Position numbers and translations under genes: made by a program
The notes under the pieces: generated by a model
What the model was told of the DNA's origin: nothing
What the model saw: only the letters and a program-made list of their open reading frames with translations
Database searches by the model: none
DNA from: an uncultured Gammaproteobacteria bacterium
Lineage (GTDB): Bacteria > Patescibacteriota > Microgenomatia > UBA1406 > HO2-37-13b
NCBI GenBank assembly: GCA_964612595.1
Contig: CAZTFB010000002.1
Span: 70,663-134,662 of the forward strand
DNA: 64,000 nucleotides
Direction of reading: 5' to 3'
In this document: one piece after another, positions 1 to 64,000 of the stretch
Numbering within the stretch: the first letter of the stretch is position 1
Layout of the letters: every line of letters begins with the position of its first letter

Positions 1-1
1 T

Positions 2-199
2 GAAGCATACTCGCCACATTTAATATGTACTTACGCTTTTGAGCTCGCTCAAGCTTGCAACCTACTATATGATAAACAGCGCATATTGAAAGCACCAGAA
101 AATGAAAAGGAGGTACGTCTAGCTTTACTAGAAGCCTCAAGCTTGACAATAAAAACATGTCTCAACCTCCTTGGCATCGAAGCACCTGAGCGTATTTAA
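2..199 (+). CDS. argS: arginine--tRNA ligase, C-terminal fragment (5' end outside window)
   Basis: Frame 2 is open from the window edge to TAA 197-199. The tail ...YAFELAQACNLLYDKQRIL...CLNLLGIEAPERI resembles the DALR anticodon-binding C-terminus of ArgRS (recognised by eye). Confidence 0.55.
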   Translation, partial: EAYSPHLICTYAFELAQACNLLYDKQRILKAPENEKEVRLALLEASSLTIKTCLNLLGIEAPERI

Positions 200-223
200 A
201 GTAATCCGTGATATACTAAACAG

Positions 224-802
224 ATGAAAAAATTGAAAGTTGGCTTTGATCTTGACGGCGTTCTCCTCTACAACCCCGCACGAATTGTTCGCTCGCCAGT
301 CGTTCATTTTAAACACATTTTTTTTCCAAAGAAAGAAAAAGTATTCTATGTCCCATCAACTGGTCCAGAAAGATTCCTTTGGCACATCTTTCATCTCTCA
401 AGTATTTTTATTGCTGGTGGATATTCTGATATTAAAAAACTAAGAGATAAAGGCATTATAGAGCCCTATCTCGTTACTGCTCGCTACGATTTTCTAAAAC
501 CAGATCTAAAGCGCTGGCTGCGACTTATGAAGGCTCACGATACGTTTGAGGGTGTCTTTATGAATGAAAATAATATGCAACCGCATCTCTATAAGGAAAA
601 GATGGTAAAACGACTTGGACTTGATATGTTTATTGAAGATAATTGGGATGTTGTAGCACATCTGAACAAGACAACTACCTCAAAAAATCTATGGATATAC
701 AACATATTTGATCGTGGTATTGAGTATCCTCTACGATTTCCATCTCTAAAGAAGGCAATTTCCTTCGTCATTAGTGCTACGAAAGGCCATGAAAAAAAAT
801 AG
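224..802 (+). CDS. HAD-superfamily hydrolase-like protein
   Basis: 192-aa ORF with N-terminal FDLDGVL (HAD motif I, DxDG). The specific substrate is unknown. Confidence 0.5.
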   Translation: MKKLKVGFDLDGVLLYNPARIVRSPVVHFKHIFFPKKEKVFYVPSTGPERFLWHIFHLSSIFIAGGYSDIKKLRDKGIIEPYLVTARYDFLKPDLKRWLRLMKAHDTFEGVFMNENNMQPHLYKEKMVKRLGLDMFIEDNWDVVAHLNKTTTSKNLWIYNIFDRGIEYPLRFPSLKKAISFVISATKGHEKK

Positions 803-1922
803 AAGCCGCGCTTTACTTGTAAGCGAGTATTTTCTTCCCCACTGGACAGGCATTTCGCAAGCATTCTACTATCTCGCAAAAAACCTTCAAGCACAAGGTT
901 ATGCAGTAAAGGTACTTACGACACAGTTTGAGAAGGAGCTTCCTATTGAAGAGGGGTTGCAAGGTATTTCTGTTGTGCGTGCACCATATCAGCTTCGCAT
1001 AAGTCGCACGCACTATTCGTTTGCGCTGATATTGCAGTTTATTCGCATGTTGCCACAGTATGATTGGGTCGTTATTAACTCGCCCAATAGTAACATATTG
1101 TTTTTGGCACTATTAGCAAAAAGTTTCGGTAAGAAACTTGCAATATATCATCAAGGCGACCTTACACTTCCTCGCCAAACAGGAAATACGATCATTCACA
1201 TAATTATGGAGCGTATGTTTGATGTTTTGAGCTTGCCATCATTTATGCTTGCTAATAGTACCTCTACTTACACCAAAGACTATGCTGAGCATTCTCGGGT
1301 TATGAGATATACCCTGCGCTCATTCAGAGCCTATATTCCGGGTTTTAAGGGCACACAAGGGGTAGTCAGTAAGTCGTTCGTAAAACAAATGACTACATTG
1401 AAGAATAAACGTATTATAATCGGCATCGCAGGGCGTTTTGTTGAAGAAAAAGGTTATGACATATTGCTTCGGGCGATGCCGCACATTAAAAAGGCTGTCC
1501 CAAACGCACACATTGTCTTTGCCGGAAAGCATCTTATTGATTACGAGCCATACTTTGAACGTCATAAAAAACTTATCCTAAAAAATCGCAAAGATATCAC
1601 CTTTCTTGGACTCTTGAATGCAGGCGATCTTGCCTATTTCTACGAAAGTATTGATGTATTTGTTATATCATCACGCTCAGACTGTTTTCCGGTGACACAA
1701 ATTGAGGCTGTAAACCACAAAGTTCCCCTTGTGGTTACTGATATTCCTGGTGCGCGCATGCTTGTAAAGAAATCTGGTTTTGGTGCTATAGCAAAGCCCG
1801 AAGATCCGATTGATCTTGCGCGCGCAATTGTCGATGTTATATCTAATAGAAAAATCTACCTCACTTTTCATAAAAAAGCGTTACAATGCTTACACGATCA
1901 TGAATTATTCAAGCTTGATTAA
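789..1922 (+). CDS. glycosyltransferase family 4 (GT-B, group 1)
   Basis: ORF 774-1922; preferred ATG is 789 (MKKNRSRALLVSEYF) after GAAAGG. The C-terminal half has the GT1/GT4 pattern (GRFVEEKGYD ... FVISSRSDCFPVTQIEA). Confidence 0.8.
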   Translation: MKKNRSRALLVSEYFLPHWTGISQAFYYLAKNLQAQGYAVKVLTTQFEKELPIEEGLQGISVVRAPYQLRISRTHYSFALILQFIRMLPQYDWVVINSPNSNILFLALLAKSFGKKLAIYHQGDLTLPRQTGNTIIHIIMERMFDVLSLPSFMLANSTSTYTKDYAEHSRVMRYTLRSFRAYIPGFKGTQGVVSKSFVKQMTTLKNKRIIIGIAGRFVEEKGYDILLRAMPHIKKAVPNAHIVFAGKHLIDYEPYFERHKKLILKNRKDITFLGLLNAGDLAYFYESIDVFVISSRSDCFPVTQIEAVNHKVPLVVTDIPGARMLVKKSGFGAIAKPEDPIDLARAIVDVISNRKIYLTFHKKALQCLHDHELFKLD

Positions 1923-2733
1923 CACCATTCTACGATCAGAAGTAGATCCTGCATTCGCAAAACGGGCGCGCTTCATTTTAGAACATATCGTTAAGGCCAA
2001 ACCAAAGAAGATTCTTGAAGTTGGATGTGGCCGTGGGTTCTATATCAAATCGGTTAGTTTGTGTGATTTTCCCACAGAAATTGTTGGTATAGACGTTAAT
2101 AAACAATATCTTGAAGCTGCGCGACGCCTTAATAAAAATGATAAGCGTGTCGCGCTCAAGAAAGGCTCTATCTACAACCTTCCTTACCCTGATAATTATT
2201 TTGATTGCATTATCTGTTCTGAGGTGCTCGAACACCTCGACGATGACCTTGCTGGCGCAAAAGAACTCCACCGTGTTCTCGCACCAAAAGGCATTGCCCT
2301 TTACTCTGTGCCACATACTAAATTCCCCTTTCTCTGGGACCCACTAAACTGGGTGCTTATGCTGTTTGGTACCCACATTCATAAAGACAAATGGTGGATA
2401 GCGGGTATTTGGGCAGATCATGAAAGGCTGTACACCGTAGAGTCATTCCAAAAAGTTCTCCGATCAGCCGGATTCTCAACCTCTCGTGTAAAGAAAATCG
2501 TTCATTGGTGTTGGCCAGGCTCACACTTCTTACTCTATGGTATCGGTAAAAACCTTGTTGAACGGGCAGGAGCAAAATCCTTTGACCGATTTAATTTTAG
2601 TAGTCAAAAACCGCTAGCGATCGGACTCGCGCTTCTTATGTCGCTTCCTTCGCGACTCCTCGATAAAAGACTGCCACTTTCTGCCTCAGTTAATTTGTGT
2701 AGTGCGGCTAAAAAGAACACGTCGCAAACGTAA
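1900..2733 (+). CDS. class I SAM-dependent methyltransferase
   Basis: ILEVGCGRGFY SAM-binding motif I and the DCIICSEVLEHL motif. Start moved to ATG 1900 (MNYSS) to avoid a long overlap with the upstream GT gene. Confidence 0.75.
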   Translation: MNYSSLINTILRSEVDPAFAKRARFILEHIVKAKPKKILEVGCGRGFYIKSVSLCDFPTEIVGIDVNKQYLEAARRLNKNDKRVALKKGSIYNLPYPDNYFDCIICSEVLEHLDDDLAGAKELHRVLAPKGIALYSVPHTKFPFLWDPLNWVLMLFGTHIHKDKWWIAGIWADHERLYTVESFQKVLRSAGFSTSRVKKIVHWCWPGSHFLLYGIGKNLVERAGAKSFDRFNFSSQKPLAIGLALLMSLPSRLLDKRLPLSASVNLCSAAKKNTSQT

Positions 2734-4408
2734 AATCACCTTGTTGGCGTGACGTACATACATATCTGCTTATATCGACTTCTTGAGTTAAGGAAGTAGG
2801 ATATATGATTATAAACGTTTCATTAAACGTAGTATCGGCAGGCATCGGCGGAAAATAAAGCCTCCCATAATCTGCAACTCCAATACTTTCTCCAAAAAAA
2901 ACATTGTCTTTATAGCCTGGTACATATCGCTCCATCACCTCAGGATCGGCATAAAAATACATATATATATTCTTTTCTGGATGTTGCATGCGCTCCTCAC
3001 TGATCATTGAATAGATGGGTTGGTTACCGAATGGATATGTTTTAGGAAAATCAACAAATATACGCGATGCGTTGTTGTGTGCTACAAAAGCCATTACAAT
3101 AATTGCGATGACAACCCCGCCATATTTCATCCATCGCACATTTTTATCATCAGTAATAAAACGCGATGCAATCGCATGCAACATATACGCTATGGTTATA
3201 TAGACCATGGGCAGTGCAACAATCATACGAGAAAAATTCGGCGTTTCAGTTTCGTAGCCAATCGACATGAGCGATGTGGGAATGAATGCGATGAATAGCA
3301 ACAATATGCTTAGTTGTGCATTGTTTTTTTTAAAGCTAATCAAGGCATAGCCTAGACCAGCAAGAAACAGCCACATCGTTATATCGTCCAGTCCCTTCTG
3401 ATAAGGTGAGGTGTTCTCGTATGGTGGAAATGATGTGCCTTGTTTAATGACGCCGTTAACTGTATTAGTGTAATTGCGGTAAAATGACGCAGCTCTTTGT
3501 TCAAGGGTAAAATTTCTATTTGCTACCTCCTGTCCCCTCATGCGCATGCGTTGAAAATAAACCTCTGGATGCTGGTAAATAAAGGAGAGTAAGGGCGCCA
3601 GTGCGATAATAAATGCAACGAGCGCAATCAACATACCTCTTAATAGAGCTGCCCGTTTTTTCCCGTGATGAACAAGAAGCGATAGAACAAGAAAAATACC
3701 AACAGCCAACGGCACAACCCAATAGGTTGTATATATGTAGAAGCCCGCAGCTAAACCGAGTCCTAAGAAATAGGCATAGCGGGCTTTACGATATGTGTGA
3801 AATTGTATCGCTGCATAAAAAACAAGTACGACAAAAAGCGGTACAAGTGAGGCACGATACGCGAGGCGCTCCATCAGCATCTGCCAACTAGAAAAAGTAA
3901 AGAGGATACTGGTAAAAAATGCCACGAAGGGATGGATGTTCAAACGCGTGAGCATAATAAACAAAACCAGTGCTGTCATTACCCCAGCTGCTGCCCCTAC
4001 AATTTTCATAGCCATAAACTCATCGTGAATTACGCTGTCAACAAGGGCCGCAAGATGATAATAGAGTGGTTCCTTTGAGAAGTTTTCGTACAAAATATAT
4101 GCTTTTTTGGTGTCGACAACTTGCTGAACCTGCTGCGTATCTCGTGCGACGTCAAACCCATACATATCTTGTGGGATTGAGTCGATAGCGTAGAAATGAA
4201 ACAATACGCCTACGACAAGAAGTATGATGACGTATGTGAGCTTACTGTTGGATATAGAGCGAGGTGAGTGCTTTTCTTTTGGCACCAATAAATAATAACC
4301 AACAAGAACATTGAGGAATAGGGCAAGGATTGAGGGAAAGCCCCATTCAAACCCACGAATCCATACAACTTCGGCGAGCAAGAGCACCGACATCATTAAA
4401 AACTTCAT
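2708..4408 (-). CDS. polytopic membrane protein, GT-C-type (ArnT/PMT-like) glycosyltransferase candidate
   Basis: 566 aa with many hydrophobic helices in the N-terminal two thirds and a soluble C-terminal domain. Sits among glycosyltransferase genes; the family call is tentative. Confidence 0.5.
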   Translation of the reverse strand: MKFLMMSVLLLAEVVWIRGFEWGFPSILALFLNVLVGYYLLVPKEKHSPRSISNSKLTYVIILLVVGVLFHFYAIDSIPQDMYGFDVARDTQQVQQVVDTKKAYILYENFSKEPLYYHLAALVDSVIHDEFMAMKIVGAAAGVMTALVLFIMLTRLNIHPFVAFFTSILFTFSSWQMLMERLAYRASLVPLFVVLVFYAAIQFHTYRKARYAYFLGLGLAAGFYIYTTYWVVPLAVGIFLVLSLLVHHGKKRAALLRGMLIALVAFIIALAPLLSFIYQHPEVYFQRMRMRGQEVANRNFTLEQRAASFYRNYTNTVNGVIKQGTSFPPYENTSPYQKGLDDITMWLFLAGLGYALISFKKNNAQLSILLLFIAFIPTSLMSIGYETETPNFSRMIVALPMVYITIAYMLHAIASRFITDDKNVRWMKYGGVVIAIIVMAFVAHNNASRIFVDFPKTYPFGNQPIYSMISEERMQHPEKNIYMYFYADPEVMERYVPGYKDNVFFGESIGVADYGRLYFPPMPADTTFNETFIIIYPTSLTQEVDISRYVCTSRQQGDFTFATCSF

Positions 4409-6090
4409 TACTTCCTTTTAAATATGGTAACTTTTGGATGATCATATACAGTAAACGCCTCTTCAGACCACTGATCATCAAAATAGAGCTTCACAAAGCC
4501 TAGATTAAGTGTCGGGTATGAGGTAAATTCGGCCACTTTCTCAAACCCCGCATCACCAGCAAAAAGTCTTTCATAATATGCACTCATTCTTGGGTAGTGA
4601 TCAGGGATTGGCATAATACTTCCGTATCCCCTATTGCTTGTGAGAATATAATAGTCTGTTCTGTTAAGATCTCGAGTGAGCTGTATCCATTTTTCTGGCG
4701 TGTCTGGATTAAAAACGGGTAATGAAATGCCTTCATAATTGCGTTGAGGGGCGTTTGGAAGATTGAGAGGAAGCCAATCATCCCAGTATTCTGTTGCTAT
4801 GCGCGAACCGGAAGGAACGTTTTGAACAATCCATTCTGAGGCGGTAACGCGTGAATGTGGCCGCGAATATATTGCCATAAAGCTGAGCGGCCAAATGAGA
4901 ACTAAAGCCATAAGAAGTGCAAATACTGGTTTTTTATAGTTTCTATCGACATATGACATCACATAGAGTAATCCTATGCCAGTTGCTAAAGCCATATAAG
5001 GGTACATAGGATAAAAATAGCGCATTGATGTAACGCTGCGCGTTCCCTGATAGATAAAAAAGCTGAAAACCCACAAGGTAATAAAAATGAGTTGAGGCTT
5101 TTTGCTTGTGGTCATACGTCCAAGACCAATGAGAGAAAAAAGGAAATAGACTATTCCTAAGCCGAAAATGGCCATATTTTGTAGCGGAAAAAGGAGTGGC
5201 TTTTTATTTATCCACTGTACGCTTGGCGGCATACCGAGCGAAGGCGTTGCATACGATTTCAATTGCTCAATATTTTGTTTGAATTGTGAACTAATCGTTA
5301 AATCGGTCAAAGAAGCCGATGCAAACATGTGTGGATCACCGATACGAAGAGCACTATATGCACACACAACAAATAGACATAGCCCTAATATCCATCCGAG
5401 TAAATTCTGTAGCCTAAATTCTCTTTGAATCGTTCGTATCTGTCCAAAAGCGCCCACTAAACTTATTCCCAGGATAAGAGGGAGGGCGTAAAGAGCAGAG
5501 ATTTTCGATGCCATTGCAAAACCAAAGGCTGCACCGCCCCAGCTCATAAATAACACGCTTTGACCGAATCGTGCGCGAAGCGCACATGCAACCGACAATG
5601 TTATGAAGAACGTTAGAAATGAATCAACGGTAAAAAAATGTGCATTTTGAATCGGTAGCACAGCGATTGCATACAAAAAGCCACTCATATATGGCAATCG
5701 CTTGTCTAGCTTGTATTGCTTCGCAAGCAGCTGTGCAATGACGATAACAAGCAGCAGTGTGCCAAGATCAAACACTGCGCTCATGTAACGCCCCGCAAGG
5801 ACGATATGCGTATATGAGTCATAGCGTGTTCCTTGTACAACAAGCTTGTTTAGTGTGATAGGCAAAGTTCCGTAAACATAAAAAGAATGTCCAATATTGT
5901 ATGGGTTAAGTGTAGAAATCGTAGGATCTAAATAAGCCGAGAAAGATTCGGGAACTTTTGCAGCAGTCGCAACCATCGTTAAAAACCGCTCGTCGGGATG
6001 AAGATGTTGGTTTTGATCCCAGTTTACACCGTAGATACGAAGAAATGCGGCAAACAACAATACTAGCAATCCATAAATTACCGGCTTCAT
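4408..6090 (-). CDS. polytopic membrane glycosyltransferase, GT39/ArnT-like
   Basis: 560 aa with about 12 hydrophobic helices. The first loop HPDERFLTMV resembles the DE-loop of ArnT/PMT-type GT-C enzymes. Start overlaps the stop of the downstream paralog-like gene by 1 nt. Confidence 0.6.
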   Translation of the reverse strand: MKPVIYGLLVLLFAAFLRIYGVNWDQNQHLHPDERFLTMVATAAKVPESFSAYLDPTISTLNPYNIGHSFYVYGTLPITLNKLVVQGTRYDSYTHIVLAGRYMSAVFDLGTLLLVIVIAQLLAKQYKLDKRLPYMSGFLYAIAVLPIQNAHFFTVDSFLTFFITLSVACALRARFGQSVLFMSWGGAAFGFAMASKISALYALPLILGISLVGAFGQIRTIQREFRLQNLLGWILGLCLFVVCAYSALRIGDPHMFASASLTDLTISSQFKQNIEQLKSYATPSLGMPPSVQWINKKPLLFPLQNMAIFGLGIVYFLFSLIGLGRMTTSKKPQLIFITLWVFSFFIYQGTRSVTSMRYFYPMYPYMALATGIGLLYVMSYVDRNYKKPVFALLMALVLIWPLSFMAIYSRPHSRVTASEWIVQNVPSGSRIATEYWDDWLPLNLPNAPQRNYEGISLPVFNPDTPEKWIQLTRDLNRTDYYILTSNRGYGSIMPIPDHYPRMSAYYERLFAGDAGFEKVAEFTSYPTLNLGFVKLYFDDQWSEEAFTVYDHPKVTIFKRK

Positions 6091-6105
6091 ATAAGGATGA
6101 TAGCA

Positions 6106-6822
6106 CTATATCGTAAAGCGTTCAAAGAATACTTGTTCGGGAGCAACACCAAGACTTAAAACAAACTCGCGCAATGAATCAACCACAAGTTTTGATCCAC
6201 ACACATAATATTCGTACTCGTTATGCTTCCCTTGCACAAAATTAGTCACATGTTGATTGACGCGTCCCATTTCGTAATATGTAATATCAAGTCCCTCAAG
6301 GTTCTCCTCGCGAGAAAGACAAATTTTGAACTTAAAATTGGGGTATTTTGTAGCTAATTCTTTAAATTCATCAAACAAATATATGCCCTGTCTATTTTTA
6401 AGACCAAAGTAGAGTGTAAGTGTCGCATTATGACTTTCACGACTAAAGTACGACTCAATCATAGATTTGATAGGAGCGATACCCGTGCCGGTCGCTAGAA
6501 AAATCTTATTCATCGGGAAGTCTTTTAAAATAAAAACGCCCGCAGGTCCTTTAAATTGAGCTGTTGATCCTACTGAAAGATTCATAAGATAGTTTGATCC
6601 AAGGCCCCCGGGTATTGTTTCAACAAGTAAGTCAAACGAGGAGTGTATATTATCGGCTGAAGCGATTGAATATTGTCGATAATTGCCATCCACCTTAAGG
6701 AGCATATATTGTCCAGCAGTGAAGTCGAGTGTCTGCCCTTCAGCCAACGCAAATCTATAATACCAGACTTCAGGCGCAATCTCGGTTTTTTGTGTCAAAG
6801 TTACCTCATAATCTTGAACCAT
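6106..6822 (-). CDS. ferredoxin-NADP reductase-like FAD/NAD(P)-binding oxidoreductase
   Basis: RQYSIAS (RxYS FAD-binding motif) and GTGIAP (NAD(P)H-binding motif) with the spacing typical of the FNR family. Confidence 0.75.
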   Translation of the reverse strand: MVQDYEVTLTQKTEIAPEVWYYRFALAEGQTLDFTAGQYMLLKVDGNYRQYSIASADNIHSSFDLLVETIPGGLGSNYLMNLSVGSTAQFKGPAGVFILKDFPMNKIFLATGTGIAPIKSMIESYFSRESHNATLTLYFGLKNRQGIYLFDEFKELATKYPNFKFKICLSREENLEGLDITYYEMGRVNQHVTNFVQGKHNEYEYYVCGSKLVVDSLREFVLSLGVAPEQVFFERFTI

Positions 6823-6837
6823 GGTTGTATTATATCA
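6823..6837 (-). promoter_or_regulatory. extended -10 promoter TGATATAAT placed 6 nt before the ATG (leaderless-type start)
   Basis: The minus strand reads TGATATAAT-ACAACC-ATG. The same TGATATAAT-N6-start arrangement occurs at 25815-25829 and 46277-46291. Confidence 0.5.
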
Positions 6838-6875
6838 AGCCCGCGGCTTAATAAGGTCGTGTCCGCCGCCTAGAC
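6829..6875 (+). repeat. GC-rich intergenic element (variant of the 25829-25876 element)
   Basis: ATTATATCAAGCCCGCGGC is identical to 25821-25839, followed by AAGGTCGTGTC (6853-6863) and a GCGGC/GCCGC hairpin. Confidence 0.6.
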
Positions 6876-6915
6876 TTCACATAATTAGTTAATATTTTCC
6901 TTTTAAACTACCATT

Positions 6916-7503
6916 ATGGCCTCACGGTATGAGCGAAAATTGTTTCTGGCGCATTCAATATATCACGCATTTAGTCGAGGTGTAAACAAAGCCGATATCT
7001 TTCATTCTCCTGAGGACTATGACTTTTTTACGGAAAGTTTGATGTTGTATCTCCTACCAAAAGAGGAGCTCATTGAGCATCTCTATAAGCAAGGATATTC
7101 ACAGAAAAAAATTCTGCATTTATCATCGAAAGTTGCACACCTTAAAAATTACGCAAATGAAGTTTCCCTTATTGCTTACTGCTTAATGCCAAATCATTTT
7201 CACCTACTTCTTGAACAAGGGAAAAAAACGAGTATGACCAATTTCATGAAATCATTACTTATAAGGTATTCCATGTATTACTCACGCAAGTATGAACATA
7301 TTGGCCCACTCTTTCAAGGTCGGTACAAAGCTATTAATGTATTAAGTGAAACATACTTTCGCATTGTATTTAACTACATCCATGAAAATCCACGCAGTCT
7401 GCAGTCGTTTCACAATAATCCGCAAGACTATCCTTGGTCAAGTATGCGTGGCTATAACGGAGATAACGCGCAACAATCATGGATAAAGACACGATCCTTT
7501 TAA
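6916..7503 (+). CDS. IS200/IS605-type Y1 (HUH) transposase, RayT-like
   Basis: 195 aa. HUH motif in CLMPNHFHLLLEQ, and the C-terminal YIHENP motif typical of Y1_Tnp / REP-associated tyrosine transposases. Confidence 0.75.
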   Translation: MASRYERKLFLAHSIYHAFSRGVNKADIFHSPEDYDFFTESLMLYLLPKEELIEHLYKQGYSQKKILHLSSKVAHLKNYANEVSLIAYCLMPNHFHLLLEQGKKTSMTNFMKSLLIRYSMYYSRKYEHIGPLFQGRYKAINVLSETYFRIVFNYIHENPRSLQSFHNNPQDYPWSSMRGYNGDNAQQSWIKTRSF

Positions 7504-7515
7504 GCCACGGGCTTA
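7488..7515 (-). repeat. 28-nt intergenic element, copy 1 (TAAGCCCGTGGCTTAAAAGGATCGTGTC)
   Basis: 27/28 identical to 22450-22477 and 23/28 to 10980-11007. Starts with the TAA stop of the VirD4-like gene and overlaps the last codons of the transposase on the other strand. Confidence 0.8.
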
Positions 7516-9852
7516 GAGCCTCGAGCGTTGGATAGTTTCTGCCTCTACAAGCTCGCGGGGGCGGCCATACTTGAGGCGAGAAAGCTGGATAATCGCCTCT
7601 GCAATTTTCGGATTTGCCTGTTTAGTATATTCAACAATATCGCGCGTCATATCGATTGAAAATGGTGGTATAGGCTCATTGCGCACAATTGTTTTCATAT
7701 ACGCATGATACTTGTCGACGTTTATAAGGTCTGTCTCGCTAAATACTGGTTGGAATTCGCGTGAAATATATGATGCGTCGGTAACGCCAACGCGGAAACA
7801 GATGAGTGTACCGACGTTTCCAAAGACAGCGTTTTTTACTTCATCATCCATCTGGCCGATGAATTGATTCGCGACTGTAAGCCCCAAACGATATTTACGG
7901 GCCTCAGAAAGAATGACGGCGAAATCTGGTGTCGCAAAATTCTGAAACTCATCGACAAAAAGGAAAAAGTCCTTACGCTGCTCTTCTGGAATTTCTTGGC
8001 GCGACATAGCTGCCACAAGTATCTTTGGAATAATAACAAGTCCGAGGAAAGCGGAGTTTTCCTCCCCAAGCTTACCCTTACTCAAATTAATCAGGAGAAT
8101 TTTGCGCTCATCCATAACGTTTCTAAAGTTAAAGGACGACTCTGATTGACCAATGATATTGCGGATGACTGCATTCGTCACAAAACGGCCAAACTTAGAT
8201 ACGATGTAATCAAGTGTTTCTGATTTATGAAAATCGCTGGTCTGGGCAATCTGATCAGTCCAAAATCGACGAACAATTGGATCTGTAAGCTTTGGCAAAA
8301 GTTCCTGCACATATTTTGGATCGGTCAGGATACGTACCACTTCGATAAATGTAGTACCCTCATCAGCCATAACCGTCAACATAGCATTACGCACCGTATG
8401 CTCAAAACGAGGGCCAACGATACCTGTTCGCTGAGGATCGTAAAGTTTGTACATCAAATTAATGATCGCGGAGGTAATAAAATGCTTTTCCTGTTCTCCG
8501 CGAGCTTCTAATAGATTAAGTCCGATAGGGCGCTCCACATCGGCTGGATCAAAATAAATAACATCCTCCGCCCTATCTGCCGGTATATATTGGAGGATAC
8601 CCTCAACAAGATCACCGTGTGGATCAATCACACAAACGCCATGACCTGCTTTTATGTCTTGAATTGCCATATCTTTAAGCAATTCAGATTTACCAACACC
8701 CGTTTTTCCAATGATGTATAAATGGCGGCGGCGATCTTCCTGCAAAATATGTACTTGCCGCCGCACTCCTCTATAATGCCCGTAGCCCAAATATGTCCCG
8801 CCGTCTTCGGCGACCTCAGCCGCTACGGGCGCCGTTTTTGCCTTTAACCAATGAATAAATGGCGTCTCAACAGTCTTATTCGGAAGATGAAAAATAGTCG
8901 CCAACTCCTCCGAAGATAGAACTGATACCGATTTTGCAAAAGGGAGATCAATAACAGGAAAAAATTTATAGATAAAATTAACCATAAATCCGTACTTAAA
9001 GAGTATTTTTGCCGTACCAAAACTGTTTTGCTCCGAAGCAAACTGGTTAAATGCCGTCTTCATGTTTTTGACATGCATTTCGGCTAATTTTTTATCTTGA
9101 GCTGTTGCAACAAGTCGAATTGCCACATCATATCCAGGTTTTGAAAGTTTTTCACCTATCCGCTCCAAACCCTTTTGGTCAACACTAAACGTCGCTTTGT
9201 CTGGCGAAGCCTCTTTCTTCTTTGTTTTCGCCACATACGACTTTCCTGCCTCTTTATATTTAGATTCTGTGGTGCGCATTAAAACCTGAATAATTGCGCC
9301 TTCACCCTCACTTAGCTTAGATAGCGGTGAAGTCACAGCCGAAAGTGAATCGTAGGGAAGCTCCTTGTATGTTTTTATAGGTTCAAAATCATCATGCTTT
9401 AAGTGCAGCGCAGCATATGCAACATGCCCCTTCTCGCTAAAAATATGCTGTTCCTCTACAACAGCAATATCACACGCTGGATAAAACGCATATATTTGCT
9501 TCTCAACAAGATCCTTAAGTTTATTTGGCACCGTCACATAAAAAGCAATCTTCCCTGGCGTGCCAATAATTTCAAATCCAAGCGTATCTTCAATATCAAG
9601 AAATGACCAAAACCCGCTGTTTTTCAGCGAAGCAAACGAGGCGAACATCTGCTCGGCGGCATCGATTTTTAGCTCGTTATCCTTTGGCAGTCGAATCTCC
9701 ATCGTTACCGACTCTAGCGCGTGTTCTTCGCGCTTTTTCATCTTGATGAGCATAACGACCACATACAATACTGCCGCCGAAAATGCGAGCGCGACGACGA
9801 CTGCGATGAATATGACAAATGTAAGAATAAGGCTATCTACTATGCCTCCCAT
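7513..9852 (-). CDS. type IV secretion coupling-protein-like ATPase (VirD4/TraG/TraD family)
   Basis: 779 aa with an N-terminal TM helix, Walker A GKTGVGKSE, a Walker B-like FFLFVDEFQNF, and C-terminal TraD/TraG-type organisation. Confidence 0.7.
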   Translation of the reverse strand: MGGIVDSLILTFVIFIAVVVALAFSAAVLYVVVMLIKMKKREEHALESVTMEIRLPKDNELKIDAAEQMFASFASLKNSGFWSFLDIEDTLGFEIIGTPGKIAFYVTVPNKLKDLVEKQIYAFYPACDIAVVEEQHIFSEKGHVAYAALHLKHDDFEPIKTYKELPYDSLSAVTSPLSKLSEGEGAIIQVLMRTTESKYKEAGKSYVAKTKKKEASPDKATFSVDQKGLERIGEKLSKPGYDVAIRLVATAQDKKLAEMHVKNMKTAFNQFASEQNSFGTAKILFKYGFMVNFIYKFFPVIDLPFAKSVSVLSSEELATIFHLPNKTVETPFIHWLKAKTAPVAAEVAEDGGTYLGYGHYRGVRRQVHILQEDRRRHLYIIGKTGVGKSELLKDMAIQDIKAGHGVCVIDPHGDLVEGILQYIPADRAEDVIYFDPADVERPIGLNLLEARGEQEKHFITSAIINLMYKLYDPQRTGIVGPRFEHTVRNAMLTVMADEGTTFIEVVRILTDPKYVQELLPKLTDPIVRRFWTDQIAQTSDFHKSETLDYIVSKFGRFVTNAVIRNIIGQSESSFNFRNVMDERKILLINLSKGKLGEENSAFLGLVIIPKILVAAMSRQEIPEEQRKDFFLFVDEFQNFATPDFAVILSEARKYRLGLTVANQFIGQMDDEVKNAVFGNVGTLICFRVGVTDASYISREFQPVFSETDLINVDKYHAYMKTIVRNEPIPPFSIDMTRDIVEYTKQANPKIAEAIIQLSRLKYGRPRELVEAETIQRSRL

Positions 9853-9905
9853 GAGTTCAGTATACAGGAACGAGGAAATGAAGTATACTTATTTCCGCAC
9901 TAACT

Positions 9906-10325
9906 ATGAAGACTCTTGGACTGTCAATAACTGCTATTTTCCTCCTGTTGTTTTTGGTTATAAATGTCTATGCGTCTCAACTGTTTCCTCCACTTTACTA
10001 TCGCGTGGTTGGCATACAAGACATCTCAGCAGCTGAAGATTTCTTGCGCTACATAAAAGGAACTCCGATGCATAAACAGCAATATGATTATTTTAACGAG
10101 AAATTTAACAATGGGCTTATTGAGGCACGATTGGCTGAAGAAGAAAAAAATGGCGCTTCAAAAGAGAAATATCGCACCATTCTGGAGAAAAATCCAAAGA
10201 GCCGCGATGCGCTTATTATGCTCGCGCTGTACGAACTACGCGGTGGAAACGAAGAAGAAGCTGCTCGCTATTATACCCAAGCCAAGCAAATCGACCCCTG
10301 GCTTAAAATTGAATCGCTGGAATAG
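9906..10325 (+). CDS. small secreted/anchored TPR-like protein
   Basis: N-terminal hydrophobic signal/anchor. The C-terminal part (ALIMLALYELRGGNEEEAARYYTQAKQIDP) looks like a TPR repeat. Confidence 0.4.
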   Translation: MKTLGLSITAIFLLLFLVINVYASQLFPPLYYRVVGIQDISAAEDFLRYIKGTPMHKQQYDYFNEKFNNGLIEARLAEEEKNGASKEKYRTILEKNPKSRDALIMLALYELRGGNEEEAARYYTQAKQIDPWLKIESLE

Positions 10326-10354
10326 AAGACCACAACCTGTCGAGGATCGTGCCC
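10326..10354 (+). repeat. imperfect hairpin element AAGACCACAACCTGTCGAGGATCGTGCCC
   Basis: 24/29 identical to 45578-45606. Both start immediately after a TAG stop. The left arm matches the perfect terminator hairpin at 19982-20018. Confidence 0.7.
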
Positions 10355-10360
10355 TTGTTT

Positions 10361-10399
10361 AGAAGAAAAGATCGAAGCCGGGCGGTTGTGCCGCCCGGC
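10361..10399 (-). terminator. rho-independent terminator of cassette ORF 1a
   Basis: Minus strand reads GCCGGGCGG-CACAA-CCGCCCGGC followed by TTCGATCTTTTCTTCT. Confidence 0.7.
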
Positions 10400-10426
10400 C
10401 TCTCTCGTTCCGCCGAGGCGCGGGGC

Positions 10427-10693
10427 TCAGTCTTGCGTCTCCAGCATGGGGAGATTGAATATCGTGTCGGCCCGAAGTTCGTATCCCTTGGCCATCTTCA
10501 CGACAGCCTCCAGATTGTCCGTCTCCGTGACGACGACGATCGCTTCCTTGACCGAGCTCGCTGCGACCCGCACGACGCCTTGCAGGCGCTGTACGGCCTG
10601 AGCAAAGGGACCGAATCGTTCCGAGATGTTGTTGAGGTTGGTCCCGGTCTTCAGGACGATGACCACGAATGGCATCATGCTGATGTTCAACAT
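10427..10693 (-). CDS. GC-rich cassette ORF 1a, small alpha/beta protein of unknown function (weak GYD-like pattern)
   Basis: 88 aa with strong GC3 bias, its own promoter and terminator. The MPFVVIVLKTG... pattern only loosely recalls GYD-domain proteins. Confidence 0.5.
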   Translation of the reverse strand: MLNISMMPFVVIVLKTGTNLNNISERFGPFAQAVQRLQGVVRVAASSVKEAIVVVTETDNLEAVVKMAKGYELRADTIFNLPMLETQD

Positions 10694-10789
10694 AGCGATT
10701 TTACCTGTGCCTTTCGGTTGAAACGAGAATTGTTGGGTGCTTTGTCAATCGAGTAATGCGCGAAACACGCACACTTGAAAGACAGGATC

Positions 10790-10818
10790 ATTATACTATA
10801 GGATAGCAAGGAAGTCAA
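10790..10818 (-). promoter_or_regulatory. sigma70-type promoter TTGACT-N17-TATAAT for cassette ORF 1a
   Basis: -35 at 10818-10813, exact 17-nt spacer, -10 at 10795-10790. Begins 9 nt after the stop of the RNase H fragment. Confidence 0.65.
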
Positions 10819-10827
10819 GTTCTGAAG

Positions 10828-10974
10828 CTATTTTCGCATCAATTCCGCAATATCAACCGCATCATTCACCAGCGCATCCGCAAGCTTATTCTTCTCCCGC
10901 AGAACGTGTGTATAGCTTACCGGAAGGCCCAATTCTTTTTCATACACTCTGATTTGATTAACGTATTCCTGAAT
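10828..10974 (-). pseudogene. duplicated 3' fragment of the RNase H gene
   Basis: 10851-10974 is 122/124 identical to 11531-11654. The fragment stays in frame and ends with a different tail (..NDAVDIAELMRK*). It has no 5' part. Confidence 0.85.
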
Positions 10975-10979
10975 TGGAA

Positions 10980-11007
10980 TAAGCCCAGGTCTTAAAAAGG
11001 TCGTGCC
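10980..11007 (+). repeat. 28-nt intergenic element, copy 3 (TAAGCCCAGGTCTTAAAAAGGTCGTGCC)
   Basis: 23/28 identical to 22450-22477 (reverse complement). Preceded by TGGAATA, as is the element at 10326. Confidence 0.7.
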
Positions 11008-11031
11008 TTTTGTACTTGAAAGAGTTGTGCG

Positions 11032-11064
11032 GCAACCGGTCCAACATTACGTCGGACCGGTTGC
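11032..11064 (-). terminator. perfect 11-bp stem-loop downstream of cassette ORF 1b
   Basis: GCAACCGGTCC-N11-GGACCGGTTGC, with a second 7-bp hairpin (CAGCCTG..CAGGCTG) closer to the stop. The T-tract is weak. Confidence 0.4.
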
Positions 11065-11154
11065 ACGCGGGTGGATCAAGATTCACGATTTCTTTAACAG
11101 CCTGGGTCTCATCTCAGGCTGACACGAGATCGCCTTGACTGCGCTCCTGAGACA

Positions 11155-11427
11155 TCATTTGGCTTTGGCAAATGACACCAGAAACATGAGGGTTGTGATG
11201 AATGTTAGTGCTAAGTGCACCAACCACTCGAGACTTCTTACTCCATGATCGGGCACACTCATGACTGCCTTGACTTGCCAACACAAGACTGCCGCCAAAA
11301 AGTACTGATACGAAGGTCGCAATCTTTCGACATCTTCGCCAGATACCGAGAAAACACCAGACAGAATTGCCAACGCCAGGAACATAAGTTCCATGAGTGG
11401 CAATAGCCACAACAGCATCTCACTCAT
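11155..11427 (-). CDS. GC-rich cassette ORF 1b, small hydrophobic membrane protein
   Basis: 90 aa from ATG 11427 (MSEMLLWLLPLMELMF...), with AAGGGG 7 nt upstream and about 3 hydrophobic segments. No recognisable family. Confidence 0.5.
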   Translation of the reverse strand: MSEMLLWLLPLMELMFLALAILSGVFSVSGEDVERLRPSYQYFLAAVLCWQVKAVMSVPDHGVRSLEWLVHLALTFITTLMFLVSFAKAK

Positions 11428-11470
11428 TGTTTTTCCCCTTGTGTCAAGTGCGTACAGGATGTTGGGTGCA

Positions 11471-11499
11471 ATTATACTCTTAACAGTAGAACTGGTCAA
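11471..11499 (-). promoter_or_regulatory. sigma70-type promoter TTGACC-N17-TATAAT for cassette ORF 1b
   Basis: -35 at 11499-11494 contains the RNase H TGA stop codon. Exact 17-nt spacer, -10 at 11476-11471. Confidence 0.65.
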
Positions 11500-11939
11500 G
11501 CTCGCGCTGCTTCTTTGAATAAACTTCCTATATCAACCGCATCATTTACGAGCGCATCCGCAAGCTTATTCTTCTCCCGCAGAACGTGTGTATAGCTTAC
11601 CGGAAGGCCCAATTCTTTTTCATACACTCTGATTTGATTAACGTATTCCTGAATATGAGGCTGTTTTATTTTGTAGGCACCCTTTAACTGCTGTACAACC
11701 AAAAGCGAATCGGCGTGCCACTCGACTAGATCAATCGAATATTGTGGCACAAGCACGTTAATAAGCAGTTCATAGGCCTTCATAACGGCCCGATATTCCG
11801 CAGTATTGTTTGTTTCAATGCCAATATCTTCGCGGTGCGCAAACAAGACCTGGTCTTGTTCATCATAAAACACAATGCCGATCGCGGCGGGCCCTGGATT
11901 TCCCTTTGAACCCCCATCTGTAAAAACTTTAAGTTTCAT
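11496..11939 (-). CDS. rnhA: ribonuclease HI-like protein
   Basis: 147 aa with type 1 RNase H acidic motifs: FTDGGSKGNPG, NNTAEYRA, HADSLLVV, KNKLADALVNDA. Confidence 0.75.
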   Translation of the reverse strand: MKLKVFTDGGSKGNPGPAAIGIVFYDEQDQVLFAHREDIGIETNNTAEYRAVMKAYELLINVLVPQYSIDLVEWHADSLLVVQQLKGAYKIKQPHIQEYVNQIRVYEKELGLPVSYTHVLREKNKLADALVNDAVDIGSLFKEAARA

Positions 11940-11944
11940 AAGGG

Positions 11945-12661
11945 TTAATTATAACGAGATGTTAATCTTTTAGTAACAAAGAATGCGAAGCCGTACCAGA
12001 GGCACCCAAAGCCATATTTTAGGCTTCGCAAAAAATTTATAGACGACATTTCGGGAAAATAGCGACATGGTGAGCTTATCTCCCCGATTCGATTTCCTGA
12101 GGCAAGAAGTTGAAGCAGCATTTGATTATCAAAAATAAAATCGTCGCTATTCACTTTATACTTTACGCTCTTGAGAGCCTTTCTCGTATAGGCACGAAAA
12201 CCTGTATGATATTCTGACAACTTCGCACCTGTCAGAATATTCTCAATAAAAGTTAGCACTCGATTTGAAATATATTTGTATAACGGCATACCGCCTCGCA
12301 GAGCCCCACCGGACAGAATGCGTGATCCAAGGACCACATCAAAATGCCCCGTCTGAAGCATTGCCACCATTGGCGTAATGAGCTCAGACGGATACTGATA
12401 ATCGGGATGAAGCATCACAACGATATCGGCGCCAGCCTTTAGTGCCGCGTCATAACACGTTTTTTGATTGGCGCCATATCCTTTATTCTTGTCATGCTGA
12501 ATAACGGTCAAGCCAAGCGCTGTAGCTATCTTTACCGATTCATCTGTACTACCATCATCGGTCATAATAATGTGTTTTTTGAATTGGCTTGGAATATCTT
12601 TGTAAGTTTTACGGATAGTCTTGGCTGTGTTGTATGCCGGCATTATTATGATGGTTTTCAT
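11945..12661 (-). CDS. glycosyltransferase family 2
   Basis: IIIMPAYNTAKTI ... DDGSTDES ... HPDYQYP motifs of GT-A fold GT2 enzymes. Confidence 0.8.
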   Translation of the reverse strand: MKTIIIMPAYNTAKTIRKTYKDIPSQFKKHIIMTDDGSTDESVKIATALGLTVIQHDKNKGYGANQKTCYDAALKAGADIVVMLHPDYQYPSELITPMVAMLQTGHFDVVLGSRILSGGALRGGMPLYKYISNRVLTFIENILTGAKLSEYHTGFRAYTRKALKSVKYKVNSDDFIFDNQMLLQLLASGNRIGEISSPCRYFPEMSSINFLRSLKYGFGCLWYGFAFFVTKRLTSRYN

Positions 12662-12662
12662 G

Positions 12663-13895
12663 TTATGGCAGTATATATTGGTAAAACGCTATTGCCCCTA
12701 ATAGGTTCACTATCATACCATACCCAATAGTACCGTAAAAAAGGCTCTTTGGAACATATGGTAGCAAAATAACAAGATGAATAAATACGAGCGGCATAAG
12801 ATCAAAAAAGTATCTGTTACCAAACTGAACCCATCCTGTTGCGTAAAACAAGAGCAGAAACGCCATAAGCCCTAGGCTCGTGCTTAATAACAGTAAATAT
12901 AAAAATCGCTGGTACTTTTTCATGCGTTTGTAGATGCTTTTAAACAATAAGGGGATTGCTAAAACGAGCAATGTATAAGGATAAACAAAAAAAATACTGT
13001 TCCCTTCGGGATTGATGTTTATGTAGGGTTTCTGTGAGGAAAATTGAAGTGGTTCAAGAAAATAATACCTAATATTGTGCTCGATGTACTCTGATGAAAG
13101 TATTTTATTTTGAGCTACTGCCGACATAAAGCGCTCGTTGCCTTTGTGATATCGATAGCCAACCTCAAATACATTACCAAAGCGTACGTAATTGTAGGTA
13201 AAGTAGGTTGTTGCGAACACTCCACATACCAGAATACTGGCAAGCAAAAGCCTTTTTACGGACTTTTTTCGCATGTATGCTTGCATGATGGGAAACACAA
13301 GAATAATGCCATAAAGCCCCAAATTGAGTCTTGTAAGACATGCAAGATTGAAAAATACTAGAGCACCAACAAATGATCTTATTGACGACGTACGAATATA
13401 GTGAAACAAAAAGATGAGGTAGCTTAGGATATATGTTATAGAAATAACTTGATTCGTATGCCAGACGCGACCGTTTAGTGAAAGATAAAGGTTGGGAGAG
13501 GCACATATGAAGGCTACGAGCAAAGCTATGAGCGCGTTCTGTGTAAGTTTTATGCGAAAATGTCGCGCCACCTCAGATAAGAGCGCGTACATCAGTACTG
13601 TATTGAGCGATCCTGCGAAAAGTGTGTAAAAAACGTCGCTCGATATGCCGAGCAACTTGAAGGGTAGAATGAAAAAAACCGGTGCAAAGCCCCAATACAT
13701 GTATGTTTTGTCGTCAAACAACGATAAATCGTATATTTTTTCGGTTAGAAGATTGGTTCTTCCGTCCAAGAAAGCGTCTGCAAGCAGACTATAGTATGAT
13801 GTCGGCGTGTTGAGGAAAATACTGCCGTAGAGAAAATAAGTGATGAGGCTATAAATGATGAAGGTGAGCGCAAAAATAGCGAAATATCTTTTCAC
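12663..13895 (-). CDS. polytopic membrane protein, GT-C-like glycosyltransferase candidate
   Basis: 410 aa, almost entirely hydrophobic helices, translationally coupled to the GT2 gene. GTG start. Confidence 0.45.
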   Translation of the reverse strand: MKRYFAIFALTFIIYSLITYFLYGSIFLNTPTSYYSLLADAFLDGRTNLLTEKIYDLSLFDDKTYMYWGFAPVFFILPFKLLGISSDVFYTLFAGSLNTVLMYALLSEVARHFRIKLTQNALIALLVAFICASPNLYLSLNGRVWHTNQVISITYILSYLIFLFHYIRTSSIRSFVGALVFFNLACLTRLNLGLYGIILVFPIMQAYMRKKSVKRLLLASILVCGVFATTYFTYNYVRFGNVFEVGYRYHKGNERFMSAVAQNKILSSEYIEHNIRYYFLEPLQFSSQKPYININPEGNSIFFVYPYTLLVLAIPLLFKSIYKRMKKYQRFLYLLLLSTSLGLMAFLLLFYATGWVQFGNRYFFDLMPLVFIHLVILLPYVPKSLFYGTIGYGMIVNLLGAIAFYQYILP

Positions 13896-13920
13896 TCTAC
13901 AATGATATCACAAGAGATGA

Positions 13921-13949
13921 GGCACGAACCTGACAGGACCTGGTCCTGC
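13921..13949 (-). repeat. hairpin element GCAGGACCAGGTCCTGTCAGGTTCGTGCC
   Basis: Lies 3 nt after the recombinase stop. Its 3' half CCTGTCAGGTTCGTGCC parallels CCTGTCGAGGATCGTGCC at 10336-10353. Confidence 0.6.
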
Positions 13950-13952
13950 AAT

Positions 13953-14795
13953 TTAAAGCTCGCCGAGCTTTTCTTTACGCTCGGTTTCTTGCTTTACAAG
14001 CTCCAGGTACTTTTCTGTAGAAGAGAGTCTTCGATGACCTACGATCTTTGAGATGTAGGAAATAGAAGCCCCGTTCATAAGCTGATAAGCAATAAATGTA
14101 TTGCGAAGATCCTGTACCTTCGCATTATCAATACCAACTTCGCGGAAACATCGTGTAATGATGCTTCGAATGTTTCGCACAAGAAGTTGTCGACCTGTTT
14201 TAGTGACAAAGAGGAAATCTGTCTCGCTATCATGGCGGGACTTGATATAACTCTCGACAGCCTTTTCAACGGCCTTATTCATCGGTATAAATCTATCGCT
14301 AATTTTGAGCCCTTCCTTCGTGATGTCACCAAGTTTAATTTCAGCAAGCTCTCCAATTCTTACTCCTGTTTGTAGCAAGAGCTCGATCATTGCGTATGTT
14401 CTTTTATCTGACTTCGAAAAGTCCCTTAATGCTCGATATTCGAGCTTAGAAAGTATGCGCGGTGGAGCCTGATTGTACTTTGGATGAGTTACCTCCAAAG
14501 AAGGATTCTGAGCGATAATTTGCTCCTGTTTCAGATAACGGAAAAAGGTTCTTATAGAGTTAAGCTTGCGCGAAGCGGATTTTTTTGTATATCCTTCACC
14601 AAGAAGCTTAGAGATAAAACCGTCAATGTCGTCTTTTTTGACTTCTTTGATGTCGGTCTTCTCAACTGACGCTATATATGCAATAAACTGCTCCAAGTCT
14701 TTTTTATAAGCCACAACAGTGTGCTTCGACTTGTCTTGTGCAGTCAGATGCTCTATAAATGATTGTACCAGTGTTCGTAAATCTGATGTTATCAT
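13953..14795 (-). CDS. tyrosine site-specific recombinase (XerC/XerD-like integrase family)
   Basis: 280 aa with an N-terminal SAM-like domain. The catalytic region has TGVRIGEL (Arg) and GHRRLSSTEKYLEL (H-x-x-R ... Y). Confidence 0.8.
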   Translation of the reverse strand: MITSDLRTLVQSFIEHLTAQDKSKHTVVAYKKDLEQFIAYIASVEKTDIKEVKKDDIDGFISKLLGEGYTKKSASRKLNSIRTFFRYLKQEQIIAQNPSLEVTHPKYNQAPPRILSKLEYRALRDFSKSDKRTYAMIELLLQTGVRIGELAEIKLGDITKEGLKISDRFIPMNKAVEKAVESYIKSRHDSETDFLFVTKTGRQLLVRNIRSIITRCFREVGIDNAKVQDLRNTFIAYQLMNGASISYISKIVGHRRLSSTEKYLELVKQETERKEKLGEL

Positions 14796-14859
14796 GAATG
14801 CCCTATAATATCACAAAGCGGATAATAATTCAAGCGCAAATTAATTATAATTAAATATT

Positions 14860-15198
14860 ATGTTTAGACTTATTAAAGATTCCATTCTCCTCATACTGTT
14901 GGTTGTTCTTGTTGCGTCGCTCTCGAGGAACATCTTTCTGTATAAAGACAAGTTGTCATTTTACCACGATTATAGAAAAGAATACGAGAAAGAGAGGGAT
15001 CTTAATAAACGACTTAAGAGCGACATAAAGAAAAGTGAGGATTATTATTACGTGGAAAAGGAAATTCGAGAGAAGTTGAACTTATTGCAGCCGGGCGAAA
15101 CGGCGCTGATTATTCCTGAGGTTACGCTGACTCCCGAGCCTACACCATCAGCTCCGAAGAAACCTTACGAACTGTGGTGGGAGCTCTATACACAATAA
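14860..15198 (+). CDS. septum formation initiator (FtsB/DivIC-like)
   Basis: 112 aa with an N-terminal TM helix, a coiled-coil segment and the ..EKEIREKLNLLQPGE motif typical of the family. Confidence 0.6.
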   Translation: MFRLIKDSILLILLVVLVASLSRNIFLYKDKLSFYHDYRKEYEKERDLNKRLKSDIKKSEDYYYVEKEIREKLNLLQPGETALIIPEVTLTPEPTPSAPKKPYELWWELYTQ

Positions 15199-15370
15199 GA
15201 CCGTGTCTTGTTCTGCATCATGCCGAGCGGTATTCAACACTACCTCACATATTCTGTGCTTCCCTTCATTATTGTCATTGGTAGTTTGTTAACCTTCAGT
15301 AAGACCAATTGACCCTATCGTAAATGAAACATAGCGCAGATATACAAACGGGGCTGCAGGAATAAGTTTT

Positions 15371-15738
15371 TTGTATCCAAAGGAGTGGAGCGTGGGAGGA
15401 GAATCGACTAACCTCATTGACAACAAACCAACTTTTACTGTCAATTTTACTTCGGAAAACGCCACCATCTTCGGCATGGTGCACAATCCCTATGAGTTCT
15501 ATCACCCACCTGTAAAGAACTGCATCTTTAATCGTTGGAGGAAAGGAAAGCGAACTTAAGGTTACTGGTTTTTGTACCGAAGAAGAACAAAAGAATGCGA
15601 ATGTGTTGTGTGATGAGTCGGCTCAAATTGTCGTTCAATCAAGTCAATTCTCCGTAGATGTTTGGATATTCACAGGCAGATATTGATGCAGCAGTACAGA
15701 AAATGAAGGATCTACTTTCTACAGTTAAATTCCTCTAA
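15371..15738 (+). pseudogene. possible frameshifted remnant of a protein-coding gene
   Basis: Protein-like translation continues across three frames (..NKPTFTVNFTSENATIFGMVHNPYEF.. / ..VTGFCTEEEQKNANVLCDESAQIV.. / ..ADIDAAVQKMKDLLSTVKFL*). No intact ORF in a 570-bp gap. Confidence 0.3.
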
Positions 15739-15815
15739 CCCCACATCTCTTTTCGCAGCCCTATATAAAATTGACCCTATACATGACCCGTTTTGGGTCT
15801 AAAATGACTAGTACT

Positions 15816-16058
15816 ATGAAAACACTTGGAGAAAACTATATTAAAATTAGGTTGACCGGTAAACTAAAAGATGAGATTCTGGCAAGAGCTGACAGACTTG
15901 GGTTAACTATGTCGGGCTATCTCCAGTATCTCGCAGTCAAAGATGTGGCTGAGCGGGAACAGCGATTAGAAATATTTCTTTTAGAGGATATTAATGAAGC
16001 TGTAAGACAGCTAATGAAGATCAAGCTGAAAAAGTCATTAACGCTACTTAAAAAGTAG
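15816..16058 (+). CDS. ribbon-helix-helix (CopG/Arc-like) DNA-binding protein
   Basis: IKIRLTGKLKDEILARADRLGLTMSGYLQYLAVKDV fits the beta-strand, helix, helix RHH pattern. Start codon is uncertain (15771-15816). Confidence 0.5.
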   Translation: MKTLGENYIKIRLTGKLKDEILARADRLGLTMSGYLQYLAVKDVAEREQRLEIFLLEDINEAVRQLMKIKLKKSLTLLKK

Positions 16059-16069
16059 TTTATGACAAA

Positions 16070-16822
16070 CTAGGCGCCGTTCTTTACAACCACATAGAGA
16101 TTACCCATGCCTGTTGTGTGAGGCGCAGCCTTTGCGATTAAAGATTTGTTCCAGAAAAATCTGCTTAATGTCGAAAGAATAAAAAGTCTTCTCAATACTT
16201 CTCCCTGCCTATAAACTTGAGGCTCTGTGCGAAAAATACGCTTTAACAGCAGTGCGAGTTCATTTGTATAAAATTCTTTGAGATGAAACGGATTGTACGT
16301 TCCACCAAAAAAAACATCGAAAAACTTTTTGTTTGGTGTTGAGAGAAGCAGAATTCCACCTGGCTTGAGGCACTGGTGCATAAGTTTAAGAAATTTTTTG
16401 TACTCCTTTACATGTTCGACTGTCTCAAACGAGACAATCACATCAAACTGATCTGTAGAGTTTGAAAGAAAATCGATAGCGTCTGAACACACAAATGTTG
16501 TGTTCTTTCTTCGGTTTTTTAATCCGTACTTTGTTTTAGCAACCTGGATGGCCCTAGATTCATTATCAACACCCGTTACTCTTGTCGCTTTTTTGGCGAG
16601 CAATTTGCTTCCGTAGCCTTCTCCACATGCTATATCTAAAACCTTTTTTCCTTTCACATACTTTAAGGCAAACGCATAGCGGTGATGGTAATCCTCAAAT
16701 CTGTTTTGGAAAGCCCCTTTCTTTTCAGGGTCGATGTGTTCATCTTGGCCTTTGATAGCAATGTTACGGAGTATGGATTGTGTAATATTTTTCACAATGA
16801 GAATAATTCTATCACATGGCAT
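16070..16822 (-). CDS. class I SAM-dependent methyltransferase
   Basis: VLDIACGEGYGS motif I and DVIVSFETVEHV motif. Start uncertain (16822 or 16849). Confidence 0.8.
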   Translation of the reverse strand: MPCDRIILIVKNITQSILRNIAIKGQDEHIDPEKKGAFQNRFEDYHHRYAFALKYVKGKKVLDIACGEGYGSKLLAKKATRVTGVDNESRAIQVAKTKYGLKNRRKNTTFVCSDAIDFLSNSTDQFDVIVSFETVEHVKEYKKFLKLMHQCLKPGGILLLSTPNKKFFDVFFGGTYNPFHLKEFYTNELALLLKRIFRTEPQVYRQGEVLRRLFILSTLSRFFWNKSLIAKAAPHTTGMGNLYVVVKNGA

Positions 16823-16831
16823 AATATACGC

Positions 16832-17299
16832 ATGTCGACACTCGCACATATTCTATCAGGATCGTACATTGCGCTCGCATCTGGCAACATCGACCCTAGC
16901 CAAACACATTATGTTGTTGCGGCTGTTGTTTCTGCTGGCATTCTAGATCTAGACCATCTTTTCTCTGTAATAAAAGATAGAAAGATGTATAAAGAAAAAG
17001 GCTACTTTGGCAACCTACATAACGCAAGAACTATGATGCACGAACTGATCGGCTTCGCATGCATTGGTGCTGTTGCGCTGATCGTTTCACTATTTGACCC
17101 AAAAATGGGCTACGTTATTGGAGTGGCTGCTATGGTGCATTCAGCTGAAGATATGCTAATGGGTGCATTTGTACCATTCAATCCTATAGATCGAACAAAA
17201 ATAAGTCTTATCTCACAGCGCAAAAGCATTAAGGTCATTGTTGATGTTTGTATGCTACTATTGTTTGGATTCTTATGGATAAAGTACCTAAGCGTATAA
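16832..17299 (+). CDS. membrane protein, YdjM/DUF457-like metal-dependent hydrolase candidate
   Basis: Start at MSTLAHI. Hydrophobic helices and a GILDLDHL motif. Confidence 0.4.
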   Translation: MSTLAHILSGSYIALASGNIDPSQTHYVVAAVVSAGILDLDHLFSVIKDRKMYKEKGYFGNLHNARTMMHELIGFACIGAVALIVSLFDPKMGYVIGVAAMVHSAEDMLMGAFVPFNPIDRTKISLISQRKSIKVIVDVCMLLLFGFLWIKYLSV

Positions 17300-17325
17300 A
17301 ATTTGCATCAATATATAGGAACCTC

Positions 17326-17724
17326 ATGAATAAGTACGAGGACTACCTCGTCTTCCCGCTGAAAAATCCTGCACACTACCAAATTATTGGCTTATTGCTC
17401 TCAATGGGCTATCTTTTTTTAACCTCATATACGGCAAAAATAACGCTCATTATGATTATTTTGATCCTTGATTGGTATGATGGAGCGGCAGCACGCAAAT
17501 TTCATATGACGAATAAGGCAGGGTGGATGACTGACGTCACCGTTGATAGATTAAGCGAAGGATTTATAATCATGACTGAAATTGCGAACCCCATTGGCAA
17601 AATTCTTATGCTGCTTTTTGTATTTAATGTATCTCTGTCGTTCTATTCGGTACGAACAGGTAAACATTACGTTATGCCCTTGAGGTTTTTTTGTGTGTTA
17701 CTATTACTATTCAGAATGATATGA
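17326..17724 (+). CDS. CDP-alcohol phosphatidyltransferase family protein
   Basis: Complete signature D-G-x2-A-R-x8-G-x3-D-x3-D in DGAAARKFHMTNKAGWMTDVTVD. Start is uncertain. Confidence 0.7.
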   Translation: MNKYEDYLVFPLKNPAHYQIIGLLLSMGYLFLTSYTAKITLIMIILILDWYDGAAARKFHMTNKAGWMTDVTVDRLSEGFIIMTEIANPIGKILMLLFVFNVSLSFYSVRTGKHYVMPLRFFCVLLLLFRMI

Positions 17725-18275
17725 CATACATTGCTCTCATTATTGCCTGCATCTACTTCTATTTTCCTGCTGCATTTGCAAATATCGGCGCAAACATCGG
17801 GCGTTTTATCCCGTTTTTCAAAGATATAAAGACACCTGTTGATTTTGGGCTACGTATCAAAGGGAAACGAATTGTGGGAGATCATAAAGTCATGGGAAGT
17901 TTTATGTTCGGTGTTGTCTTTGGAAGTCTGTTGGGTGTCGTTAAGTTCTTACTTTTGGACCCGTTTATGGAGCCGTATCTCTTACTTGACCTTGAGTTTA
18001 TGCAAACTGTGGTCCTTTACACTCTTATGTCGACCTGCGCCCTTATAGGGGATATTATTAAAAGTATCTTAAAAAGACTGTTTAACATCGCTCCGCATAA
18101 GCCTTGGATTCCGTTCGATGAGATCGATCATTCAACTTTTAGTTTGCTTGTAACAAACATATTTTTTCCATTGCCGTGGTATGTCATTCTTTTGACCATC
18201 ACGGTATATTTTTTCTTGCACATTGGAGCAAATATTGTTGGGTATAAGCTTAGAATTAAGAGCGTTCCGTATTGA
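17721..18275 (+). CDS. CDP-archaeol synthase-like protein (CarS / DUF46 family)
   Basis: Conserved blocks PVDFG...GKRIVGDHKVMGS, GDIIKSILKR, FDEIDH and the C-terminal NIVGYKLRIKSVPY parallel archaeal CarS. Confidence 0.7.
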   Translation: MTYIALIIACIYFYFPAAFANIGANIGRFIPFFKDIKTPVDFGLRIKGKRIVGDHKVMGSFMFGVVFGSLLGVVKFLLLDPFMEPYLLLDLEFMQTVVLYTLMSTCALIGDIIKSILKRLFNIAPHKPWIPFDEIDHSTFSLLVTNIFFPLPWYVILLTITVYFFLHIGANIVGYKLRIKSVPY

Positions 18276-18282
18276 CCTTTTG

Positions 18283-18352
18283 TTGCGGCGCCGGGAGTCG
18301 AACCCGGCCTAGGAGATTATGAGCCTCCTGTGCGGCCGTACACTACACCGCA
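18283..18352 (-). tRNA. tRNA-Met (anticodon CAT; could also be a tRNA-Ile2 precursor)
   Basis: Hand-folded cloverleaf: acceptor TGCGGTG/CGCCGCA, D arm GTGT/GCAC, anticodon stem GGAGG/TCTCC with loop CTCATAA, T arm CCGGG-TTCGACT-CCCGG. No encoded CCA. Confidence 0.75.
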
Positions 18353-18375
18353 TGTGTAGTATACCACGAAAGAGC

Positions 18376-18573
18376 CTAATTTTTTGCCTTATTTTTTCGA
18401 TCCTTCCAACTACGATACTCTTTGGCGATTATGGCGTTTGAGGTCATGTCGATTGCAGATGCCATTGCAAGGGTTGAGGAGGCTGTTATGATGGCGAAGC
18501 CAAGGAGTCCAACAGAAAGAATGTTGGAAAATTTAAGGTATTTTTCGACAAGTGTGGAGTCTTTTTCAGCCAT
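18376..18573 (-). CDS. small membrane protein, unknown function
   Basis: 65 aa with one central hydrophobic helix and a lysine-rich tail. Confidence 0.35.
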   Translation of the reverse strand: MAEKDSTLVEKYLKFSNILSVGLLGFAIITASSTLAMASAIDMTSNAIIAKEYRSWKDRKNKAKN

Positions 18574-18580
18574 ATCTTTT

Positions 18581-18611
18581 CAGGTACGCACCCTAAAAGG
18601 GTGCGTACCTG
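18581..18611. promoter_or_regulatory. perfect 13-bp inverted repeat between divergent genes
   Basis: CAGGTACGCACCC-TAAAA-GGGTGCGTACCTG lies between starts at 18573 (minus) and 18612/18627 (plus). The position argues for an operator or 5' structure rather than a terminator. Confidence 0.5.
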
Positions 18612-19994
18612 TTGTATTATAAAGGAATGACGCCTAAGCGCTTAATTGTACTCGTCTTTTTATTGATTATTACGCTCGCCTTTTACTTTAAATCGATGCT
18701 GTACATTGATCCTGACCTAGGATGGCAGCTAAAAACAGGTGAAATAATTCTTTCAAAGGGTTTTCCGCGTACAGATCCTTTCTCATATACTATGTCTCAT
18801 TTTGCGTTTGTTCCGCATTCGTGGCTGACGGATGTTGTTTTCCACCATGTGTTCCAGCTCGCTGGACTATCGGGACTCGCATTTGTTACTAGCATTGCTC
18901 TCACAATCACTGTAGTAGTTATTTGCGGGGTTATATGGCAAACATGGATGTTTGTACCCGCTCTGTTGGTTGCTGTGCATTTAATGCCATATGCAGGGAT
19001 GCGCCCACAAACGTTTAGCTGGCTTTTTTTTGCGCTTCTGCTTCGAGTGCTCGTTGATAAAAAAGCCGAACATGTCTATGGGCGCTATTTACCCATATTG
19101 CTTTTTGTGTGGGCTCAGCTTCATGGTGGGTTTTTAATTGGCATAGTGCTATTAGCCATCTGGGCGTTTTTTGACCTCAAAAAGCGCGCCTTAATAGTAT
19201 TGTTCGCCACAGTCGCAACACTTGTGAATCCCTATGGGATCGCGCTGTGGCGCGAAGCACTAATGACATTTTTCTCGCTATCCACGCGGGCAAGCGTCAA
19301 TGAGTGGTCGCCAACGCTTGCGCGCCTTGATCTACGTCTTGGGCTTGTTATGCTCTTGCCCACATTCCTTATCGTTCGCTACCCTCGCGCATACTCGCCA
19401 TTCTTTAAACTTACATATGTCATACTCTTTCTCACCATGCTTTCTTCAAGCAAACTATTTCCGTTTTGGCTTATCATGGCAGGCTATACAATGATCATAG
19501 GCTTAACTACTCTTGAAAAAAGTACTGTGCAGATCAAAGGTGCAGCTAAACGCCTCAATACACTTCTATATGTTCTTTTTCTTCTTATTGCAATTAATGC
19601 AGCCGTTCTCATCATATCAACGTTTAAAACCTACAAAACTCTGGATGAAGATGTGTATTACCCGAAAAATGCTGTAATTTTCCTAAAAACACATCCGCCC
19701 CAAGGTAATATATTTGCCCCCTTCGGCTGGGGCGGTTACCTCATATGGAAACTCCCAGAAAAGAAGGTCTTTATCAGTGGACATATGCCACATTGGGAGC
19801 ATATTCTTGAAGATTATATTAAGATAATCAAGCTGGAAAGCCCTTTTGAGAAAATCACCACATCCTATAATATCTCAACGGTGCTTGTTCAAAAAAATAA
19901 AACAAACTTTGCTGCATTGACTACTTATCTTAAGAAAAATGGCTGGAAAACGATTTATGAAGGTGGCGTATCGGAGATATTAATAAGACCGTAA
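18612..19994 (+). CDS. polytopic membrane protein (possible O-antigen-ligase/GT-C-like)
   Basis: 460 aa with more than 10 hydrophobic helices and a soluble C-terminal domain. Start uncertain (TTG 18612 or ATG 18627). Confidence 0.45.
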   Translation: MYYKGMTPKRLIVLVFLLIITLAFYFKSMLYIDPDLGWQLKTGEIILSKGFPRTDPFSYTMSHFAFVPHSWLTDVVFHHVFQLAGLSGLAFVTSIALTITVVVICGVIWQTWMFVPALLVAVHLMPYAGMRPQTFSWLFFALLLRVLVDKKAEHVYGRYLPILLFVWAQLHGGFLIGIVLLAIWAFFDLKKRALIVLFATVATLVNPYGIALWREALMTFFSLSTRASVNEWSPTLARLDLRLGLVMLLPTFLIVRYPRAYSPFFKLTYVILFLTMLSSSKLFPFWLIMAGYTMIIGLTTLEKSTVQIKGAAKRLNTLLYVLFLLIAINAAVLIISTFKTYKTLDEDVYYPKNAVIFLKTHPPQGNIFAPFGWGGYLIWKLPEKKVFISGHMPHWEHILEDYIKIIKLESPFEKITTSYNISTVLVQKNKTNFAALTTYLKKNGWKTIYEGGVSEILIRP

Positions 19995-20018
19995 CCTGGC
20001 ACAGGTTACGGTCTTATT
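19982..20018. terminator. bidirectional stem-loop terminator (17-bp perfect stem)
   Basis: AATAAGACCGTAACCTG-GCA-CAGGTTACGGTCTTATT followed by TT. Contains the stop codon of the upstream gene. Its left arm resembles the elements at 10326 and 45578. Confidence 0.75.
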
Positions 20019-20157
20019 TATATATGACTTTCACGCCTCTGTCGCTAGGAACGGGAGAAATGAGCTTGTTTCGTTGAGATAAATACGAATAGATAATTAA
20101 CAAAAAAAGGGCTAGGCCGGCGAAGATCAGTGTATATCCAACTACTTTTTTAACCAT
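20014..20157 (-). CDS. 47-aa small membrane protein (below ORF-track cutoff)
   Basis: Hand translation MVKKVVGYTLIFAGLALFLLIIYSYLSQRNKLISPVPSDRGVKVIYK*. AAAGG lies 3 nt before the ATG. Directly downstream of the GT2 gene. Confidence 0.35.
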   Translation of the reverse strand: MVKKVVGYTLIFAGLALFLLIIYSYLSQRNKLISPVPSDRGVKVIYK

Positions 20158-20169
20158 AAGCCTTTGCTG

Positions 20170-21105
20170 TTATTCAAGATTAATCTTGTCTTTTATCAAG
20201 AATTGCGGCCTGTTCTGAAGCTCAGTATATATGCGTGCAATGTATTCACCGATAATGCCAATCGTTAAAAGCTGCACTCCTCCGAAAAACATAATAGCGA
20301 CAAAAATCGTCGTCCACCCAGTAACCCAATACTCATGGGGAAGAAATAGACGACGCGAAATCGCATACGCAATACCCATCAACCCAAAAACCGCACACAA
20401 AAACCCAATGTAGGTCGCAAATCTCAGTGGTTTTGAGGAAAACGACACGATGCCATTCAAGGCGAAACCCATCATTTTCTTCAGTGGATAATGTGTTTCG
20501 CCATTCATACGCTCTTTTCTCTCAAAGGTCACATATGCCGATGGAAACCCTCCCCATGCTACTAGACCTCGTAAAAAACGAGCGTGTTCGGGCAAATCAT
20601 TCAACATAACGACAACTTCGCGATCTATCAATCTGTAATCACCAACGTTATGGGGAATCTCTGTGTCAGAAAGTATATTGATTAGCCGATAAAAAAGGTC
20701 AGCAGTTATAGTTTTGAAAAATGCCTCATGTCGGGCAGTTCTTTTCGCATATACAACCTTATACCCTTCGTGCCATTTTAAGACCATTTCGTCAATAAGT
20801 TCTGGAGGGTCCTGAAGGTCCGCATCAATACTTACGACAGCATCGCCTTGGGCATACAAATAACCACACGTAAGTGCCGTCTGATGGCTAAAATTACGCA
20901 CAAACGAAACAAGTTTTATGCGTTTATTGCTACCGGTAAACTCCTTTATATCTTTAACCGTATCGTCCTTTGATCCGTCATCGACAAATATAATCTCATA
21001 CGAATACTTCTCAACAACAGGAAGCAATCGATCAAGAAGCGTCCTTATATTGCCTTCCTCGTTATAGACGGGGACAATAACAGATAAGAGAAAATCTTTT
21101 TTCAT
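20170..21105 (-). CDS. polyprenol-phosphate glycosyltransferase (GT2, GtrB/ArnC-like)
   Basis: SVIVPVYNEEGNI ... VDDGSKDDT ... IDADLQDPPE motifs plus two C-terminal TM helices. Confidence 0.8.
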   Translation of the reverse strand: MKKDFLLSVIVPVYNEEGNIRTLLDRLLPVVEKYSYEIIFVDDGSKDDTVKDIKEFTGSNKRIKLVSFVRNFSHQTALTCGYLYAQGDAVVSIDADLQDPPELIDEMVLKWHEGYKVVYAKRTARHEAFFKTITADLFYRLINILSDTEIPHNVGDYRLIDREVVVMLNDLPEHARFLRGLVAWGGFPSAYVTFERKERMNGETHYPLKKMMGFALNGIVSFSSKPLRFATYIGFLCAVFGLMGIAYAISRRLFLPHEYWVTGWTTIFVAIMFFGGVQLLTIGIIGEYIARIYTELQNRPQFLIKDKINLE

Positions 21106-21131
21106 ACTATCTACTCATTATACACGACAAT

Positions 21132-21509
21132 TTACGGCTCAAATTCGGGGATTCTGAAGTTAAACAGTGATGGACCATCTGGTCCGATGAAGAGTGTCTG
21201 GATAACATTGAGTATTAAATATGAGCTCATAAATAAGAAGAGTCCTAGAAATGCATACGTAATTGTTTTTTTTGCAGCACCTAATTTTTCCTGGTCTCCA
21301 GCCGAAGTTAAATATTTAAAAGCTCCAATTACGAGCATGACGAAGAGTATGAGAATTGCAAAAGCACCAGCGAGGAAAATAAGGTTTTGAAAAAGAACCT
21401 CGAGACATTTCAGAGTAGGCACTCCATCAACAACGCAGCCAGAATCAGCAATATTGCGAACTTGTGCGTATGCAGCTATTGAAAACATCATGCGGAGGCT
21501 TACTGACAC
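21132..21509 (-). CDS. pilin-like protein (VirB2/TrbC-like topology)
   Basis: 125 aa: signal-like N-terminus, then TM helix, short charged loop (KYLTSAGDQEKLGAAKK), TM helix. Confidence 0.45.
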   Translation of the reverse strand: MSVSLRMMFSIAAYAQVRNIADSGCVVDGVPTLKCLEVLFQNLIFLAGAFAILILFVMLVIGAFKYLTSAGDQEKLGAAKKTITYAFLGLFLFMSSYLILNVIQTLFIGPDGPSLFNFRIPEFEP

Positions 21510-21961
21510 CTTCTAACAGGACTTGTCGGATCATCAACACACTCTAAGAGATCAGGTAGTGTGACGGGACAAGAGATACCGAAACAGATGGATTTCTTAA
21601 ATACGATATTCTCGAGACTCCAAATAACAGCAAGCGTTGCAACGATTACGAGCATACCTATGATTGCTGAGGTTATTTTGCCTCTAGCCTTTTCGACAGC
21701 TTCAGACTCACCACCAGAGATGACCCATGAAAAGGCCCCCCAAAGCATATAGAACAACGCTGCAAGACCTGCCATGACAAAAAAGAATCGGATCATGAAT
21801 GAAAGTAGCTCTGAAAAGTTGGGAATTTTGAACCCAATATCGACTTCATTAACTTGAACTTCAGCAGGGTCGGGTGCGGCCAAAACCTTAGCAGCAGCCG
21901 TCATGAACAAAAAGGTGTTTGCTGAAGCAAGAACAATATTTTTTTTGAGCGAAGAGTACAT
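21500..21961 (-). CDS. pilin-like protein (VirB2/TrbC-like topology)
   Basis: Start moved to MYSSLKKNIV (21961). Signal peptide, then TM, GGESEAVEKARGK loop, TM. Confidence 0.45.
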   Translation of the reverse strand: MYSSLKKNIVLASANTFLFMTAAAKVLAAPDPAEVQVNEVDIGFKIPNFSELLSFMIRFFFVMAGLAALFYMLWGAFSWVISGGESEAVEKARGKITSAIIGMLVIVATLAVIWSLENIVFKKSICFGISCPVTLPDLLECVDDPTSPVRRCQ

Positions 21962-22028
21962 ATCCTCAAAGTATAGATAACTATTTAAGAGTTTGTCAAG
22001 GATAAAAAAATATGGTATACTACAGGAT

Positions 22029-22409
22029 ATGGGAGAAGCACGAAATGTCATAATAACGTTCTTGGTTTTACTGTTTGTCATCATTGGTTTGGGTGTTGTT
22101 TTTTCACGCATGTCCAAAGACAAAACAGACAAGCCTATTTTGGGTGGTGTTTTAGATAATATCTTTTTTTCAAAATCTCTTAAAACTACCCCTACGCCAA
22201 AGCCTGCCGGAATGGCTGATAAGGATGTTGGTTCAACACCAAACTCTAATACCATTACGATACGAAGTGGAAGCGCAACCCCAACTCCTGCAGTTTATAC
22301 TGGTGGAAATCCAACAACAATTCCCGCTACTGGTACTCCTACCGCGGTACTCGTATTCTCAGGCTTGGGCTTGAGCGCAGGATACTTTATGAAGCGATTT
22401 TCTCGCTAA
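22029..22409 (+). CDS. surface protein with sortase-type C-terminal sorting signal
   Basis: Start MGEARNV 7 nt after a TATACT -10 box. The C-terminus IPATG, hydrophobic stretch, KRFSR matches LPXTG-type sorting-signal architecture. Confidence 0.45.
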   Translation: MGEARNVIITFLVLLFVIIGLGVVFSRMSKDKTDKPILGGVLDNIFFSKSLKTTPTPKPAGMADKDVGSTPNSNTITIRSGSATPTPAVYTGGNPTTIPATGTPTAVLVFSGLGLSAGYFMKRFSR

Positions 22410-22415
22410 CTTTTG

Positions 22416-22440
22416 GACACGGTCCTCTCTTAGCCCGCGC
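22416..22440 (-). repeat. GC-rich box element (GCGCGGGCTAAGAGAGGACCGTGTC)
   Basis: Parallels GCGGGCTAGAAAGGGGTCGTGTC at 25851-25873. Lies in tandem with the 28-nt element at 22450. Confidence 0.5.
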
Positions 22441-22449
22441 TAACTCATT

Positions 22450-22477
22450 GACACGATCTTTTTAAGCCACGGGCTTA
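22450..22477 (-). repeat. 28-nt intergenic element, copy 2 (TAAGCCCGTGGCTTAAAAAGATCGTGTC)
   Basis: 27/28 identical to 7488-7515. Starts with the TAA stop of the 215-aa pilin-like gene. Confidence 0.8.
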
Positions 22478-23122
22478 CTGTATGCCAGGTAGGCCGAGGC
22501 TTCGAGAGATGAACTGGATGATGAATACAGAGAACAGTGCGAATAACAAACCTACGATTGAGCCTATTAATATCCTTCTCCCTTGATTGAGTCTTCCCGC
22601 ATCTGAGCGCGATGTTGCAATAACCGCAGTACCATAGATAAAGCTTAAGAATGCAATACCGCCGATAATGGAGAAGAAAAAGCTCGACATTTGGGCTGTA
22701 AATTCTCCCGGTTGTGTCGATAGACAACCAAACCCGGTATAGTAATGGTTTGGGTCTGGTGTTGGGATAAGTCCCGCTTCGTTTGTCAGTGTTCCCAGAG
22801 CAGTTGGATCTACATCTGCACCCTCTATACCAACAACTTCTGGATATAAACAGCGCACACATGCTTGCCAACTTCCTGGAACCTTCGTGACGCCCTGACA
22901 ATACCCACATAAATCACAGTTAGCAATGCTCTTATGTGGCTCGTCTGTGGGAAGGGGCGCTCCTAGCCCTGGGGTCGGTGTTGCCGCTGTTGAAAAAGGA
23001 GTTGGGGTTGCGGGCACAGCAGTTGGGGGTATTCCTTGCGCAAAAGCAGAGGATATCAAGCCGAGATGTGAGGTACAGATGACAAAGAAATAGATACTAA
23101 TGATGACTTTGCGCAGACTCAT
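22475..23122 (-). CDS. Cys-rich pilin-like protein (VirB2/TrbC-like C-terminal topology)
   Basis: 215 aa: signal peptide, Pro/Thr-rich linker, a CDLCGYCQ...CVRC cysteine cluster, and a C-terminal TM, charged loop, TM module. Confidence 0.45.
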   Translation of the reverse strand: MSLRKVIISIYFFVICTSHLGLISSAFAQGIPPTAVPATPTPFSTAATPTPGLGAPLPTDEPHKSIANCDLCGYCQGVTKVPGSWQACVRCLYPEVVGIEGADVDPTALGTLTNEAGLIPTPDPNHYYTGFGCLSTQPGEFTAQMSSFFFSIIGGIAFLSFIYGTAVIATSRSDAGRLNQGRRILIGSIVGLLFALFSVFIIQFISRSLGLPGIQ

Positions 23123-23138
23123 ATACTTGCAGTATATC

Positions 23139-24824
23139 TTATTTTTTCTCTACATTGTAAAGTGGGCCAACGATTTGAATGTTTGCTGGAGCACGTAGAT
23201 TAAACCAGTCTTTAAATTCACTCGCACTAAAACTTGTCCCACCAACATTAATTGAAGTCGTTTTTCCAGAGCCAAAATCTACTGATACCGACGTGTTCAA
23301 GCCATCACCAACAGGGCTGCCCCCACGAGCACGTAGTTCAGAGATTACTTTATTTGCATCCCATGTTTCCTTTCCAGCTGGATTTGGCTTATCTACCTGA
23401 TATAGGTGCTCTTTGTCGACATCACTATAACGTGCAAGCAGAATAACATTAGCTATATCGGCAACTTCTTCACCTTTCATCCATGCTGTTCCTCCGTACT
23501 GACTTCGTGATCCCCAGTTACAATAAAACCACGGTGAAGCTTTATCATACGCACGCTCATTAAGTTCAGAAAAACTCGTGGGAGTTCCGCCTGCACCATC
23601 AAACTTTCCAAGATTCAAAATATAACCACCATGCGTTGAGGCATACTGGGTAAACCCTGGGTTTCCGCCATCCATAAGTACCCAACCTTTTGTAGCTTCG
23701 ACAGCGACATCCCAGTTGCCCCCTTTTGGCTCAGGTCTAAATACCTGACATGCTTCGGTTGTGCAGATGCGACCATTGCGCTGCATGGAATTAAGCGCGT
23801 ATGTGCGTGCTGCAACAGCCTGCGCTTTCAGAGCGGCCATACCCCCATCATCACCCCATGAATTAGGTACTTCCCAGATGCGCTTAACATAGTCTTCAAT
23901 AGTGAAGGTGCCATGACCATCGACGTTAACGGTTGCGCCCTGATCATAATCCTTCTTTAGAGCGAATTGCGGATAATATTCGGATAATATTTGATCCTCA
24001 TTCTGGCCTGCTTTGGCCCTTGCATAAGCCCCATACTGATTCAGTCCGTTCCTGTGAGGAGCGCCGTAGGTAAAGAAACCGATTGCTGGTGAAAATCCTG
24101 GATTTTTTCCATTCGTCAAATCGCTTGAACATCTCCCCCCACCTGAGGAGCCAGCAGAGCGCGGAATACCAAGACTTGCAAGTTTTTGATTAATAAGCGA
24201 CTGTTGCTTCGCGCTAAGCTGTGCAATCTTTCCTGTAAGTTCCGATTGATACTTTTTGGCTTTGCCAACCTCTTCAGAAAGAAAGGTTGATTGTTTATCG
24301 ACTTCTTTCTTAGCATCGCTTAGGCGACTTTTCTCGCTTGTTAATTTTTCTTTAAGATCATCAATATTTTTTATATAAAGTACTGTGCGAAGAATTGCCT
24401 CTTTATCATTGTCTGCAGCCTTTTTCTGGTAGAAATAGAGTTGCAGGGAGGTGGATAAGTTCTCTGCGACAATAAGCTGCAGTACAGATCCTTCAGCTTT
24501 TTTAATGTTTTTATAATGTGCATTGATACGCAGATCTATAACTTCTTTCTGTCTTACCAAAACCTTTTCGGCTTTGGCAATTTGGAGCTCTTTTTGGGAA
24601 ATGTCTTTTTCAATCGAAGTAAGCCTCCCTTTTATCGCGGCGAGCTGTGTGCGTATACGGTTAAGATCTGATTCAAGGGGTTTTGTCGCATTCAGTGAGG
24701 CGTTAAGATCTTTTTGGAGCTTTGCAAGCTCGTTATTTACATCGTCAAGTTCGTCGGCACGAACAGGATATATGAAGTTCACACACAGAAAAAATAACGA
24801 TAGAATGATTGCAATTTTTTTCAT
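23139..24824 (-). CDS. secreted coiled-coil protein with SpoIID/LytB-type peptidoglycan hydrolase domain
   Basis: Signal peptide and about 200 aa of coiled coil. The AALKAQAVAARTYAL motif is characteristic of SpoIID domains. Confidence 0.65.
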   Translation of the reverse strand: MKKIAIILSLFFLCVNFIYPVRADELDDVNNELAKLQKDLNASLNATKPLESDLNRIRTQLAAIKGRLTSIEKDISQKELQIAKAEKVLVRQKEVIDLRINAHYKNIKKAEGSVLQLIVAENLSTSLQLYFYQKKAADNDKEAILRTVLYIKNIDDLKEKLTSEKSRLSDAKKEVDKQSTFLSEEVGKAKKYQSELTGKIAQLSAKQQSLINQKLASLGIPRSAGSSGGGRCSSDLTNGKNPGFSPAIGFFTYGAPHRNGLNQYGAYARAKAGQNEDQILSEYYPQFALKKDYDQGATVNVDGHGTFTIEDYVKRIWEVPNSWGDDGGMAALKAQAVAARTYALNSMQRNGRICTTEACQVFRPEPKGGNWDVAVEATKGWVLMDGGNPGFTQYASTHGGYILNLGKFDGAGGTPTSFSELNERAYDKASPWFYCNWGSRSQYGGTAWMKGEEVADIANVILLARYSDVDKEHLYQVDKPNPAGKETWDANKVISELRARGGSPVGDGLNTSVSVDFGSGKTTSINVGGTSFSASEFKDWFNLRAPANIQIVGPLYNVEKK

Positions 24825-24833
24825 CTGATTTCA

Positions 24834-25814
24834 TTATACCTTGACGCTACTCTTTTCGAAAATCGTACGAATAATATCCTCAATTTTTTCTTCCTCGACC
24901 GTTATGTCGATAAAGGGAATGTTTTTTGAGACCGCCGCAACAAGCTCTGAGACATTTTTCCTTTGCACACGGAATCGTATTTTTGGATACTCAATCGATT
25001 CGATATGGCCAACTTTCTCTAGCGTTGCGGTATTTGGCATATCGTCGACAACAATCTCAACGGTTTTTGTTCGTGCATATTTTTGAATCAGTTTTTCGAT
25101 ATCGCCATCGTATAATAGTGCGCCGTGGTCGATAATAATTACTCTTTTAGCAAGCCGGCGCACATCTTCCATATAGTGACTTGTGAGAAGGATTGTGGCT
25201 TTGTAAAAGCTTTGATATTGCTCAATAAAATCGCGAATGTTCTTTTGTGCAACGACATCAAGACCAATGGTCGGCTCATCTAAGAAAAGGACTTTTGGCT
25301 TGTGAATCAGTGTTGAAATGAGTTCAGCTTTCATTCTTTGGCCAAGGGACAGCGTTTTCACCGGCTGATCAATCACATCATGTGCATCGAGCATCTCAAC
25401 AAGCTCACCAAGGGTTTTTTTGTATTCTCTCTCGGGAATTTCATAAATTGTTTGGTTAAGTTTAAAAGTATCGGTCGCTGGAAGCTCCCAAAGCATCTGG
25501 TTTTTCTGACCCAAGATAAAGGAGATGTTGCGTAGGTATTCATGTTGTTTATCGAAGGGCGTATAACCGAGTACGCTGACCGAGCCGCTCGTAGGATATA
25601 AAATACCGGTCAGCATTTTCATAGTTGTTGTTTTTCCAGCGCCGTTTGGACCGACAAAACCAACCAATTCCCCCTGCTCAATCTCAAAGCTTATATCTTT
25701 GACTGCTTCGATTTCTTTATAGGTTCGGGCGAAGATGTTGCGGAGAGCCCCATCAAAACCGTCCTGCTTTATGGGTGTGCGGTATGTTTTGCGAAGATGT
25801 GAAACCGAAATCAT
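24834..25814 (-). CDS. ABC transporter ATP-binding protein
   Basis: Walker A GPNGAGKTT, signature LSLGQRMK, Walker B VLFLDEPT. Confidence 0.85.
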   Translation of the reverse strand: MISVSHLRKTYRTPIKQDGFDGALRNIFARTYKEIEAVKDISFEIEQGELVGFVGPNGAGKTTTMKMLTGILYPTSGSVSVLGYTPFDKQHEYLRNISFILGQKNQMLWELPATDTFKLNQTIYEIPEREYKKTLGELVEMLDAHDVIDQPVKTLSLGQRMKAELISTLIHKPKVLFLDEPTIGLDVVAQKNIRDFIEQYQSFYKATILLTSHYMEDVRRLAKRVIIIDHGALLYDGDIEKLIQKYARTKTVEIVVDDMPNTATLEKVGHIESIEYPKIRFRVQRKNVSELVAAVSKNIPFIDITVEEEKIEDIIRTIFEKSSVKV

Positions 25815-25829
25815 ATGGTGATTATATCA
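25815..25829 (-). promoter_or_regulatory. extended -10 promoter TGATATAAT 6 nt before ATG (leaderless-type)
   Basis: The minus strand reads TGATATAAT-CACCAT-ATG. Confidence 0.5.
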
Positions 25830-25876
25830 AGCCCGCGGCGCAATCGGGGTGCGGGCTAGAAAGGGGTCGTGTCTAT
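25829..25876 (+). repeat. 48-nt hairpin element, copy A
   Basis: AAGCCCGCGGCGCAATCGGGGTGCGGGCTAGAAAGGGGTCGTGTCTAT is 44/48 identical to the reverse complement of 31276-31323, with a compensatory C-G to A-T change in the 7-bp stem. Confidence 0.8.
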
Positions 25877-25931
25877 TAGCAGACACACTTGCCTCTTGCT
25901 AATCTATAATTATTGGTATAAAATATTCTGT

Positions 25932-28043
25932 ATGAAAGGCACCTACGTTCCACCGGAAGAGGGACAAGGCAATCCGATCGAACAATTTACGGTCAATCTG
26001 ACTGCCTTAGCAAAGAAAAACAAACTCGACCCTGTTGTGGGTCGAGATAATGAGGTGCGACGCTTAATACAAATATTATCGCGTCGCACGAAAAACAACC
26101 CTGTGTTGCTTGGTGACCCTGGTGTGGGAAAAACCGCCATTATTGAAGGCCTCGCCCAACGCATTGTCGCTGGCGATATCCCCAACACACTCAAGCATAA
26201 AGAACTTCTATCAATAGACCTAACAGGGCTCGTCGCAGGCGCAGCTTTTCGCGGTGAATTTGAACAGCGACTAAAAGGTCTTCTAACCGAGCTCGAAAAA
26301 GCAGAAGGAAAATACATTATTTTTATCGACGAGCTCCACACAATCGTAGGCGCTGGATCTGCCCAAGGCTCCGCAGACGCCGGCAACATTCTAAAACCCG
26401 CGCTCGCCCGCGGAACCCTACACGCCATCGGTGCAACGACCATTCGTGAATACCGCCAATATATTGAAAAGGATCCAGCGCTTGAGCGCCGATTTCAACC
26501 TGTTATGGTTGATGAGCCCTCACCCGAAGATACGCTCACTATTCTCCGTGGCATTAAAGAAAAATATGAAACACATCACGGAATCAAAATTTCTGACGAT
26601 GCACTTATCGCTGCGGTCGACCTCTCCACACGCTATATTACCGACCGCTTTTTACCAGACAAAGCAATTGACCTCATCGATGAGGCAGCAGCAGGCTCCA
26701 GAATTGAAATAGATTCGATGCCGACCTCGCTTGATGAGATAAAGCGCAAGAAAGTTCAACTCGACATTGAACTTGCGGCGCTCAAAAAAGAACAAAATGT
26801 CGAGGAGCGCCGCGCAAAACTTGAGGCGGAGCGCACAGAGCTCGATGCAACATTCAAAGAACTTGAAACAAAATGGGAAGAAGAAAAACGCATTATCAGC
26901 GAGCTCCAAAGCTATCGCCTCCAGCTTGACCAGCTTAAATCTGAGCTCGAAATTGCAGAGCGCGATGCTGAACTCGAAAAAGCCGCTGAGCTCAAGTACA
27001 GCAAAATTCCAGCACTTGAAAAGAAAGTTTCTGAACTTGAAAAAGAATGGCAAAAAAAACCAGAAGCAGATCGCCTTCTCAAAGAACGTGTTACTGAAGA
27101 AGACATTGCACGCATCGTATCTCGCTGGACAAACATTCCAGCACAACGCCTTCTTTCTACCGAGTCAGAAAAACTAGCTAAACTTGAAGATGAGCTCAAA
27201 AATAGAGTCGTCGGCCAAGATCATGCCCTAACAAGACTTGCCCAAGCAATTCGACGATCCCGTGTTGGTCTGAGCGATGAAAATCGCCCCATAGGTTCAT
27301 TTCTATTCTTGGGCCCAACAGGTGTCGGAAAAACTGAAACAGCAAAAGCCCTTGCTGAAGCCCTATTTAATGATGAAAAAGCCCTTATTCGCATTGATAT
27401 GTCTGAATATCAAGAACCCCATACAATCGCGCGCCTCATCGGGGCCCCACCAGGCTATGTGGGATATGATGAAGGAGGCCAGCTAACTGAGGCCGTGAGG
27501 AGAAAACCATACTCTGTTATCCTCTTTGACGAAGTGGAAAAGGCACACCCACAGGTGTTCAATACGTTTTTGCAGATTCTTGATGATGGAAGACTCACTG
27601 ATGGAAAGGGCCGTACGGTTAACTTTAAAAATACAGTACTTATTTTAACCTCTAACTTGGGCTCACAATCGAAAAATATAATGGAAGAAGTCCGTCGCTT
27701 CTTTAAGCCTGAGTTCATAAATCGACTTGATGGGATTGTAGAATTTAATGCACTCGATGAGAAAATTATGAGTAGTATTATTGAGCTTCAGCTCAAAGAA
27801 ACAGAGGCGCGCCTCGCAAAAAACAGCCTGCAGGCAACCTTTACCGATGCGCTCAAAAAACATCTCCTCGCGGTCGGGTTTGACGATATGTACGGCGCCC
27901 GCCCGCTCAAGCGCATGATAAACGAGCTCATTCTTGATGAAATTGCACTGATGATTGTTGAAGGAAAGGTTCATGAAAAAGACAAGCTAACTGTTGATTT
28001 TAAGAATAATCGCGTTCACATTGAAAAAACTACTATAAACTAA
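25932..28043 (+). CDS. clpB: ATP-dependent chaperone ClpB (lacking the canonical N-terminal domain)
   Basis: Two AAA+ modules ([16 protein letters not shown]), a long coiled-coil middle domain, and the [13 protein letters not shown] motif only about 45 aa from the proposed ATG start. Confidence 0.9.
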
Positions 28044-28054
28044 TCCTGCTGTGC

Positions 28055-28083
28055 TTGACTACGCTATTAATATAGCCTATAAT
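28055..28083 (+). promoter_or_regulatory. sigma70-type promoter TTGACT-N17-TATAAT for cassette ORF 2
   Basis: Begins 12 nt after the clpB stop. Followed by AAGGAGG and ATG 28124. Confidence 0.65.
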
Positions 28084-28123
28084 ATTACCTTCACCGACCC
28101 TGTTCTAGCCCAAGGAGGCAAGG

Positions 28124-28507
28124 ATGAGCAGCTCAAAGCCGGTACCGATCTTGGTCTTGCGCCAGGTCAGAATCGTGACCTGGCTGTCCGGAAGTACTGA
28201 GCCCAGGAGGGCTCGGGTCGAAGGCCATGCTGATGAACTTCTCGAGCTCCTGGGGCAATCCAATGATGAGCTCGGGAGCACCTCAGCGCTCGTGGTGCAG
28301 GTGTCGGCACATGTTGTGCGAGTTTTACTGCATGACGGCTCACCAGTTGCCCGGTTCTCGGTCGATACCGAGCAAGCCGGCGCGACAATCGTCTTCGTCG
28401 ACAGCAAGGGATGGCTCCAGAGCCTTCTTGCCATCGGCGCGGAATCGATCAACCCCGAGGACTGGCCAAACAGCTGGGTTCGGACGGCCTTCAAGGCCGA
28501 AGACTGA
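28124..28507 (+). CDS. GC-rich cassette ORF 2, unknown function
   Basis: 127 aa with AAGGAGG 5 nt upstream and strong GC3 bias in this frame. The opposite-strand ORFs look like GC-rich artefacts. No recognisable family. Confidence 0.55.
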   Translation: MSSSKPVPILVLRQVRIVTWLSGSTEPRRARVEGHADELLELLGQSNDELGSTSALVVQVSAHVVRVLLHDGSPVARFSVDTEQAGATIVFVDSKGWLQSLLAIGAESINPEDWPNSWVRTAFKAED

Positions 28508-28525
28508 CGACCTCAAGTCGTCCAT

Positions 28526-28565
28526 GGCCCCGGTCCGCTTCGGCGGATGCGGGGCCTTTCTCATT
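28526..28565 (+). terminator. rho-independent terminator of cassette ORF 2
   Basis: GGCCCCG-G-TCCGC-TTCG-GCGGA-TG-CGGGGCC followed by TTTCTCATT. Confidence 0.75.
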
Positions 28566-28604
28566 CCCCAAAAATTCCTCTTTACCTCCTAAAAACCTGC
28601 TATA

Positions 28605-28943
28605 ATGGATATTCCAATGACACCAAAAGACATAACCCAGGATCAATTCGAGCAAGAAGTCGTTCAACATAAAGGCGTCGTTTTCGTTGACTTCCACGCA
28701 GAATGGTGTGGACCATGCAAAATGACCGAGCCTATTATCGAAGATCTCGCCACAAATTCGAGTTTCAAAGACAAGGTTAAGTTCGTCAAAGTCGATGTTG
28801 ACAAAAACCAAGACCTAGCCGGACAATACAGTGTTTTTTCCATTCCTACGTTCATCACCTTCAAAGATGGCGAACCCGTCAACCAGTTCTCTGGCGCGCG
28901 CGATCGAGGAGGTTTCGAGGCAGAGCTCAATAAATTTGTGTAG
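28605..28943 (+). CDS. trxA: thioredoxin
   Basis: 112 aa with the WCGPC active site. Confidence 0.9.
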   Translation: MDIPMTPKDITQDQFEQEVVQHKGVVFVDFHAEWCGPCKMTEPIIEDLATNSSFKDKVKFVKVDVDKNQDLAGQYSVFSIPTFITFKDGEPVNQFSGARDRGGFEAELNKFV

Positions 28944-28947
28944 TTTC

Positions 28948-29382
28948 TTATCTTGCATCAAACATTCTGACTGCTTTCCCATGCGCAATCTTTAGCTTAA
29001 TATGTGCCTTTCGTAGAATAAATAAACAAAATTCCGCAAGCCAACGCACAGAGGTAGATATAGGATTTTTTAACCCTTGCATCACCTTATCATCACTTAT
29101 CGGCAACTTTACACTGTTATACGTAGTAAATTGAGAATGGCCCGTTGATGCAACCCCTTCTTCTTCTACTTCTTGGGGCACCTCAATCTTTTCAGGTCTA
29201 GGCTCAACATAATGTTTAACTTCCGGCTCAGGCTCATGTTCGGTTACCTCATGAATCTCGATATGATCTTTTGAGACTTCTGGGGGGCGCATGGGTGAGA
29301 TTTTTTCTGGATTCCCATAGCTGATTTGTTGCGCTTGTACGCTTTGAATAAGATCGGAAATATCGGTATAATTTTGGGGCAT
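28948..29382 (-). CDS. hypothetical protein (acidic Pro/Glu-rich centre)
   Basis: 144-aa ORF 18 nt downstream of the 418-aa orphan. No recognisable domain. Confidence 0.35.
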   Translation of the reverse strand: MPQNYTDISDLIQSVQAQQISYGNPEKISPMRPPEVSKDHIEIHEVTEHEPEPEVKHYVEPRPEKIEVPQEVEEEGVASTGHSQFTTYNSVKLPISDDKVMQGLKNPISTSVRWLAEFCLFILRKAHIKLKIAHGKAVRMFDAR

Positions 29383-29399
29383 AAAAAGAGTATAACAAG

Positions 29400-30656
29400 T
29401 TACGCGGCTTTAGCGATAGGCTTCTTACTCCTGTCAATACTCGGCTTCCTTCCCGCGTCATAATCCCGCTGACATAACTCACATATAGCACATGGACCGA
29501 TTTTAACTTTTTTAGCTCCACATCCACCTTTTCCAAACTCGCGGCAATCCTTGTCATCCTCCCATTTTGATGTGTCCCTCCACGCTTCTCTATCAATCGC
29601 CTGTTCCCCAAAAACGCTGTACATTGCAGCCATATGCGGCGACATATCACCAAGCAGGCCGATATACATGTTTGATGACTGAGTATCACATACAAGACTC
29701 CCATAGAAGAGTGGGGCGTCGTGTTGTCCGTAGTATTGCGCAATGTACGAACCTATATCTATGAGATTGCCATCTACTACAGGTGCAGCCATTTTAGTTG
29801 CTGCTTCATCCTGCTCATCTCTTAAAAGCGTAGCCTGTTCAAAGAGATAGTCGCGTGCCTGCTTCGCTGCCCTCGTTATTTCTGCATATCGAAATGGAAC
29901 TTCCTGTTTATCGACAGTGGCTAACTCTGACATTAGTCCAATGAAATGTTGGACATACTGACCAAGGTCTTGGCGCACACGAGCGGCAAATGCTTCTGAG
30001 GCGTCAACCTTATCTTGAGTTAAACCAAGTAGTTCGTATATGCGGCCATGGTCTGCGGAGCCACTGAAAGCCAATGGCCGCACGAGCATTTCTTCTGTAG
30101 TTTCTGGGGCAGATAAGTTACCGCTAAAACCTGCTGATTGTTGCATCTGATCGTACTCTTTTTGAGCTTTTCTAAATCCAACATCGTCGTGTCGATGCAT
30201 GATGTTCGTTTGGATAATACGGAAGCTGCCGTCTATGTTCGGAATCTTGCGGAACGTAAAAGTAAAGCGACGATCACCGTAACCTTCTTTCGACGGAGAA
30301 GAAAGGACTACCATTGAAACATTCTGGTCAAGTAACATTTTATATGCCTCTTGATAACCTATAACTTCATAGTGTTCTCGTGACCAATGTCCGTACTTTT
30401 CAATAGTCCGTTGCCACGATGATTGAAGATCGAGCCCTTGCATAACCCACGCTCCGTCTTGTCGTAGTTCACCCTCTAGCTCACTAAAGGGAACATAGCC
30501 TGCATGTTCATTAAGGAGGCCGATCATCTGTCCATCAAGAAACTGACTGTGGAAAGATTCGGGAAGCTCTCGAAGTCGAGCGACTTCTAAAGGAATGTCG
30601 TAAAGGCGATCCAACGAATGCCCCTCTTGGGGCTGTAATCTTTCAGCTTGTTGCAT
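29400..30656 (-). CDS. orphan protein with C-terminal cysteine cluster (zinc-ribbon-like)
   Basis: 418 aa. The C-terminus CREFGKGGCGAKKVKIGPCAICELC has a CxxxxxxC...CxxC pattern. Composition is Q/E/A/G/R-rich, and hand-counted GC of two 60-nt lines is 48-53%, above the flanks. Confidence 0.5.
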   Translation of the reverse strand: MQQAERLQPQEGHSLDRLYDIPLEVARLRELPESFHSQFLDGQMIGLLNEHAGYVPFSELEGELRQDGAWVMQGLDLQSSWQRTIEKYGHWSREHYEVIGYQEAYKMLLDQNVSMVVLSSPSKEGYGDRRFTFTFRKIPNIDGSFRIIQTNIMHRHDDVGFRKAQKEYDQMQQSAGFSGNLSAPETTEEMLVRPLAFSGSADHGRIYELLGLTQDKVDASEAFAARVRQDLGQYVQHFIGLMSELATVDKQEVPFRYAEITRAAKQARDYLFEQATLLRDEQDEAATKMAAPVVDGNLIDIGSYIAQYYGQHDAPLFYGSLVCDTQSSNMYIGLLGDMSPHMAAMYSVFGEQAIDREAWRDTSKWEDDKDCREFGKGGCGAKKVKIGPCAICELCQRDYDAGRKPSIDRSKKPIAKAA

Positions 30657-30749
30657 ATCCCTGCGCGGGGTAGGATTTGGAAGGTAGTCGGACTATAACC
30701 GTTGCGGCACAGCTCAGGAATTTCACCTGGATTCCCCGTTCCAAAACCG

Positions 30750-31277
30750 TTAAACAAATAATTCTTCGTTTGTATTATGCAGGCGCCCCATGGCGTAGAG
30801 CATATCTGACAAACGATTCAGGTATTGTAGCATACCATCTGCGTTTTCTGCCTCGATCGTCGTACTGTTTTTTAAAAATGTCGTCACTTTTCGCTCTGCG
30901 CGCCGACATACAGCGCGCGCTATATGGCACGCAACGCTCAGCTGCGTGCCCTGGATGAGAATAAACTTTGTACCAGTTGGTTTTCTTGATTCAACATCGT
31001 CAATGTACTTTTCAAGCACATTAATATGTTCCTTTACCGTCGCCATATCAACCGGCGCACCACACAATACGCTCATCATTACATAGAGATCCCGCTGTAT
31101 GAGCGTTATGAGCCCCTCATCACCTTTTGCTTCCGGGTGGCTTACTATCATACCAAGCCACGACGTAAGCTCATCAATATCACCATACGCTTCAATTTGC
31201 GGGTCGTCTTTTGGGAGTCTTTTTCCTCCATAAAGTCCCGTTGTTCCTTTATCGCCACTTTTGGTATAGATTTTCAT
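30750..31277 (-). CDS. ATP:cob(I)alamin adenosyltransferase, PduO type
   Basis: The N-terminus MKIYTKSGDKGTTGLYGG is the hallmark of PduO-type adenosyltransferases. About 175 aa. Confidence 0.85.
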   Translation of the reverse strand: MKIYTKSGDKGTTGLYGGKRLPKDDPQIEAYGDIDELTSWLGMIVSHPEAKGDEGLITLIQRDLYVMMSVLCGAPVDMATVKEHINVLEKYIDDVESRKPTGTKFILIQGTQLSVACHIARAVCRRAERKVTTFLKNSTTIEAENADGMLQYLNRLSDMLYAMGRLHNTNEELFV

Positions 31278-31323
31278 AGACACGACCCGTTTCTAGACCG
31301 CACCCCGATCGCGCCGCGGTCTT
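31276..31323 (-). repeat. 48-nt hairpin element, copy B
   Basis: The reverse complement AAGACCGCGGCGCGATCGGGGTGCGGTCTAGAAACGGGTCGTGTCTAT fills the nrdJ/adenosyltransferase gap and ends in the ATG of the latter. Confidence 0.8.
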
Positions 31324-31329
31324 ATGAGG

Positions 31330-33705
31330 CTAACATGCTGATGCACCACAGCTATAGCATTTTTTACAGCCTTCTTCATATACAAGTGCTGCAACACCAC
31401 ACTCTGTACAAATATCTAACTTTGCCGACATAACTGTTGGCGGTTTTTGTACCGACATATTTTCTAAATCAAGCTTTACGGCGCCATTTCCATTCGCCCC
31501 GTTGAGGTGGCCATTACCGTTCATTAGCTGTGCGGGTTCCTCGGGCTTTTTCTCCACATGACCGAAACCATGTAGGCCATATTTCATCGACAAAACTTTC
31601 GCAACGGCATCAGGTAAGCTTCTTATTTGGTTCTTTCCAAAGCCCCGAATACTTGCTCCGCCAATGTTTAAAAGATCGTCCACAATATGTTGAATCTTCT
31701 CTTGTGGTGTAAGGTACGATGCCATGCGAAGATTCATAGAAATCATTTTTCCAAGACCTTCGGCCATCGCGAACAAATCTGATCCTGCCTTGCCCACGCC
31801 GTTAATAAAGACCTCCAATGGAACTCCCTCGTCGTCCTCGTTAATAGTTATGTAAGCAATTCCCACCGGAGTTTCGATACGGTACGTTGATCCATGGGCA
31901 ACCATTGGGCGTGGAATTATTTTGTGTCTTGGTTGAGCAAGAACTACCTCTTCTTTTTTCACTTTTGGCTCTTCAAGTCGCTCCAAAACGCCTTGGCGTG
32001 AACCGTCGCGCATATAGGTAATACCCTTCAAACCCATGTCGTATGCCATGGTGTAGAGTTGTTTTACATCATCGACAGTATGCGCGTTGGGAGCATTGAC
32101 GGTCTTTGAGATCGATGAATCAATATACTCTTGCGCAACAGCTTGAATACGCACATGATCAACTGGTGTTAGGTCATTCGCTGAAACAAAGTAGTCTGGT
32201 CGATCAGCATCGGGATTCTTTTCTTTCCATTCTTTAAACAATGGGTGATAGACAATATCCTGACCACCTCGCCATGTTTGGCGATATTCAAATTCATACA
32301 CAGGTTCAATACCAGAAGATACATTTGCAAGCACGCTGGTTGTCCCTGTGGGAGCAACGGTGAGAAGCACAGCGTTACGAATGCCGTACTTCGCAATTCC
32401 TTTCTGGATCTCCTCTGGAAGCCTCTGAATATGGAATCCTTTTAGGTATTTTTCTTTATTAAACTTTGGAAACGCGCCTTTTTCTTTTGCGATCTCAACT
32501 GATGCAATATAGGCGTTGTCGCGAAGGACTTGGAACATTTTGTTGACGATTGGTAATGACTCGTCTGAACCATAGCGGACTTTCATTTTAATAAGCGCGT
32601 CGGCTATGCCCATAATGCCAAGACCGGTGCGTCGAATATCTTTTGCAGCTTTCTCGTTTTGATCGAAAAAGTAGAAAGTATCATCAATAACGTTATCGAG
32701 GAAGCGCATAGCTACCCGCACATCTTTACCAAAAGACTCATAGTCAAACTGTTCTTTATGAACATACGCCGCAAGGTTCATGGCTCCTAGATTACAGACT
32801 GCCCAACCACCTAGAGGCTGCTCACCGCATGGATTAGTTGCAAGGAGGCGCTCAAAGTAATAAGTATTGCTTCTCTTATTACTCCTGTCTAGAAAGTGCA
32901 GCCCTGGTTCTGCTGATTGCCAAGCGGCCTTACATATAAGATCCCAGAGGTGCTTGGCTTTTATTGTCTTGAAGACGCGCACCTTTCCCCCCATAGCTTT
33001 CCACTCCTCAATTTCACCATTCCATTTCGCATCATAGCGAGGGTCATCGATATCGGGGAAGACAAGATCCCAATCACCATCTTTTTTTACCGCCTCCATA
33101 AAAGCATCAGATATACACACTGAAAGATTTGCACCATGGATTTTTGTGAGGTCCTGTTTTACCGTTATAAATTCCTCAACATCAGGATGCCAATCCCATA
33201 ACATTAACATTGTGGCACCGCGACGCGAACCTCCCTGTTGTACGACATCGTGCGTCGCGTATGAAAATAATCCTGCCCAGGTTACTGGACCAGAAGAAAA
33301 TCCATTGACTGTTTTTACTCGAGCTCCACGGGGACGGAGAGATGAGAGATTGAGGCCTACGCCGCCCGAGCGAGCTTGGATTTCAACCAGTTGATTAAGA
33401 GATTCTAGTATGCCTTGACGTGAATCTTTAGGTGAGGGAATAACGAAACAATTAAAATAGGTTACTTTGTAATCTGTACCTGCTCCAGATAAGATACGAC
33501 CTCCGGGCACAAATTTGAAATCTTTTAACACCTCATAAAACTTGCTCTCCCACTTTGCTTGCTGAGTCTTTTTTTCCTGCTTTGCAATACCACGAGCTAC
33601 TCGCTTCCACATTTCTTCAGGTGTTTTCTCCATGGGAGCGCCTGCTAAATCTTTAAGTGAATAACGATCTAGAAATACCTTTTGTGAAAGTCCGGTTAGT
33701 TTCAT
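31330..33705 (-). CDS. nrdJ: adenosylcobalamin-dependent ribonucleotide reductase (class II)
   Basis: 791 aa with conserved blocks NPCGEQPL, TVAPTGT, SKTVN. C-terminal CxxC...CxxC tail. Confidence 0.9.
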   Translation of the reverse strand: MKLTGLSQKVFLDRYSLKDLAGAPMEKTPEEMWKRVARGIAKQEKKTQQAKWESKFYEVLKDFKFVPGGRILSGAGTDYKVTYFNCFVIPSPKDSRQGILESLNQLVEIQARSGGVGLNLSSLRPRGARVKTVNGFSSGPVTWAGLFSYATHDVVQQGGSRRGATMLMLWDWHPDVEEFITVKQDLTKIHGANLSVCISDAFMEAVKKDGDWDLVFPDIDDPRYDAKWNGEIEEWKAMGGKVRVFKTIKAKHLWDLICKAAWQSAEPGLHFLDRSNKRSNTYYFERLLATNPCGEQPLGGWAVCNLGAMNLAAYVHKEQFDYESFGKDVRVAMRFLDNVIDDTFYFFDQNEKAAKDIRRTGLGIMGIADALIKMKVRYGSDESLPIVNKMFQVLRDNAYIASVEIAKEKGAFPKFNKEKYLKGFHIQRLPEEIQKGIAKYGIRNAVLLTVAPTGTTSVLANVSSGIEPVYEFEYRQTWRGGQDIVYHPLFKEWKEKNPDADRPDYFVSANDLTPVDHVRIQAVAQEYIDSSISKTVNAPNAHTVDDVKQLYTMAYDMGLKGITYMRDGSRQGVLERLEEPKVKKEEVVLAQPRHKIIPRPMVAHGSTYRIETPVGIAYITINEDDEGVPLEVFINGVGKAGSDLFAMAEGLGKMISMNLRMASYLTPQEKIQHIVDDLLNIGGASIRGFGKNQIRSLPDAVAKVLSMKYGLHGFGHVEKKPEEPAQLMNGNGHLNGANGNGAVKLDLENMSVQKPPTVMSAKLDICTECGVAALVYEEGCKKCYSCGASAC

Positions 33706-33721
33706 GATATTGTATTGGAAC

Positions 33722-34168
33722 TTATAATAACTTTTTTAACTCCTTCTCAAAATCCTCAACGTCGACGAATCTTTTAAAGACTGATGCAAAACGGATGTAG
33801 GCTATTTTATCTAAATTCTTTAGATATTTCGCGACTATTTCCCCAATCTTGTGGCTTTCAATTTCGGTTGTTTCTTCCTGTTTTAAATCCATCTCGACAT
33901 TCTTAACAATCTCCTCTACTTGTTCGAGCGTGATAGTTGTTTTTCCTGTCGATTTTACGATACCATCGCTGAGCTTGTTTCTATCGAACCTCTCTCTTCG
34001 ACCGTCCCTTTTAACTACCATTATGGGGAGCTGTTCCACACGCTCATAGGTTGTAAATCGCTTTAAACACTTCGTACATTCTCTTCTTCTGCGAACGGTC
34101 ATACCGTCGTCGGCTGTGCGCGTCTCTACTACTTCAGTTTGGTCGTTGCTACAAAAAATACAGTGCAT
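33722..34168 (-). CDS. nrdR: transcriptional repressor NrdR
   Basis: MHCIFCSNDQTEVVETR zinc ribbon plus an ATP-cone domain. Directly upstream of nrdJ. Confidence 0.9.
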   Translation of the reverse strand: MHCIFCSNDQTEVVETRTADDGMTVRRRRECTKCLKRFTTYERVEQLPIMVVKRDGRRERFDRNKLSDGIVKSTGKTTITLEQVEEIVKNVEMDLKQEETTEIESHKIGEIVAKYLKNLDKIAYIRFASVFKRFVDVEDFEKELKKLL

Positions 34169-34213
34169 ATATTGTGTTAGTTTCGATTAGACCACACTAC
34201 TAAGAGCGTGTCA

Positions 34214-34229
34214 ACATATCAAAATATGT
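34214..34229. promoter_or_regulatory. candidate NrdR box (16-bp palindrome ACATATCAAAATATGT)
   Basis: Lies 46 nt upstream of the nrdR start. A second, weaker ACAC..GTGT palindrome is at 34194-34211. Confidence 0.4.
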
Positions 34230-34411
34230 GGTTAATATATCACCACTTTTCTCCCGAGCTCGAGCATCGGGAAAGACTTTAGAAAATCGTTACTTCCCAA
34301 AAAAAATTGAACAAATATAGCGTGTCTAGTCTTAAACTGACCCTACATAGAGCTCTTTTTCTATTTGTGATAGTTTTGATGAGATTGACTTTGAGTGCCG
34401 AATAAAAGATA

Positions 34412-35038
34412 ATGAACATGAGTAATAAAAACGCATTACAATTTACAAGATTGACCGTGAGCCCCGAAGAACTACGCACTACCATTGAAGAGCAAAAGTC
34501 ACAAAAGGTGGATCAAACACATCCCCAAGAACTGTATTCATGGGCAGCTCCTATACGCCCATACAAGAAGAAATCTGAGGGTATCTTACGATTTTACCTA
34601 GCAATAGCATTCTTGCTCACGCTTTTAGTGTTTTTCTTTGGCGACCGCATTCTTGTTCTACCTATCTGGTCAACAATTTTCGTCGTATATGTTTTGACCA
34701 TTACGCCGCCTCCTGTAATTACCCATCGCATAACAAAATTTGGTATCGATATAGCAGGAATAACGTATCGCTGGGACAAGCTTTCTCATTTTTACTTTGT
34801 ACGTAGATACGATCACGATGTGCTTTCGATTGTTGGCCATGAACAGACCGATATTTATTTGTATCTCGTCATGCCGGACACAAAGACTAAAGATGCATTA
34901 GCAAATATATTGGGGGAACATCTTATGTTCTTAAAAGAGCCTAAATACAGCATGACTGACAGGATGGCTTTATGGCTTACTTCGCTGATGCCTGGTGAAG
35001 AAGCACCTCGAGCTGATCTTTCAAAAACTGAGGCTTAG
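34412..35038 (+). CDS. membrane protein, unknown function
   Basis: 208 aa with two adjacent TM helices after a polar N-terminus. Overlaps the convergent downstream gene by 62 nt. Confidence 0.4.
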   Translation: MNMSNKNALQFTRLTVSPEELRTTIEEQKSQKVDQTHPQELYSWAAPIRPYKKKSEGILRFYLAIAFLLTLLVFFFGDRILVLPIWSTIFVVYVLTITPPPVITHRITKFGIDIAGITYRWDKLSHFYFVRRYDHDVLSIVGHEQTDIYLYLVMPDTKTKDALANILGEHLMFLKEPKYSMTDRMALWLTSLMPGEEAPRADLSKTEA

Positions 35039-35615
35039 TTTCTTTTACGCCAAAGATGCGTGACCACGCCATAATACCCTCATCTGAACTCACTACGCTT
35101 GCATCGAGCTCCTGTGCAAGCACAATAAGGTCAAGATCAGCGACGCTATCCAGAAATTTTGTACGCGTCGCATTGCGGTACCTTTCGCGAAGTTTGGTAA
35201 TGTGCTTACCAATTTCCTTTTGATGTTCAATGTGGCTAAATGTCTTGCCTTCCATATCTTTTACGGCATTGGCTAGTTCCTCTTCGGCAATGACTAACCC
35301 TCTGTAAGAGCGCTCGCGGATGTCTTTTACCAATGTATAAAATACTTTAGCGGAAAACCTGATATTACTTATCTCTGGGCTCTTAACTTGTACAACAGAA
35401 AGCAGTTTTTTTAGGGATTCATCGGTCTGTGGAAGGAAAGTAAGCACCTCGTCAACTATTGAAGGTGGCATAAAAAATTGCACATGCTCACCACGAAGCT
35501 TTAGGCCATATTCATATATGGTGAGCATAACCTCTTTCGAGTTATTTCCAAGTCCAGCATTTGTCTCCATGTTAAAGAAGAGGTTTGTATCAAGCACAAA
35601 TATAGATGGTTTCAT
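34977..35615 (-). CDS. PIN_5-family protein, HARP-like (homolog of Aquifex protein-only RNase P)
   Basis: Blocks FVLDTNLFFN, FFMPPSIVDE, VKSPE, RGLVIAEEE, ITKLRERYRNATR, LDSVADLDLIVLAQELDASVVSSDEG parallel Aq_880-type HARP (recalled from memory, no search). Confidence 0.65.
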   Translation of the reverse strand: MKPSIFVLDTNLFFNMETNAGLGNNSKEVMLTIYEYGLKLRGEHVQFFMPPSIVDEVLTFLPQTDESLKKLLSVVQVKSPEISNIRFSAKVFYTLVKDIRERSYRGLVIAEEELANAVKDMEGKTFSHIEHQKEIGKHITKLRERYRNATRTKFLDSVADLDLIVLAQELDASVVSSDEGIMAWSRIFGVKETKPQFLKDQLEVLLHQASAK

Positions 35616-35621
35616 AGCGTC

Positions 35622-36548
35622 TTAAAAAATGTAAATCAATGAAGTGACAATTATACCCCATAAAATCATGGTGATGATGAGCGATTTATCCTGCGTTATT
35701 ATCTTCTCTGGGGCTTCGCCTTGCTCCTTTTCATATAAGAGTTGTGCGTACCTCGAGATGCCATAAACAACCAATGGGATAGTTATCATCAGCCATTTTC
35801 TTGCCTCAAAGTCAGCTAGGACAACTGAAAATGCCTCTGAAAAATTTGTTTGAATGAGTGGGGTTTCAAGAAAGGTGTACAGTGAGTACGATGTTATGGT
35901 CATTGTCGCAAAGGTGCTGGTCATAAAAAGCAACAGTGTTTCTTTATAGGTTGAAAGCGTCGATCGTGTTGATGTGCCGTGGTTGACAAGCTCTGCATGA
36001 CGTTTCACTGATGCCACGAAGAGAGATGCAAAAAAGATTGTTAGGATAAGCCAGATCTGAATATGGTACCCACTAATTAACTGCCCAGCAAATGCGCGGA
36101 GCATGAAAGAGAATGATATGGCGAAGATATCGAGGACCGGTTTTTGTTTAAAGTAAAGAGAGTAAAAAAAATGGAGCAATAAAAACAAAAAGGCTACAAA
36201 AAAGAACGGAATTGAGAAGAAAAGTGAAAGAATGAGCGATGTTAGTGTAAGAATAAATACGACAAATGTACCATCAGGAATTGAGAGTTGGCCTGCCGCA
36301 ATAGGTCTTTTGCTTTTTGCTGGATGTTTTTTATCGAATGGATAATCGATAATGTCATTCAGTATGTACGATGTTGAAGACAACATACAGAGGAGCAAAA
36401 AACCGATTGAGGTTCTAAAAAATAAGAATGGATCAAAGAGTTGGCCTGCGAACAATATTGCTGTATAGACAACAAGATTCTTTACCCATTGGTTTGGGCG
36501 GGCAGCAATAAGTACGTACTTAAGTTTTTGTAGGCTCACCTTAGGATA
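35622..36548 (-). CDS. UbiA-family prenyltransferase (decaprenyl-phosphate phosphoribosyltransferase-like)
   Basis: RPNQWVKNLVV and NDIIDYPFDKKHPAKSKRPIAAG motifs. About 8 TM helices. Confidence 0.7.
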   Translation of the reverse strand, partial: YPKVSLQKLKYVLIAARPNQWVKNLVVYTAILFAGQLFDPFLFFRTSIGFLLLCMLSSTSYILNDIIDYPFDKKHPAKSKRPIAAGQLSIPDGTFVVFILTLTSLILSLFFSIPFFFVAFLFLLLHFFYSLYFKQKPVLDIFAISFSFMLRAFAGQLISGYHIQIWLILTIFFASLFVASVKRHAELVNHGTSTRSTLSTYKETLLLFMTSTFATMTITSYSLYTFLETPLIQTNFSEAFSVVLADFEARKWLMITIPLVVYGISRYAQLLYEKEQGEAPEKIITQDKSLIITMILWGIIVTSLIYIF

Positions 36549-36599
36549 CATTATACAGTCCAACTGTACTTTGTGCCATTAGTACAAATTACAGTTGGA

Positions 36600-37175
36600 C
36601 TAAAATGGAAGAGTAAGATTTACATCTTGTGAGGCCTTTGGACTTATGTGTGGCTCCCAATATACCGTCATAAACCGCTTGCCTGCTGGGGTATTGTAAT
36701 ATACCTTGTGTTCTTTGAGGCCGTAATCGAATAATTCTTTGGTAAGCCGTACGTCATCAAGACAATATTGCTTTAATTCTTCCCACATTCCCTTTCTATA
36801 ATATGTAATCGCTTGTAGGCCGTTACCTGACTTCCCTTCTCCAAGAGTAGCCTTAACAACCTCATCGAGACTAATTCGTCTTCCTAAAATTCTTTTAATA
36901 TCAGACAAAATATCGAAGGATTTAAATTGTGTAACATCGCCAGGGTAGTACGCTTGAAGAACAGGAAGATCAAAACCGTCTGAGTTATAACCTATGACGA
37001 CAGACGCATTTTCTAACAATACAAAGAGCTCGCCAAGCTCTTCTTCTAAGAAAGTTTTGTACGTATCGGTTTTATAGTCATACGCCCCAACAACTGAAAT
37101 TCCAAGATCCTTATGGTTTGGGGCTTCACGAAATGTTTTTTTTGTTTCAATATCAAATATTACCGGTGCGCGCAT
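36600..37175 (-). CDS. RNase H-fold 3'-5' exonuclease-like protein
   Basis: FDIET, GYNSDGFDLPVL and YCLDDV acidic motifs (DEDD-like). Confidence 0.5.
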   Translation of the reverse strand: MRAPVIFDIETKKTFREAPNHKDLGISVVGAYDYKTDTYKTFLEEELGELFVLLENASVVIGYNSDGFDLPVLQAYYPGDVTQFKSFDILSDIKRILGRRISLDEVVKATLGEGKSGNGLQAITYYRKGMWEELKQYCLDDVRLTKELFDYGLKEHKVYYNTPAGKRFMTVYWEPHISPKASQDVNLTLPF

Positions 37176-37196
37176 AGAATTTTGAATGTTGAAATA

Positions 37197-37589
37197 TCAG
37201 TTAACAACGGTGTCCGTAAATAGATCTTTGAACACTTCGATTTTGAGTAGTTGTTTTTTTGAAAGTTTATTGCGTTTCTGAATTGATTCGCGAATATGAT
37301 CTTCTGCCTGTGTCTCCATCTTTTTTAGATAGTCAATAAGCCTGTCCTGATCATCCTCTTCTAGGTCGTAAATTGAACTATTTATTATTTCGTCAATCTT
37401 TCCAATCTTCCACAACGACCGCACAACTTCATCATGCATTTTGGCAATGGTAGAAATGTCGCCGACGAGCGGTCGGATTTTGAATCCCATCATTTGGATG
37501 TCACGAACCATCGCCTCAAGCGACAATCCCTGCTCCTCGACTTCACTATGGATTTGTTTTATAATATCGAAAGCAGTTCTTCGTCTCAT
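37197..37589 (-). CDS. hypothetical protein
   Basis: 130-aa ORF, helical and charged, with no recognisable motif. Confidence 0.35.
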   Translation of the reverse strand: MRRRTAFDIIKQIHSEVEEQGLSLEAMVRDIQMMGFKIRPLVGDISTIAKMHDEVVRSLWKIGKIDEIINSSIYDLEEDDQDRLIDYLKKMETQAEDHIRESIQKRNKLSKKQLLKIEVFKDLFTDTVVN

Positions 37590-37616
37590 AGGTTAAGTTG
37601 GTGTAACAATCATAAT

Positions 37617-38057
37617 ATGCTTAAGGCAAAAATTCAACAGGACCTCATCACAGCAATGAAGGCAAAAGATCAAGATAAGGTTGAGGCCTTACGACTTGTT
37701 ATATCTGATATTAAGAATAAGGAAATCGACACCAAACAAGATCTCACTGATGATAACGTTGTAAAGCTCATTCGTTCCACTATTAAAAAACTTAATGAGG
37801 CAGCTGATATGTTTGCACAAGGTGGGCGCGACGATCTTGTACAACAAAACCTTGCCCAGGCTCGTATGTATGCTGATTATGTTCCCGCAGACTTAACCGA
37901 TGAAGTTTTGGCTGAAAAAGTTGCTGCAGTTATGAGCGAAAATAAAGTTCTATTTACTGAAAATCCTAAACTCGTCATGCCAATTGTAATGAAAGAGCTT
38001 TCAGGACAAGCCGATCCCCAACGCATCATAGCTGAGATAAAAAAACATACACAATAA
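37617..38057 (+). CDS. GatB/YqeY domain protein
   Basis: MLKAKIQQDLITAMKAKDQDKVEALRLVISDIKNKEID is the typical YqeY N-terminus. Start moved from 37434. Confidence 0.8.
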   Translation: MLKAKIQQDLITAMKAKDQDKVEALRLVISDIKNKEIDTKQDLTDDNVVKLIRSTIKKLNEAADMFAQGGRDDLVQQNLAQARMYADYVPADLTDEVLAEKVAAVMSENKVLFTENPKLVMPIVMKELSGQADPQRIIAEIKKHTQ

Positions 38058-38058
38058 T

Positions 38059-38850
38059 ATGTCTCTGTACTTACAGATTTTTTCTGTCACGTTCTCGGAG
38101 TACTTTGCCTATCGCCTTAATTTTGTGCTTTGGAGAATGCGTTCCTTCTTTGGATTGATTATCCGCTACTACCTCTGGCTTGCTGTTTATGAAAGCACAA
38201 GTCATATATTTGGTTATTCTGAAAGCCAGATGTTGACATACGTACTACTCTCGACAATTATATCGGGTTTTGTTTTATCAACAAGAACGCCTGATATTGC
38301 AGGCCAGATTCTTAATGGCGACATCATAAATTTTCTTCTCAAACCGTTTTCCTTTTTTGGTTATTTTTTAACACGAGATTTTGTTGACAAGCTGTTCAAT
38401 GTTGTTTTTTCTGTTTTCGAGGTTTTGCTACTTTATTTTATCTTAAAGCCCCAAATATATATTAATACTGGTTGGGAAGCCTGGGTTGCACTTATTGCAC
38501 TCACAGCACTCGGTTGTCTTATTGCATTCAATATAAACGTGCTTATCTCGTTTATTGCGTTCTGGTCACCCGAAGTTTGGGCGCCGCGCTTCATATTTTT
38601 CATTCTCGTCATGTTTTTCTCAGGTGGATTTTTCCCTTTAGATATACTTCCTCCACCTATTTATAAGCTTTTATTGCTCACTCCATTTCCATATTTCTAT
38701 TTTGTCCCAACAAAATTGTACTTAGGTTACTCAAATCCAGAGCTTCTTGGCTACGCTATGGCGACGGTTTGTTGGACATTTTTAAGTTCATATATCGTTG
38801 TGTACGTGTGGAAGAAAGGATTAAGGGGTTATAGTTTTTATGGGCGATAA
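38059..38850 (+). CDS. ABC-2-type transporter permease
   Basis: 263 aa with 6 hydrophobic helices, adjacent to a paralogous permease. Confidence 0.6.
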   Translation: MSLYLQIFSVTFSEYFAYRLNFVLWRMRSFFGLIIRYYLWLAVYESTSHIFGYSESQMLTYVLLSTIISGFVLSTRTPDIAGQILNGDIINFLLKPFSFFGYFLTRDFVDKLFNVVFSVFEVLLLYFILKPQIYINTGWEAWVALIALTALGCLIAFNINVLISFIAFWSPEVWAPRFIFFILVMFFSGGFFPLDILPPPIYKLLLLTPFPYFYFVPTKLYLGYSNPELLGYAMATVCWTFLSSYIVVYVWKKGLRGYSFYGR

Positions 38851-38856
38851 GCAGAC

Positions 38857-39648
38857 ATGAACAAGTTTAAAAAATATGCAAAAATTTTCTGGATTCTCTC
38901 TAAATATTCTATTGCTACATCAACCCAAAGTAAGATTTCGACATTGCTATTTACTATCGCAAAACTTATCCGATTCGGGATGTTTTTCTTTTTTATCTAT
39001 TATCTCATTGCCCATACTAAAACAATAAAGGGCTATTCCGTAGATCAAGCACTTATATTTTTCCTCACTTTTAACATTATCGACTCCCTTTCTCAGGCTC
39101 TATTTAGAGAAGTGTATCGATTTAGACAGATGGTTGTCTCGGGAGAACTTAATACTGTGCTCGTAAAGCCGTATCCAATCCTCTTACGCGTTCTTGTTGG
39201 AGGTGTTGATCCCATGGATCTTGTTATTTCGTTAGGCTATGTTGTGCTGGCAATATACATGATCGGTATATCGCCGTTTACAACAGCGCTTTCTATTGGG
39301 CTTTATAGCGGTCTTATTCTTAATTCGCTCATACTTGCCACTGCATTTCATATTGCCGTTCTAGGGTTTGCTATAATGACGACAGAAATCGATCACAGCA
39401 TACTTATTTATCGTGATCTTACTTCTGCCGGCAGGTTTCCTTTAGAAATCTATCGTGAGCCGATTCGTTCATTCTTAACGTTTATCGTGCCGGTTGGTGT
39501 AATGATGTCATTTCCTTCCCAAGCCTTGTTTGGTACGCTCAGTCTTCTTCAGGGAACCGTTGGTATTGTTTTATCGTTTGGAGCACTGTGGCTTTCACTT
39601 CGATTTTGGCGCTCTGCACTAAGGTCGTATCAAAGCTGGGGAGGATGA
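38857..39648 (+). CDS. ABC-2-type transporter permease
   Basis: 263 aa with 6 hydrophobic helices. The likely partner ATPase is 13 kb away at 24834-25814. Confidence 0.6.
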   Translation: MNKFKKYAKIFWILSKYSIATSTQSKISTLLFTIAKLIRFGMFFFFIYYLIAHTKTIKGYSVDQALIFFLTFNIIDSLSQALFREVYRFRQMVVSGELNTVLVKPYPILLRVLVGGVDPMDLVISLGYVVLAIYMIGISPFTTALSIGLYSGLILNSLILATAFHIAVLGFAIMTTEIDHSILIYRDLTSAGRFPLEIYREPIRSFLTFIVPVGVMMSFPSQALFGTLSLLQGTVGIVLSFGALWLSLRFWRSALRSYQSWGG

Positions 39649-39684
39649 ACTTGAACTTAGAAATTCGTGTGTTAGAATGACGGT

Positions 39685-40755
39685 ATGCACATTCGTAAAG
39701 ATGTTGGTCTTACGTTCGATGATGTGCTTCTTGTACCAAAAAAAACTTCTATAGCATCTCGCAGCGATGTTACTATCTCCTCTCGATTTAGCAAGAACAT
39801 CGCGCTTGAAATGCCAATTATTTCGGCAAATATGGATACTGTGACAGAAAGCACAATGGCTATTGCCCTTGCTGAAGCTGGTGGCATAGGTATTATCCAT
39901 AGGTTTCTTTCCATCGAAGATCAGGCCAAGGAGATAAAAAAAGTTGCTAAAAAGGGATGTGTTGTTGGTGCTGCAATTGGCGTAAAGGGCGATTATGCAG
40001 AGCGCGCGGACGCCGTTATTAAGGCGGGTGCGCGCGCGCTTGTCCTAGATATTGCACATGGCCATAGTATATATCTACTAAAGGTCCTGACTGAGTTGAA
40101 AAGAAAATATAAAAAGATCGATATTGTTGCAGGTAATGTTGCTACATACGAAGGAGCCCTTGAGCTCATAAAGCATGGTGCTGATGGTATTAAGGTCGGG
40201 ATTGGACCAGGCTCCATTTGTATTACGCGGCTCGTTGCGGGTGCTGGAGTGCCTCAACTTACCGCAGTAATCGATGCAGTTCGAGCTGCAAAAAAATATG
40301 GTGTGCCTATTATTGCTGATGGGGGTATTCGTAGGTCAGGTGATATTGTAAAAGCACTTGCCGCAGGGGCATCGTCGGTTATGATGGGATCTATTTTTGC
40401 TGCGTGCAAAGAAAGTCCCAGTTTGTTATTTGAAAAAGATGGGAGAAAATTTAAGCTGACGCGAGGAATGGCTTCATCGGCTGCATATAAAGCGAAACAA
40501 AAAAGTCATGCTAAAGCTTCTGATGGAAATGGAAGTGAGGAAATAAAGAATTATACAGCTGAGGGTGTTGAGGCAATTGTGCCATATAAGGGACCTGTCA
40601 ACAATATTCTCCTTGAGCTTTCGGGCGGAATACGTTCCGGGTTTTCATATTGTGGTGCAAAAAACATACAAGAATTATGGGAGAAGGCAGAATTTGTACG
40701 CATTACCCCTAACGGTTTGGCAGAATCGCATCCTCACGACGTGCTTGCAGTATAA
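39685..40755 (+). CDS. IMP dehydrogenase/GMP reductase family protein (no CBS insert)
   Basis: [20 protein letters not shown] and the [11 protein letters not shown] catalytic loop. 356 aa. Confidence 0.8.
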
Positions 40756-40781
40756 TACCTGTAATATTTTCTTCATTTCAT

Positions 40782-42050
40782 ATGAAATACTTTGTAAAAA
40801 CTTTTGGATGCCAACAGAATGTTGCTGATTCTGAACGTGTGGAGGCGCGCCTGCAGGCGCGCGGAATGACACCTGCGTCTTCGTACGAAGACGCAGATCA
40901 GATTGTCATCAACACGTGTATGGTACGCGAGTCTGCAGAAAACCGCGTCTATGGTTTGGTTGATAATCTAAGCAAACTGAAAGAGAAAAAACCAACACTC
41001 AAGATTGTGGTGACAGGCTGTATGGTTGGTGTGGCATTTCGTGACAAAACCGGCAAGGTGTTAAAAAAAATCAAAAAAGCCATGCCTGCTGTCGATGAGT
41101 TTATGCCTATCGAAGAGGTGGGATTTGATTTCGCACCTGTGCGTACGAGCAAGACTGCTGCGTGGGTTCCTATCTCAAATGGGTGCAATAATTTTTGCAC
41201 CTTTTGTATTGTGCCCTTTACGCGCGGGAGGGAAGTTTCCCGCCCATATGAAGATATAATTGAAGAGTGCAAAGAACTTAGAAAAGATGGGTACAAAGAA
41301 GTTACGCTTCTTGGACAAAACGTAAATTCATACGGTGCTGATCTTATCGTTGGAGAAAAGAATATTCAAGTGATGCGCGATCTCCCCGATAAGACATATT
41401 TCGATGAGAAGGCCGTGGAGCCCCAGACACGATCTAAAAAAGCCACGGGCTTCTCGGTCAATGGTCGTACCATAGAACCAGTATATGTAAAACATCTTGG
41501 TAGATTACGTATTCCAACTCTTTTCCCCCATCTTCTCGATGAGATCGCGCAGATGGGATTCGAGCGTGTGGATTTTGTATCCTCAAACCCATGGGATTTT
41601 TCTGATGAAGTTATTGAGGTAATGGCACGTAACCCAAACATAACACGCGTCCTCCACCTCCCCCTTCAACATGGAGATAACAATGTTCTCAAGCGCATGA
41701 ATCGTTGGTATACTCGTGAGGAATATATGACAATCATCGATAAAATACGTTCAAAAATCCCCGATATGAAATTCACAACCGACATCATTGTTGGGTTTTG
41801 CGGAGAAACACCTGAAGAGTTCGAAAGTACCGTCGATATATGTAAAAAAGTGGGTTTTTATAAAGCATATGTCGCTATGTATTCACAAAGACCTATGACT
41901 GCGGCAACAAAAATAATGGCTGATGATGTGCCGCATGCAGAAAAAAAGCGCCGATGGCAGGTCTTAGAAAAGCTTATCAACAAGCCCCACCTCGAGTCCT
42001 TTGGAGAGGAACAATACCATATGCACAAAAAAACAAGCTATGCACATTGA
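40782..42050 (+). CDS. miaB: tRNA methylthiotransferase MiaB-like (radical SAM)
   Basis: N-terminal TFGCQQNVADSE, the radical-SAM CNNFCTFC cluster, and the MTTase domain order. Confidence 0.8.
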   Translation: MKYFVKTFGCQQNVADSERVEARLQARGMTPASSYEDADQIVINTCMVRESAENRVYGLVDNLSKLKEKKPTLKIVVTGCMVGVAFRDKTGKVLKKIKKAMPAVDEFMPIEEVGFDFAPVRTSKTAAWVPISNGCNNFCTFCIVPFTRGREVSRPYEDIIEECKELRKDGYKEVTLLGQNVNSYGADLIVGEKNIQVMRDLPDKTYFDEKAVEPQTRSKKATGFSVNGRTIEPVYVKHLGRLRIPTLFPHLLDEIAQMGFERVDFVSSNPWDFSDEVIEVMARNPNITRVLHLPLQHGDNNVLKRMNRWYTREEYMTIIDKIRSKIPDMKFTTDIIVGFCGETPEEFESTVDICKKVGFYKAYVAMYSQRPMTAATKIMADDVPHAEKKRRWQVLEKLINKPHLESFGEEQYHMHKKTSYAH

Positions 42051-42552
42051 GGAGGCATTTGTCTTTTGTCCTCGTTGTGGACAAAAACTAACGGCGCATT
42101 TCGGCGGGTTTCCTGTATGTAAACATTGTGGGCTTCACTTTTATAACAATCCACGACCCACCACAACTGTAATAATTTTCGATGCCAATCAACACATCTT
42201 ACTAACAAAACGTGGCATTGAACCCTTTAAGGGCTTCTGGGACCTTCCGGGAGGGTTTGTTGTTGTAAACGAAAGTATTACCGCATCAGCAAAAAGAGAA
42301 ATCAGGGAAGAGCTTTCTGTGGAAATCGATATAGATCATATCTTTGGTGCCATACCCGATGAGTACGAATATCAAGGGATTATCTACCCTACACTATCAA
42401 CCATTATGTCAGCACATATTATCTCAGGAAACTTGAAGGCACAAGATGATGTTGCGGATTTTGCATTTATTTCTCCGCGAGACGCTCTAAAGAAAGACTT
42501 GGCATTTATGAGTATACCCACAGCGATAAAGATAGCCACCGGCATTGAATAA
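42040..42552 (+). CDS. NUDIX hydrolase with N-terminal zinc ribbon
   Basis: CPRCG...CKHCG ribbon and a NUDIX box GGFVVVNESITASAKREIREELS. Confidence 0.75.
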   Translation: MHIEEAFVFCPRCGQKLTAHFGGFPVCKHCGLHFYNNPRPTTTVIIFDANQHILLTKRGIEPFKGFWDLPGGFVVVNESITASAKREIREELSVEIDIDHIFGAIPDEYEYQGIIYPTLSTIMSAHIISGNLKAQDDVADFAFISPRDALKKDLAFMSIPTAIKIATGIE

Positions 42553-42582
42553 TTCCCGCATAATTACCGATTTATTAACGCA
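42553..42582. repeat. 30-bp perfect direct repeat, copy 1
   Basis: TTCCCGCATAATTACCGATTTATTAACGCA is identical to 43851-43880. Contains the stop codon of the oxidoreductase gene. Confidence 0.95.
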
Positions 42583-43859
42583 CTGACTTCTCTACCAAGC
42601 TTAATCGCATAGTTCGTACCCCTATCGTAGGGATACGTCATATCAAGATTGGCAATAAATAAATTGGGAATAGGTGTCGTGTAGTCGGGTTTATTATGCA
42701 CAAAAGTAGCGTCAAAGATGGGTTGGGCGAATGGACCGGTGAAATCGTAGGATGAAATCACCTTAAACTTATTATCAATAAATTTCCTGAGCTCGGACAC
42801 AACCTCCTTGCTAAAATCAGCTTCTGAAAGCTTCATAACTCTGTCATTACGCTCTAGATAGTAGCCTACGTATGCGATGTGGTGATTATTGTAGTGCTTC
42901 TTATCGACAAAATTTGTGTGCTGAGCAACCAACATGAGTGGAATCTTGTCGGTACAAATATTAAGCCAGTAGGTTTTATCGAGGAGGGGAACGTCGGTTT
43001 CTAATATTAAAACTCGAGCATGAAGGTAGTGTAGGTTTTGAATTTTTTTCAAGTATTCTTGGGGAAGAATTGTTGATGCCACCTTGGCTAAAACGGGGGA
43101 AGGTAACGTAGAGATAACCATATCAAAAGCTTCTCCATCTATAATGAATTGTTCGCCATTCTTCTCCATTTTTGTAATTTCATATCCCTTGCGAATATCC
43201 ACCTTTGCTTTGACATTAATGCTCTCTAAATGTTCTATAAAGCTCTGGAAGCCGCCAACCATATACCCCAAGTCTTTGGTTCTTTTATGAATCCTCGCCC
43301 ACAAAAACGAAGCAAGTATTTTTCCCGCATATTTACCGTACTTTTTCTGAAAAAGCTGTTGGAAAAAGACTTCCCACATATTGTCACCCATATAACTACG
43401 GACGAACTGCTCAGCGGAAATCGTTTCATAATAACGAAAGAACGGAAACACCTTAAGGACACCTAGTCCTAAAGCGCCTCTTAATTTATCAAGAGGGTTA
43501 AGAAGGGGTAATTTTAAGAAATCGAGTGGGGAATCAACAGGATATGTTTTAAAACCGTCTTGCGTCGAGTAAAGTGAGTCCGTGTGTGGTTCACTAAAAT
43601 ATATATCGTTAAACCCTATCTCTTTTGCAAAGTTAATGATATCTGAATCATTAGAGAAAAGATGGTGATAGGCTTTCTCAAGTGGCCAATCCCATCCTTT
43701 GCCTTTAAATCCTATTGCGAGACCGCCCAGTACAGGGGCCTTCTCGAATAAGGTAACGCTGTGGTTATTCGATGCTAGTTCGTAAGCAGCTGTCAAGCCT
43801 GTCAGACCCCCACCGAGCACAGCTATTTTTTGTTTTTTCTCAATATCTTTTTCCCGCAT
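42564..43859 (-). CDS. FAD-dependent oxidoreductase (amine oxidase/phytoene desaturase-like)
   Basis: KIAVLGGGLTGLTAAYEL dinucleotide-binding motif. Start ATG 43859 (MREKD) lies inside repeat copy 2. Confidence 0.7.
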   Translation of the reverse strand: MREKDIEKKQKIAVLGGGLTGLTAAYELASNNHSVTLFEKAPVLGGLAIGFKGKGWDWPLEKAYHHLFSNDSDIINFAKEIGFNDIYFSEPHTDSLYSTQDGFKTYPVDSPLDFLKLPLLNPLDKLRGALGLGVLKVFPFFRYYETISAEQFVRSYMGDNMWEVFFQQLFQKKYGKYAGKILASFLWARIHKRTKDLGYMVGGFQSFIEHLESINVKAKVDIRKGYEITKMEKNGEQFIIDGEAFDMVISTLPSPVLAKVASTILPQEYLKKIQNLHYLHARVLILETDVPLLDKTYWLNICTDKIPLMLVAQHTNFVDKKHYNNHHIAYVGYYLERNDRVMKLSEADFSKEVVSELRKFIDNKFKVISSYDFTGPFAQPIFDATFVHNKPDYTTPIPNLFIANLDMTYPYDRGTNYAIKLGREVSALINR

Positions 43860-43880
43860 AATTACCGATTTATTAACGCA
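43851..43880. repeat. 30-bp perfect direct repeat, copy 2
   Basis: Identical to 42553-42582. Contains the start codon of the oxidoreductase gene. Confidence 0.95.
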
Positions 43881-43887
43881 GAGATCT

Positions 43888-44421
43888 TCACAACAGCGCA
43901 AGACAGTGTGGGACCCATGGTGCATATATATTAGATGCTAAAAACTTTGGGTCTTTAACTTTTTCAACAGGAACAACAGAATACCCATACGCAAATTCCA
44001 AATTTGGTTCAGGAATATGATCGATTTCTACGGTATAAAAATAACAAACTTCATGTTCACCGAAATCACTATTTGAATCGTCGGCTTGATAATATGCAGA
44101 ACCTTTATTTATGAGTGGAGAAGTTAGTTGGTCCTTTTTAACATGCCATTCACGCTCGAAAGCTCGATACACCGCGTCTTCGGTCGGCTCAATCTCATCC
44201 CCAATAAAAAGTGGATGAGATGAGCAGGTTAAATCAAATACAGAATCGAATAACACATGTTTTCTATGCTGAAGTATGACTTGACCATCAAATAAAAGGC
44301 ATGCAGTAAATGCTCTGTGGAGAATTTGTTTTTCGTGCGCTTCCCAACGCTCTATTTTTCCAATAATGTTATCTTCTTTGTCGACTTGAGCAAGATATTG
44401 TTTTTCAGCATAATAGTCCAT
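43888..44421 (-). CDS. idi: isopentenyl-diphosphate delta-isomerase type 1-like (NUDIX fold)
   Basis: GKIERWEAHEKQILHRAFTACLLFDGQVILQHR pattern of type 1 IDI. Confidence 0.6.
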   Translation of the reverse strand: MDYYAEKQYLAQVDKEDNIIGKIERWEAHEKQILHRAFTACLLFDGQVILQHRKHVLFDSVFDLTCSSHPLFIGDEIEPTEDAVYRAFEREWHVKKDQLTSPLINKGSAYYQADDSNSDFGEHEVCYFYTVEIDHIPEPNLEFAYGYSVVPVEKVKDPKFLASNIYAPWVPHCLALL

Positions 44422-44464
44422 GTCTGTATTCTAACATAGCGGCTACTTCAGTTATAATAGGGTC

Positions 44465-45577
44465 ATGAACAGAGACTTTCCTGTAAAACTAGCTCTCATT
44501 TCTGTATTGCTCTTTGAATTATTTCTGCTGTTTGGTAATCCGGTTAAAGCTCAGGTTGTATGTTCAAATAGGGATGATTGCCAGAATAAAATAAAAGAGT
44601 ATGAGTCAAAGCTCAGCGCCACGCGAGAAGCTAAAGGAAATTTAACCTCACAAATTCAGCTCACAAACACCAAGGTTGAGCTTGCACAAGTACGCATACA
44701 AAAAACCCAACACGATATTGAGGCAACTCAGAATGAAATTGCCCAATTAACTGGAAAGATTGAGCAGCTCAACACCACACTAGATCATTTGAGCGAAATT
44801 CTGCTGCAAAAAATTGTCGAAGGGTATAAAAACAAGGAAGCGAGCATTCTCGATATTCTGCTCTCCCCAGAGGCATCAACCCTCACAAATCAACTCAAAT
44901 ATATCCAGATAGCTCAAGAAAACGATCGTCTTCTTGCACTTCGTACTCAACAAGTAAAAGTAAATTTCTCTGAACAAAAAACGCTTCGCGAAGATAAAAA
45001 GGTTGATCTTGAAAAGCTCGAGAAAGATTTAGAGGCACAGAGAGTAGAGTTGAAGAACCAGATTGCTCAAAAAAACGCGCTTCTTGAGCAAACAAAGAGT
45101 GACGAAAAAAAATACCAACAATTGTTGAGTCAGGCATTGGCAGAATTTCAGGCGGTAAACAAAGCTATTGAGACAGGACAAAAAGTGGGTGAGGTTAAAA
45201 AGGGTGATCCAATAGCACTGATTGGCAATACAGGATATCCTCATTGCTCAACTGGAGCACACCTGCATCTTGAGGTGCGCAAGGGTGGCACATGGACAGA
45301 TCCAGGCGCATATTTGGGAAGCAGTTGGGATTGGCCAATTAGTCAACCTATTGAAATTACACAGGGGTATGGAGTGACGCCATGGTCATGGCGTTACTCA
45401 TATAGCGGAGGCATACATACAGGGTACGATATGGTGAGTAGGAGCAGTGAGGTGATACGTGCAGTAGCTGACGGCACCCTCTACTCATCCTCGCAGAATT
45501 GTAGCGGCTCGATCATAAAGATTAAATACATTGACCACGGGAACGACCTCATGAGCTTCTATCTGCATGTGCAATAG
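44465..45577 (+). CDS. M23-family peptidoglycan endopeptidase with N-terminal coiled coil
   Basis: Signal peptide, about 230 aa of coiled coil, and the GNTGYPHCSTGAHLHLEV M23 motif. Confidence 0.8.
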   Translation: MNRDFPVKLALISVLLFELFLLFGNPVKAQVVCSNRDDCQNKIKEYESKLSATREAKGNLTSQIQLTNTKVELAQVRIQKTQHDIEATQNEIAQLTGKIEQLNTTLDHLSEILLQKIVEGYKNKEASILDILLSPEASTLTNQLKYIQIAQENDRLLALRTQQVKVNFSEQKTLREDKKVDLEKLEKDLEAQRVELKNQIAQKNALLEQTKSDEKKYQQLLSQALAEFQAVNKAIETGQKVGEVKKGDPIALIGNTGYPHCSTGAHLHLEVRKGGTWTDPGAYLGSSWDWPISQPIEITQGYGVTPWSWRYSYSGGIHTGYDMVSRSSEVIRAVADGTLYSSSQNCSGSIIKIKYIDHGNDLMSFYLHVQ

Positions 45578-45606
45578 AAGACCGCAACCTCACGAGGTTC
45601 GTGGCC
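45578..45606 (+). repeat. imperfect hairpin element AAGACCGCAACCTCACGAGGTTCGTGGCC
   Basis: 24/29 identical to 10326-10354. Begins right after the TAG stop of the M23 gene. Confidence 0.7.
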
Positions 45607-45699
45607 TAATGAGAATGCGCCCTTCGATTATGAGCCGTAGCCCACAATCTCCAGGCGCTTATCCTCGCACAGGCAAGAGCTCAGGCCTCGACCGTCATG

Positions 45700-45972
45700 T
45701 CAGAATCCGCCAAGAATGAGCGTGTCGGGCATCGGCCCCCTGCAGACCCGTTGGGTCGTGAACGTTGCCTTAACCCACCCTCGGCCCGGATACTCCACGA
45801 GGATAGAGCATTCGCCGTTCGCTTCTTTTTGGAAGCATTGCGAGTAGAACCGCTCAAAGTCTTCGTTGCCGTTTGGGTCGCTAATCGTCACGTCGACCAG
45901 GCCACCATTGGGCCCGCTGGACCACCAAACGTTTCCAGCACGACAGACAAACGGATTCGACCGTGTGTACAT
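45700..45972 (-). CDS. GC-rich cassette ORF 3, unknown function
   Basis: 90 aa with GGAGG 6 nt upstream, its own promoter, and 4 Cys. No recognisable family. The plus-strand ORF 45697-46071 is judged an artefact. Confidence 0.5.
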   Translation of the reverse strand: MYTRSNPFVCRAGNVWWSSGPNGGLVDVTISDPNGNEDFERFYSQCFQKEANGECSILVEYPGRGWVKATFTTQRVCRGPMPDTLILGGF

Positions 45973-46035
45973 CGAACTACCTCCATCACGAGCTCGCCGG
46001 ATGCGAAAAAAGTGCGCGTATGCACTTTGGTGCGA

Positions 46036-46064
46036 ATTATACTACCAGAGAGCTCTGAGATCAA
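46036..46064 (-). promoter_or_regulatory. sigma70-type promoter TTGATC-N17-TATAAT for cassette ORF 3
   Basis: -35 at 46064-46059, exact 17-nt spacer, -10 at 46041-46036. Lies 85 nt downstream of the tRNA-Ala 3' end. Confidence 0.6.
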
Positions 46065-46148
46065 TTTCTAGGCTGGGCAAGGGTCTGAAAAAAGTTAAAT
46101 CGTGTTTGGATTTGTGAGACGCTCTATATTACCCCCGAGGTTGTTGTG

Positions 46149-46222
46149 TGGACCGGAGGGGACTTGAACCCCTGACCCCCGCACTGCCAGCGCGATGCTC
46201 TAGCCAACTGAGCTACCGGCCC
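46149..46222 (-). tRNA. tRNA-Ala (anticodon GGC)
   Basis: Hand-folded: acceptor GGGCCGG/CCGGTCC with the G3:U70 alanine identity pair, D arm GCTC/GAGC, anticodon loop CTGGCAG, T arm AGGGG-TTCAAGT-CCCCT. No encoded CCA. Confidence 0.85.
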
Positions 46223-46276
46223 AAACACATCCAGTTTTTCTATTATACACGAGCAGGTCGCTCAACAACGCGTTTT

Positions 46277-46291
46277 TGATATAATTTTAGG
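46277..46291 (+). promoter_or_regulatory. extended -10 promoter TGATATAAT 6 nt before a GTG start (leaderless-type)
   Basis: TGATATAAT-TTTAGG-GTG. Confidence 0.45.
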
Positions 46292-47017
46292 GTGATAAAA
46301 CAATCTATTGTGATTCTCCATGGTTGGGGAAGTAGCCCTAAGCGCTGGATCGCTATGCACGATTCTCTCAAAGCGTTTTCTAGAGATATTGGTAACGCAA
46401 TTCATATGCCATTTCTTCCTGGATTTGATGGCAACGAACCAGAAAAAGCGCTAAACATTGATGATTATGTTTTGTGGTTAGAAAAATATATCAAGGATCA
46501 TAGATTAAGAAACATCGTGTTGGTGGGTCACTCAAATGGGGGGCGCATCGCAATACGATATGCCGCCACCCATAAAGATGTGGCGAAGCTTGTATTGATT
46601 GCTGCAGCGGGCATACCCAACAATAGAATCTCATTAAAAAAGTCTGTATTTATGGTCGCTGCTAAAACAGGAAAGGCTATTTTGAATCCTCTGAAAGGAA
46701 CTTTTTTGTATCGAGCGGCAGAAAAAGGCATCTACAAACTCGCACGCGAGACGGACTACTACAAAGCAAGCCCTATTATGAAAGAAACAATGCTACACCT
46801 ACTCGCATATGATGCAACGGGGGATTTAAAGAGCATTACATGTCCAACATTGTGTGTGTGGGGAAAGAACGATGCCGCCACGCCTCTGTGGATGGGAGAA
46901 AAGATGGTGGCGGGCATTCCAAGATGTACAATGAAAGTTGTTGATGGTGGCCACAACATTCATATGACAAACACCAATGAGGTGGCCACACATATTAAAG
47001 ATTTTCTTCAAACATGA
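46292..47017 (+). CDS. alpha/beta hydrolase
   Basis: The HGWGSS N-terminus and GHSNGG nucleophile elbow (GxSxG). Confidence 0.7.
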   Translation: MIKQSIVILHGWGSSPKRWIAMHDSLKAFSRDIGNAIHMPFLPGFDGNEPEKALNIDDYVLWLEKYIKDHRLRNIVLVGHSNGGRIAIRYAATHKDVAKLVLIAAAGIPNNRISLKKSVFMVAAKTGKAILNPLKGTFLYRAAEKGIYKLARETDYYKASPIMKETMLHLLAYDATGDLKSITCPTLCVWGKNDAATPLWMGEKMVAGIPRCTMKVVDGGHNIHMTNTNEVATHIKDFLQT

Positions 47018-48408
47018 CATTGTTGTTAACAATTGGTTTTCTAAAATTTATTCACCAGGTTTTATATGCCGTATACCTTCTCCAACTTAAGGAATATCGC
47101 CACGATCGTCTTAGAGAACATTTACTACGCAAGCACAAACACATGCATCATGCCTTATTTTATACTGGGCTTGGGGCGCCCCTATCGAGAAACATGCTTC
47201 CTCATCCAACAGGAAAAGCTGTCTTAATTACCACATTATCCTTAATAATTGGGATCTTGCTTATGTATCTTCTTGGCTTTGCAGGCATTGCCATAGCTCT
47301 CCTTTTCTCCCTTGGTATAGTGTTTTTGTCTCTTTCCGTTGTTTCCCCGTTTGAACACATGTTGCGCCAACAGACGTACGAAAACGCCCGCGCAAAAATC
47401 ATAGACTATAAAAGTCGCGGGCTTCTCGTCATTGGCATAACCGGAAGTTATGGCAAAACCTCTACCAAAGATTTTCTAGCGCACATCTTGCGCTCATCAC
47501 TCACAGTTCTGTCTACCAAAAACAGCATAAATACCCCTTTGGGTGTTGCTCGAACCATTGTTAATGAACTAAAACCAGAACACAAGGTGTTCATCGTAGA
47601 AATGGGTGCATATAAAATCGGAGAGATATCTGAGCTTTGCGATATTGCACTCCCCGATATAGGGATCATAACCGGTATCTCAAACCAACATCTTAGTCTT
47701 TTCGGTTCACAAGACAACATAATAAAGGGCAAGTCGGAGCTTTTTGACAAACTAAAACCAGGATCCGACGCATATATAAGCACGTTAAGTCCACACAAAC
47801 ACAAGAGCTCAAACACAGATATTCATATTATCCACTATGGCGAAAGGGATCTTGATGATAGTATGAAAAAGATTCTTGATGCATCCCAACTTCCTAAAGA
47901 ACTCGCTCACAATGTAATACCGGCCATCCTCATCGCACAAAAACTTGGTATAGCTGACAAGAATATTAAAGAGTCATTATTAACCCTTGCCCCTTCAGAA
48001 AAAACCATGAAAATTCTTGAGGGGAGGGGTGGTGCGTCAGTAATTGACGATACCCACAACGCAAGCGAGATGGGTGTGATGACAGCGATTTCGTTTTTAT
48101 CTTCAATGCCACATAAAAATAAGCTTCTTATTATGCCTTGTATTATTGAGCTTGGAGAAGCATCTGAAAATACCCATCGTGGTATAGGGACCTTAATAAA
48201 AGACAGCGATATTGAGGCAATTATAACAACAGATGATTACTATTCCTATATTGCCGAAACTGCACCAAAGGAGAAAGTTCGCCTTATTACAAAACCTGAT
48301 GTTGTGTGTGCGTACTTGCGTGATCGCATAACGAAGGATTGGATAGTTGTATTAGAAGGAAAAGTTAGTCCCCATATTATTGATTTTCTTACTGGTGATG
48401 GTATTTAA
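47014..48408 (+). CDS. Mur ligase family protein, MurF-like, with N-terminal membrane segment
   Basis: GITGSYGKTSTKDFL P-loop and NSINTPLGVARTI, typical MurF blocks. The first 130 aa or so are hydrophobic instead of the usual N-domain. Confidence 0.7.
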   Translation: MTLLLTIGFLKFIHQVLYAVYLLQLKEYRHDRLREHLLRKHKHMHHALFYTGLGAPLSRNMLPHPTGKAVLITTLSLIIGILLMYLLGFAGIAIALLFSLGIVFLSLSVVSPFEHMLRQQTYENARAKIIDYKSRGLLVIGITGSYGKTSTKDFLAHILRSSLTVLSTKNSINTPLGVARTIVNELKPEHKVFIVEMGAYKIGEISELCDIALPDIGIITGISNQHLSLFGSQDNIIKGKSELFDKLKPGSDAYISTLSPHKHKSSNTDIHIIHYGERDLDDSMKKILDASQLPKELAHNVIPAILIAQKLGIADKNIKESLLTLAPSEKTMKILEGRGGASVIDDTHNASEMGVMTAISFLSSMPHKNKLLIMPCIIELGEASENTHRGIGTLIKDSDIEAIITTDDYYSYIAETAPKEKVRLITKPDVVCAYLRDRITKDWIVVLEGKVSPHIIDFLTGDGI

Positions 48409-49615
48409 AAAACCGATTTCAATTAGTTTTGCTCCTAATTTTCAACAGGATGATGTTTTGTTAGCGGTTCGGCTCTTGTGTGGCAGAATACCATTATCAA
48501 CACAGTCAACCGCCACAACAGAGCTTAAAAGGGCAATTGGCAACCTCTTTCAAGATACCAATGTCTCTCTTTTTTCTTCGGGCCGCTCTGCTCTTTATTA
48601 TGGCTTAAAAGCCCTAGGTCTTAGCGAAGGTGATGAGGTGCTTGTCCAAGCATTTACCTGCGTTGCTGTGCCCAATGCAGTTATATGGAATGGACTACAA
48701 CCAGTGTTTGTTGATATCGACCATTCCTATAATTTTGATGTTGTTGATCTTGAAAGAAAGATTACTCCCCGCACAAAAGCTATTATTGTCCAACACACAT
48801 TTGGTATTCCAGCCAATATGTCTCTTATCCAAAAACTTGCAAAGAAACACCACCTATATATCGTTGAGGACTGCGCGCACGCACTTGGAGGTATGTATCA
48901 AAACAGGTTGCTTGGTACGTTTGGTGATGTGTCTATTCTTAGCTTTGGTAGAGACAAGGTGGTCTCTTCTGTATTTGGTGGTGCGGCAATTTCTAGTGAT
49001 AAAAAAATTGCCTCCTCTCTCACTACATATGAAAAAAACCTTGAGCCTTCACCTTGGTTTTATTCCTTCCAACAACTGTTTTATCTCATAACATATGCTA
49101 TATCGTTGCCACTTTATAATCTGTTTATTGGCAAATTATTGCTTCGCACATCACGGTGGATTGGGCTTTTGTCACAAGCTGTTTATAAAAAAGAGTGGGG
49201 TGGTCAGATGCCTTTTTTTACCCATTATGCATTTCCTTCAAAACTCGCGGTGCTTGCGATTCACCAACTTCATAAGCTTCCATTATTCAGGGAACACCGT
49301 ACAAAAATTAGCACTCTGTACGTCAGGCATCTCGACCTCCAACTTGAACCGGCACCGTATCTACGCATTCCATACATAGTAGAAAACAAACATAGTTTTC
49401 TTAAAAAAGCACAAGGTGTCGGCCTACACCTTGGGAATTGGTACAGGGGGGCTGTAGACCCCACAGGGACAGATCTTGAGCACCTAGGCTACCTACCATG
49501 CCCAACAGCAGAACATCTCGCGAAACACACCATAAACCTCCCCACACACATTAATATTTCTGCTAAAGATGCTGAAGAAATTGTTACATTTATAAAGTCG
49601 CAAAAATCATTATGA
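48398..49615 (+). CDS. DegT/DnrJ/EryC1/StrS-family PLP-dependent aminotransferase
   Basis: SGRSALYYGLKALGL..GDEVLVQAFTCVAVPNAV and FGRDKV (PLP lysine) blocks. Confidence 0.75.
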   Translation: MVFKKPISISFAPNFQQDDVLLAVRLLCGRIPLSTQSTATTELKRAIGNLFQDTNVSLFSSGRSALYYGLKALGLSEGDEVLVQAFTCVAVPNAVIWNGLQPVFVDIDHSYNFDVVDLERKITPRTKAIIVQHTFGIPANMSLIQKLAKKHHLYIVEDCAHALGGMYQNRLLGTFGDVSILSFGRDKVVSSVFGGAAISSDKKIASSLTTYEKNLEPSPWFYSFQQLFYLITYAISLPLYNLFIGKLLLRTSRWIGLLSQAVYKKEWGGQMPFFTHYAFPSKLAVLAIHQLHKLPLFREHRTKISTLYVRHLDLQLEPAPYLRIPYIVENKHSFLKKAQGVGLHLGNWYRGAVDPTGTDLEHLGYLPCPTAEHLAKHTINLPTHINISAKDAEEIVTFIKSQKSL

Positions 49616-50673
49616 GAGACACCATCACCATCGAATCTATCGCATCAAAAGAAGAGTGGAATGCTGCTGTTGTTTCGTTTACTGACGACACCTTTCACCA
49701 GGCATGGGAGTGGGGGGAGACACATGAGCACAGAGGATCAAGGGTTTGGCGATTAGGAGTGTTGGATGGAGAAAGAAATCTTATTGGAGTTGCTTTGACA
49801 ATTAAAGTTAACGCCCGACGAGGAGCTTTTTTGCTCGTACCCCATGGGCCACTTTTTATCCCTGAGATAAGGGATGATGTTCAAAAACTTTCTATCGTGC
49901 TGAAAATGCTGACCGATCGCCTTGTTTGGTTAGCGAAAGAAGAGGGTTGTGTGTTTGTTCGACTCGCCCCAACCCTAAAAAGATCCGCCGAAAACGAAGA
50001 TATATTTCGCGCCGTGGGGTACAAAAGAGCCCCTATCTTTGTACAATCCGAGCTTTCGTGGAGACTTCCGCTCCATCCTTCAGAAGATGAACTTCTTACT
50101 AACATGCGCAAATCAACACGCTATATTCTCAAGCGGACAGAGCAATACGGGGTCTCATTCGAATACTCAGACCGTCCCGAAGATTTCGATCGATTCTATA
50201 ACCTTTATAAAGAAACTGTTAAAAACCAGGAGTATGTTGGTCACAGTAAGGGTTTTATTGAGGAAGAGTTTAAAACGTTTGTTTCTGGTGGAGGAGCTCG
50301 TTTGTATTTTGCCTCAATAACAAAAGGTGGGAAGAAGATGGATCTCGCTACCGCACTTGTTATAACTCAAGGCGCTTCCGGTTTCTACCACTATGGAGGT
50401 TCTCGTAAAGATGAAAGCAACACACCAGCCCCCCATTTATTGCAGTGGTCGATAATTAAAGATTTAAAATCTCGAGGGCTTTCATTTTATAACTTTTGGG
50501 GAATAGCAGAAGAGGACAAGCCAAACCATCCCTGGCGTGGTTTGACGGTTTTCAAGAAAGGGTTTGGGGGGGAAGAGCTGGCGTATGTAAAAACACAAGA
50601 CTATATTATTAGCCCCTTTTATTGGTTTAATTGGGTCATCGAAAGCTTCCGTAGAATAAAGCGACACTACTAA
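49612..50673 (+). CDS. FemAB-family peptidoglycan bridge peptidyltransferase
   Basis: 353 aa with a tandem GNAT-like organisation. FHQAWEWGE and YHYGGS blocks typical of FemX/FemAB. Confidence 0.7.
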   Translation: MRDTITIESIASKEEWNAAVVSFTDDTFHQAWEWGETHEHRGSRVWRLGVLDGERNLIGVALTIKVNARRGAFLLVPHGPLFIPEIRDDVQKLSIVLKMLTDRLVWLAKEEGCVFVRLAPTLKRSAENEDIFRAVGYKRAPIFVQSELSWRLPLHPSEDELLTNMRKSTRYILKRTEQYGVSFEYSDRPEDFDRFYNLYKETVKNQEYVGHSKGFIEEEFKTFVSGGGARLYFASITKGGKKMDLATALVITQGASGFYHYGGSRKDESNTPAPHLLQWSIIKDLKSRGLSFYNFWGIAEEDKPNHPWRGLTVFKKGFGGEELAYVKTQDYIISPFYWFNWVIESFRRIKRHY

Positions 50674-50733
50674 TTCTTCAGTTTGTGTTGTCGTAAGAAT
50701 CCTTCCATACAATAGGACTAACTTCTGTTGAAA

Positions 50734-50775
50734 TGTGGATAAGTATCATTTATAGTTGTGGATAAATTATCCACA
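50734..50775. promoter_or_regulatory. cluster of three perfect DnaA boxes (oriC/dnaA promoter region)
   Basis: TGTGGATAA at 50734-50742 and 50757-50765; TTATCCACA at 50767-50775. All lie within 50 bp upstream of dnaA. Confidence 0.8.
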
Positions 50776-50783
50776 TACTCAAA

Positions 50784-52145
50784 ATGAACTGGAAAGAATT
50801 CTTAACATATGTTGAAGCACAAGAATCATCTCCGGTTTTGTCATCGGTTCTCATTAATACAAAGCTTGAGGGTGTGGATGGGGACACAGTAACAATTTCT
50901 CACGAAAACAACGGAGGGAAAATGTTTCTAGACGGACGCAAGAAGCTTATTGAGGGTCACCTATCAACGTATCTTAATACAAAAACAGAAATTGTTGTTG
51001 TGGTAAGGGAATCAAAGAAAAAGAAAGTGGCCACAGTTCAAAACAGCGCTTCACCCGAAGAACCCTCGTCCGGCCTTCCTCTTATGGACTACAAAGAGTC
51101 GCTCGATGGGGTGCTACAAAAGGCGGGCATTCAGGATCGATACACCTTTGATAATTTTGCGGTTTCCCCAACAAACCACGTTGCACATGCGGCCGCACAG
51201 GCTGTAGCTGATAATCTTGGAAAGATATATAACCCGCTCTTTATATATGGGACTGTTGGAGTAGGTAAAACACACCTTTCGCACGCTATCGCAAACCACA
51301 TACTGCAAAAAAATATTCATAAAAAGGTTTTGTACTGCACATCCGAGCAGTTCACAAACGACCTTGTAGATTTTATTCGTGTAAAAAACACCAAAGAACT
51401 TAGAAAGAAATATAGAAACCTTGATCTTTTAATTATTGATGACGTGCAGTTTATAGCAGGAAAAAGCTATGTTCAAGAAGAGTTCTACCATACGTTTAAC
51501 TCGATTGTGCAGGGGGGCGGCCAAATAGTATTGATTTCCGATCGCCCGCCAAGGGAGATAAAAGAGCTTGAGGACAGGCTGCGCTCCCGCTTCTCGGGCG
51601 GCCTTATCCTTGATATTCAAAAACCAGATTTTGAGCTCCGTACGGCAATTTTGCTTATTAAAGCTGAGGAGCGCCACATCGACATAGATATTGATGCCGC
51701 AAAGGAAATTGCAGAAAGAATTGTAGACTCAAGAGAGCTCGAAGGAACGCTTTTGCGTCTTCTTTCTGTGTCGCTTATGGAGTCACAAAGCAATAAGATA
51801 ACAATGGAAACGACAAGGGGGGAATTGGGCCACCAAGCAACGCGCATAATCCAAAACACAACCCCTCAAGATATTATTAAAAATGTGTGCACCTACTATC
51901 ATCTTAAGCCTTCTATTATTAAGAGCGAAACACGAAAACAAGAAATATCGAACGTGCGACAGATTATTATGTATATCTTGCGAAAAAAACTAAAAGCAAA
52001 CTACGAAGATATTGCCTTTGTGCTTAATAGGAAAGACCACACCACCATCATACATGGGGTAGAAAAAATCCAAGAAAAAATTCTTGCTGATGACCGATTT
52101 GGTGAGGAAGTAGAAAAAGTTGCCTCTTTTTCTTTGTCAACATAA
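50784..52145 (+). CDS. dnaA: chromosomal replication initiator DnaA
   Basis: YTFDNFAV, GTVGVGKTHL (Walker A), LLIIDDVQF (Walker B), and a C-terminal DNA-binding domain (DHTTIIHG). Confidence 0.95.
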   Translation: MNWKEFLTYVEAQESSPVLSSVLINTKLEGVDGDTVTISHENNGGKMFLDGRKKLIEGHLSTYLNTKTEIVVVVRESKKKKVATVQNSASPEEPSSGLPLMDYKESLDGVLQKAGIQDRYTFDNFAVSPTNHVAHAAAQAVADNLGKIYNPLFIYGTVGVGKTHLSHAIANHILQKNIHKKVLYCTSEQFTNDLVDFIRVKNTKELRKKYRNLDLLIIDDVQFIAGKSYVQEEFYHTFNSIVQGGGQIVLISDRPPREIKELEDRLRSRFSGGLILDIQKPDFELRTAILLIKAEERHIDIDIDAAKEIAERIVDSRELEGTLLRLLSVSLMESQSNKITMETTRGELGHQATRIIQNTTPQDIIKNVCTYYHLKPSIIKSETRKQEISNVRQIIMYILRKKLKANYEDIAFVLNRKDHTTIIHGVEKIQEKILADDRFGEEVEKVASFSLST

Positions 52146-52276
52146 TATAAACACAACAATACACATGGAAAAATATGCTGATCGGGTCGTAAGAAAGGGC
52201 AATTGTAAACAAAGAGTTTGTGTTATAAACTTATGCACACACACTATTACTACTAATTAATATATATAAAGATAGA

Positions 52277-53386
52277 ATGAAACTTCATATACAAAAAGAG
52301 CTCTTTGAGGAAAACCTCTCGACAGCATCTCGTTTTATCTCTTCAAAAATATCATCCATTCAATCAATTCAAGGTATACGGATGGCTGTAGGAAAAGACG
52401 CAATATCTCTCACAACAACAAACCTAAATGATTTTTACCACATTTCTGTTCCAGCAAAGGTGGAGGGTGAAGGGGAGGTTGTATTTGATTTAAAAAAAGC
52501 TATAGAGTTTGTTTCTCTTCTTGGTCCTGGAGAGCTTGTTGTTGAACTTAACAACGGAAGCGTTGTTATTAGTCAAGGAAAGAATAAGGGCTTTTTTAAT
52601 ATATATCCATCTGAGGACTTCCCTACAATCCCTTCTGTGGAGGGGAAAGAAATAGAAATTACAAACAAGATCATTGAAAAGCTCTATCTCATATTATTTT
52701 CATCCTCAAAAGAAGAAACACGACCCGTTCTTACAGGGGTCTATTTCGGAACGAAGAGTGGGGGAGGGGAAATTGTGTCGACGGACGGGTTTAGACTCTC
52801 TTTATTAAGGATTGGAAAGAGTATTTCAGAGCTTCCTGGTGCGATAATTCCATCACACGTCTTAGGCGAAGTGGTTCGGCAAGCAAAAAAGCAAACCTCT
52901 ATAAAAGCCATCCTCTCAGATACTGAAAAAATAGTTAGGTTTAATATAGGGGAAGCATCTATTTATTCAAGGGTAATAGAGGGGGAATTTCCTCCATATG
53001 AAAAAGTTGTGCCAAAGAGCCACACAACCCGAGTTTTGATCAACAAAACCGAGTTTCTTAGAAACATTAAATTAGTGTCTGTTTTTGCCCGTGAATCTGG
53101 AGATATTGTTCTTTTCGATATCACAAAAGAAGGGCTTATTCTTAAACCAAAAACAACACAAGGAAACGACTCTCAGGCATTTATGGAACACATAGAATTT
53201 GAAGGAGAGCCGCTAAAGATAGCCTTTAATTATAGGTATGTGTTAGAGTTTTTAAATACGGTTTCAATAGAGAATATCGTTTTGGAACTAACTACAAGTA
53301 CTGCGCCCACAGTCTTTAGAGACCCAAAAAGCGAGGAATATCTTCACATAATAATGCCGCTGCGTACAGAAGAAACTACGGGATAA
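52277..53386 (+). CDS. dnaN: DNA polymerase III beta sliding clamp
   Basis: 369 aa directly after dnaA. The ETRPVLTGVYF block is typical of DnaN. Confidence 0.9.
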   Translation: MKLHIQKELFEENLSTASRFISSKISSIQSIQGIRMAVGKDAISLTTTNLNDFYHISVPAKVEGEGEVVFDLKKAIEFVSLLGPGELVVELNNGSVVISQGKNKGFFNIYPSEDFPTIPSVEGKEIEITNKIIEKLYLILFSSSKEETRPVLTGVYFGTKSGGGEIVSTDGFRLSLLRIGKSISELPGAIIPSHVLGEVVRQAKKQTSIKAILSDTEKIVRFNIGEASIYSRVIEGEFPPYEKVVPKSHTTRVLINKTEFLRNIKLVSVFARESGDIVLFDITKEGLILKPKTTQGNDSQAFMEHIEFEGEPLKIAFNYRYVLEFLNTVSIENIVLELTTSTAPTVFRDPKSEEYLHIIMPLRTEETTG

Positions 53387-53387
53387 T

Positions 53388-55136
53388 TTATGTTTGGCTT
53401 ATCGTATCAAACTCTTTCTGAGAAGCAATTATTTTTATCGCCACATGAGACTGGCCTGCAAAAAACAAACCCTCCCCCACACCGCTTGCAAGTAGATAAT
53501 GCTTCTCCCCACCCGTAAGGTTAAAAACCTCTGTAATCTTGTCGACAGCCGCCGTTGACTGTTTTAATAAAATCTGAAGGCTCGAGTTTGTGAGTATTGA
53601 TCTTCCCTCCTCAACTGAAAGAAAATCTTCGACATCTTGCGTTATGGTTGTGAGCCCAAGTTGGTATTTGCGCGCGCGCTTTGCAAAACTCTGAAGATAG
53701 CGCGCAGAATCCTTTTGTTTCACAAGATACCAAGCCTCATCGATAATAAGAACGCGCTTTGTTGGCGCCTGTCGTATGCGGTTCCAAATATAGTCAAGAA
53801 TTATATACATAGCAACAGGGCGGAGGTTTTCTTCAAGGTCGCGCACCCCGAAAACTGTGAATTTATTTTTAATATCAAAATTAGACTGTTGATTAAAAAT
53901 ACCACTCGCCGACCCCTTAATAAATTTCTCAAGTCGTGTTGCTATCTCTGTTGCTTCAGGTGTTTCTAAACCCAACAAAACCTTATACAAGTCCTCCAAA
54001 AGAGGCGGTTCGTTTTTGTGGGTAGTTACATCTTGGGTAATCCCCTTTTGTTGATACACCGCGACAAGTGCCCTATCTAACAAGGCGTCTTGAGAAGGAG
54101 ATAGGTCACCAACAATGACTCGCATAAGGGAATGTAGGTTTAATATTTTATTTGAAAGCTCGTCGGGCTCAACATGGTCTGCATTTAGGTCAAATGGGTT
54201 AATCTTATATTCAGACGATAATGAAAAAGAGACAAATTCACCCCCAAACAACTCACACATTTTCTTATACTCGTTCTCGGGATCAATAATAATGACCTCT
54301 GTCCCCATTAGAAGTAGTCTGAGTGCTTCTAATTTGACCAAGAACGACTTTCCTCCTCCCGACTTACCCAAGATGACAGAATTGGCATTTTCAAGTGTAA
54401 AACGATCAAAGATTATAAGACTTCCATCGTGCTGATTAACTCCATACAAAATCCCCTCGTTGGCTGTGAGAGATGCGGTTGAAAACGGGAACATTGTGGC
54501 AAGGGAAGTCGTGTCCATGTTTCTCCAAATTTGGAGTTTGTCTTGGAACATAGGAAGTGTTGATTTGAAGCCCTCCTCCATTTCAAGCGTTGCTTTTTTG
54601 GCCACAATCAAAAGAGAACCAAGGGTTGATTCCACCTCTTTCGACGCCCTATCTAGTTCTTTTTCTGAATCTGCCGGGATGGTTATGTAGAATGCAAATT
54701 GGAAGAACCGCTCAGAACCTTGGGCCAACTCTGCTTGAAGCGTTAATGCATCGTCAAGAGATACTTGTGTAGTTGGGTCAACCGCCTTGCCAGACTTTAT
54801 GTCGCTTTCTATTGTTGCCTCCATCTCTGCAATTTTTCTACGAAGGTCGTGGAGAATATGTACCGACTCTGTTGGGTAGATAAACATTGATAAATACACA
54901 GGATGATCAAACGAAATAAGCGGCGAGAGCCAGTTTGCCGATACGTAGCGGGGATAGCCAACAACAAACAGGGTGCGATAAAACTTTTCATCGATTTTAA
55001 TATGGTTAAAATCAACCTCAACAAACGAAGGCGCAACAAGATCTTTTACTGCCACCATTCCCCTGCTTAATACATCTGCCGCTGGGTTTGGGGCGGGTCT
55101 GTTTGTTTTATTTTTCTTTTTACCAAAAAAGAACAT
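53388..55136 (-). CDS. VirB4/TraC-like type IV secretion ATPase (C-terminal two thirds)
   Basis: Walker A GKSGGGKSF and Walker B VLIIDEAW. Upstream block FYRTLFVVGYPRYV is typical of Gram-positive-type VirB4. Confidence 0.75.
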   Translation of the reverse strand: MFFFGKKKNKTNRPAPNPAADVLSRGMVAVKDLVAPSFVEVDFNHIKIDEKFYRTLFVVGYPRYVSANWLSPLISFDHPVYLSMFIYPTESVHILHDLRRKIAEMEATIESDIKSGKAVDPTTQVSLDDALTLQAELAQGSERFFQFAFYITIPADSEKELDRASKEVESTLGSLLIVAKKATLEMEEGFKSTLPMFQDKLQIWRNMDTTSLATMFPFSTASLTANEGILYGVNQHDGSLIIFDRFTLENANSVILGKSGGGKSFLVKLEALRLLLMGTEVIIIDPENEYKKMCELFGGEFVSFSLSSEYKINPFDLNADHVEPDELSNKILNLHSLMRVIVGDLSPSQDALLDRALVAVYQQKGITQDVTTHKNEPPLLEDLYKVLLGLETPEATEIATRLEKFIKGSASGIFNQQSNFDIKNKFTVFGVRDLEENLRPVAMYIILDYIWNRIRQAPTKRVLIIDEAWYLVKQKDSARYLQSFAKRARKYQLGLTTITQDVEDFLSVEEGRSILTNSSLQILLKQSTAAVDKITEVFNLTGGEKHYLLASGVGEGLFFAGQSHVAIKIIASQKEFDTISQT

Positions 55137-55145
55137 ATGTGTAGT

Positions 55146-55799
55146 TTATGTTGTTAGCACAATGTCAGTATAGTTTTTAACAGGTGCCAGTTTTCTTCCC
55201 GTGGAAGATGGGTTATAAAGGTTGTAATATAGCTCAACAATTTCTTGTTCAAAAAGAACTCTCCCACCCAAACCGGTTTTCTTAAGCAGTCGGAGTAGGT
55301 GGTCCCTTTTCGGGTAAAGGGCAGTTTTAGCCCGTGCAAAAACATACTCCTTTCTTATCTTACCTTTTGTGGCGTTGGTAACACCCATTTCAAGAGGTGA
55401 AAACGGCACAACAAAATAGAAGTTTTTCTCTAGAATAGTGTTCTTTGTAATAACATTTTTTATAAACTCTCGATACTCGATAAGCTGAGAGTTTAGAAAG
55501 GGGTCTTTTTGTACTTGCACCTTATCGTCAAGGTAGTCGAGATAAGACGAAATATCCATTTTTTTTGATAAGATAACAATCTGAACTGCAAATGAAAGCG
55601 AGCTTAATAAAGATCCGTATGAATATATGGTGGCCTGCTGCTCTTCCTCAGCCAATAAACCAAAGTTAACGGCGCCAGATTCTATAATCGTACAACAAGA
55701 CATATCTTTCAACATTAATATGTCGTCTTTTACCCCCTCAATTTCTACGAAATTTTGAGTAGATGACTTAACCGGTGCTGTTGGTTTTTTTTGTGTCAT
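55146..55799 (-). CDS. VirB4 N-terminal-domain-like protein (possible split gene)
   Basis: FVEIEGVKDDILMLKD...AVNFGLLAEEEQQATIYSYGSLLSSLSFAVQIVI resembles the N-terminal region that is fused to VirB4 in conjugative systems. Confidence 0.4.
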   Translation of the reverse strand: MTQKKPTAPVKSSTQNFVEIEGVKDDILMLKDMSCCTIIESGAVNFGLLAEEEQQATIYSYGSLLSSLSFAVQIVILSKKMDISSYLDYLDDKVQVQKDPFLNSQLIEYREFIKNVITKNTILEKNFYFVVPFSPLEMGVTNATKGKIRKEYVFARAKTALYPKRDHLLRLLKKTGLGGRVLFEQEIVELYYNLYNPSSTGRKLAPVKNYTDIVLTT

Positions 55800-56629
55800 A
55801 ACACTTCCTTTGAGTATATTTGTAGTGGAGAGAGCTGCTGATCGTCAACAGTAATTTTCATTGTATCAAAAAAATACTTTCCTCCCAAATCTTTAGGGCC
55901 GACTTCATAATCCCCAGTAGGCAATGGGTGAAACGTAGCAAAAAGCCCATGGTGGTTTGTTTTAAGAATGCGCACGACCTGTCCGGATGCAGAATTTATA
56001 TAGACCATAATATTTGGCAATGGTTCGTTTCTGTTGTTGTGTACGACCCCAGAAAGAAATGCCTCCCTCGCCGTAACAACCTCGGGGGTTGTTTGGGTTG
56101 CTGTAGCGGTCTGAACAGAGACCGGGCCTTCTTTGGTTGCCGTGACAATATTATTTTTAGGCAGAGGAGTGGGCTGTTGTTCAAGCAAAGTATTTATTCG
56201 TTGGCTTCCCTGTTGGGTTTGTGGGGCGTGTTCTTTTGTGTCCATATATTTGGCAAGTTTTTGCTTTGCATCTATGTGGATCTGAACCGTGGCTTCGTCT
56301 CCGCTTACAAATACTCCCTTGAGAAAATCTGGTGCCACATTATGTTTGATGTAATAGTATTGTGAGGGTGACAGAAGGCTTGATAAGAGATTTTTTATCC
56401 ACACATCAAGCTCTCTCTCGTTGTATTTGAAAAGTGCGAAAAAAGCACCCAATCCCATTGTCAAAACAGCAACAGCGATATTAAATGGCCTTACTGGAAT
56501 AAGAAGAAAATAAAAGAGAAGAGAGAAGCCAGCAAAAATCAGAATATATACGAATTGCTTAATGGTTAAGAAGCCAATAAGCTTAAATTCAAACGTAGTA
56601 ATCTGGCGAGGAACGGCATGTTGCTCCAT
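55796..56629 (-). CDS. PrgI-family (VirB3-like) membrane protein with C-terminal beta-rich domain
   Basis: Start MEQHAVPRQITTFEFKLIGFLTIKQFVYIL matches the PrgI N-terminal pattern. A TATACT -10 box ends 7 nt before the ATG. Confidence 0.55.
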   Translation of the reverse strand: MEQHAVPRQITTFEFKLIGFLTIKQFVYILIFAGFSLLFYFLLIPVRPFNIAVAVLTMGLGAFFALFKYNERELDVWIKNLLSSLLSPSQYYYIKHNVAPDFLKGVFVSGDEATVQIHIDAKQKLAKYMDTKEHAPQTQQGSQRINTLLEQQPTPLPKNNIVTATKEGPVSVQTATATQTTPEVVTAREAFLSGVVHNNRNEPLPNIMVYINSASGQVVRILKTNHHGLFATFHPLPTGDYEVGPKDLGGKYFFDTMKITVDDQQLSPLQIYSKEVL

Positions 56630-56736
56630 GCATATCAGTATACAGAATTTGATGGAGCTGCACAAAAACCCATAATTTGCTATAATACACTATAGGACTC
56701 AAATTCCGATCCTGTACCCAGAACCAGGAGGTATGT

Positions 56737-56805
56737 ATGGGCACCGGTTTGGCTGTTCTGGTAGTGATGTTGCTGCTTGTCTGGGCCTACAACTCGGACA
56801 AGTAG
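56737..56805 (+). CDS. candidate 22-aa hydrophobic peptide (MGTGLAVLVVMLLLVWAYNSDK)
   Basis: TGCTATAAT (56678-56686), then AGGAGG (56726-56731) 5 nt before the ATG, and a GC hairpin downstream. Antisense to both flanking genes. Speculative. Confidence 0.3.
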   Translation: MGTGLAVLVVMLLLVWAYNSDK

Positions 56806-56821
56806 GTCGTAGCAACAAAAA

Positions 56822-56854
56822 CAGGAGGGCTCCGGCGATGCCGGGGCTCTCCTG
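56822..56854. terminator. 15-bp GC-rich stem-loop
   Basis: CAGGAGGGCTCCGGC-GAT-GCCGGGGCTCTCCTG. On the minus strand it is followed by TTTTTGTTG (terminator of the HIT gene). Two positions are G-U on the plus transcript but C-A on the minus transcript. Confidence 0.6.
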
Positions 56855-56871
56855 AATATACCCCTAAACAC

Positions 56872-57282
56872 CTATTGTTGTAGAAGTATTTTTTTTGCAA
56901 TTAGCTCGAGCTCACCATCTCCCATCTTTTCTATGGGCTTATTCGGGAAGGCCGACGAACTTTCAACAGGCGAATAGCGAGGAAAAATGTGGATGTGTGC
57001 ATGGGGCACCACTCCTTGAGTGAAGTACTGAAGCCATAATGGTTGTAGCGCATAGTCCAATTTCTTTTCTATGCTTCGTGCAAACTCCCAATACGCTCCA
57101 AAACCTTCAACATCATGAACCCATCGCTCATGTTTCTTTGGAACAACCAAAGTATGACCCTTTGACAGTGGGTTGACATCAAGAAAAGCAAGGTGCTTTT
57201 CATCTTCACCCACTTTATAACAAGGAATTTTTCCAGCTACAATTTTGCAAAATATACAGTCGTCCATGATACAATGATACAA
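56872..57282 (-). CDS. HIT-family nucleotide hydrolase/transferase
   Basis: CIFCKI N-terminus and the histidine triad HAHIHIFPR. Confidence 0.85.
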   Translation of the reverse strand: MYHCIMDDCIFCKIVAGKIPCYKVGEDEKHLAFLDVNPLSKGHTLVVPKKHERWVHDVEGFGAYWEFARSIEKKLDYALQPLWLQYFTQGVVPHAHIHIFPRYSPVESSSAFPNKPIEKMGDGELELIAKKILLQQ

Positions 57283-57287
57283 CCTAT

Positions 57288-58298
57288 ATGCAAAAAGAGA
57301 AGGTAATTATTATTGGTGGTGGCCCTGCGGGCCTTGGTGCTGCGATATATAATGCGCGCGCCTTTTTAAATCCACTCGTTATCGCAGGCGCGCCTCCAGG
57401 AGGGCAGCTCACCCTCACCTCTGACGTCGAAAACTATCCCGGCATTCCCTCAATCCTCGGTCCTGAATTAATTCAGAAAATGAGAGAGCATGCCGCTCAC
57501 TTCGACACAAGATTCATCGACGACAACGTTAAAGGGGTTGATTTTAATGACCCAAAAAATCTCAAAATTACACTGTCAAACGGTGCTGAATATTCGGCAG
57601 AAGCGATACTTATAACTACAGGAGCGAGTGCAAAATGGCTCGGCATTGAGTCGGAAACCCGCCTCCGCGGGCGAGGCGTCTCTGCGTGCGCGACCTGCGA
57701 TGGGTTTTTCTTTAGAGACAAGATAGTCGCTGTGGTTGGCGGCGGCGATACTGCAATGGAAGAAGCCGCCACACTTACACGCTTTGCAAAAAAAGTCTAT
57801 GTTCTCCACAGAAAAGAAGAATTCAGAGCCTCACAAATAATGCAAAAAAGAGTTTTAGATAATGAAAAAATCGAAGTACTTTGGGGAACCGAAGTTGCCG
57901 AGGTGCTTGGAGAGCAAAAAGTCGAAGGGATAAAACTTAACTTTACCACTGAAAAATCTAAGGATAAAGTAGAAGGCACCACACTAAAAGTAGACGGACT
58001 TTTTCTTGCAATCGGTCACATACCCAACACGTCATTTCTTCAAAACAGTGGTGTGGCTATGAATGAAAAAGGATATATTGTAACGTCTGCTTGGTATGCT
58101 TGGGAAAAAGCTCAAGGACGCCACAAAGATGCGAGTTTACAATTTGACATGAATTGGCAATACGCCACCACAAAAGAAGGTGTCTTTGCGGCCGGTGATT
58201 GTGTAGATTACCTATATAGACAGGGCATAACCGCGACCGGTATGGGAGCGGCAGCGGCGCTCGAGGTTGAGCGGTATCTAGGCGATAAAAACGAATAA
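57288..58298 (+). CDS. trxB: thioredoxin-disulfide reductase
   Basis: GGGPAG FAD motif, CATCDG redox-active disulfide, GGGDTAMEEA NADPH motif. Confidence 0.9.
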   Translation: MQKEKVIIIGGGPAGLGAAIYNARAFLNPLVIAGAPPGGQLTLTSDVENYPGIPSILGPELIQKMREHAAHFDTRFIDDNVKGVDFNDPKNLKITLSNGAEYSAEAILITTGASAKWLGIESETRLRGRGVSACATCDGFFFRDKIVAVVGGGDTAMEEAATLTRFAKKVYVLHRKEEFRASQIMQKRVLDNEKIEVLWGTEVAEVLGEQKVEGIKLNFTTEKSKDKVEGTTLKVDGLFLAIGHIPNTSFLQNSGVAMNEKGYIVTSAWYAWEKAQGRHKDASLQFDMNWQYATTKEGVFAAGDCVDYLYRQGITATGMGAAAALEVERYLGDKNE

Positions 58299-58373
58299 AA
58301 ACTTCCCCCTTATTCATAATTAATTCTTAATATTCATTTCGTATTCTTGTGTCGTTATTAGTTTGTTATCAAG

Positions 58374-60050
58374 ATGAAGAATACAGTGGTTTGGATTAGC
58401 TTGATAATCTTTTTTATGTACCCCATCAGCTTGCAGGCACAAACAACAACACCAACACACACAACACTCGTGTTGACAAGCGATAGCTCGTGGAAAGTTT
58501 CACGGGAAGTAGCGGTAGGATGGGAAAAACCAGGGCTTGATGATGGTAATTGGGAGCACTCTGTCGTATTGCCCCACACACCGTGTGGGGGTTGGTCAAA
58601 AACCGTTCAGGCAGATCTAATATGGGCAAAAAATCCAAAAAGTCGTGAAACAGTATATCTCCGCAAGACAATTTCATTAAAAACCGCGCCGTTAAGTGTG
58701 TTGTTAAAAACATACTTTGATGATGATGGCGACGTGTATCTCAACGGCATGAGAGTTATGCACGATATAGATGGGACGGATGGGACAAGCCAAGGCTATT
58801 ATGCCTCATTTTTTAGAAAAGGTGAAAACACCATTGCAATCGCAGTGAAAGATGTTACAGGACTATGTCAATCAACAGCATTTTTCATCGAGCTAAAAAT
58901 TCCCAACCATGAAAGCTATGAGCTTGAAATACCCTTGGTAAAACAATCGGCCCCTGCTTGGTCCGAAAAGATCTATGCGGGAGGCTCTAAAGACAATATG
59001 TTTTGCGGAACCACCATTGGACATTGTGGATGTGTCGTTTCCTCTCTGGCAATGCTTTTAAATTTTCATAAGGTGACAAAGAGCCCAGATGGACTAAAAA
59101 CAAGCCCCGACGTTTTAAACGAATATCTTTCTCGAAATCAAAGGTGTAATGAATATGGGTGTGTGAGTGATGGATATGTATATGGTGACGTAGTATGGGG
59201 AGCACTACACAAGTATACGAAGTCCGGCCACGATATGTATCAAAGCCCAAAAGTTATGCTTGTAGGAGGAGGGGTGTATGACAAGGATCAAGTCAAAGAT
59301 GACATTAAAAATAATAAACCGGTCGTTCTTCGTGCTCCAAACAAGCCACACTGGTTTATTGCATCTGGTATTGATGGCGACTCATTATCAATACGCGACC
59401 CACTATATGAATGGGGTGTGTTGGATAACCCAGATTATAAAAATACAGCAAGCCAAATGAGGAGATTTTCTAAGGTTAACAGTGACTTCAGTGCGATCGA
59501 GATATTTATAAAAGAACCAGGCCATATCGTTTTAACATCTCCAGACGGAAAAAAATACGGACATCTGCAGGAGGGTTTATATTTTGATGAAAACGGCGTG
59601 CGACATTTATTGGTGCAGACACCAAAAAAGGGTACGTATGGAATTGAAATTATGGTTCCGAGTTCTGAAAAAACAGAGTATGTTGTGGTGAACACAAACA
59701 GGTCTGCAGAAAATGTGATGTATGTTGAACATGTTCAGATTGGTGAGAGCGCGCCGGGCTTTACCTATGATCCTGATTTTCAGCCGCCCACCCCTACCCT
59801 AACATACACTGTCCCAACGGCCAGCCCTATTATCAGAGGATATGCTTCTAAAAACGAGATGTGTCGGGGAGGGGAGAATCGAACTCCCACCGCGCGCACC
59901 CCATGCGCGCATTCTACCATTATACTACTCCCCGTAAGTCGTTTGCCTTTTTTAGCCCCAGCCTGTTATGATGTGTTCAGGTTTGACGACGGTTACAATT
60001 TGAGGCAGTCGAGCTTGTTTTTCACCAGCGATTATTTTATCATAAACTAA
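58374..60050 (+). CDS. secreted protein with galactose-binding-like N-domain and C39-like cysteine peptidase domain
   Basis: Signal peptide. The [14 protein letters not shown] motif resembles the C39-like catalytic Cys. The last 190 nt or so run antisense through tRNA-Pro, so the true C-terminus is uncertain. Confidence 0.5.
59864..59934 (-). tRNA. tRNA-Pro (anticodon GGG)
   Basis: Acceptor CGGGGAG/CTCCCCG, anticodon stem CGCGC/GCGCG with loop ATGGGGT, T arm GGGAG-TTCGATT-CTCCC. The D stem pairs poorly in my hand fold. Confidence 0.7.
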
Positions 60051-60066
60051 ATTTTTACCCACTATT

Positions 60067-61140
60067 ATGGCAAAAGAAGTTAAAGAGAAAACAAAACCAG
60101 TTCAAAAAGAAGAAAGCCAAAAGAACCAAGCGGTTCAGGCGGCTGTAGAACAAATTCAGAAACAGTTTGGTCAAGGTTCTATTATGAAGCTTGGCGATAG
60201 AGTGAAACAGAAAGTGAGCGTTATTCCTTCAGAAATTCTTCCTCTCGATGTTGCGCTTGGTGTTGGGGGTATTCCTAAAGGTCGTATTATCGAAATTTAC
60301 GGTCCAGAAGCATCGGGCAAAACAACACTCTCACTTAATTTTATTGCGCAAATCCAAAAAAACGGCGGTATTGCTGCATTTATTGATGCAGAGCACGCTC
60401 TTGATCCAAGTTGGGCAGAGACATTGGGTGTCGACCTTGATAATCTGCTCATTTCACAACCAGATACCGGTGAGCAGGCTCTCGAAATTACTGAGGCGCT
60501 TATTCGGTCGGGGGGCGTTGATCTTGTGGTGGTTGACTCGGTTGCCGCACTTGTGCCAAGAAGTGAGATTGAGGGAGAAATGGGCGACGCACAAATGGGT
60601 GTACAAGCAAGACTCATGTCACACGCATTGCGTAAATTAACAAGTGTGACGTCAAAATCCAACACAACCATTATTTTTACCAATCAACTTCGCCACAAGA
60701 TTGGTGTTATGTTTGGTAACCCAGAAACAACCCCGGGTGGATTAGCCCTAAAATTCTATTGTTCCGTTCGTATGGATGTGCGAAAAATAGAAAGTATTAA
60801 AAAGGGTGATCAAGTAGTTGGGTCAAGGCACAGGGTTAAGATTGTGAAAAATAAGGTTGCCCCACCATTTAAACAAGCAGAATTTGCAGTGAATCATGAG
60901 GGTATCGATAAAGAAGACGCGCTTATTGAAGCAGCAATTCTCACAGATGTTATTACAAAAGCTGGGGCATTTCTAAAGAAGGGAGACAAGGTGCTTGCTC
61001 AAGGCAGGGCGCAACTTGCAGGATTTTTGAGAGACGATCCAAAAATGCGTGAGGAGTTTATGAAAGACATTCGTGCGAAAATGTTTGAGCAGTCTGAAGA
61101 AAAACCAAAAGCAAGAGTAGAGGCAGAACCTGAGGCGTAA
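60067..61140 (+). CDS. recA: recombinase RecA
   Basis: [10 protein letters not shown] Walker A and typical RecA blocks ([17 protein letters not shown]). Confidence 0.95.
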
Positions 61141-61661
61141 TGAGTAATCAAGACATTCACGATTATATATATTGGTGCGCGGATCGGTACTTATCATACC
61201 GGCCGCGCACGGAATATGAGCTCCGTCGCTACATAAAACGAAAATTGCATTCTCGAGATATTGTTGATCCTGATCAACAGGAAGAATATATTACCGCAAC
61301 AATACAAAGACTCAATAGTGAAGGTCGTCTGAATGACGAGAAATTTATACAGATGTTTGTCGATGATAGGCAATATTTTAAGCCTCGCGGCAAGCGACGC
61401 CTTGTGCAGGAGCTAAAGCAAAAGGGTCTCGCCGACCCGCTCATAGAAGAGTATTTTTCTACCCATGCTATTGACGAGGTTCCCTTAGTTGTAAAAATTA
61501 TTCAAAAAAAGCTCTTCTTTGATAATCCCACAAACAGTCAAAGCGAAAACCCAGAAATTGACCAGGGTTTAAGAAAGAAAATTACCAACCATCTTCTCCG
61601 GAGAGGCTTTTCATACCATCATATAAAATTAGCGTTTGAAGATTTCATTAAAAAAAAGTAA
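61140..61661 (+). CDS. recX: regulatory protein RecX
   Basis: 173 aa overlapping the recA stop. Repeated helical RecX-like pattern (YLSYRPRTEYELRRYI). Confidence 0.75.
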   Translation: MSNQDIHDYIYWCADRYLSYRPRTEYELRRYIKRKLHSRDIVDPDQQEEYITATIQRLNSEGRLNDEKFIQMFVDDRQYFKPRGKRRLVQELKQKGLADPLIEEYFSTHAIDEVPLVVKIIQKKLFFDNPTNSQSENPEIDQGLRKKITNHLLRRGFSYHHIKLAFEDFIKKK

Positions 61662-61793
61662 AATAGGGCAATTACAAATTGATGAATGGGCAGAAAGTTA
61701 ATAGAATAAAGGCATATGATAAATTTGGAAAATCTCTCTCTGAGGCTCTAATTCGTCACCTTTCTATTGATTTTTGTGCCCTAAAAGTACGTT

Positions 61794-63311
61794 ATGAACA
61801 TTCAAAAAATGCTTGCCTCCCTACCCTTTTTCAGCAAGCAGCCACTTGAAACACAGCAAACTTCCGAAAAGGTCGAGCAAAAACTAGACCCAAAGATCAT
61901 CGATCTTAAAGTAGAAGAGGCCGAGCTTCAAGCGAAAGAAGTGTTGATCAAAGCCAAAGAGGAGGCCGTCAGAGTTAAAGAAGAAGCCGTAAGGCTCAAA
62001 GAAGAGGCAGAAAGAGAGCTTCAACGCTCTAAACGAGAGCTTCAAGAAAGTGAGAGGAAGGCACAGCAACGCGAAGCTGAGCTTAATCGTATTAGAAACG
62101 AGATTGAAAACAAAGAAAAGGCCGTAGAGGCAGAGCGTGCTGAGATAAAGGCTCGAAAAGACGAAGTTCTCGAAAAACTTGAGAAAGTTGCGAAGCTTGG
62201 CCAACAGGAAGCAAAAGACCTTATTCTTAAAGGTTGGGAAGAAAAACTTAAGCCAGAAGTGGCTAAAAGAATTCGCCAAGCCGAAGAAAAAATTAAAGAG
62301 GAGGCTGAGCGAAAATCCCAGGACATTCTTCTTGAGGCAATGCGACATGGTGCGACTGATTATGTTGCTGAATATACGTTGTCTACTATTGCTCTCCCCG
62401 ACGACACAATTAAAGGCAAGATTATTGGTAAAGAAGGTCGTAACATTAGAGCGTTCGAACTTGCTACTGGTGTAGACGTTGATCTAGAAGAAGAGGGAAC
62501 TATTAGGATTTCTTCATTTGATGCATATAAAAGAGAGGTGGCAAAGGTTGCACTCGAGCGATTATTGAAAGATGGTCGTGTTCAACCTGTGCGCATCGAA
62601 GAAATTGTTGAACAAACACGACGCGATATAGACAAAATCGTTCACCAAGCAGGTGAGGATCTTGTACATAGAGTCGGAGTGTATGATCTTCCTAAAGAGC
62701 TAGTCTGGATGCTTGGTAAGTTTAAATTCAGATTCTCTTATGGTCAAAACCTGCTCCTCCATACACTTGAGGAAACTAAAATCGGCATAGCGCTTGCTCA
62801 CGAGCTAAAAGCAGATGTTATGACCGTTAAACTCGGTTGTCTTTTTCATGACATTGGAAAAGTCGTAGAAGATAAAGAGGGATCTCATGTAGATCTTGGT
62901 GTAGAGTTGTTAAAAAAATACAATATGCCAGCAGCAGCAATACACTGTGTTGCAGCATCACATGAGGATATTCCATTCGAATCTGCAGAGGCAGTGATTG
63001 TCTATATTGCCGATGGTATCTCGGGTGGCCGACCTGGTGCTCGTCACGAAGACTTTGAGCAATATCTTAAAAGGATTAGGGATCTCGAAGAAATTGCTAT
63101 GGCGCAAAAAGGTGTACGCGAGGCATATGCTTTGCAGGCTGGCAGAGAGCTCCGTGTAATAGTAAAACCAGACGACATTTCTGAGGAAGAAGCTGTTGTT
63201 TTATCTGAGCGCATAAAGGAAGACATCAATAAAAAATTCCCTGTCTTCCCTGGCCAGGTAACCATTACTGTCATACGCGAGACACGCGCTATTGCAACAA
63301 GCCATTCCTGA
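61794..63311 (+). CDS. rny: ribonuclease Y
   Basis: N-terminal anchor, long coiled coil, KH domain (GKIIGKEGRNIR) and HD domain (LFHDIGK). Confidence 0.9.
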   Translation: MNIQKMLASLPFFSKQPLETQQTSEKVEQKLDPKIIDLKVEEAELQAKEVLIKAKEEAVRVKEEAVRLKEEAERELQRSKRELQESERKAQQREAELNRIRNEIENKEKAVEAERAEIKARKDEVLEKLEKVAKLGQQEAKDLILKGWEEKLKPEVAKRIRQAEEKIKEEAERKSQDILLEAMRHGATDYVAEYTLSTIALPDDTIKGKIIGKEGRNIRAFELATGVDVDLEEEGTIRISSFDAYKREVAKVALERLLKDGRVQPVRIEEIVEQTRRDIDKIVHQAGEDLVHRVGVYDLPKELVWMLGKFKFRFSYGQNLLLHTLEETKIGIALAHELKADVMTVKLGCLFHDIGKVVEDKEGSHVDLGVELLKKYNMPAAAIHCVAASHEDIPFESAEAVIVYIADGISGGRPGARHEDFEQYLKRIRDLEEIAMAQKGVREAYALQAGRELRVIVKPDDISEEEAVVLSERIKEDINKKFPVFPGQVTITVIRETRAIATSHS

Positions 63312-63382
63312 TATAGATTGTTACAATAAGAGGTTTTAAATACGGATTGACAGGAAAGCCAAAACTACAGTATTATAGTCCT

Positions 63383-63438
63383 CAGCACTAATTCTTACTA
63401 TAGAGCTTTGTAAAAGCCTATAGCAATAATTAGTGCTG
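63383..63438 (+). promoter_or_regulatory. 56-nt extended hairpin in the HU 5' leader
   Basis: CAGCACTAATT...AATTAGTGCTG (11-bp outer stem) with inner CTATAG and GCTTT/AAAGC pairings. It ends directly at the GGAGGGGG Shine-Dalgarno. The TTGACA-N18-TATTAT promoter is upstream. Confidence 0.5.
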
Positions 63439-63456
63439 GGAGGGGGTGAAAGAATA

Positions 63457-63729
63457 ATGACAAAAGCAGACTTAGTCGCACAAGTTGCAAAAAGAGCAAA
63501 CCTTACATCAAAAGCATCAAAAGATGCGGTCAATGGTGTATTTGGCACAATCTCTGAAGCAATGAAACGAAACGAAAAAGTGGTTGTTACTGGATTTGGC
63601 ACCTTTTTGGTTCGCCGAAGAGCAGCACGCAAGGGTAGAAATCCCCAGACCGGTGCTGAAATCAAAATCCCAGCAACAAGTACTCCTGGCTTTACCGCAG
63701 GAAAAACACTTAAGAAATTAGTCAAATAA
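63457..63729 (+). CDS. hup: DNA-binding protein HU
   Basis: MTKADLVAQVA...GFGTFLVRRRAARKGRNPQTG is the canonical HU/IHF fold sequence. Confidence 0.9.
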   Translation: MTKADLVAQVAKRANLTSKASKDAVNGVFGTISEAMKRNEKVVVTGFGTFLVRRRAARKGRNPQTGAEIKIPATSTPGFTAGKTLKKLVK

Positions 63730-63749
63730 TAGTTATTCTGACTTAACTA

Positions 63750-63784
63750 AAACAAACCCTCTGCTTCGCAGCGGGTTTGTTTTT
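63750..63784 (+). terminator. rho-independent terminator after HU
   Basis: AAACAAACCC-TCTGCTTCGCAGC-GGGTTTGTTT followed by TT. Confidence 0.8.
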
Positions 63785-63800
63785 AGCTTATAATCAATAT

Positions 63801-64000
63801 ATGAGGAAAGCAATATACTCGCTTGTGATCGCCCTAATGATCTTACTCGCTTCGCTTGTCATCTTTTCTCAAAAAACCGATACTGCCCTCGCACAAGTTG
63901 AGATGAAGGGAGAAACGGTAGAATATACACTTCCTTTTGCTGGGCTTCTTCCTGATAGCCCCCTCTACCCACTTAAGGTTGTTCGTGATAATTTTTGGCT
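63801..64000 (+). CDS. secreted protein, 5' fragment (continues beyond window)
   Basis: ATG 63801 with signal peptide MRKAIYSLVIALMILLASLVIF. The LPFAGLLPDSPLYPLKVVRDNF motif is seen in CPR-type DUF5667-like proteins (from memory). Confidence 0.45.
   Translation, partial: MRKAIYSLVIALMILLASLVIFSQKTDTALAQVEMKGETVEYTLPFAGLLPDSPLYPLKVVRDNFW

Follow-up and report, generated by a model that had tools for sequence, protein, structure and literature searches.

A probable REP-like mobile repeat family bracketing a resident Y1 endonuclease gene in a small-genome Patescibacteria bacterium

REPtrons, such as Escherichia coli TnpA-REP (YafM) with its REP/BIME repeats, combine a single-locus HUH/Y1 transposase gene flanked by inverted short hairpin repeats with further dispersed copies, mostly just downstream of open reading frames (ORFs); every transposase allele comes with a repeat type of its own, a genome carries several subtypes, and occasional copies lie in frame within genes. 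Classical REPs are also on record inside genes and, located downstream of ORFs, have been reported to stabilise mRNA (PMC3733652). In TIRYT/TIRtrons (Di Nocera 2013), which correspond to TnpAY1 subclass 2.1 (Quentin 2018; Bertels group 1), the gene lies between terminal inverted repeats and overlaps at its end with the 3' one; in some of these repeat families, the copies show moderate dispersal and partial self-complementarity. No REPs were found for this subclass by Quentin et al. (PMC6006769). Here, we describe a dispersed hairpin repeat family and the Y1 gene that it flanks in a 64-kb stretch of DNA (the window) of a small-genome Patescibacteria (CPR) bacterium. Genomes of this group are about 1 Mb, extremely compact, and thought poor in mobile DNA. 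No published description of REP-like repeats with a Y1 gene of this sort was found for Patescibacteria.

The short GC-rich boxes are true copies of one dispersed repeat family with a 28- to 48-nt unit, which reads GC-rich hairpin, 4- to 6-nt spacer, and ~10-nt tail GG(N)TCG(Y)G(Y)C; the stem has 5 to 7 bp and the loop 1 to 3 nt, or 14 nt in a long-loop type. The original prediction had proposed such a family, and the sequences, coordinates, and strands that it quoted all proved correct on re-reading the window. Recounting confirmed its 27/28 identities between 22450–22477 and 7488–7515 and 24/29 between 10326–10354 and 45578–45606, and gave 22/28 for 10980–11007 versus 7488–7515, where 23/28 had been claimed. 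The shared core that it reported is non-random: GGNTCGTGYC occurs 5 times in the window versus 0.45 expected (5 reached in 0/100 shuffles), and a broader tail pattern occurs 13 times versus 4.0 ± 1.9. The covariance-model scan that it had suggested as a check, run over the window with a model (R2) trained exclusively on copies from other genomes, found seven window copies (E = 1.5e-9 to 1.5e-6). In an alignment of 22 copies, 99% of the cells of the 5-bp hairpin were paired, with covariation at two base pairs (A-T/G-C and C-G/A-T). No element matched any Rfam family at the gathering score in a scan of the window, where the only matches were three tRNAs and an AdoCbl-II riboswitch. A specific 27-mer had only two matches across a 185,579-species genome collection.

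Copies are dense in the stretches examined, roughly one per 2 to 5 kb, with about 13 in the window, at least 11 in 19 kb of the relative L013, and about 8 in 41 kb of L020 and L021 together; a genome-wide copy number is an extrapolation from these stretches.

Between two of the copies lies a Y1/HUH tyrosine transposase-like gene that the original prediction had overlooked (6916–7503, plus strand; 195 amino acids [aa]; motifs PNHFHLL, GPLFQGRYKA, YIHENP, and YPWSS). Its product matches Pfam Y1_Tnp (E = 1.4e-10) and scores 44.6 bits against NCBIfam REP_Tyr_transpos (NF047646), the curated RAYT equivalog model, below the cut-off of 80; it is a relative, not an equivalog. With its AF2 model (pLDDT, 91), the top Foldseek match was 4ER8_A (E = 3e-6), the E. 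coli REP-associated tyrosine transposase in complex with a REP hairpin; ISDra2 and IS608 TnpA ranked next. Residues H94, H96, Y154, and N158 are invariant in 26 homologues, and a profile of the homologues matches ISDra2 TnpA, with the HUH and Tyr motifs lined up. By motif comparison with Table 1 of PMC6006769, the protein appears nearest to TnpAY1 subclass 2.1, with which it shares NH[YF]H, FQ, Y[IV]HxNP, and SS (here NHFH, LFQG, YIHENP, and YPWSS; consensus YIHRNP). Typical members of that subclass have a median of 238 aa, whereas the close clade including the window protein has 192 to 203 aa, lacks the C-terminal ~35- to 50-aa (HTH-like) extension, and ends where the right-hand element starts; Patescibacteria homologues of 215 to 249 aa carry about 35 aa more at the C terminus. 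The gene is the sole copy in the window and was found at one locus, in identical context, in nine independent assemblies.

The left flank of the gene, element a (6837–6863, plus strand), reads AAGCCCGCGGCTT-AATAA-GGTCGTGTC, with its tail, previously noted as a separate box at 6853–6863, towards Y1; the outer end of its hairpin adjoins the TGnTATAAT promoter of a divergent leaderless gene (6106–6822). The right flank, element b (7488–7515, minus strand), is the inverted copy, TAAGCCCGTGGCTT-AAAA-GGATCGTGTC; its TAA terminates a TrwB-like gene (7513–9852), and its opposite strand codes for the Y1 C terminus and stop (last five codons, KTRSF). Both are covariance-model matches. Inverted copies with tails proximal to Y1 recur in five genomes (the window, L016, L013, L010, and L021) and in three different genomic contexts (L010, L013, and the window, whose context L016 and L021 share), and the four other genomes carry the same units always adjoining Y1. 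Flank type shifts with the Y1 allele, and further copies of the flanking type are scattered in the vicinity: the window and L016 (Y1 68% identical) have short AAGCCCGYGGCTT flanks, L013 has GGACCAGGTCC flanks with the same 28-mer at at least 8 further places in 19 kb, and L021 has long-loop flanks around a Y1 only 54% identical to that of the window, its neighbours being 98% (TrwB) and 100% (Xer) identical. The Y1 flanks of L010 are without the GATCGTGCC tail that the dispersed copies of that genome have. At more distant Patescibacteria Y1 loci, palindromic hairpins stand at both gene ends in about 40/70, and inverted repeats flank the Y1 gene in L023 and L024. Since a single IS200-like (RAYT-type) Y1 gene lies between inverted copies of this repeat, the most fitting interpretation of the boxes is a REP-like mobile repeat family, probably the cognate repeat of the resident Y1 endonuclease in a REPtron/TIRtron architecture. 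The REP-like role named in the original prediction is thus upheld by the inverted flanks in the window and four relatives, and also by differences at orthologous sites between close relatives.

The remaining copies are distributed over the window, mostly at gene ends. Two belong to subfamily 2: element h (10326–10354, plus strand; AAGACCACAACCT-GTCG-AGGATCGTGCC; a weak covariance-model match, E = 0.08) directly follows the TAG (10323–10325) of a TPR gene (9906–10325), and element i (45578–45606, plus strand) directly follows the TAG (45575–45577) of an M23 peptidase gene. Element j (13921–13949, minus strand; AGGACCAGGTCCT-GTCA-GGTTCGTGCC) is of the GGACC type, the type that flanks Y1 in L013, and lies 5 nt past the TAA of a xer-like gene, with the promoter of the next leaderless gene after it. 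The TAA of element l (15196–15225, plus strand; TAAGACCGTGTCTT-GTTCT-GCATCATGCC; decayed tail; compare position 6131 of L013) is the stop codon of a DivIC-like gene, and that of element c (22450–22477, minus strand; subfamily 1) is the stop codon of a pilin-like gene (22475–23122). In tandem with c, 9 nt downstream, element k (22416–22440, minus strand; GCGGGCT-AAGAGA-GGACCGTGTC) is the 3' part of a long-loop-type copy. Complete copies of that type are element f (25829–25876, plus strand; AAGCCCGC-(14-nt loop)-GCGGGCT-AGAAA-GGGGTCGTGTC), in the divergent promoter region between 24834–25814 and a ClpB-like gene, and element g (31276–31323, minus strand), between the TAG of a ribonucleotide reductase (RNR) gene and the ATG of a cobalamin adenosyltransferase (CobAT) gene; they form a 48-nt inverted pair (44/48 identical; 7-bp stem, 14-nt loop) of the type of the Y1 flanks in L021, and the boxes noted previously at 25861 and 31279 are their tails. 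Element d (10980–11007, plus strand), a subfamily 1 variant, is located in a spacer of 398 nt that is degraded, and only 5 nt separate it from the end of a duplicated 125-nt fragment of an RNase H gene; its TAA at 10980 is the stop of no credible gene. A copy missed originally, element e (41426–41453, minus strand), is intragenic and in frame in a MiaB-like gene (40782–42050), where it codes for QTRSKKATGF; in L020, its hairpin is kept by a compensatory double change (GCC/GGC to GAC/GTC). Elements c, d, e, j, and l are covariance-model matches.

Orthologous sites differ between close relatives. The RNR|CobAT spacer holds the 48-nt element g in the window versus a 9-nt spacer in L020, which makes a filled and an empty site. 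After the M23 stop codon, subfamily 2 (element i) in the window is replaced by a subfamily-1-type copy in L020; after the Xer stop codon, three genomes show three states, with no element in L016 and a different type in L021; and the site of element h has the same type in L016 and the long-loop type in L021. No insertion polymorphism was seen among near-identical strains, nor any direct sign of recent transposition. A perfect 17-bp palindrome at 19982–20018, with arms identical to the left arm of subfamily 2, had been proposed as a native terminator repeat from which subfamily 2 copies may have decayed. This derivation finds no support, since the palindrome is itself a lineage-specific insertion, absent at the orthologous L016 site; it probably arose from subfamily 2 by symmetrisation rather than being its ancestor.

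By analogy with E. coli TnpA-REP and IS608/ISDra2 TnpA, the Y1 protein, presumably the mobilising enzyme of the repeats, would bind single-stranded DNA at the hairpin, with cleavage and rejoining beside it. The conserved tail would act as recognition or cleavage determinant, the part played by GTAG in classical REPs, and through such activity new copies would arise, or existing ones be replaced, across the chromosome. In this very compact genome of leaderless genes, surviving copies lie exactly between a stop codon and the next promoter and are often co-opted as the source of a stop codon or of a few C-terminal codons. A role as recombination or processing sites, also raised in the original prediction, is presumed only in the form of recognition by the HUH endonuclease.

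The system is not a new kind; its architecture is that of REPtrons and TIRtrons. It has the single-locus gene, inverted flanks, dispersal after ORFs in the stretches examined, allele-specific types, several subtypes, and in-frame intragenic copy of the former, and 4ER8 as best structural match of the predicted protein. The repeats are non-canonical REPs: GTAG and GTGG are absent from both hairpin feet of the window copies, so that in place of the 5' GT[AG]G of REPtrons there is a conserved ~10-nt tail 4 to 6 nt 3' of the stem. Unlike in REPtrons, moreover, the stems have only 5 to 7 bp, the Y1 protein stays under the RAYT equivalog cut-off, its motifs are FQ, NHFH, YIHxNP, and PWSS (subclass 2.1), not the DHLH, WE, and YIHYNP of subclass 2.2 (PMC6006769), and the host is a Patescibacteria bacterium. 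With TIRtrons, the locus has in common the terminal inverted repeats, of which the 3' one overlaps the gene end, and dispersed, partly self-complementary copies. The long-loop tail GGGGTCGTG shares GGGGWS with their published GGGGWSAS (GGGGTCGT, 6/8 positions), but the motif is incomplete, and the short types read AAGGTCGTG or AGGATCGTG (AAGGTCGT or AGGATCGT in the same comparison). Dispersal at about one copy per 2 to 5 kb also sets the family apart from subclass 2.1, reported without REP-like sequences. The CGTC-tagged REPs (Di Nocera 2013) are likewise short palindromes after ORFs with an unpaired conserved tag containing CGT(C/G), but they have 8- to 9-bp stems starting with A-T pairs, a tag directly at the stem end, and no associated transposase found, whereas the tag here is longer, spaced from the stem, and Y1 associated.

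Position and orientation relative to genes bear on what the copies do. The stop-codon adjacency claimed originally was borne out: 8 of the ~13 window copies either overlap the stop codon of a gene in the same orientation or start 0 to 6 nt behind it, with TAA inside the hairpin at 7513–7515, 22475–22477, and 15196–15198, TAG immediately before elements h and i, and a gap of 5 to 6 nt at 13953 and 31330. Several copies immediately precede the TGnTAnAAT promoter and leaderless start of the next gene. Element orientation tracks gene strand, not replication direction, which differs from a purely lagging-strand-targeting prediction and points to strong selection or another coupling. It is conceivable, though we would not expect it, that in Microgenomates-type Patescibacteria a domesticated Y1 and hairpin-plus-tail repeats form a genome-wide gene-end module system, with copies on the transcription strand and an invertible Y1 cassette whose allele sets the hairpin type. 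Copies inserted or retained by transcription strand would then imply that access to single-stranded DNA is coupled to transcription or that a function at the RNA level is under selection. If so, the repeats would be a routine source of stop codons and C-terminal peptides and would keep leaderless transcription units apart, the Y1 cassette would be an exchangeable as well as invertible unit dictating which hairpin type spreads, and REP biology would extend to the supposedly REP-less TnpAY1 subclass and to the most reduced bacterial genomes.

The same positions, the promoters that follow, the gene-strand orientation, and the mRNA stabilisation reported for classical REPs downstream of ORFs (PMC3733652) would suit elements that are primarily host gene-end signals (hairpin terminators/insulators or mRNA 3'-end stabilisers), their presence around Y1 being incidental or secondary. 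We consider this unlikely. The stems are followed by AAAA(A), AATAA, AGAAA, or TGTCA, an A-run and not a T-run in subfamily 1, and a consensus terminator scan of the window flagged none of the elements, so the terminator role offered in the original prediction is not supported as their primary nature. Copies a and f lie in divergent promoter regions without an upstream stop codon, and copy e lies within coding sequence; Y1 is bracketed by inverted copies in three contexts with a flank type that tracks the allele; and orthologous gene ends in close relatives carry other variants or none, unlike a conserved signal. The elements may nonetheless have a secondary, co-opted role as terminators or insulators.

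An ordinary IS200/IS605-type insertion sequence, made up of Y1 and its two flanking copies, with the solo boxes as MITE- or PATE-like miniature derivatives, is a decidedly improbable alternative to the REP-like mobile family. It would account for the Pfam Y1_Tnp and IS608/ISDra2 fold matches, that is, an HUH/Y1 catalytic core with DNA-hairpin recognition, presumed in single-stranded DNA, and for hairpin ends that recall the subterminal hairpins of IS200/IS605. The Y1 cassette is moreover inverted relative to its neighbours between the window and both L016 and L021, and since its allele is also replaced at the same locus in L021, the cassette itself moves or recombines. Yet the gene keeps to one locus, the same in nine assemblies and syntenic in two other species; no tnpB was found beside it; its flanks are inverted copies of one element, not same-strand left-end and right-end hairpins; its Y motif reads YIHxNP (class 2, RAYT-like), where IS200 transposases have Y---Q (PMC6006769, Table 1); and each solo copy is one 28-nt unit instead of a pair of ends with DNA between them.

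It is highly improbable that the elements are sites of the neighbouring Xer-like tyrosine recombinase (13953–14795) or attC-like recombination sites, as the position of element j directly after the xer-like gene and the hairpin-forming nature of attC might suggest. Sites of attC type have roughly 60 to 140 nt, and dif has about 28 bp with a 6-bp central region. The elements (28 to 48 nt) are shorter than attC, no integron-type integrase was found in the window at the family cut-off, the xer-like gene has no element behind it in L016 and a different type in L021, and the consistent partner across genomes is Y1, not Xer. That there is no real family, and that GC-rich terminator-like hairpins resemble one another here by chance or composition, is next to impossible. 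In its favour, the short stems have modest stability (−3.3 to −5.5 kcal/mol for single-stranded DNA), the composition AAGNCC...GGNCTT is common in terminator-like sequences, and TCGTGTC alone is only marginally enriched (11 versus 4.8). The 10-nt core count, the covariation, and the seven copies found at E ≤ 1.5e-6 by the other-genome model effectively refute it already; the pairs with 27/28 and 44/48 identities and the recurrence of the units beside Y1 in four other genomes also speak against it.

A dense REP-like family with a resident Y1 enzyme suggests that domesticated repeat systems persist even in CPR/Patescibacteria, where the repeats shape gene ends through stop codons and C-terminal residues, as well as inserting in frame in MiaB. 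It links the supposedly REP-less subclass 2.1/TIRYT to a dispersed hairpin family with a long conserved tag and provides biochemistry with a predicted substrate, hairpin plus GGWTCGYGYC. Repeats of this class probably also interrupt metagenome assemblies or mislead gene prediction in these lineages; contig L004, for example, terminates at the duplicated 125-nt fragment adjoining element d.

Window copies of the element, a dispersed repeat, followed a common plan of a GC-rich hairpin, a 4- to 6-nt spacer, and a tail, GG(N)TCG(Y)G(Y)C. Hairpins were short (AAGCC-CGY-GGCTT or AAGAC-NNN-GTCTT), of an AGGACC-A-GGTCCT type, or long looped (7-bp stem AGCCCGC/GCGGGCT, 14-nt loop). About 13 members were counted, including the long-loop pair at 25829-25876 (copy f) and 31276-31323 (copy g; 44/48 identical), two copies of the second subfamily of the original prediction, a partial copy (22416-22440), and a palindrome beginning at 19982. 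Every sequence quoted in that prediction was found in place in the window, and the pair identities of 27/28 (22450-22477 against 7488-7515) and 24/29 (10326-10354 against 45578-45606) were reproduced; the 23/28 claimed for 10980-11007 against 7488-7515 was recounted as 22/28. The GGNTCGTGYC core occurred 5 times in the window versus 0.45 expected, and a broader tail pattern 13 times versus 4.0 ± 1.9. A covariance model trained only on copies from other genomes recovered seven window copies (E = 1.5e-9 to 1.5e-6). An alignment of 22 copies, drawn from five genomes, had 99% of cells paired in the 5-bp stem, with covariation at two pairs. Folding as single-stranded DNA gave −3.3 to −5.5 kcal/mol for short stems and about −12.5 kcal/mol for the long-loop type. 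An Rfam scan of the window matched no family to the elements.

Two copies enclose a Y1 transposase gene that was overlooked in the original prediction. The ORF (6916-7503, plus strand, 195 aa) matched Pfam Y1_Tnp and, with a score under its cut-off, the NCBIfam RAYT model. The protein carried the motifs PNHFH (HUH), GPLFQGRYKA, YIHENP, and YPWSS, with histidines and tyrosine invariant in 26 homologues. A PDB search with the single sequence returned no meaningful match, and only profile and fold searches tied the protein to Y1 transposases. The top fold match of its AlphaFold model (pLDDT 91) was 4ER8_A (E = 3e-6), the Escherichia coli REP-associated tyrosine transposase with REP hairpin, and the ISDra2 and IS608 transposases ranked next. 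The left flank (copy a, 6837-6863, plus strand, AAGCCCGCGGCTT-AATAA-GGTCGTGTC) and right flank (copy b, 7515-7488, minus strand, AAGCCCGTGGCTT-AAAA-GGATCGTGTC) were mutually inverted, with tails directed at the gene. Besides encoding the final five Y1 codons and the Y1 stop, the right flank supplied the TAA of the TrwB-like gene, which is convergent with Y1.

This layout was found again in four related genomes, and across the window and these relatives, flank type follows Y1 allele. At the same locus, L016 (Y1 68% identical to that of the window) had short hairpin flanks as in the window, and L021 (54%) had long-loop flanks of the f/g type; in different contexts, L013 (58%) had TAGGACCAGGTCCTGTCAGGWTCGCGCC flanks and L010 (54%) had AAGACCAGGTCT-type flanks. 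The L021 Y1 protein was only 54% identical, versus 82 to 100% for neighboring proteins; because L021 is otherwise very close to the window (TrwB, 98%; Xer, 100%), the Y1 gene and its flanks were swapped as a cassette at a fixed locus. Relative to the window (cassette at 6837-7515), the tail-Y1-tail cassettes of L016 (9928-10616) and L021 (9920-10600) were inverted with respect to the TrwB-like and FAD-oxidoreductase genes; nine independent assemblies had the window orientation. The L013 flank 28-mer had at least eight further copies in 19 kb, some "double-tailed" and symmetric, and the L010 Y1 flanks lacked the tail that dispersed copies in that genome carry. A genome-collection scan with the 27-mer AAGCCCGYGGCTTAAWANGNTCGTGTC gave only two matches: the L010 genome, OZ246401.1, and JABWBO010000140.1, a MAG contig that carries an Anaerolineae label and may be mis-binned. 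The source species is thus apparently absent from the collection, and any genome-wide copy number is extrapolated from the stretches covered. OZ246401.1 is titled "Gammaproteobacteria", which looks wrong; it is a 938-kb chromosome with a Patescibacteria-type Y1 gene and gene content.

Beyond these genomes, a metagenome scan recovered only distant Y1 relatives (33 to 42% identical). About 40 of 70 distant Patescibacteria Y1 loci had palindromic hairpins (cores such as GGTCCGACC), located 30 to 60 nt upstream and at the 3′ end, and the Y1 genes of two further loci (L023 and L024) were flanked by plain inverted repeats. Since the distant loci showed no hairpin dispersal within ±3 kb, dense dispersal is demonstrated only in the clade of the window. 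Distant Y1 genes often held one or two hairpin copies internally, which appear from the sequence to be in frame, recalling the REP insertions reported within tnpA-REP of TnpAY1 subclass 2.4. Examples from this set (L029 to L100) were L039 (2948, 3151, 3458, and 3686) and L037 (2948, 3152, 3460, and 3661); CTGCAGGGCCAGGCCCTGCAG would translate to LQGQALQ, a string contained in protein P0029.

Element state varied at orthologous sites of close relatives. The spacer between the RNR and CobAT genes held the 48-nt copy g in the window and 9 nt (GGTGTGCCT) in the relative L020, and the M23 peptidase stop was followed by subfamily 2 in the window and a subfamily-1 type in L020. After the xer-like stop, the window had the GGACC type, L021 the long-loop type, and L016 none; after the TPR gene stop, subfamily 2 was present in the window and L016, and the long-loop type in L021. 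Copy e (41426-41453) lay in frame in a variable loop of a MiaB-like protein, encoding QTRSKKATGF; a 91%-identical orthologue had ARSKKDTVF at this position, and the DNA (AAGCC-ACG-GGCTT versus AAGAC-ACG-GTCTT) had undergone a compensatory double change that kept the hairpin. The palindrome at 19982-20018 had been proposed as a native terminator from which subfamily 2 decayed; the orthologous site in L016 lacks it. It is a derived member of the family, to all appearances a subfamily-2 arm that became symmetrical, and not the ancestor. A second perfect palindrome (18581-18611, CAGGTACGCACCCT-AAA-AGGGTGCGTACCTG), with a counterpart at 1075-1105 of L021 (CAGGGTCGCACCCT-AAA-AGGGTGCGACCCTG), has an arm, GGGTCGCAC, similar to the element tail and may be a further symmetrised relative. 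Of nine Logan contigs, seven matched the window at 100% and one at 99.9%, while the ninth was 98% identical, with two gap openings. In the eight near-identical contigs no element carried a reported indel, and no sign of ongoing transposition between near-identical strains was found.

Eight window copies started 0 to 6 nt past, or overlapped, the stop codon of a co-oriented gene. Copies a and f adjoined the −10 box of a divergent leaderless gene; the remaining copies were one intragenic, one tandem partial, and one (copy d, 10980-11007) in a degraded spacer. A 125-nt direct duplication (98% identical; 10850-10974 and 11530-11654) of an internal RNase H gene fragment (gene 11496-11939) was also seen here; its copy at 10850-10974 stops 5 nt before element d, the junction forms a small palindrome (TATTCCTGAATTGGAATA), and Logan contig L004 ends exactly at 10974. 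Relatives had the same layout of stop codon, hairpin, spacer, tail, TGnTATAAT, and leaderless start, and in reversed elements the spacer provided TGA or TAA (e.g., the L013 POR and Y1 genes). Element orientation went with gene strand; the six plus- and seven minus-strand copies, which all lie to the same side of the likely dnaA-proximal origin, showed no replication-strand bias. Many window genes had a TGnTAnAAT extended −10 box ending 6 to 7 nt before ATG or GTG, no Shine-Dalgarno sequence, and tiny spacers, and this genome seems to use leaderless mRNAs as a rule (examples include 6823-6915, 14796-14859, 25815-25868, 39649-39684, 44422-44464, and 46072-46291).

The intrinsic terminator role originally proposed for such copies was not supported: in subfamily 1 the stem is followed by A-runs, and a terminator scan flagged none of the elements. 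It is very unlikely that they are primarily terminator or insulator signals; a secondary role of this kind is possible. The tail resembles a Shine-Dalgarno or start signal (AGG/GAGG with GTG; 8 nt before the ATG at 31278), a general role that we rejected because the genes downstream are mostly leaderless and have a TGnTAnAAT promoter of their own; no start codon stood at the right distance from copy b, e, or j (13921-13949, minus strand), and the probable ClpB-like start, ATG at 25932, also counted against it. A −35 or UP element was rejected on the tail to −10 box spacing, which ranged from 1 to 10 nt, and tRNA and Rfam scans gave no support for GGTTCGTGGCC as a tRNA T-arm-like sequence.

The REP-like role also raised in the original prediction was supported. 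The architecture is that of a REPtron/TIRtron (a RAYT- or TIRYT-type Y1 gene with cognate flanking repeats). It comprises a single-locus HUH/Y1 gene, inverted cognate hairpin flanks, the same repeats dispersed after ORFs, allele-specific types, and occasional intragenic copies, features that Di Nocera et al. 2013 (PMC3733652) and Quentin et al. 2018 (PMC6006769) report for RAYTs and TIRYTs. By analogy, we infer that the Y1 protein would act on single-stranded DNA, binding the hairpin and cutting and rejoining close by, with the conserved tail standing in for GTAG. The simplest explanation for the position of copies at gene ends is purifying selection in a nearly spacer-free genome, together with co-option for stop codons and C termini.

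The system works like a REPtron/TIRtron and is a variant, not a canonical RAYT/REP. The Y1 protein has the catalytic and architectural features of RAYTs but scored under the threshold of the curated equivalog model, and GT[AG]G is absent from the repeats. On its motifs (NHFH, FQ, YIHxNP, and SS), the sole basis of this assignment, it fits TnpAY1 subclass 2.1/TIRYT, a group in which an earlier study detected no REPs (Quentin et al. 2018, PMC6006769); however, the C-terminal extension is missing from the protein, and the TIRYT motif GGGGWSAS is matched, in part, by the long-loop tail only. A single syntenic locus, inverted flanks, a class-2 Y motif, and no tnpB set it apart from IS200/IS605. The protein family is not new, since JGI pipelines already auto-label some members "RayT". 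Full-text literature searches combining RAYT or REP with Patescibacteria or CPR gave nothing relevant (one matching preprint contains no more on the subject than a KEGG RAYT annotation for an archaeon), and Microgenomates, Parcubacteria, and CPR go unmentioned in Quentin et al. (PMC6006769). What appears undescribed is the repeat family cognate to Y1, together with its tag, how densely it occurs in a CPR genome, and the way it is built into gene ends.

The window was 42% G+C and very gene dense, with T4SS-pilin-like, TrwB/VirD4-like, SpoIID, DivIC, and class-II-like ribonucleotide reductase genes. Named homologues of the MiaB-like protein were from "Woesebacteria" (90% identity), "Microgenomates bacterium OLB23" (88%), and "Roizmanbacteria" (69%), placing the window in a Patescibacteria (CPR) genome of Microgenomates type. 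A DnaA-box-like cluster (TGTGGATAA/TTATCCACA) at 50674-50783, likely oriC, lay directly upstream of a 453-aa ORF (50784-52145) that is probably dnaA, as its L020 orthologue carries Bac_DnaA domains; the cumulative GC-skew minimum fell around 32 to 48 kb. An AdoCbl-II riboswitch (30674-30747, minus strand, 50.8 bits) upstream of an uncharacterised 418-aa ORF (29400-30656) adjoined the cobalamin adenosyltransferase gene and the ribonucleotide reductase gene with NrdR. A tRNA-Pro(GGG) (59863-59934, minus strand) lay within a plus-strand 558-aa ORF (58374-60050), reflecting an over-called ORF end or a real overlap. A perfect 30-nt direct repeat, TTCCCGCATAATTACCGATTTATTAACGCA, occurred at 42553-42582, the 3′ end of an amine-oxidase-like gene (42564-43925), and at 43851-43880, near the 5′ end of that gene; in L020 its halves were apart, one at each end of a shorter (431-aa) orthologue.

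What the first reader, a model, noticed from the sequence alone, without database searches (positions are those of the whole stretch)
10318..46148. Four self-contained GC-rich single-gene cassettes, each just downstream of the 3' end of a housekeeping gene
The cassettes lie at about 10326-10850, 10975-11500, 28044-28604 and 45578-46148.

Shared grammar:
- Each is about 0.5 kb, co-oriented with a host gene, and starts 0-90 nt after that gene's 3' end. The host genes are the RNase H fragment, the intact RNase H, clpB and tRNA-Ala(GGC).
- Each carries a near-consensus promoter of identical architecture: TTGACT, TTGACC, TTGACT or TTGATC, then exactly 17 nt, then TATAAT.
- Each has a Shine-Dalgarno site (AGGT, AAGGGG, AAGGAGG, GGAGG).
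- Each encodes one 88-127 aa ORF with strong GC3 bias that I cannot assign to a family.
- The first and third end in a clear GC-stem terminator with a T-run. The second has only GC stem-loops with a weak T-tract, and in the fourth I could identify no separate terminator.
- Three of the four end in a related hairpin box (..AGG[A/T]TCGTG[C/G]CC or AAGGTCGTGCC).

Hand counts of 60-nt lines give 53-67% GC inside the cassettes versus 33-45% in the flanks. Several native genes here instead use TGNTATAAT-N6-start leaderless promoters.

No integrase or transposase lies inside any cassette. Integron cassettes normally lack promoters, and IS elements or MITEs do not look like this, so I cannot name an established element class.

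Candidate explanations are all inference:
- Cargo mobilised in trans by the Y1 transposase (6916) or the Xer-like recombinase (13953).
- Flexible islets exchanged by homologous recombination through conserved flanks.
- Genes captured from a high-GC donor, such as the host of an episymbiont.
Basis: partly seen in the sequence, partly recalled or inferred. Interest (0 to 1): 0.85.

Follow-up and report, generated by a model that had tools for sequence, protein, structure and literature searches.

The report
Swappable GC-rich mini-gene cassettes
A tiny-genome Microgenomates (CPR) bacterium carries small, self-contained GC-rich genes in fixed gaps between housekeeping genes, and even strains of one species hold different versions, so these gaps look like exchangeable slots for accessory genes of unknown, probably conflict-related, function.

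Summary
The four units are real. Each has a near-consensus sigma-70 promoter, a Shine-Dalgarno site and one 88-127 aa ORF. C1 and C3 also have clear terminators. C1, C3 and C4 are the three strongest GC outliers in the window; C2 is only marginally GC-rich.

They are not RNA genes, assembly chimeras, integron cassettes or IS/MITE elements.

In five relatives of Microgenomates OLB23, the gap between RNase H and a TPR gene always holds one or two such units. They encode a clade-restricted ferredoxin-like protein family (S) and/or small membrane proteins (M). Alleles are anciently diverged but all GC-rich.

A same-species strain has flanks 100% and 98.6% identical to the window but a different unit, changed from the -35 box to about 20 nt inside the TPR gene. 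That is replacement of a whole unit by homologous recombination.

C3 is a vertically inherited unit that is losing GC. C2 is a second slot allele joined in tandem through a 125-nt RNase H repeat.

The "end box" is a hairpin family found after stop codons, not a cassette end.

Closest concept: phage morons, here in the chromosome. The protein function and the source of the GC-rich gene pool remain unknown.

The parts
10326..10818 (-). Cassette C1 (S class). Promoter TTGACT-17-TATAAT at 10790-10818, leader at 10694-10789, ORF at 10427..10693 (88 aa, predicted ferredoxin-like fold), terminator hairpin at 10374-10402.
   Evidence: Independent Logan contigs from several runs are 100% identical across it.
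10323..10354 (+). Post-stop hairpin box TAGAAGACCACAACCTGTCGAGGATCGTGCCC. It begins at the TAG stop of the TPR gene (9906..10325) and is terminator-like on the cassette strand.
10829..10974 (-). RNase H 3' fragment that keeps the ancestral C-terminus ..DIAELMRK*. Positions 10850-10974 are one copy of a 125-nt direct repeat (98% identical).
10975..11529 (-). Cassette C2 segment (M class).
- It supplies a new RNase H C-terminus (GSLFKEAARA*).
- Promoter at 11471-11499, overlapping the RNase H stop codon.
- ORF at 11155..11427 (90 aa, 2 TM-like segments).
- 14-bp hairpin at 11032-11064.
- Degenerate box plus a remnant of the TPR 3' end (GAATTGGAATAA) at about 10975-11010.
   Evidence: Logan contig L002 spans 11242-10324 at 100% identity.
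11496..11939 (-). Intact RNase H gene. Positions 11530-11654 are the second copy of the 125-nt repeat.
28055..28556 (+). Cassette C3. Promoter at 28055-28083, SD AAGGAGG, ORF at 28124..28507 (127 aa), terminator at 28526-28556 with a UUCG loop that is invariant in three lineages.
45578..46064 (-). Cassette C4. Promoter at 46036-46064, leader hairpin, SD GGAGG, ORF at 45700..45972 (90 aa, orphan), structured 3' UTR at 45578-45699.
   Evidence: Logan contigs are 100% identical across it.
45575..45606 (+). Post-stop hairpin box TAGAAGACCGCAACCTCACGAGGTTCGTGGCC at the TAG stop of the M23 peptidase gene (44465..45577).
46148..46222 (-). tRNA-Ala(GGC), located upstream of C4.
19985..20015 (.). Perfect 17-bp hairpin of the same box family (AAGACCGTAACCTG..CAGGTTACGGTCTT) at the stop of gene 18612..19994. 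No cassette is present here.

Best explanation
The four features are independent, moron-like micro-transcription units. Each has a strong sigma-70 promoter, a structured leader, a Shine-Dalgarno site, one small ORF and a 3' hairpin. They sit in hypervariable intergenic slots of the chromosome of a Microgenomates (CPR) bacterium related to OLB23; a relative has a complete chromosome of about 0.94 Mb.

**Shown**
- The RNase H/TPR slot holds one or two such GC-rich units in every relative examined.
- The units encode members of a clade-restricted soluble family (S; the window's C1 member is predicted to have a ferredoxin-like fold) and/or small membrane proteins (M).
- S alleles are anciently diverged: roughly 10-47% aa identity depending on the alignment, with synonymous sites saturated.
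- Whole units, from the -35 box to about 20 nt inside the downstream TPR gene, are replaced between strains of one species while the flanks stay 98.6-100% identical. This is allelic replacement by homologous recombination through core-gene flanks.
- RecA is encoded in the window.
- C2 is a second slot allele joined in tandem. It brought its own RNase H C-terminus and a remnant of the TPR 3' end, and it is bounded by a 125-nt RNase H repeat.
- C3 is an older unit inherited vertically with its neighbours, and it is measurably losing GC.

**Inferred**
- DNA enters by natural transformation.
- The GC-rich codon and amino-acid usage reflects a separate accessory gene pool that evolved in, or is replenished from, an unsampled reservoir of about 60-65% GC.
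- The products act in conflict, for example phage exclusion or immunity, because they are small, strongly and autonomously expressed, strain-variable and held as old polymorphisms.
For: **Anatomy and statistics:**

**Protein-coding, not RNA**
- C3 differences by codon position run 3 > 1 > 2, with no indels across three lineages.
- S-family members match at E of about 1e-11.
- Rfam gives no hit even at E <= 1.

**Real, not chimeric**
- Independent contigs are 100% identical across the cassettes.

**Slot conserved, contents replaced**
- L008, L009, L010 and L060 have flanks 75-88% nt identical to the window.
- Their slot DNA is GC-rich but not alignable to the window's.

**Same-species swap**
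- L140 is 100% identical to the window up to TTGACTTC, and 98.6% identical over 1680 nt from the TPR stop codon onward.
- Within that stretch the last ~20 nt of the TPR gene carry several differences, which places the right-hand breakpoint about 20 nt inside the gene.
- The unit between these points is different.

**Ancient alleles**
- The fraction of identical codons at conserved residues is 0.33-0.67, against a random expectation of 0.34-0.47. For pairs with at least 20 comparable residues it is 0.39-0.56 against 0.41-0.47.
- RNase H is 85-87% aa identical across the same genomes.

**No ongoing hypermutation**
- Contigs carrying the same allele from different samples are 99.9-100% identical.

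**Foreign-type composition**
- Third-position C/G is 0.40/0.33 in cassettes against 0.21/0.19 in native genes.
- Ala is 12% against 7.5%, and Lys 2.9% against 8%.

**C3 inheritance and GC decay**
- C3 is syntenic and 72% aa identical in L003 and L004.
- Strong-to-weak (GC-to-AT) changes number 69 against 33 weak-to-strong. Native flanks show 141 against 196. Fisher p = 5e-6.
- A stationarity simulation gives P of about 0.001.

**C2 history:**

**RecA present:**
Against: - No function could be assigned. There are no family hits, and the C1 model shows only a generic fold match (pLDDT 68; Foldseek E >= 0.008). The conflict role is pure inference.
- The GC-rich reservoir was not found. No homologues turned up in phage records or viral contigs. 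None turned up in 5.8 billion or 1.84 billion protein sets either, apart from the same slot of the same clade.
- If alleles have long resided in genomes of about 42% GC, their GC3 of 0.67-0.85 needs a maintaining force that this model does not supply.
- Swapping is demonstrated only for the RNase H/TPR slot.
- C4 has no comparative data. C3 is conserved rather than swapped in the two relatives seen.
- M-class proteins are not demonstrably homologous to each other.
Confidence: 0.62

Rival explanations
1. Each cassette was captured independently and recently from a high-GC cellular donor, such as the host of the episymbiont, by illegitimate or site-directed insertion.
For: - Codon and amino-acid usage resemble a genome of about 60-65% GC.
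- C3 is losing GC, as expected for an ameliorating import.
- HGT into Patescibacteria is documented in general (PMC12455944).
Against: - No homologue of C1 or C4 was found in 5.8 billion clustered proteins.
- phmmer of C1 against 1.84 billion representatives finds S relatives only in the same slot of the same clade.
- The units carry promoters and leaders with the same core sequence (CCTATAGTATAAT) as those in the clade relatives, and these parts have ordinary GC.
- C3 is inherited with its neighbours at the same divergence as the flanks.
Confidence: 0.15
2. The units are native, clade-specific genes. Their GC-rich composition is maintained in place by selection (for example mRNA stability or expression level) or by a locally GC-biased process, with diversifying selection on the proteins.
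For: - Every deeply diverged S allele is GC3-rich (0.67-0.85), although synonymous sites are saturated.
- The family is restricted to this slot.
- All units have strong promoters.
Against: - C3 is not at compositional equilibrium and drifts towards AT.
- The G- and C-ending codon pattern, together with the shift to more Ala and less Lys, looks like mutational background rather than translational selection.
- There is no excess of variants in cassettes among near-clonal samples.
- Variable DNA extends about 15-25 nt beyond the ORF on both sides.
Confidence: 0.15
3. The cassettes are non-autonomous mobile elements moved in trans by the Y1 (IS200-like) transposase at 6916 or the Xer-like recombinase at 13953, or they are integron-type cassettes.
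For: - Y1_Tnp and Phage_integrase domains occur within 4 kb of slot 1.
- C1 and C4 share a hairpin box.
- A 125-nt direct repeat flanks C2.
Against: - The box abuts the stop codons of neighbouring genes and also occurs without cassettes.
- Cassettes at different sites share no left end.
- C3 and C4 have no flanking direct repeats.
- The Y1 gene is itself a variable insertion, absent from L009. The Xer gene is a conserved core gene.
- The cassettes carry their own promoters, unlike typical integron cassettes.
- No IntI, attI or attC was found.
- The swap breakpoints lie inside homologous flanks.
Confidence: 0.04
4. The GC-rich segments are structured non-coding RNA genes or assembly chimeras rather than protein genes.
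For: - GC-rich islands in AT-rich genomes are often RNA genes.
- The 3' regions are strongly structured.
Against: - Rfam gives no match at gathering score or at E <= 1.
- The codon-position pattern and the absence of indels support coding.
- S proteins are conserved while synonymous sites are saturated.
- Each unit has an SD plus a start codon.
- Independent contigs from several sequencing runs are identical.
Confidence: 0.03

Closest known systems
Phage morons (for example HK97 gene 15). Definition taken from PMC3594210.
   Same: - An independent transcription unit with its own promoter and terminator.
- A single small ORF.
- GC content different from the neighbouring genes.
- Placement between two otherwise adjacent genes.
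- Many morons encode small membrane proteins that exclude phages. This point is from my own knowledge plus PMC3594210.
   Different: - The units lie between housekeeping chromosomal genes (RNase H, clpB/trx, tRNA-Ala/M23), not in a prophage.
- The slot is occupied in all relatives, with alternative alleles, rather than the unit being simply present or absent.
- No phage homologues were found.
Replacement-type flexible genomic islands or islets, and balanced polymorphic loci exchanged through conserved flanks (for example capsule or O-antigen loci, pherotype and bacteriocin-immunity loci). From established knowledge.
   Same: - Anciently diverged alleles sit at one chromosomal position.
- Flanks are near-identical within a species.
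- The breakpoints lie inside the flanking core genes.
   Different: - The units are only about 0.5 kb and hold a single gene.
- Each carries a consensus promoter and a terminator.
- Composition is uniformly GC-rich in a genome of about 42% GC.
- The protein families are unknown.
Integron gene cassettes.
   Same: - Small, mostly single-gene units occur in tandem at a fixed site.
- A tyrosine recombinase gene lies in the neighbourhood.
   Different: - No IntI, attI or attC was found.
- The units carry their own promoters.
- The shared hairpin is not specific to cassettes.
IS200/IS605-derived hairpin elements (PATEs) and REP/RAYT systems.
   Same: - Hairpin motifs sit just after stop codons.
- A Y1 transposase gene is present.
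   Different: - The hairpin occurs at one end only and also away from cassettes.
- The cassettes lack conserved paired ends.
- The hairpin was not found flanking the Y1 gene.

Membership tests
Phage moron | Autonomous unit: own promoter, ORF and terminator. | tested here: met
   Promoters match 10-11 of 12 consensus positions. Terminator hairpins are clear at C1 and C3 and weaker at C2 and C4.
Phage moron | GC content differs from the neighbouring genes. | tested here: met
   C1, C3 and C4 have z > 4. C2 is marginal.
Phage moron | Located within a phage or prophage genome. | tested here: not met
   The neighbours are RNase H, a TPR protein, a TraG-like ATPase, clpB, thioredoxin, tRNA-Ala and an M23 peptidase. 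There is no phage similarity.
Integron cassette | attC recombination site at the cassette end, with IntI, attI and Pc nearby. | tested here: not met
   Pfam gives only generic Phage_integrase and SAM-like domain matches for the one nearby tyrosine recombinase. That gene is a core gene 86-88% nt identical in relatives. I read it as Xer-like rather than IntI, but no IntI-specific feature was tested. The shared hairpin abuts stop codons and also occurs without cassettes.
Integron cassette | Cassettes are usually promoterless and expressed from Pc. | tested here: not met
   Every unit has its own consensus promoter.
IS200/IS605 or PATE-type element | Conserved subterminal hairpins at both ends, shared by copies at different sites. 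| tested here: not met
   The left ends of C1, C3 and C4 are unrelated. The box occurs at one end only and also away from cassettes.
Integrative island targeting a tRNA or a gene 3' end | An integrase within the element, and direct repeats (att) duplicating the target 3' end. | tested here: not met
   No integrase lies in any unit. C3 and C4 have no flanking repeats, and there is no tRNA-Ala duplication. C2 has a 125-nt repeat but no recombinase.
Replacement-type flexible islet (allelic replacement by homologous recombination) | Same chromosomal site, near-identical flanks within a species, non-homologous or deeply diverged content. | tested here: met
   Window against L140: flanks are 100% and 98.6% identical, and the unit differs. 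S alleles have saturated synonymous sites. This was shown for slot 1 only.
Diversity-generating retroelement target | A reverse transcriptase plus a template/variable repeat pair. | tested here: not met
   No RVT domain was found among the roughly 40 larger ORFs scanned. No cassette-sized repeats are present. Cassettes are stable among samples.
Known structured RNA (Rfam) | Match to a covariance model. | tested here: not met
   No match.

The most novel reading that the evidence does not exclude
Ultra-small Microgenomates may maintain dedicated chromosomal expression slots fed from a distinct GC-rich pool of conflict genes. That composition would either be actively maintained or be supplied by an unsampled reservoir. 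Such a reservoir could be a CPR-specific mobile element. It could also be genes adapted to function in, or derived from, a high-GC host. This would be a new kind of diversity system for episymbionts that lack classical defence islands.
Probability: 0.18. Interest if true: 0.8.

Novelty: new variant of a known kind. Interest (0 to 1): 0.6.

Why it matters
CPR/Patescibacteria have minimal genomes and few recognisable defence or accessory systems. Here, 0.5-kb autonomous genes form old, trans-species polymorphisms at fixed sites and are swapped between strains. This points to where strain-level adaptation, probably against phages or competitors or in host interaction, is encoded in these organisms.

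The persistent GC3 of 0.7-0.87 in anciently diverged alleles inside genomes of about 42% GC, with no detectable donor, is a concrete compositional puzzle. It is testable: it bears on amelioration, on hidden gene reservoirs and on how HGT works in episymbionts.

The consensus promoters and compact terminators could also serve as parts for genetic tools in CPR bacteria.

Tried and rejected
- **RNA-gene hypothesis:** Rfam at gathering score and at E <= 1 gave nothing in any cassette.
- **Family assignment:** Pfam, PADLOC, PHROGs, NCBIfam and PDB sequence profiles gave nothing significant.
- **Structure:**
  - The C3 model was unusable (pLDDT 36).
  - The C1 model (pLDDT 68) gave only generic ferredoxin-fold hits.
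- **LysM lead:** multi-repeat LysM proteins scored against C1 in phmmer. An S-family profile against those repeats gave only 18% hhalign probability, and Pfam LysM did not hit. Rejected as a repeat-summed artefact.
- **Phage reservoir:**
  - tblastn against phage records found nothing.
  - The C3 profile and the leader and terminator DNA patterns found nothing in IMG/VR.
  - The promoter pattern hit one phage family that carries no GC-rich cargo.
  - The S alignment was too divergent for the search for related loci.
- **att-like repeats:** none at C3 or C4.
- **Exact-protein look-ups:** C3, thioredoxin and the intact RNase H were not on record.
- **Ongoing hypermutation:** rejected, because same-allele contigs from different samples are 99.9-100% identical.
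- **Literature:** no paper describing this phenomenon was found.

Full report
**1. Checking the observation**

- Composition. The window has 0.422 GC, and 300-nt windows have an sd of 0.042. Only three places exceed z = 4:
  - 10121-10830 (maximum 0.623)
  - 27999-28740 (maximum 0.627)
  - 45383-46112 (maximum 0.593)

  These are cassettes C1, C3 and C4. C2 (10975-11500) has only 0.479 GC.
- ORFs. They are 10427..10693(-) 88 aa, 11155..11427(-) 90 aa, 28124..28507(+) 127 aa and 45700..45972(-) 90 aa. Their GC3 values are 0.79, 0.54, 0.70 and 0.68, against 0.40-0.50 in seven native genes.
- Promoters. TTGA-N19-TATAAT occurs five times in 64 kb, with 0.26 expected. Four of the five are the cassette promoters. 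The consensus scan scores them at 10-11 of 12 positions with 17-nt spacers.
- 3' ends.
  - C1 and C3 have strong hairpin terminators.
  - C2 has a 14-bp hairpin with a weak T-tract.
  - C4 has a highly structured 3' UTR (-58 kcal/mol, z = -4.2) but no canonical terminator.
- Conclusion. The exceptions are that C2 is not a clear GC outlier and that the end box is not what it seemed (section 5).

**2. Not RNA genes, not chimeras**

- Rfam finds only three tRNAs and an AdoCbl-II riboswitch in the window. It finds nothing in the cassettes even at E <= 1.
- Independent Logan contigs from several sequencing runs are 100% identical across C1, across the junction from C2 through the RNase H fragment to C1, and across C4.
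- C3 has two homologues at 72% aa identity.
  - One (P0001) lies on L003, a syntenic contig 73% nt identical to the window over 10 kb.
  - The other (P0002) lies on L004.
  - All three copies keep the same layout of promoter, SD, ORF and terminator, and all are GC-rich.
  - They have no indels, and differences by codon position run 3 > 1 > 2 (for example 28/22/46).
  - C3 is therefore a protein gene inherited together with its neighbours.

**3. The RNase H/TPR slot in relatives**

- Five close relatives have flanks 75-88% nt identical to the window, and where the whole RNase H gene could be aligned (L008-L010) it is 85-87% aa identical. They are:
  - L008
  - L009 (Microgenomates bacterium OLB23)
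  - L010 (OZ246401.1, a 938-kb chromosome)
  - L060
  - L061
- In each one whose contig spans the slot (L061 breaks off just after the first promoter), the DNA between the RNase H stop and the TPR stop is GC-rich (up to 0.77 per 100 nt). It cannot be aligned to the window's C1 or C2.
- The slot holds one or two units. Each unit has:
  - a TTGAC.-17-TA.AAT promoter, often with the core CCTATAGTATAAT
  - a leader hairpin
  - an SD
  - an ORF
  - a GC-rich terminator
- The ORFs fall into two classes.
  - S: soluble, about 90 aa, homologous to C1 (BLASTP E about 1e-11).
  - M: membrane proteins of 81-114 aa with 1-3 TM-like segments, like C2, but not demonstrably homologous to each other.
- Their GC3 is 0.52-0.87.
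- phmmer of C1 against 1.84 billion representative proteins found only three further true relatives (P0009, P0010, P0013). All lie in this same slot.

**4. Direct evidence for swapping**

- L140 (with L141 and L142, from three other sequencing runs) belongs to the same species as the window.
  - It is 100% identical for 130 nt, up to and including TTGACTTC of the -35 box.
  - It is 98.6% identical over 1680 nt from the TPR stop codon onward. Within that stretch the last ~20 nt of TPR carry several differences.
  - Everything between is different: the promoter spacer, the leader, the S allele (36% aa identity) and the 3' region.
- This is replacement of a whole transcription unit by homologous recombination in the flanking core genes. 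RecA is encoded at 60067.
- The alleles are old.
  - At residues conserved between S alleles, the fraction of identical codons is 0.33-0.67. It is 0.39-0.56 for pairs with at least 20 comparable residues.
  - The random expectation is 0.34-0.47 (0.41-0.47 for those pairs), so the observed values are about chance level.
  - The C3 orthologues show 0.54-0.66.
- The alleles are also stable. Contigs with the same allele from different samples are 99.9-100% identical. In-place hypermutation is therefore rejected.
- Modules recombine.
  - L060's second unit shares 84% of its promoter and leader, and 89% of its terminator and box, with the window's C1. The segment between, from the SD to about 25 nt past the stop, is unalignable, and the proteins are 23% identical.
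  - One leader type drives an M gene in L008 but S genes in L010, L140 and L143.

**5. C2, the RNase H fragment and the box**

- Relatives' RNase H proteins end ..DI(A/P/E)(E/K)L(M/L)(R/Q)K*. That is the C-terminus of the window's fragment, not of its intact gene.
- The intact gene ends GSLFKEAARA*, encoded by the C2 segment.
- A 125-nt direct repeat, 98% identical, brackets that segment (10850-10974 and 11530-11654).
- The segment ends with a degenerate box and GAATTGGAATAA, which reads as the last codons of a TPR gene (read directly from the sequence).
- C2 is therefore best read as a complete M-only slot allele, like the one in L009, from a close relative and joined in tandem. This step is inference.
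- The 32-nt box occurs at 10323 and 45575, with 0 expected.
  - It starts at the TAG stop of the convergent TPR and M23 genes.
  - Related hairpins follow the stops of gene 18612..19994 (a perfect 17-bp stem, -24.9 kcal/mol) and of the Xer gene.
  - It scores as terminator-like on the cassette strand.
  - It is a family of post-stop, probably bidirectional, terminator hairpins. It is not a cassette end.

**6. Composition**

- Fourteen pooled cassette ORFs have third-position frequencies of C 0.40, G 0.33, A 0.12 and T 0.15. Native genes have 0.21, 0.19, 0.28 and 0.32.
- Amino-acid usage shifts in the same direction: Ala 12.1% against 7.5%, and Lys 2.9% against 8.0%. This is the profile of a genome of about 60-65% GC.
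- C3 is out of equilibrium.
  - Polarised changes are 69 strong-to-weak (GC to AT) against 33 weak-to-strong.
  - Native flanking genes show 141 against 196 (Fisher p = 5e-6).
  - A stationarity simulation shows parsimony bias gives a ratio of only 1.14-1.2, so P is about 0.001.
- C3's GC richness is therefore a decaying legacy.
- The S alleles are GC3-rich although anciently diverged. They must either have evolved in a GC-rich reservoir and been imported, or be held GC-rich by an unknown force.
- No reservoir was found among phage records or viral contigs, and none in the protein databases.

**7. Mobile-element models**

- The Y1_Tnp gene at 6916..7503 is an IS200-like insertion of about 690 nt. 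It is absent from L009 and present in L010.
- The Xer-like gene is a conserved core gene.
- No reverse transcriptase or integron integrase was found among the roughly 40 larger ORFs scanned.
- C3 and C4 have no flanking direct repeats, and the tRNA-Ala 3' end is not duplicated.
- Transposition, integron capture and tRNA-targeted integration are therefore not supported.

**8. Function**

- C1 is predicted as a beta-alpha-beta-beta-alpha-beta ferredoxin-like fold (pLDDT 68). It has only generic structural matches.
- An apparent LysM similarity was tested and rejected.
- By analogy with phage morons, I infer a conflict-related role such as phage exclusion or immunity. [quoted passage not shown] The strain-level, balanced-polymorphism pattern points the same way. 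Confidence in this role is low.

**9. Verdict**

- This is a real and unusual feature. It is best described as chromosomal, moron-like, swappable mini-gene units in hypervariable slots of a Microgenomates clade.
- The genetic behaviour, allelic replacement through homologous flanks, is shown for one slot.
- The origin of the GC-rich gene pool and the function of the proteins remain open.

Noticed in passing
window 30674-30747 (-): An AdoCbl-II (B12) riboswitch (50.8 bits, E = 2e-9) lies directly upstream of a 418-aa ORF with no Pfam family (29400..30656). It is downstream of the genes for a Cob_adeno_trans-like protein, a class II-type ribonucleotide reductase and NrdR. The ORF may be an unrecognised B12-related transporter or binding protein.
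   Followed up: no
window 6823-7512 (Y1_Tnp ORF 6916..7503, +): An IS200-like insertion of about 690 nt sits between two core genes. It is absent at the syntenic site in L009 (OLB23) and present at about 75% identity in L010.
   Followed up: partly
L008 6923-7005; L010 6880-6963; L140 151-232; L143 166-252: A nearly invariant two-tier, 14-bp leader hairpin (GUUUCUGUCCGCGCGCUCGUCGUGCGAUAACAGGAAC) is shared by cassettes in four genomes, although it precedes different ORFs (an M gene in L008, S genes elsewhere). It has no Rfam match. It may be a regulatory or stabilising 5' element.
   Followed up: partly
window 11027-11033 (-); slot coordinates L008 979, L009 535, L010 929: The motif GCCGCAC(A) sits immediately at the 3' base of the terminator hairpin in four cassettes from four genomes. 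That is 4 hits in 6.8 kb against about 0.7 expected. Its meaning is unknown.
   Followed up: partly
L003 1-690: Upstream of its C3 orthologue, the related contig carries another GC-rich unit (0.52-0.55 GC). It contains a partial ORF and a CxxC...CxxC zinc-ribbon-like ORF that is split by a frameshift, followed by a terminator. Then comes an AT-rich spacer with a repeated ~20-nt motif (ACG.GTAGTACTACATATCCA). The clpB/trx slot is therefore also variable.
   Followed up: partly
L057 11007-11036; L058 770-799; L059 522-551 (IMG/VR contigs): One phage family with 0.41 GC carries the promoter TTGACAACTAGGTG..TCCTATAGTATAAT, which has the same extended -10 context as the slot promoters. It precedes a structural-looking gene. 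These may be phages of this bacterial clade.
   Followed up: partly
window 29344-29372 (+): This is the fifth TTGA-N19-TATAAT match in the window. It lies antisense within the 5' end of ORF 28948..29382(-) and points into the 3' end of ORF 29400..30656(-). It could be an antisense promoter or a chance match.
   Followed up: no
window 50784-53386; cumulative GC skew minimum near 35-39 kb: dnaA and dnaN are in the window, so the region lies near the replication origin. The cumulative GC-skew minimum is about 12-15 kb away from dnaA.
   Followed up: no
L008 (CAZTOA010000033.1) and L010 (OZ246401.1): Both public records are titled 'uncultured Gammaproteobacteria bacterium'. Across the region compared they are syntenic with, and 75-88% nt identical to, this Microgenomates-like window, as is Microgenomates OLB23. 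The taxonomic labels are probably wrong.
   Followed up: no
window 28598-28620 (+): The thioredoxin gene is preceded by TGCTATAAT, and the first plausible ATG (28617) lies about 11 nt after the -10 element. TGNTATAAT occurs 7 times in the window, against 3.3 expected.
   Followed up: partly

Follow-up and report, generated by a model that had tools for sequence, protein, structure and literature searches.

A hypervariable RNase HI–TPR spacer in a Microgenomates bacterium and the probable stacking of two of its cassette alleles

The topology described in this study, and the mechanism that we favor here, have been proposed for arrays of orphan modules at T6SS, Rhs and CDI loci (PMC5361080). Here, we analyzed a 64,000-nt stretch of DNA (the window) from a Microgenomates (candidate phyla radiation, CPR) bacterium, in which small GC-rich genes with their own promoters occupy the spacer that separates the convergent RNase H and TPR genes. 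As in the orphan module arrays, an incoming module would find its anchor in homology to the conserved upstream gene and would supply, along with its cargo, its own 3′ end of that gene; the resident 3′ end would be displaced downstream with its cargo as a stub that keeps a conserved piece (here 10828-10974), and the contents vary between close strains. The spacer differs from these arrays in that the upstream gene is a housekeeping RNase HI with a tail of 7-11 codons outside the catalytic domain, each cassette has its own promoter, and only one stub was seen, in one genome. In addition, the cargo matched no toxin/immunity or defence family in Pfam and NCBIfam and consists of orphan proteins.

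Other known systems are close as well. Elements that integrate at the 3′ ends of tRNA, tmRNA and protein genes also leave direct 3′-end repeats and an intact gene with an element-supplied end, but the spacer has no integrase, the unit is only 680 bp, its right end is the allelic end of the neighboring gene, and the relatives lack att-like boundary repeats. In integron arrays, as in the spacer, one chromosomal site close to a tyrosine recombinase gene holds small single-ORF cassettes whose number and order vary; in contrast, every cassette here has its own strong promoter and terminator, there is no attC-type site at each cassette end, and the Xer-like recombinase falls far under the integron-integrase cut-off (52 vs 265 bits). 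Phage morons, described by Hendrix and colleagues, are promoter–ORF–terminator units of deviant base composition. The cassettes resemble them as autonomous transcription units with their own promoter and terminator and a GC content unlike that of the surroundings, but their context is chromosomal, with no phage genes and no phage or plasmid similarity. In the replacement-type flexible genomic islands of Rodriguez-Valera and colleagues, unrelated content at one position is exchanged via the flanks; the spacer likewise carries unrelated genes at one chromosomal position in close strains with conserved flanks, on a scale of 0.5-1.2 kb and 1-2 mini-genes, unlike the multi-gene glycosylation and surface clusters of those islands.

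Layout of the tandem

The features of the locus are as follows, with positions in the window.

9906-10325, plus strand: TPR gene, convergent, 139 aa, which anchors the locus on the right (ORF list, Pfam)
10321-10357, minus strand: REP-like repeat of subtype I, abutting and overlapping the TPR stop codon (nhmmer E 4e-10)
10374-10402, minus strand: unit 1 intrinsic terminator, 12-bp stem with 10 GC pairs and a T-run (terminator search)
10427-10693, minus strand: unit 1 cargo, 88-aa soluble protein (ORF list)
10694-10789, minus strand: unit 1 leader, 5′ UTR type A (alignment)
10790-10818, minus strand: unit 1 promoter, TTGACTTC-N8-CCTATAGTATAAT (promoter search, alignments)
10828-10974, minus strand: probable displaced native RNase H 3′ end, a 125-nt repeat copy (10850-10974) plus a tail ending in AELMRK and a TAG stop
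10975-10982, plus strand: TGGAATAA, Leu-Glu-stop (TAA), putative remnant of a foreign TPR allele (sequence read; TPR ends compared)
10977-11010, minus strand: REP-like repeat of subtype II, CACGAYC-TTTTT-AAGNC-NNN-GNCTT (nhmmer E 4e-9; regex scan)
11029-11067, minus strand: unit 2 3′ module, terminator-like, with a long GC-rich hairpin and then GCCGCACA (inverted repeat)
11155-11427, minus strand: unit 2 cargo, 90-aa hydrophobic ORF of the small membrane protein type (ORF list)
11471-11499, minus strand: unit 2 promoter, TTGACC-17-TATAAT, whose first hexamer holds the RNase H TGA stop
11496-11939, minus strand: intact RNase HI gene, 147 aa (Pfam RNase_H/RVT_3 over residues 3-134; NCBIfam RNase HI families)
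11530-11654, minus strand: repeat copy inside the intact RNase H gene (repeat search, alignment)

A repeat search of the window found one direct repeat of 125 nt (10850-10974 and 11530-11654; 123/125 or 98% identical, spacing 680), whose length is given below as 124 or 125 nt. In BLAST the similarity of the two copies reaches 162 nt at 90% and runs into the promoter, and no similarity was detectable between the interiors of units 1 and 2. A promoter stands at an equal offset after each repeat copy, followed by an unrelated GC-rich ORF of about 90 aa and by hairpins. Both promoters match the sigma-70 consensus at 11/12 positions (TTGACC-17-TATAAT, 11499-11471; TTGACT-17-TATAAT, 10818-10790). 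Since the RNase H ORF ends at 11496 and the hexamer starts at 11499, the TGA stop lies within the first promoter hexamer. The GC content within the units is 0.50-0.63, compared to about 0.41 for the window. Thus, the repeat searches, BLAST, ORFs and promoter matches bear out the first-pass annotation of this DNA, which had described the same layout twice in tandem (repeat, promoter, ORF, hairpins), unrelated interiors and a -35 hexamer holding the RNase H stop. No integrase, attC or phage/plasmid link was found for the units, phage and plasmid records contained nothing similar to the cassettes, and neither unit ORF has a Pfam or NCBIfam domain; the units contain no recombinase.

The two RNase H ends differ. 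In the intact gene the final 11 codons (GSLFKEAARA and the stop) are non-native, so that it ends in DIGSLFKEAARA, and this tail has no similarity to the native tail in alignment. The partial copy is in frame and ends in DIAELMRK. Because the RNase H ends in relatives (AELMRK, PELLRK, EKLLQK, AELLRN) resemble that of the partial copy, the native tail is the one found there and not the one on the intact gene. Relatives also align via the partial copy into the promoter, and on the intact copy the alignment ends at 11530. The variable tails are 7-11 residues long and lie outside the RNase H domain. In the intact gene the repeat copy has two differences (C and A at repeat positions 105 and 108), which are the alleles of two related contigs, L001 and L118. 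These comparisons support the earlier claim that the incoming unit brought its own RNase H 3′ tail. Of the two in-frame tails that had been noticed, both are real, but the one taken for the alternative is, judging from the relatives, the native one.

The 88-aa unit 1 protein is predicted by AlphaFold2 (pLDDT 85) to adopt a ferredoxin-like beta-alpha-beta-beta-alpha-beta fold, and structure comparison gave nothing beyond generic fold matches. Its family comprises only 7 clusters in 5.8 billion proteins, and all members whose context was read lie at the RNase H–TPR locus; the family is lineage-restricted. The 90-aa unit 2 ORF has no family match in Pfam or NCBIfam. ORFs alike in size and hydrophobicity occur at the locus in L001, L002, L003 and L053, with 14-18% identity to it. 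The unit 2 ORF itself was found only in the window's own record, and therefore a single-unit donor of its allele (allele A below) was not seen.

The spacer in related contigs

Comparison of the TPR/RNase H region across relatives, which the first-pass annotation had proposed, revealed a hypervariable locus in ten related contigs. The order Xer–GT2–RNase H–cassettes–TPR–TrwB-like is kept, with the TPR gene syntenic in all relatives, and the cassette content differs in every relative; the contents between RNase H and TPR differ in five relatives with 78-80% flank identity and in one strain with 98.6%. One or two cassettes occupy the spacer, and their order varies; they encode a small membrane protein, a small soluble protein of ferredoxin-like type, or both. 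The membrane cassette precedes the soluble cassette in L003, L053 and the window, and the order is reversed in L001; L119 has the soluble cassette first and its contig ends in the following promoter. The membrane cassette alone is present in L002, and the soluble cassette alone in L114 and L117. Every cassette has its own near-consensus promoter, and the consensus of the unit 1 promoter is common to the locus cassettes in all relatives. L003 and L053 thus have the two ORF types in the order of the window, which goes half way towards the condition that the first-pass annotation had named as refuting its reading (relatives with both ORFs in this order and no variation), but the ORFs themselves vary to an extreme degree (14-37% amino-acid identity).

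Near-identical strains carry different alleles, which bears on the horizontal sharing of modules, and allele A was found nowhere else. L114 is 98.6% identical to the window over TPR and the TrwB-like gene and 97% over the RNase H 3′ end and promoter, and its cassette interior has no match to the window. Since the last 8 TPR codons of L114 and the window differ only synonymously, a crossover is placed inside TPR. Unit 1 and the second cassette of L053 are about 90% identical in promoter and leader and about 92% in terminator and REP, with ORFs of about 50% nucleotide and 14% amino-acid identity, which indicates that the locus is mosaic. The earlier proposal of a cassette-exchange locus is thus borne out by the variable contents of the relatives, and of the two options it had offered, unequal recombination between two alleles fits better than serial insertion.

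An RNase H fragment between cassettes occurs only in the window among the compared contigs; BLAST and inspection of the sequences found none at the internal boundary of the two-cassette relatives L001, L003 and L053. This bears on the possibility that unit 2 is a miniature integrative cassette moved by a trans-acting site-specific recombinase, with the 124-nt repeats as attL and attR; the enzyme would be an unseen integrase or the Xer-like tyrosine recombinase encoded 2.3 kb upstream. Such a cassette would account for an insert bracketed by direct repeats of a gene 3′ end with the reading frame restored and the gene intact. All relatives share the synteny of the locus with an Xer-family recombinase gene, and a 6-nt inverted repeat around a spacer of 6 nt (TATTCC-AATTCA-GGAATA) arises at the junction. 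The missing fragments in the relatives argue against it, as do the lack of a recombinase in the unit, the absence of the GGAATA half-site from RNase H of L001 and L003, and a right end that is an allelic TPR-proximal module including TPR codons, which is unexpected for an attP-bearing element. In addition, the Xer-like gene is syntenic whatever the cassette content, and its product scores best against XerC/XerD (152 bits), well above its integron-integrase score, and looks like a housekeeping chromosome-dimer resolvase. We therefore consider an integrative cassette very unlikely. The analogy to integrative elements drawn in the first-pass annotation fails on the lack of a recombinase in the units, on the missing fragments in the two-cassette relatives and on a join with neither a shared core nor microhomology.

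The join and the origin of the tandem

The join lies between 10975 and 10974, with no shared core and no microhomology. TGGAATAG at 10318-10325 is the Leu-Glu-stop of the TPR gene, and TGGAATAA at 10975-10982 is the same three codons with a TAA stop, as in other TPR alleles; the compared TPR ends are CTGGAATAG in the window, CTAGAATAA in L003 and L114, and GAAAGATAA in L117. TGGAATA, which had been read as a unit end, is therefore the last TPR codons (TGGAATA followed by A or G). Aligned with the TPR-proximal module of L117, the right end of unit 2 (long hairpin, GCCGCACA, REP subtype II and TAA) is in register. Its 3′ module is allelic to those of L117, L002 and L003 in alignment, and the copy closest to its REP element is L117 615-642, which adjoins the L117 TPR stop. 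At both of its ends unit 2 carries an allelic version of the respective end of the locus, and, judging from these alignments, it is probably an entire foreign spacer allele that starts in RNase H and includes 8 nt of its TPR gene.

The hairpin elements at the two right ends, 10321-10357 and 10977-11010, are two subtypes of a dispersed REP-like repeat and are not specific to the units. In nhmmer and regex scans at least 9 copies were found in the window (0.04 expected by chance), at the 3′ ends of genes and on many stop codons. Copies also follow genes without cassettes, including Xer, DivIC and TrwB-like, and at the locus the element is found only beside TPR or at the unit 2 end, not behind each cassette. 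Thus, the conserved right ends previously taken for cassette ends are a repeat that follows many unrelated genes, together with the TPR stop region. The consensus is CACGAYC-T-rich-AAGNC-NNN-GNCTT, with a 5-bp palindrome and no GT(A/G)G head. A gene flanked by two such copies lies nearby:

6833-7518, plus strand: RAYT-like Y1 transposase gene (6916-7503) with two flanking REP-like copies (Pfam, NCBIfam, nhmmer)

The two copies (6833-6865, minus; 7484-7518, plus) are inverted and both read outward. The product scores 41.8 bits with Pfam Y1_Tnp (cut-off 23) and 44.6 bits (E 1.3e-11) with NCBIfam REP_Tyr_transpos, below the cut-off of 80. The arrangement resembles the described REP/RAYT systems (PMC2817692) in its short hairpin repeat dispersed in extragenic 3′ regions and in a single Y1-transposase gene between two inverted copies, one overlapping the stop, but differs in its CACGA head, its short palindrome, a protein under the NCBIfam RAYT cut-off and its Microgenomates host. 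This likeness accounts for the right-end elements only, not for the tandem. IS200/IS605-type enzymes cut at fixed distances from hairpins and produce circular single-stranded intermediates (PMC6006769). A RAYT-like HUH transposase might accordingly have cut single-stranded DNA a few nt 3′ of the REP-like hairpin and religated it to RNase H, making the unit a REP-bounded cargo element: the join lies 6 nt past the hairpin AAGAC-CTG-GGCTT, the gene with inverted REP-like flanks is 3.5 kb away, and REP-like copies abut cassettes at two loci. This is highly improbable, given that the copies stand on one cassette side only and also after many genes without a cassette, that a third cassette (28045-28590) has no REP copy, that no hairpin on the RNase H side of the join is a counterpart to the TPR-side repeat, and that no conserved cleavage motif is common to the join and the other copies. 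An IS200/IS605-type element or PATE, which would have subterminal hairpins at its two ends and insert 3′ of a fixed tetra- or pentanucleotide, differs likewise, the hairpin repeat here being at the TPR-side end only.

We propose, with a probability of about 0.6, that the spacer is a swap-prone hypervariable locus in which two alleles were stacked by one homologous exchange and one illegitimate join; this stacking would most likely be a chance product of ordinary recombination and not the work of a novel type of mobile element. We take as shown the anatomy of the tandem, the allelic character of both unit 2 ends and the variability of the locus, whereas the sequence of events and the enzymes behind it are our inference. 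The spacer would be a recombination-prone locus of the Microgenomates lineage holding one or two self-contained expression cassettes. In each of them, a strong promoter is followed by a leader whose 5′ hairpin is conserved, by a GC-rich ORF encoding about 90-130 aa and, as terminator, by a long hairpin rich in GC; a REP-like repeat lies on the TPR stop codon. Whole spacer alleles would be swapped among strains via homologous recombination anchored in the 3′ ends of both flanking genes. Allele A would comprise the non-native RNase H tail, the membrane-protein cassette with its own terminator, REP subtype II and the last 8 nt of TPR. One illegitimate (non-homologous) junction would have joined it to base 1 of the 124-nt RNase H stretch, and it would have entered a resident allele-B chromosome through homologous exchange within that stretch. 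This may have been a Campbell-type integration of a circularized allele A fragment or, as an equal option, an unequal or homology-facilitated illegitimate exchange between A-type and B-type chromosomes. Homology-facilitated illegitimate recombination typically uses 3-10 nt of microhomology, and the lack of any at the join is unusual for that route and counts against it. RNase H would thereby have stayed intact with the allele A tail, and the native 3′ end with the soluble-protein cassette would have been pushed 680 nt downstream as a stub. Since foreign-type sequence reaches to within 8 nt of the junction, the junction would have formed on the incoming allele and not by duplication followed by replacement.

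The head-to-tail layout, the nearly identical 124-nt left end and the equal offset of the promoter hexamers would also be expected from an ordinary tandem duplication of the whole spacer with later divergence or replacement of one interior. Yet the interiors are unrelated although the repeat differs at only 2/125 positions, the two SNPs are alleles of other strains, and REP subtype II and TAA of foreign type extend to within 8 nt of the join, which leaves no right-hand homology for a later replacement. This reading is close to refuted, in agreement with the argument of the first-pass annotation against simple duplication; 162 nt align at the left end and the interiors do not.

The tandem order is read from an assembled contig, and a chromosome with a 680-bp circle, or a minority variant, would also fit it. 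It is possible but unlikely that the tandem is an assembly artefact or mixed population, in which single-unit strains A and B, or unit 2 as a small circle, formed a graph loop that was threaded once. The genome is metagenome-assembled and the locus varies by strain. The Logan contigs come from five samples and match the window at 100% where they were compared (L050, L051). Every one of them breaks off within the repeat, at 10974 (its base 1), 10900 or 10939, and in the same five samples the other cassette locus is assembled unbroken. L050-L052 continue from the repeat into tail B and lack the second branch that equally abundant copies should give, and the tandem form may be a minority in these samples. 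The unit 2 ORF was not seen in Logan contigs, but the look-up index is incomplete and misses P0002's own NCBI contig, so negative look-ups carry no weight. In contrast, L050 has its first base precisely on base 1 of the repeat, and the end of L126 coincides with 10900, where the first 31-mer with the copy-specific SNP lies; these independent assemblies support a repeat that is real in the reads. Two single-unit strains cannot give rise to the junction of GGGCTTATTCCA with ATTCAGGAATACG: no k-mer is common to the parents at this point, so by de Bruijn or overlap assembly logic junction-spanning reads must exist. Moreover, if unit 2 were a circle with 124 nt in common with the chromosome, it would integrate by exactly the mechanism that we propose. 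With two 124-nt repeats, RecA-dependent loss of unit 2 is predicted, and one-unit variants are therefore expected in the population.

Implications for CPR genomes

CPR bacteria have very small genomes with few recognised mobile elements. It is conceivable, though quite unlikely, that the spacer and at least two other spots in the genome are capture sites for lineage-specific tiny self-promoted genes that move between strains and loci, movement that could be aided by the REP-like repeat and the RAYT-like HUH enzyme. If so, an ultra-small symbiotic bacterium would have an integron-like function without an integrase or attC, and the membrane and ferredoxin-like proteins, which evolve fast, would serve interactions with hosts or phages that are specific to each strain. 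Both cargo types are GC-rich, hyper-divergent orphans behind strong promoters, and they are candidates for strain-specific roles in interaction or defence. If confirmed genome-wide, the REP/RAYT-like system would extend this association to Microgenomates. Current views are not overturned, the recombination mechanism being of a known kind. The stacked form provides a precise read-level target, with one junction and two 124-nt repeats expected to recombine. Taken together, the locus offers a concrete route for gene-content change between near-identical CPR strains, in which sub-kilobase cassette alleles would be exchanged via the 3′ ends of two housekeeping genes and occasionally stacked.

Tandem layout at the RNase H end and evidence for the join

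The first-pass annotation had described two tandem units on the minus strand between the RNase H gene and the convergent TPR gene, each with a repeat, a promoter, an ORF and a hairpin, and this layout was confirmed. The features are as follows:

11496-11939, RNase H ORF
11530-11654 and 10850-10974, the sole long direct repeat (125 nt, 98%, spacing 680)
11499-11471, minus, unit 2 promoter, TTGACC-17-TATAAT
11155-11427, minus, unit 2 ORF (ORF90), 90 aa, hydrophobic
10818-10790, minus, unit 1 promoter, TTGACT-17-TATAAT
10427-10693, minus, unit 1 ORF (ORF88), 88 aa; a strong terminator also lies in this unit
10969-10986, inverted repeat at the join; junction 25-mer, GGGCTTATTCCAATTCAGGAATACG

The direct repeat came from a repeat search, and by BLAST its similarity stretches to 162 nt at 90%. 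Both copies are followed, at an identical offset, by a promoter that matches the sigma-70 consensus at 11 of 12 positions, and the RNase H TGA lies inside the first hexamer of the unit 2 promoter, as had been noticed. The interiors of the units, which had been called unrelated, gave no alignment with each other by BLAST, and an inverted-repeat search also found a 14-bp hairpin in unit 2. The GC content of the units is 0.50-0.63 vs about 0.41 for the window. An Rfam scan of 9800-12200 (E ≤ 1) matched no family, so the GC-rich stretches there are not a known structured RNA. The join itself yields a perfect inverted repeat of 6 nt around a spacer of equal length, TATTCC-AATTCA-GGAATA; as a recombinase core this palindrome was rejected, because the GGAATA half-site is not conserved in two related contigs, L001 and L003. 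A palindrome resembling the hairpin of the REP-like repeat described below, AAGAC-CAG-GTCTT, occurs in the RNase H coding sequence at 11847-11859, 190 nt upstream of the repeat.

The structure is real and non-random. The parental sequences have no k-mer in common at the join, so that two single-unit strains could not have given it in any assembler, and we infer that junction-spanning reads must exist. For five runs of a single project, the Logan assemblies have contigs that cover unit 1, TPR and beyond, and the two that were compared with the window (L050 and L051) are 100% identical to it. All of the contigs end inside the repeat: one at 10974 (repeat base 1), three at 10939, and one at 10900, which is repeat base 75, the first 31-mer with the copy-specific SNP at base 105. 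In the same runs, another cassette locus was recovered in unbroken contigs of 3.9-14 kb. The breaks fit a genuine two-copy repeat, and a chromosomal tandem, a chromosome plus a 680-bp circle and a minority variant are all compatible with them. L050-L052 run from the repeat into tail B, the native RNase H end, without a branch, which hints that one-unit genomes may dominate in these samples. Contigs of several samples, including those of a different strain (L114, L115), begin at the same base, the equivalent of window position 10939, which would fit a polymorphic site, at 10940, that co-occurring strains have in common.

The RNase H-TPR spacer in relatives

A protein search with RNase H found three genomes at 85-87% identity, namely Microgenomates bacterium OLB23 and two labelled "uncultured Gammaproteobacteria" (one a 938-kb chromosome), together with two metagenome contigs. 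The gene order common to all relatives is Xer-like recombinase, GT2 glycosyltransferase, RNase H, variable spacer, convergent TPR and TrwB/VirD4-like gene. In the window, a gene for a 410-aa multi-pass membrane protein without a Pfam match (12663-13895, minus) lies between the Xer-like and GT2 genes, with a REP-like copy (13918-13952) at its boundary; it is missing in all relatives, where GT2 directly follows Xer.

Each relative carries one or two cassettes of the same architecture throughout: behind a promoter TTGAC(TTC/AAA)-N8-CCTATAGTATAAT comes a leader (about 85-105 nt), then a GC-rich ORF for 88-130 aa, and finally a long GC-rich hairpin. The cargo is of two recurring types, both small proteins, one a membrane protein and the other soluble, whose arrangement varies.

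Cassette cargo at the locus in the window and in related contigs (L003 is from OZ246401.1)
L003, L053, window: membrane, then soluble
L001: soluble, then membrane
L119: soluble; the next promoter is cut by the contig end
L002: membrane only
L114-116, L117: soluble only

Between loci with 78-100% identity in their flanks, members of the soluble family are only 14-37% identical. The contig L114 matches the window at 98.6% over 1.7 kb of TPR and TrwB-like sequence and at 97% over the RNase H end and promoter, yet despite these near-identical flanks its cassette has no match whatever with the window. The last eight TPR codons of L114 encode the same residues as those of the window with different codons, which places an exchange breakpoint inside TPR. 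When unit 1 is compared with cassette 2 of L053, the promoter and leader are about 90% identical and the terminator and downstream repeat about 92%, with the ORF at about 50%. The RNase H-TPR locus is a mosaic.

A second leader type is common to the soluble-ORF cassette of L003 and the membrane-ORF cassette of L001. The leader hairpin, GUUUCUGU-CCGCGCG-loop-CGUGCG-AU-ACAGGAAC, begins about 16 nt after the −10 box and shows compensatory changes in 5 of its 14 pairs. It is shared by these leaders:

L003, 5880-5965
L001, 5923-6007
L114, 151-235
L117, 166-255
L118, 2588-2671
L002, 5461-5563

One leader type stands before unrelated ORFs, and the non-coding flanks are conserved better than the coding regions.

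Among the relatives compared by BLAST, an RNase H fragment between cassettes is found in the window alone. The internal cassette boundaries of the relatives (..tttcCA|GCCTCAGA) may also contain TPR remnants, although the same T-rich motif is found in the spacer after terminators.

Origin of unit 2 and a dispersed REP-like repeat

By its sequence, the whole of unit 2 is a foreign spacer allele (allele A, with the resident type as allele B). Two positions distinguish the repeat copy of the intact gene from its counterpart, and at both the variant is one that L001 and L118 carry in their RNase H alleles. Past GATAT, the RNase H tail of unit 2 (tail A) has no similarity to the well-conserved native tail (..GCGGAATTGATGCGAAAATAG), and its distance to the −35 box is the same as that of the native one. 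The tails of relatives (AELMRK, PELLRK, EKLLQK, AELLRN) match the type in the partial copy, and it is therefore the partial copy that holds the native RNase H end. The alternative tails are not part of the catalytic core, as the RNase H domain reaches only to residue 134 of 147. At the other end of unit 2, an in-register alignment with the TPR-proximal module of L117 takes in the hairpin, the GCCGCACA motif, the T-rich spacer and a subtype II repeat. The final 8 nt, TGGAATAA, encode Leu-Glu-stop with TAA as in L003 and L114, vs TAG in the window. Foreign-type sequence therefore reaches to within 8 nt of the join, so the join of the TPR end to RNase H (the equivalent of 11654) was made on the incoming allele, which excludes duplication followed by replacement.

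Of the readings proposed in the first-pass annotation, that of two alleles of a cassette-exchange locus holds. The simplest route would need a single illegitimate join and a single homologous exchange. A fragment of allele A ending 8 nt inside TPR would have been circularised onto base 1 of the RNase H repeat and integrated Campbell-style through the homology of about 124 nt; alternatively, unequal exchange at that join would have occurred between A-type and B-type chromosomes. The product would be an intact RNase H with the tail of allele A, and the native end would be displaced with its cassette. [quoted passage not shown] The annotation had also likened the units to integrative elements that target gene 3′ ends. 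This analogy does not hold. Three observations count against a site-specific route: there is no recombinase within the unit, the internal boundaries of relatives have no RNase H stub, and the Xer-like gene scores as XerC/XerD and not as an integron integrase.

The conserved right ends had been taken as specific to the units. They proved to be copies of a REP-like repeat dispersed in the window, together with the region around the TPR stop; at 10318-10325, TGGAATAG encodes Leu-Glu-stop of TPR. A window scan with the pattern of the unit 1 element found a close copy at 45578-45606 (chance expectation 0.04), and a looser pattern scan with an nhmmer profile brought the number of copies to at least nine:

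6833-6865
7484-7518
10321-10357
10977-11010
13918-13952
15192-15224
22447-22480
41424-41456
45573-45609

Eight of the nine have E between 1e-5 and 1e-11; the copy at 15192-15224 is weaker (E 0.0015-0.006) and sits, like the others, on a stop codon (that of DivIC). The stop codons of TPR, M23 peptidase, DivIC, Xer and TrwB-like genes lie directly under copies. The repeat is about 30 nt long, with subtype I being GGSCACGAWCCT-N4-AGGTTRYGGTCTT and subtype II GACACGAYC-TTTTT-AAGCC-ACG-GGCTT. Two outward-reading copies (span 6833-7518) flank a Y1-transposase gene (6916-7503, 195 aa), in which the repeat itself supplies the stop and the five codons before it. The protein matches Pfam Y1_Tnp above the cut-off, and its best NCBIfam match is "REP-associated tyrosine transposase" (RAYT; E 1e-11, below the cut-off). 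An outward-reading repeat pair flanking a transposase gene is the defining REP/RAYT arrangement (PMC2817692). The inverted flanking copies are present here, whereas the GT(A/G)G head of REP is absent; the arrangement resembles a REP/RAYT system, here in a member of the Microgenomates and without the usual head. A role of such a RAYT-like enzyme in the join is possible but unsupported: the join lies 6 nt from a REP-like hairpin, but the repeats stand on one side only and also follow many cassette-free genes.

Cargo proteins and further cassettes

Among 5.8 billion proteins, the soluble family forms only seven clusters at 90% identity, and all members whose context was read are at the RNase H-TPR locus. 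An AlphaFold2 model from the family alignment gave a confident beta-alpha-beta-beta-alpha-beta fold (pLDDT 85). Foldseek returned only generic ferredoxin-like matches (S6, HMA, ACT; TM about 0.6), from which no function follows. The membrane ORFs are alike in size and hydrophobicity, with an identity of merely 14-18%. Pfam, NCBIfam and PADLOC searches with the four cassette ORFs found nothing and no link to defence, and searches of phage and plasmid DNA gave no match. Residues 10-42 of ORF88 recall the LysM consensus VxxGxNLxxISxR[FY]xxxxAA[VI]QRxxG. A LysM assignment was rejected, because the phmmer matches span these residues only and are inflated by 3-9 repeats per target, the motif is absent from other family members, and Pfam LysM does not match ORF88; the resemblance is probably fortuitous.

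The promoter pattern TTGAC-N12-CCTATAGTATAAT occurs exactly in four IMG/VR viral contigs (L120-L123, three near-identical and one related), where a leader hairpin follows it ahead of a phage gene. Only the promoter consensus is common with the cassettes, and the match probably reflects the promoter of the lineage and not the cassette; these contigs may be phages of this lineage with the same promoter consensus.

Two further cassettes were found in the window:

45573-46140, minus, second cassette, same build, downstream of tRNA-Ala (46148-46222)
46036-46064, its promoter, ..TTGATC-N15-GTAGTATAAT, followed by a leader hairpin
45700-45972, minus, its ORF, a 90-aa Cys-rich orphan, GC 0.58
28045-28590, plus, third cassette, GC 0.53, between ClpB-like and thioredoxin genes, with a CTTGACT..TATAAT promoter and a GC-rich terminator
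28124-28507, its ORF, a 127-aa orphan

The second cassette ends in a subtype I REP-like copy that overlaps with the convergent M23-peptidase gene at its stop codon, and the third has no REP-like copy. Measured between the M23 end and the hydrolase gene, the second cassette locus is 715 nt long in five of six Logan samples; the sixth contig stops before the hydrolase gene.

The high GC content of the cassettes could, speculatively, come from foreign origin or from gene conversion with a GC bias, at a hot spot of recombination. The mechanism belongs to a known kind, and there is modest novelty in the locus, in its cargo and in a REP/RAYT-like repeat among the Microgenomates. The strong promoters, the stabilising hairpins on the 5′ side and the extreme divergence between near-identical strains would be in keeping with factors for strain-specific interaction or exclusion.
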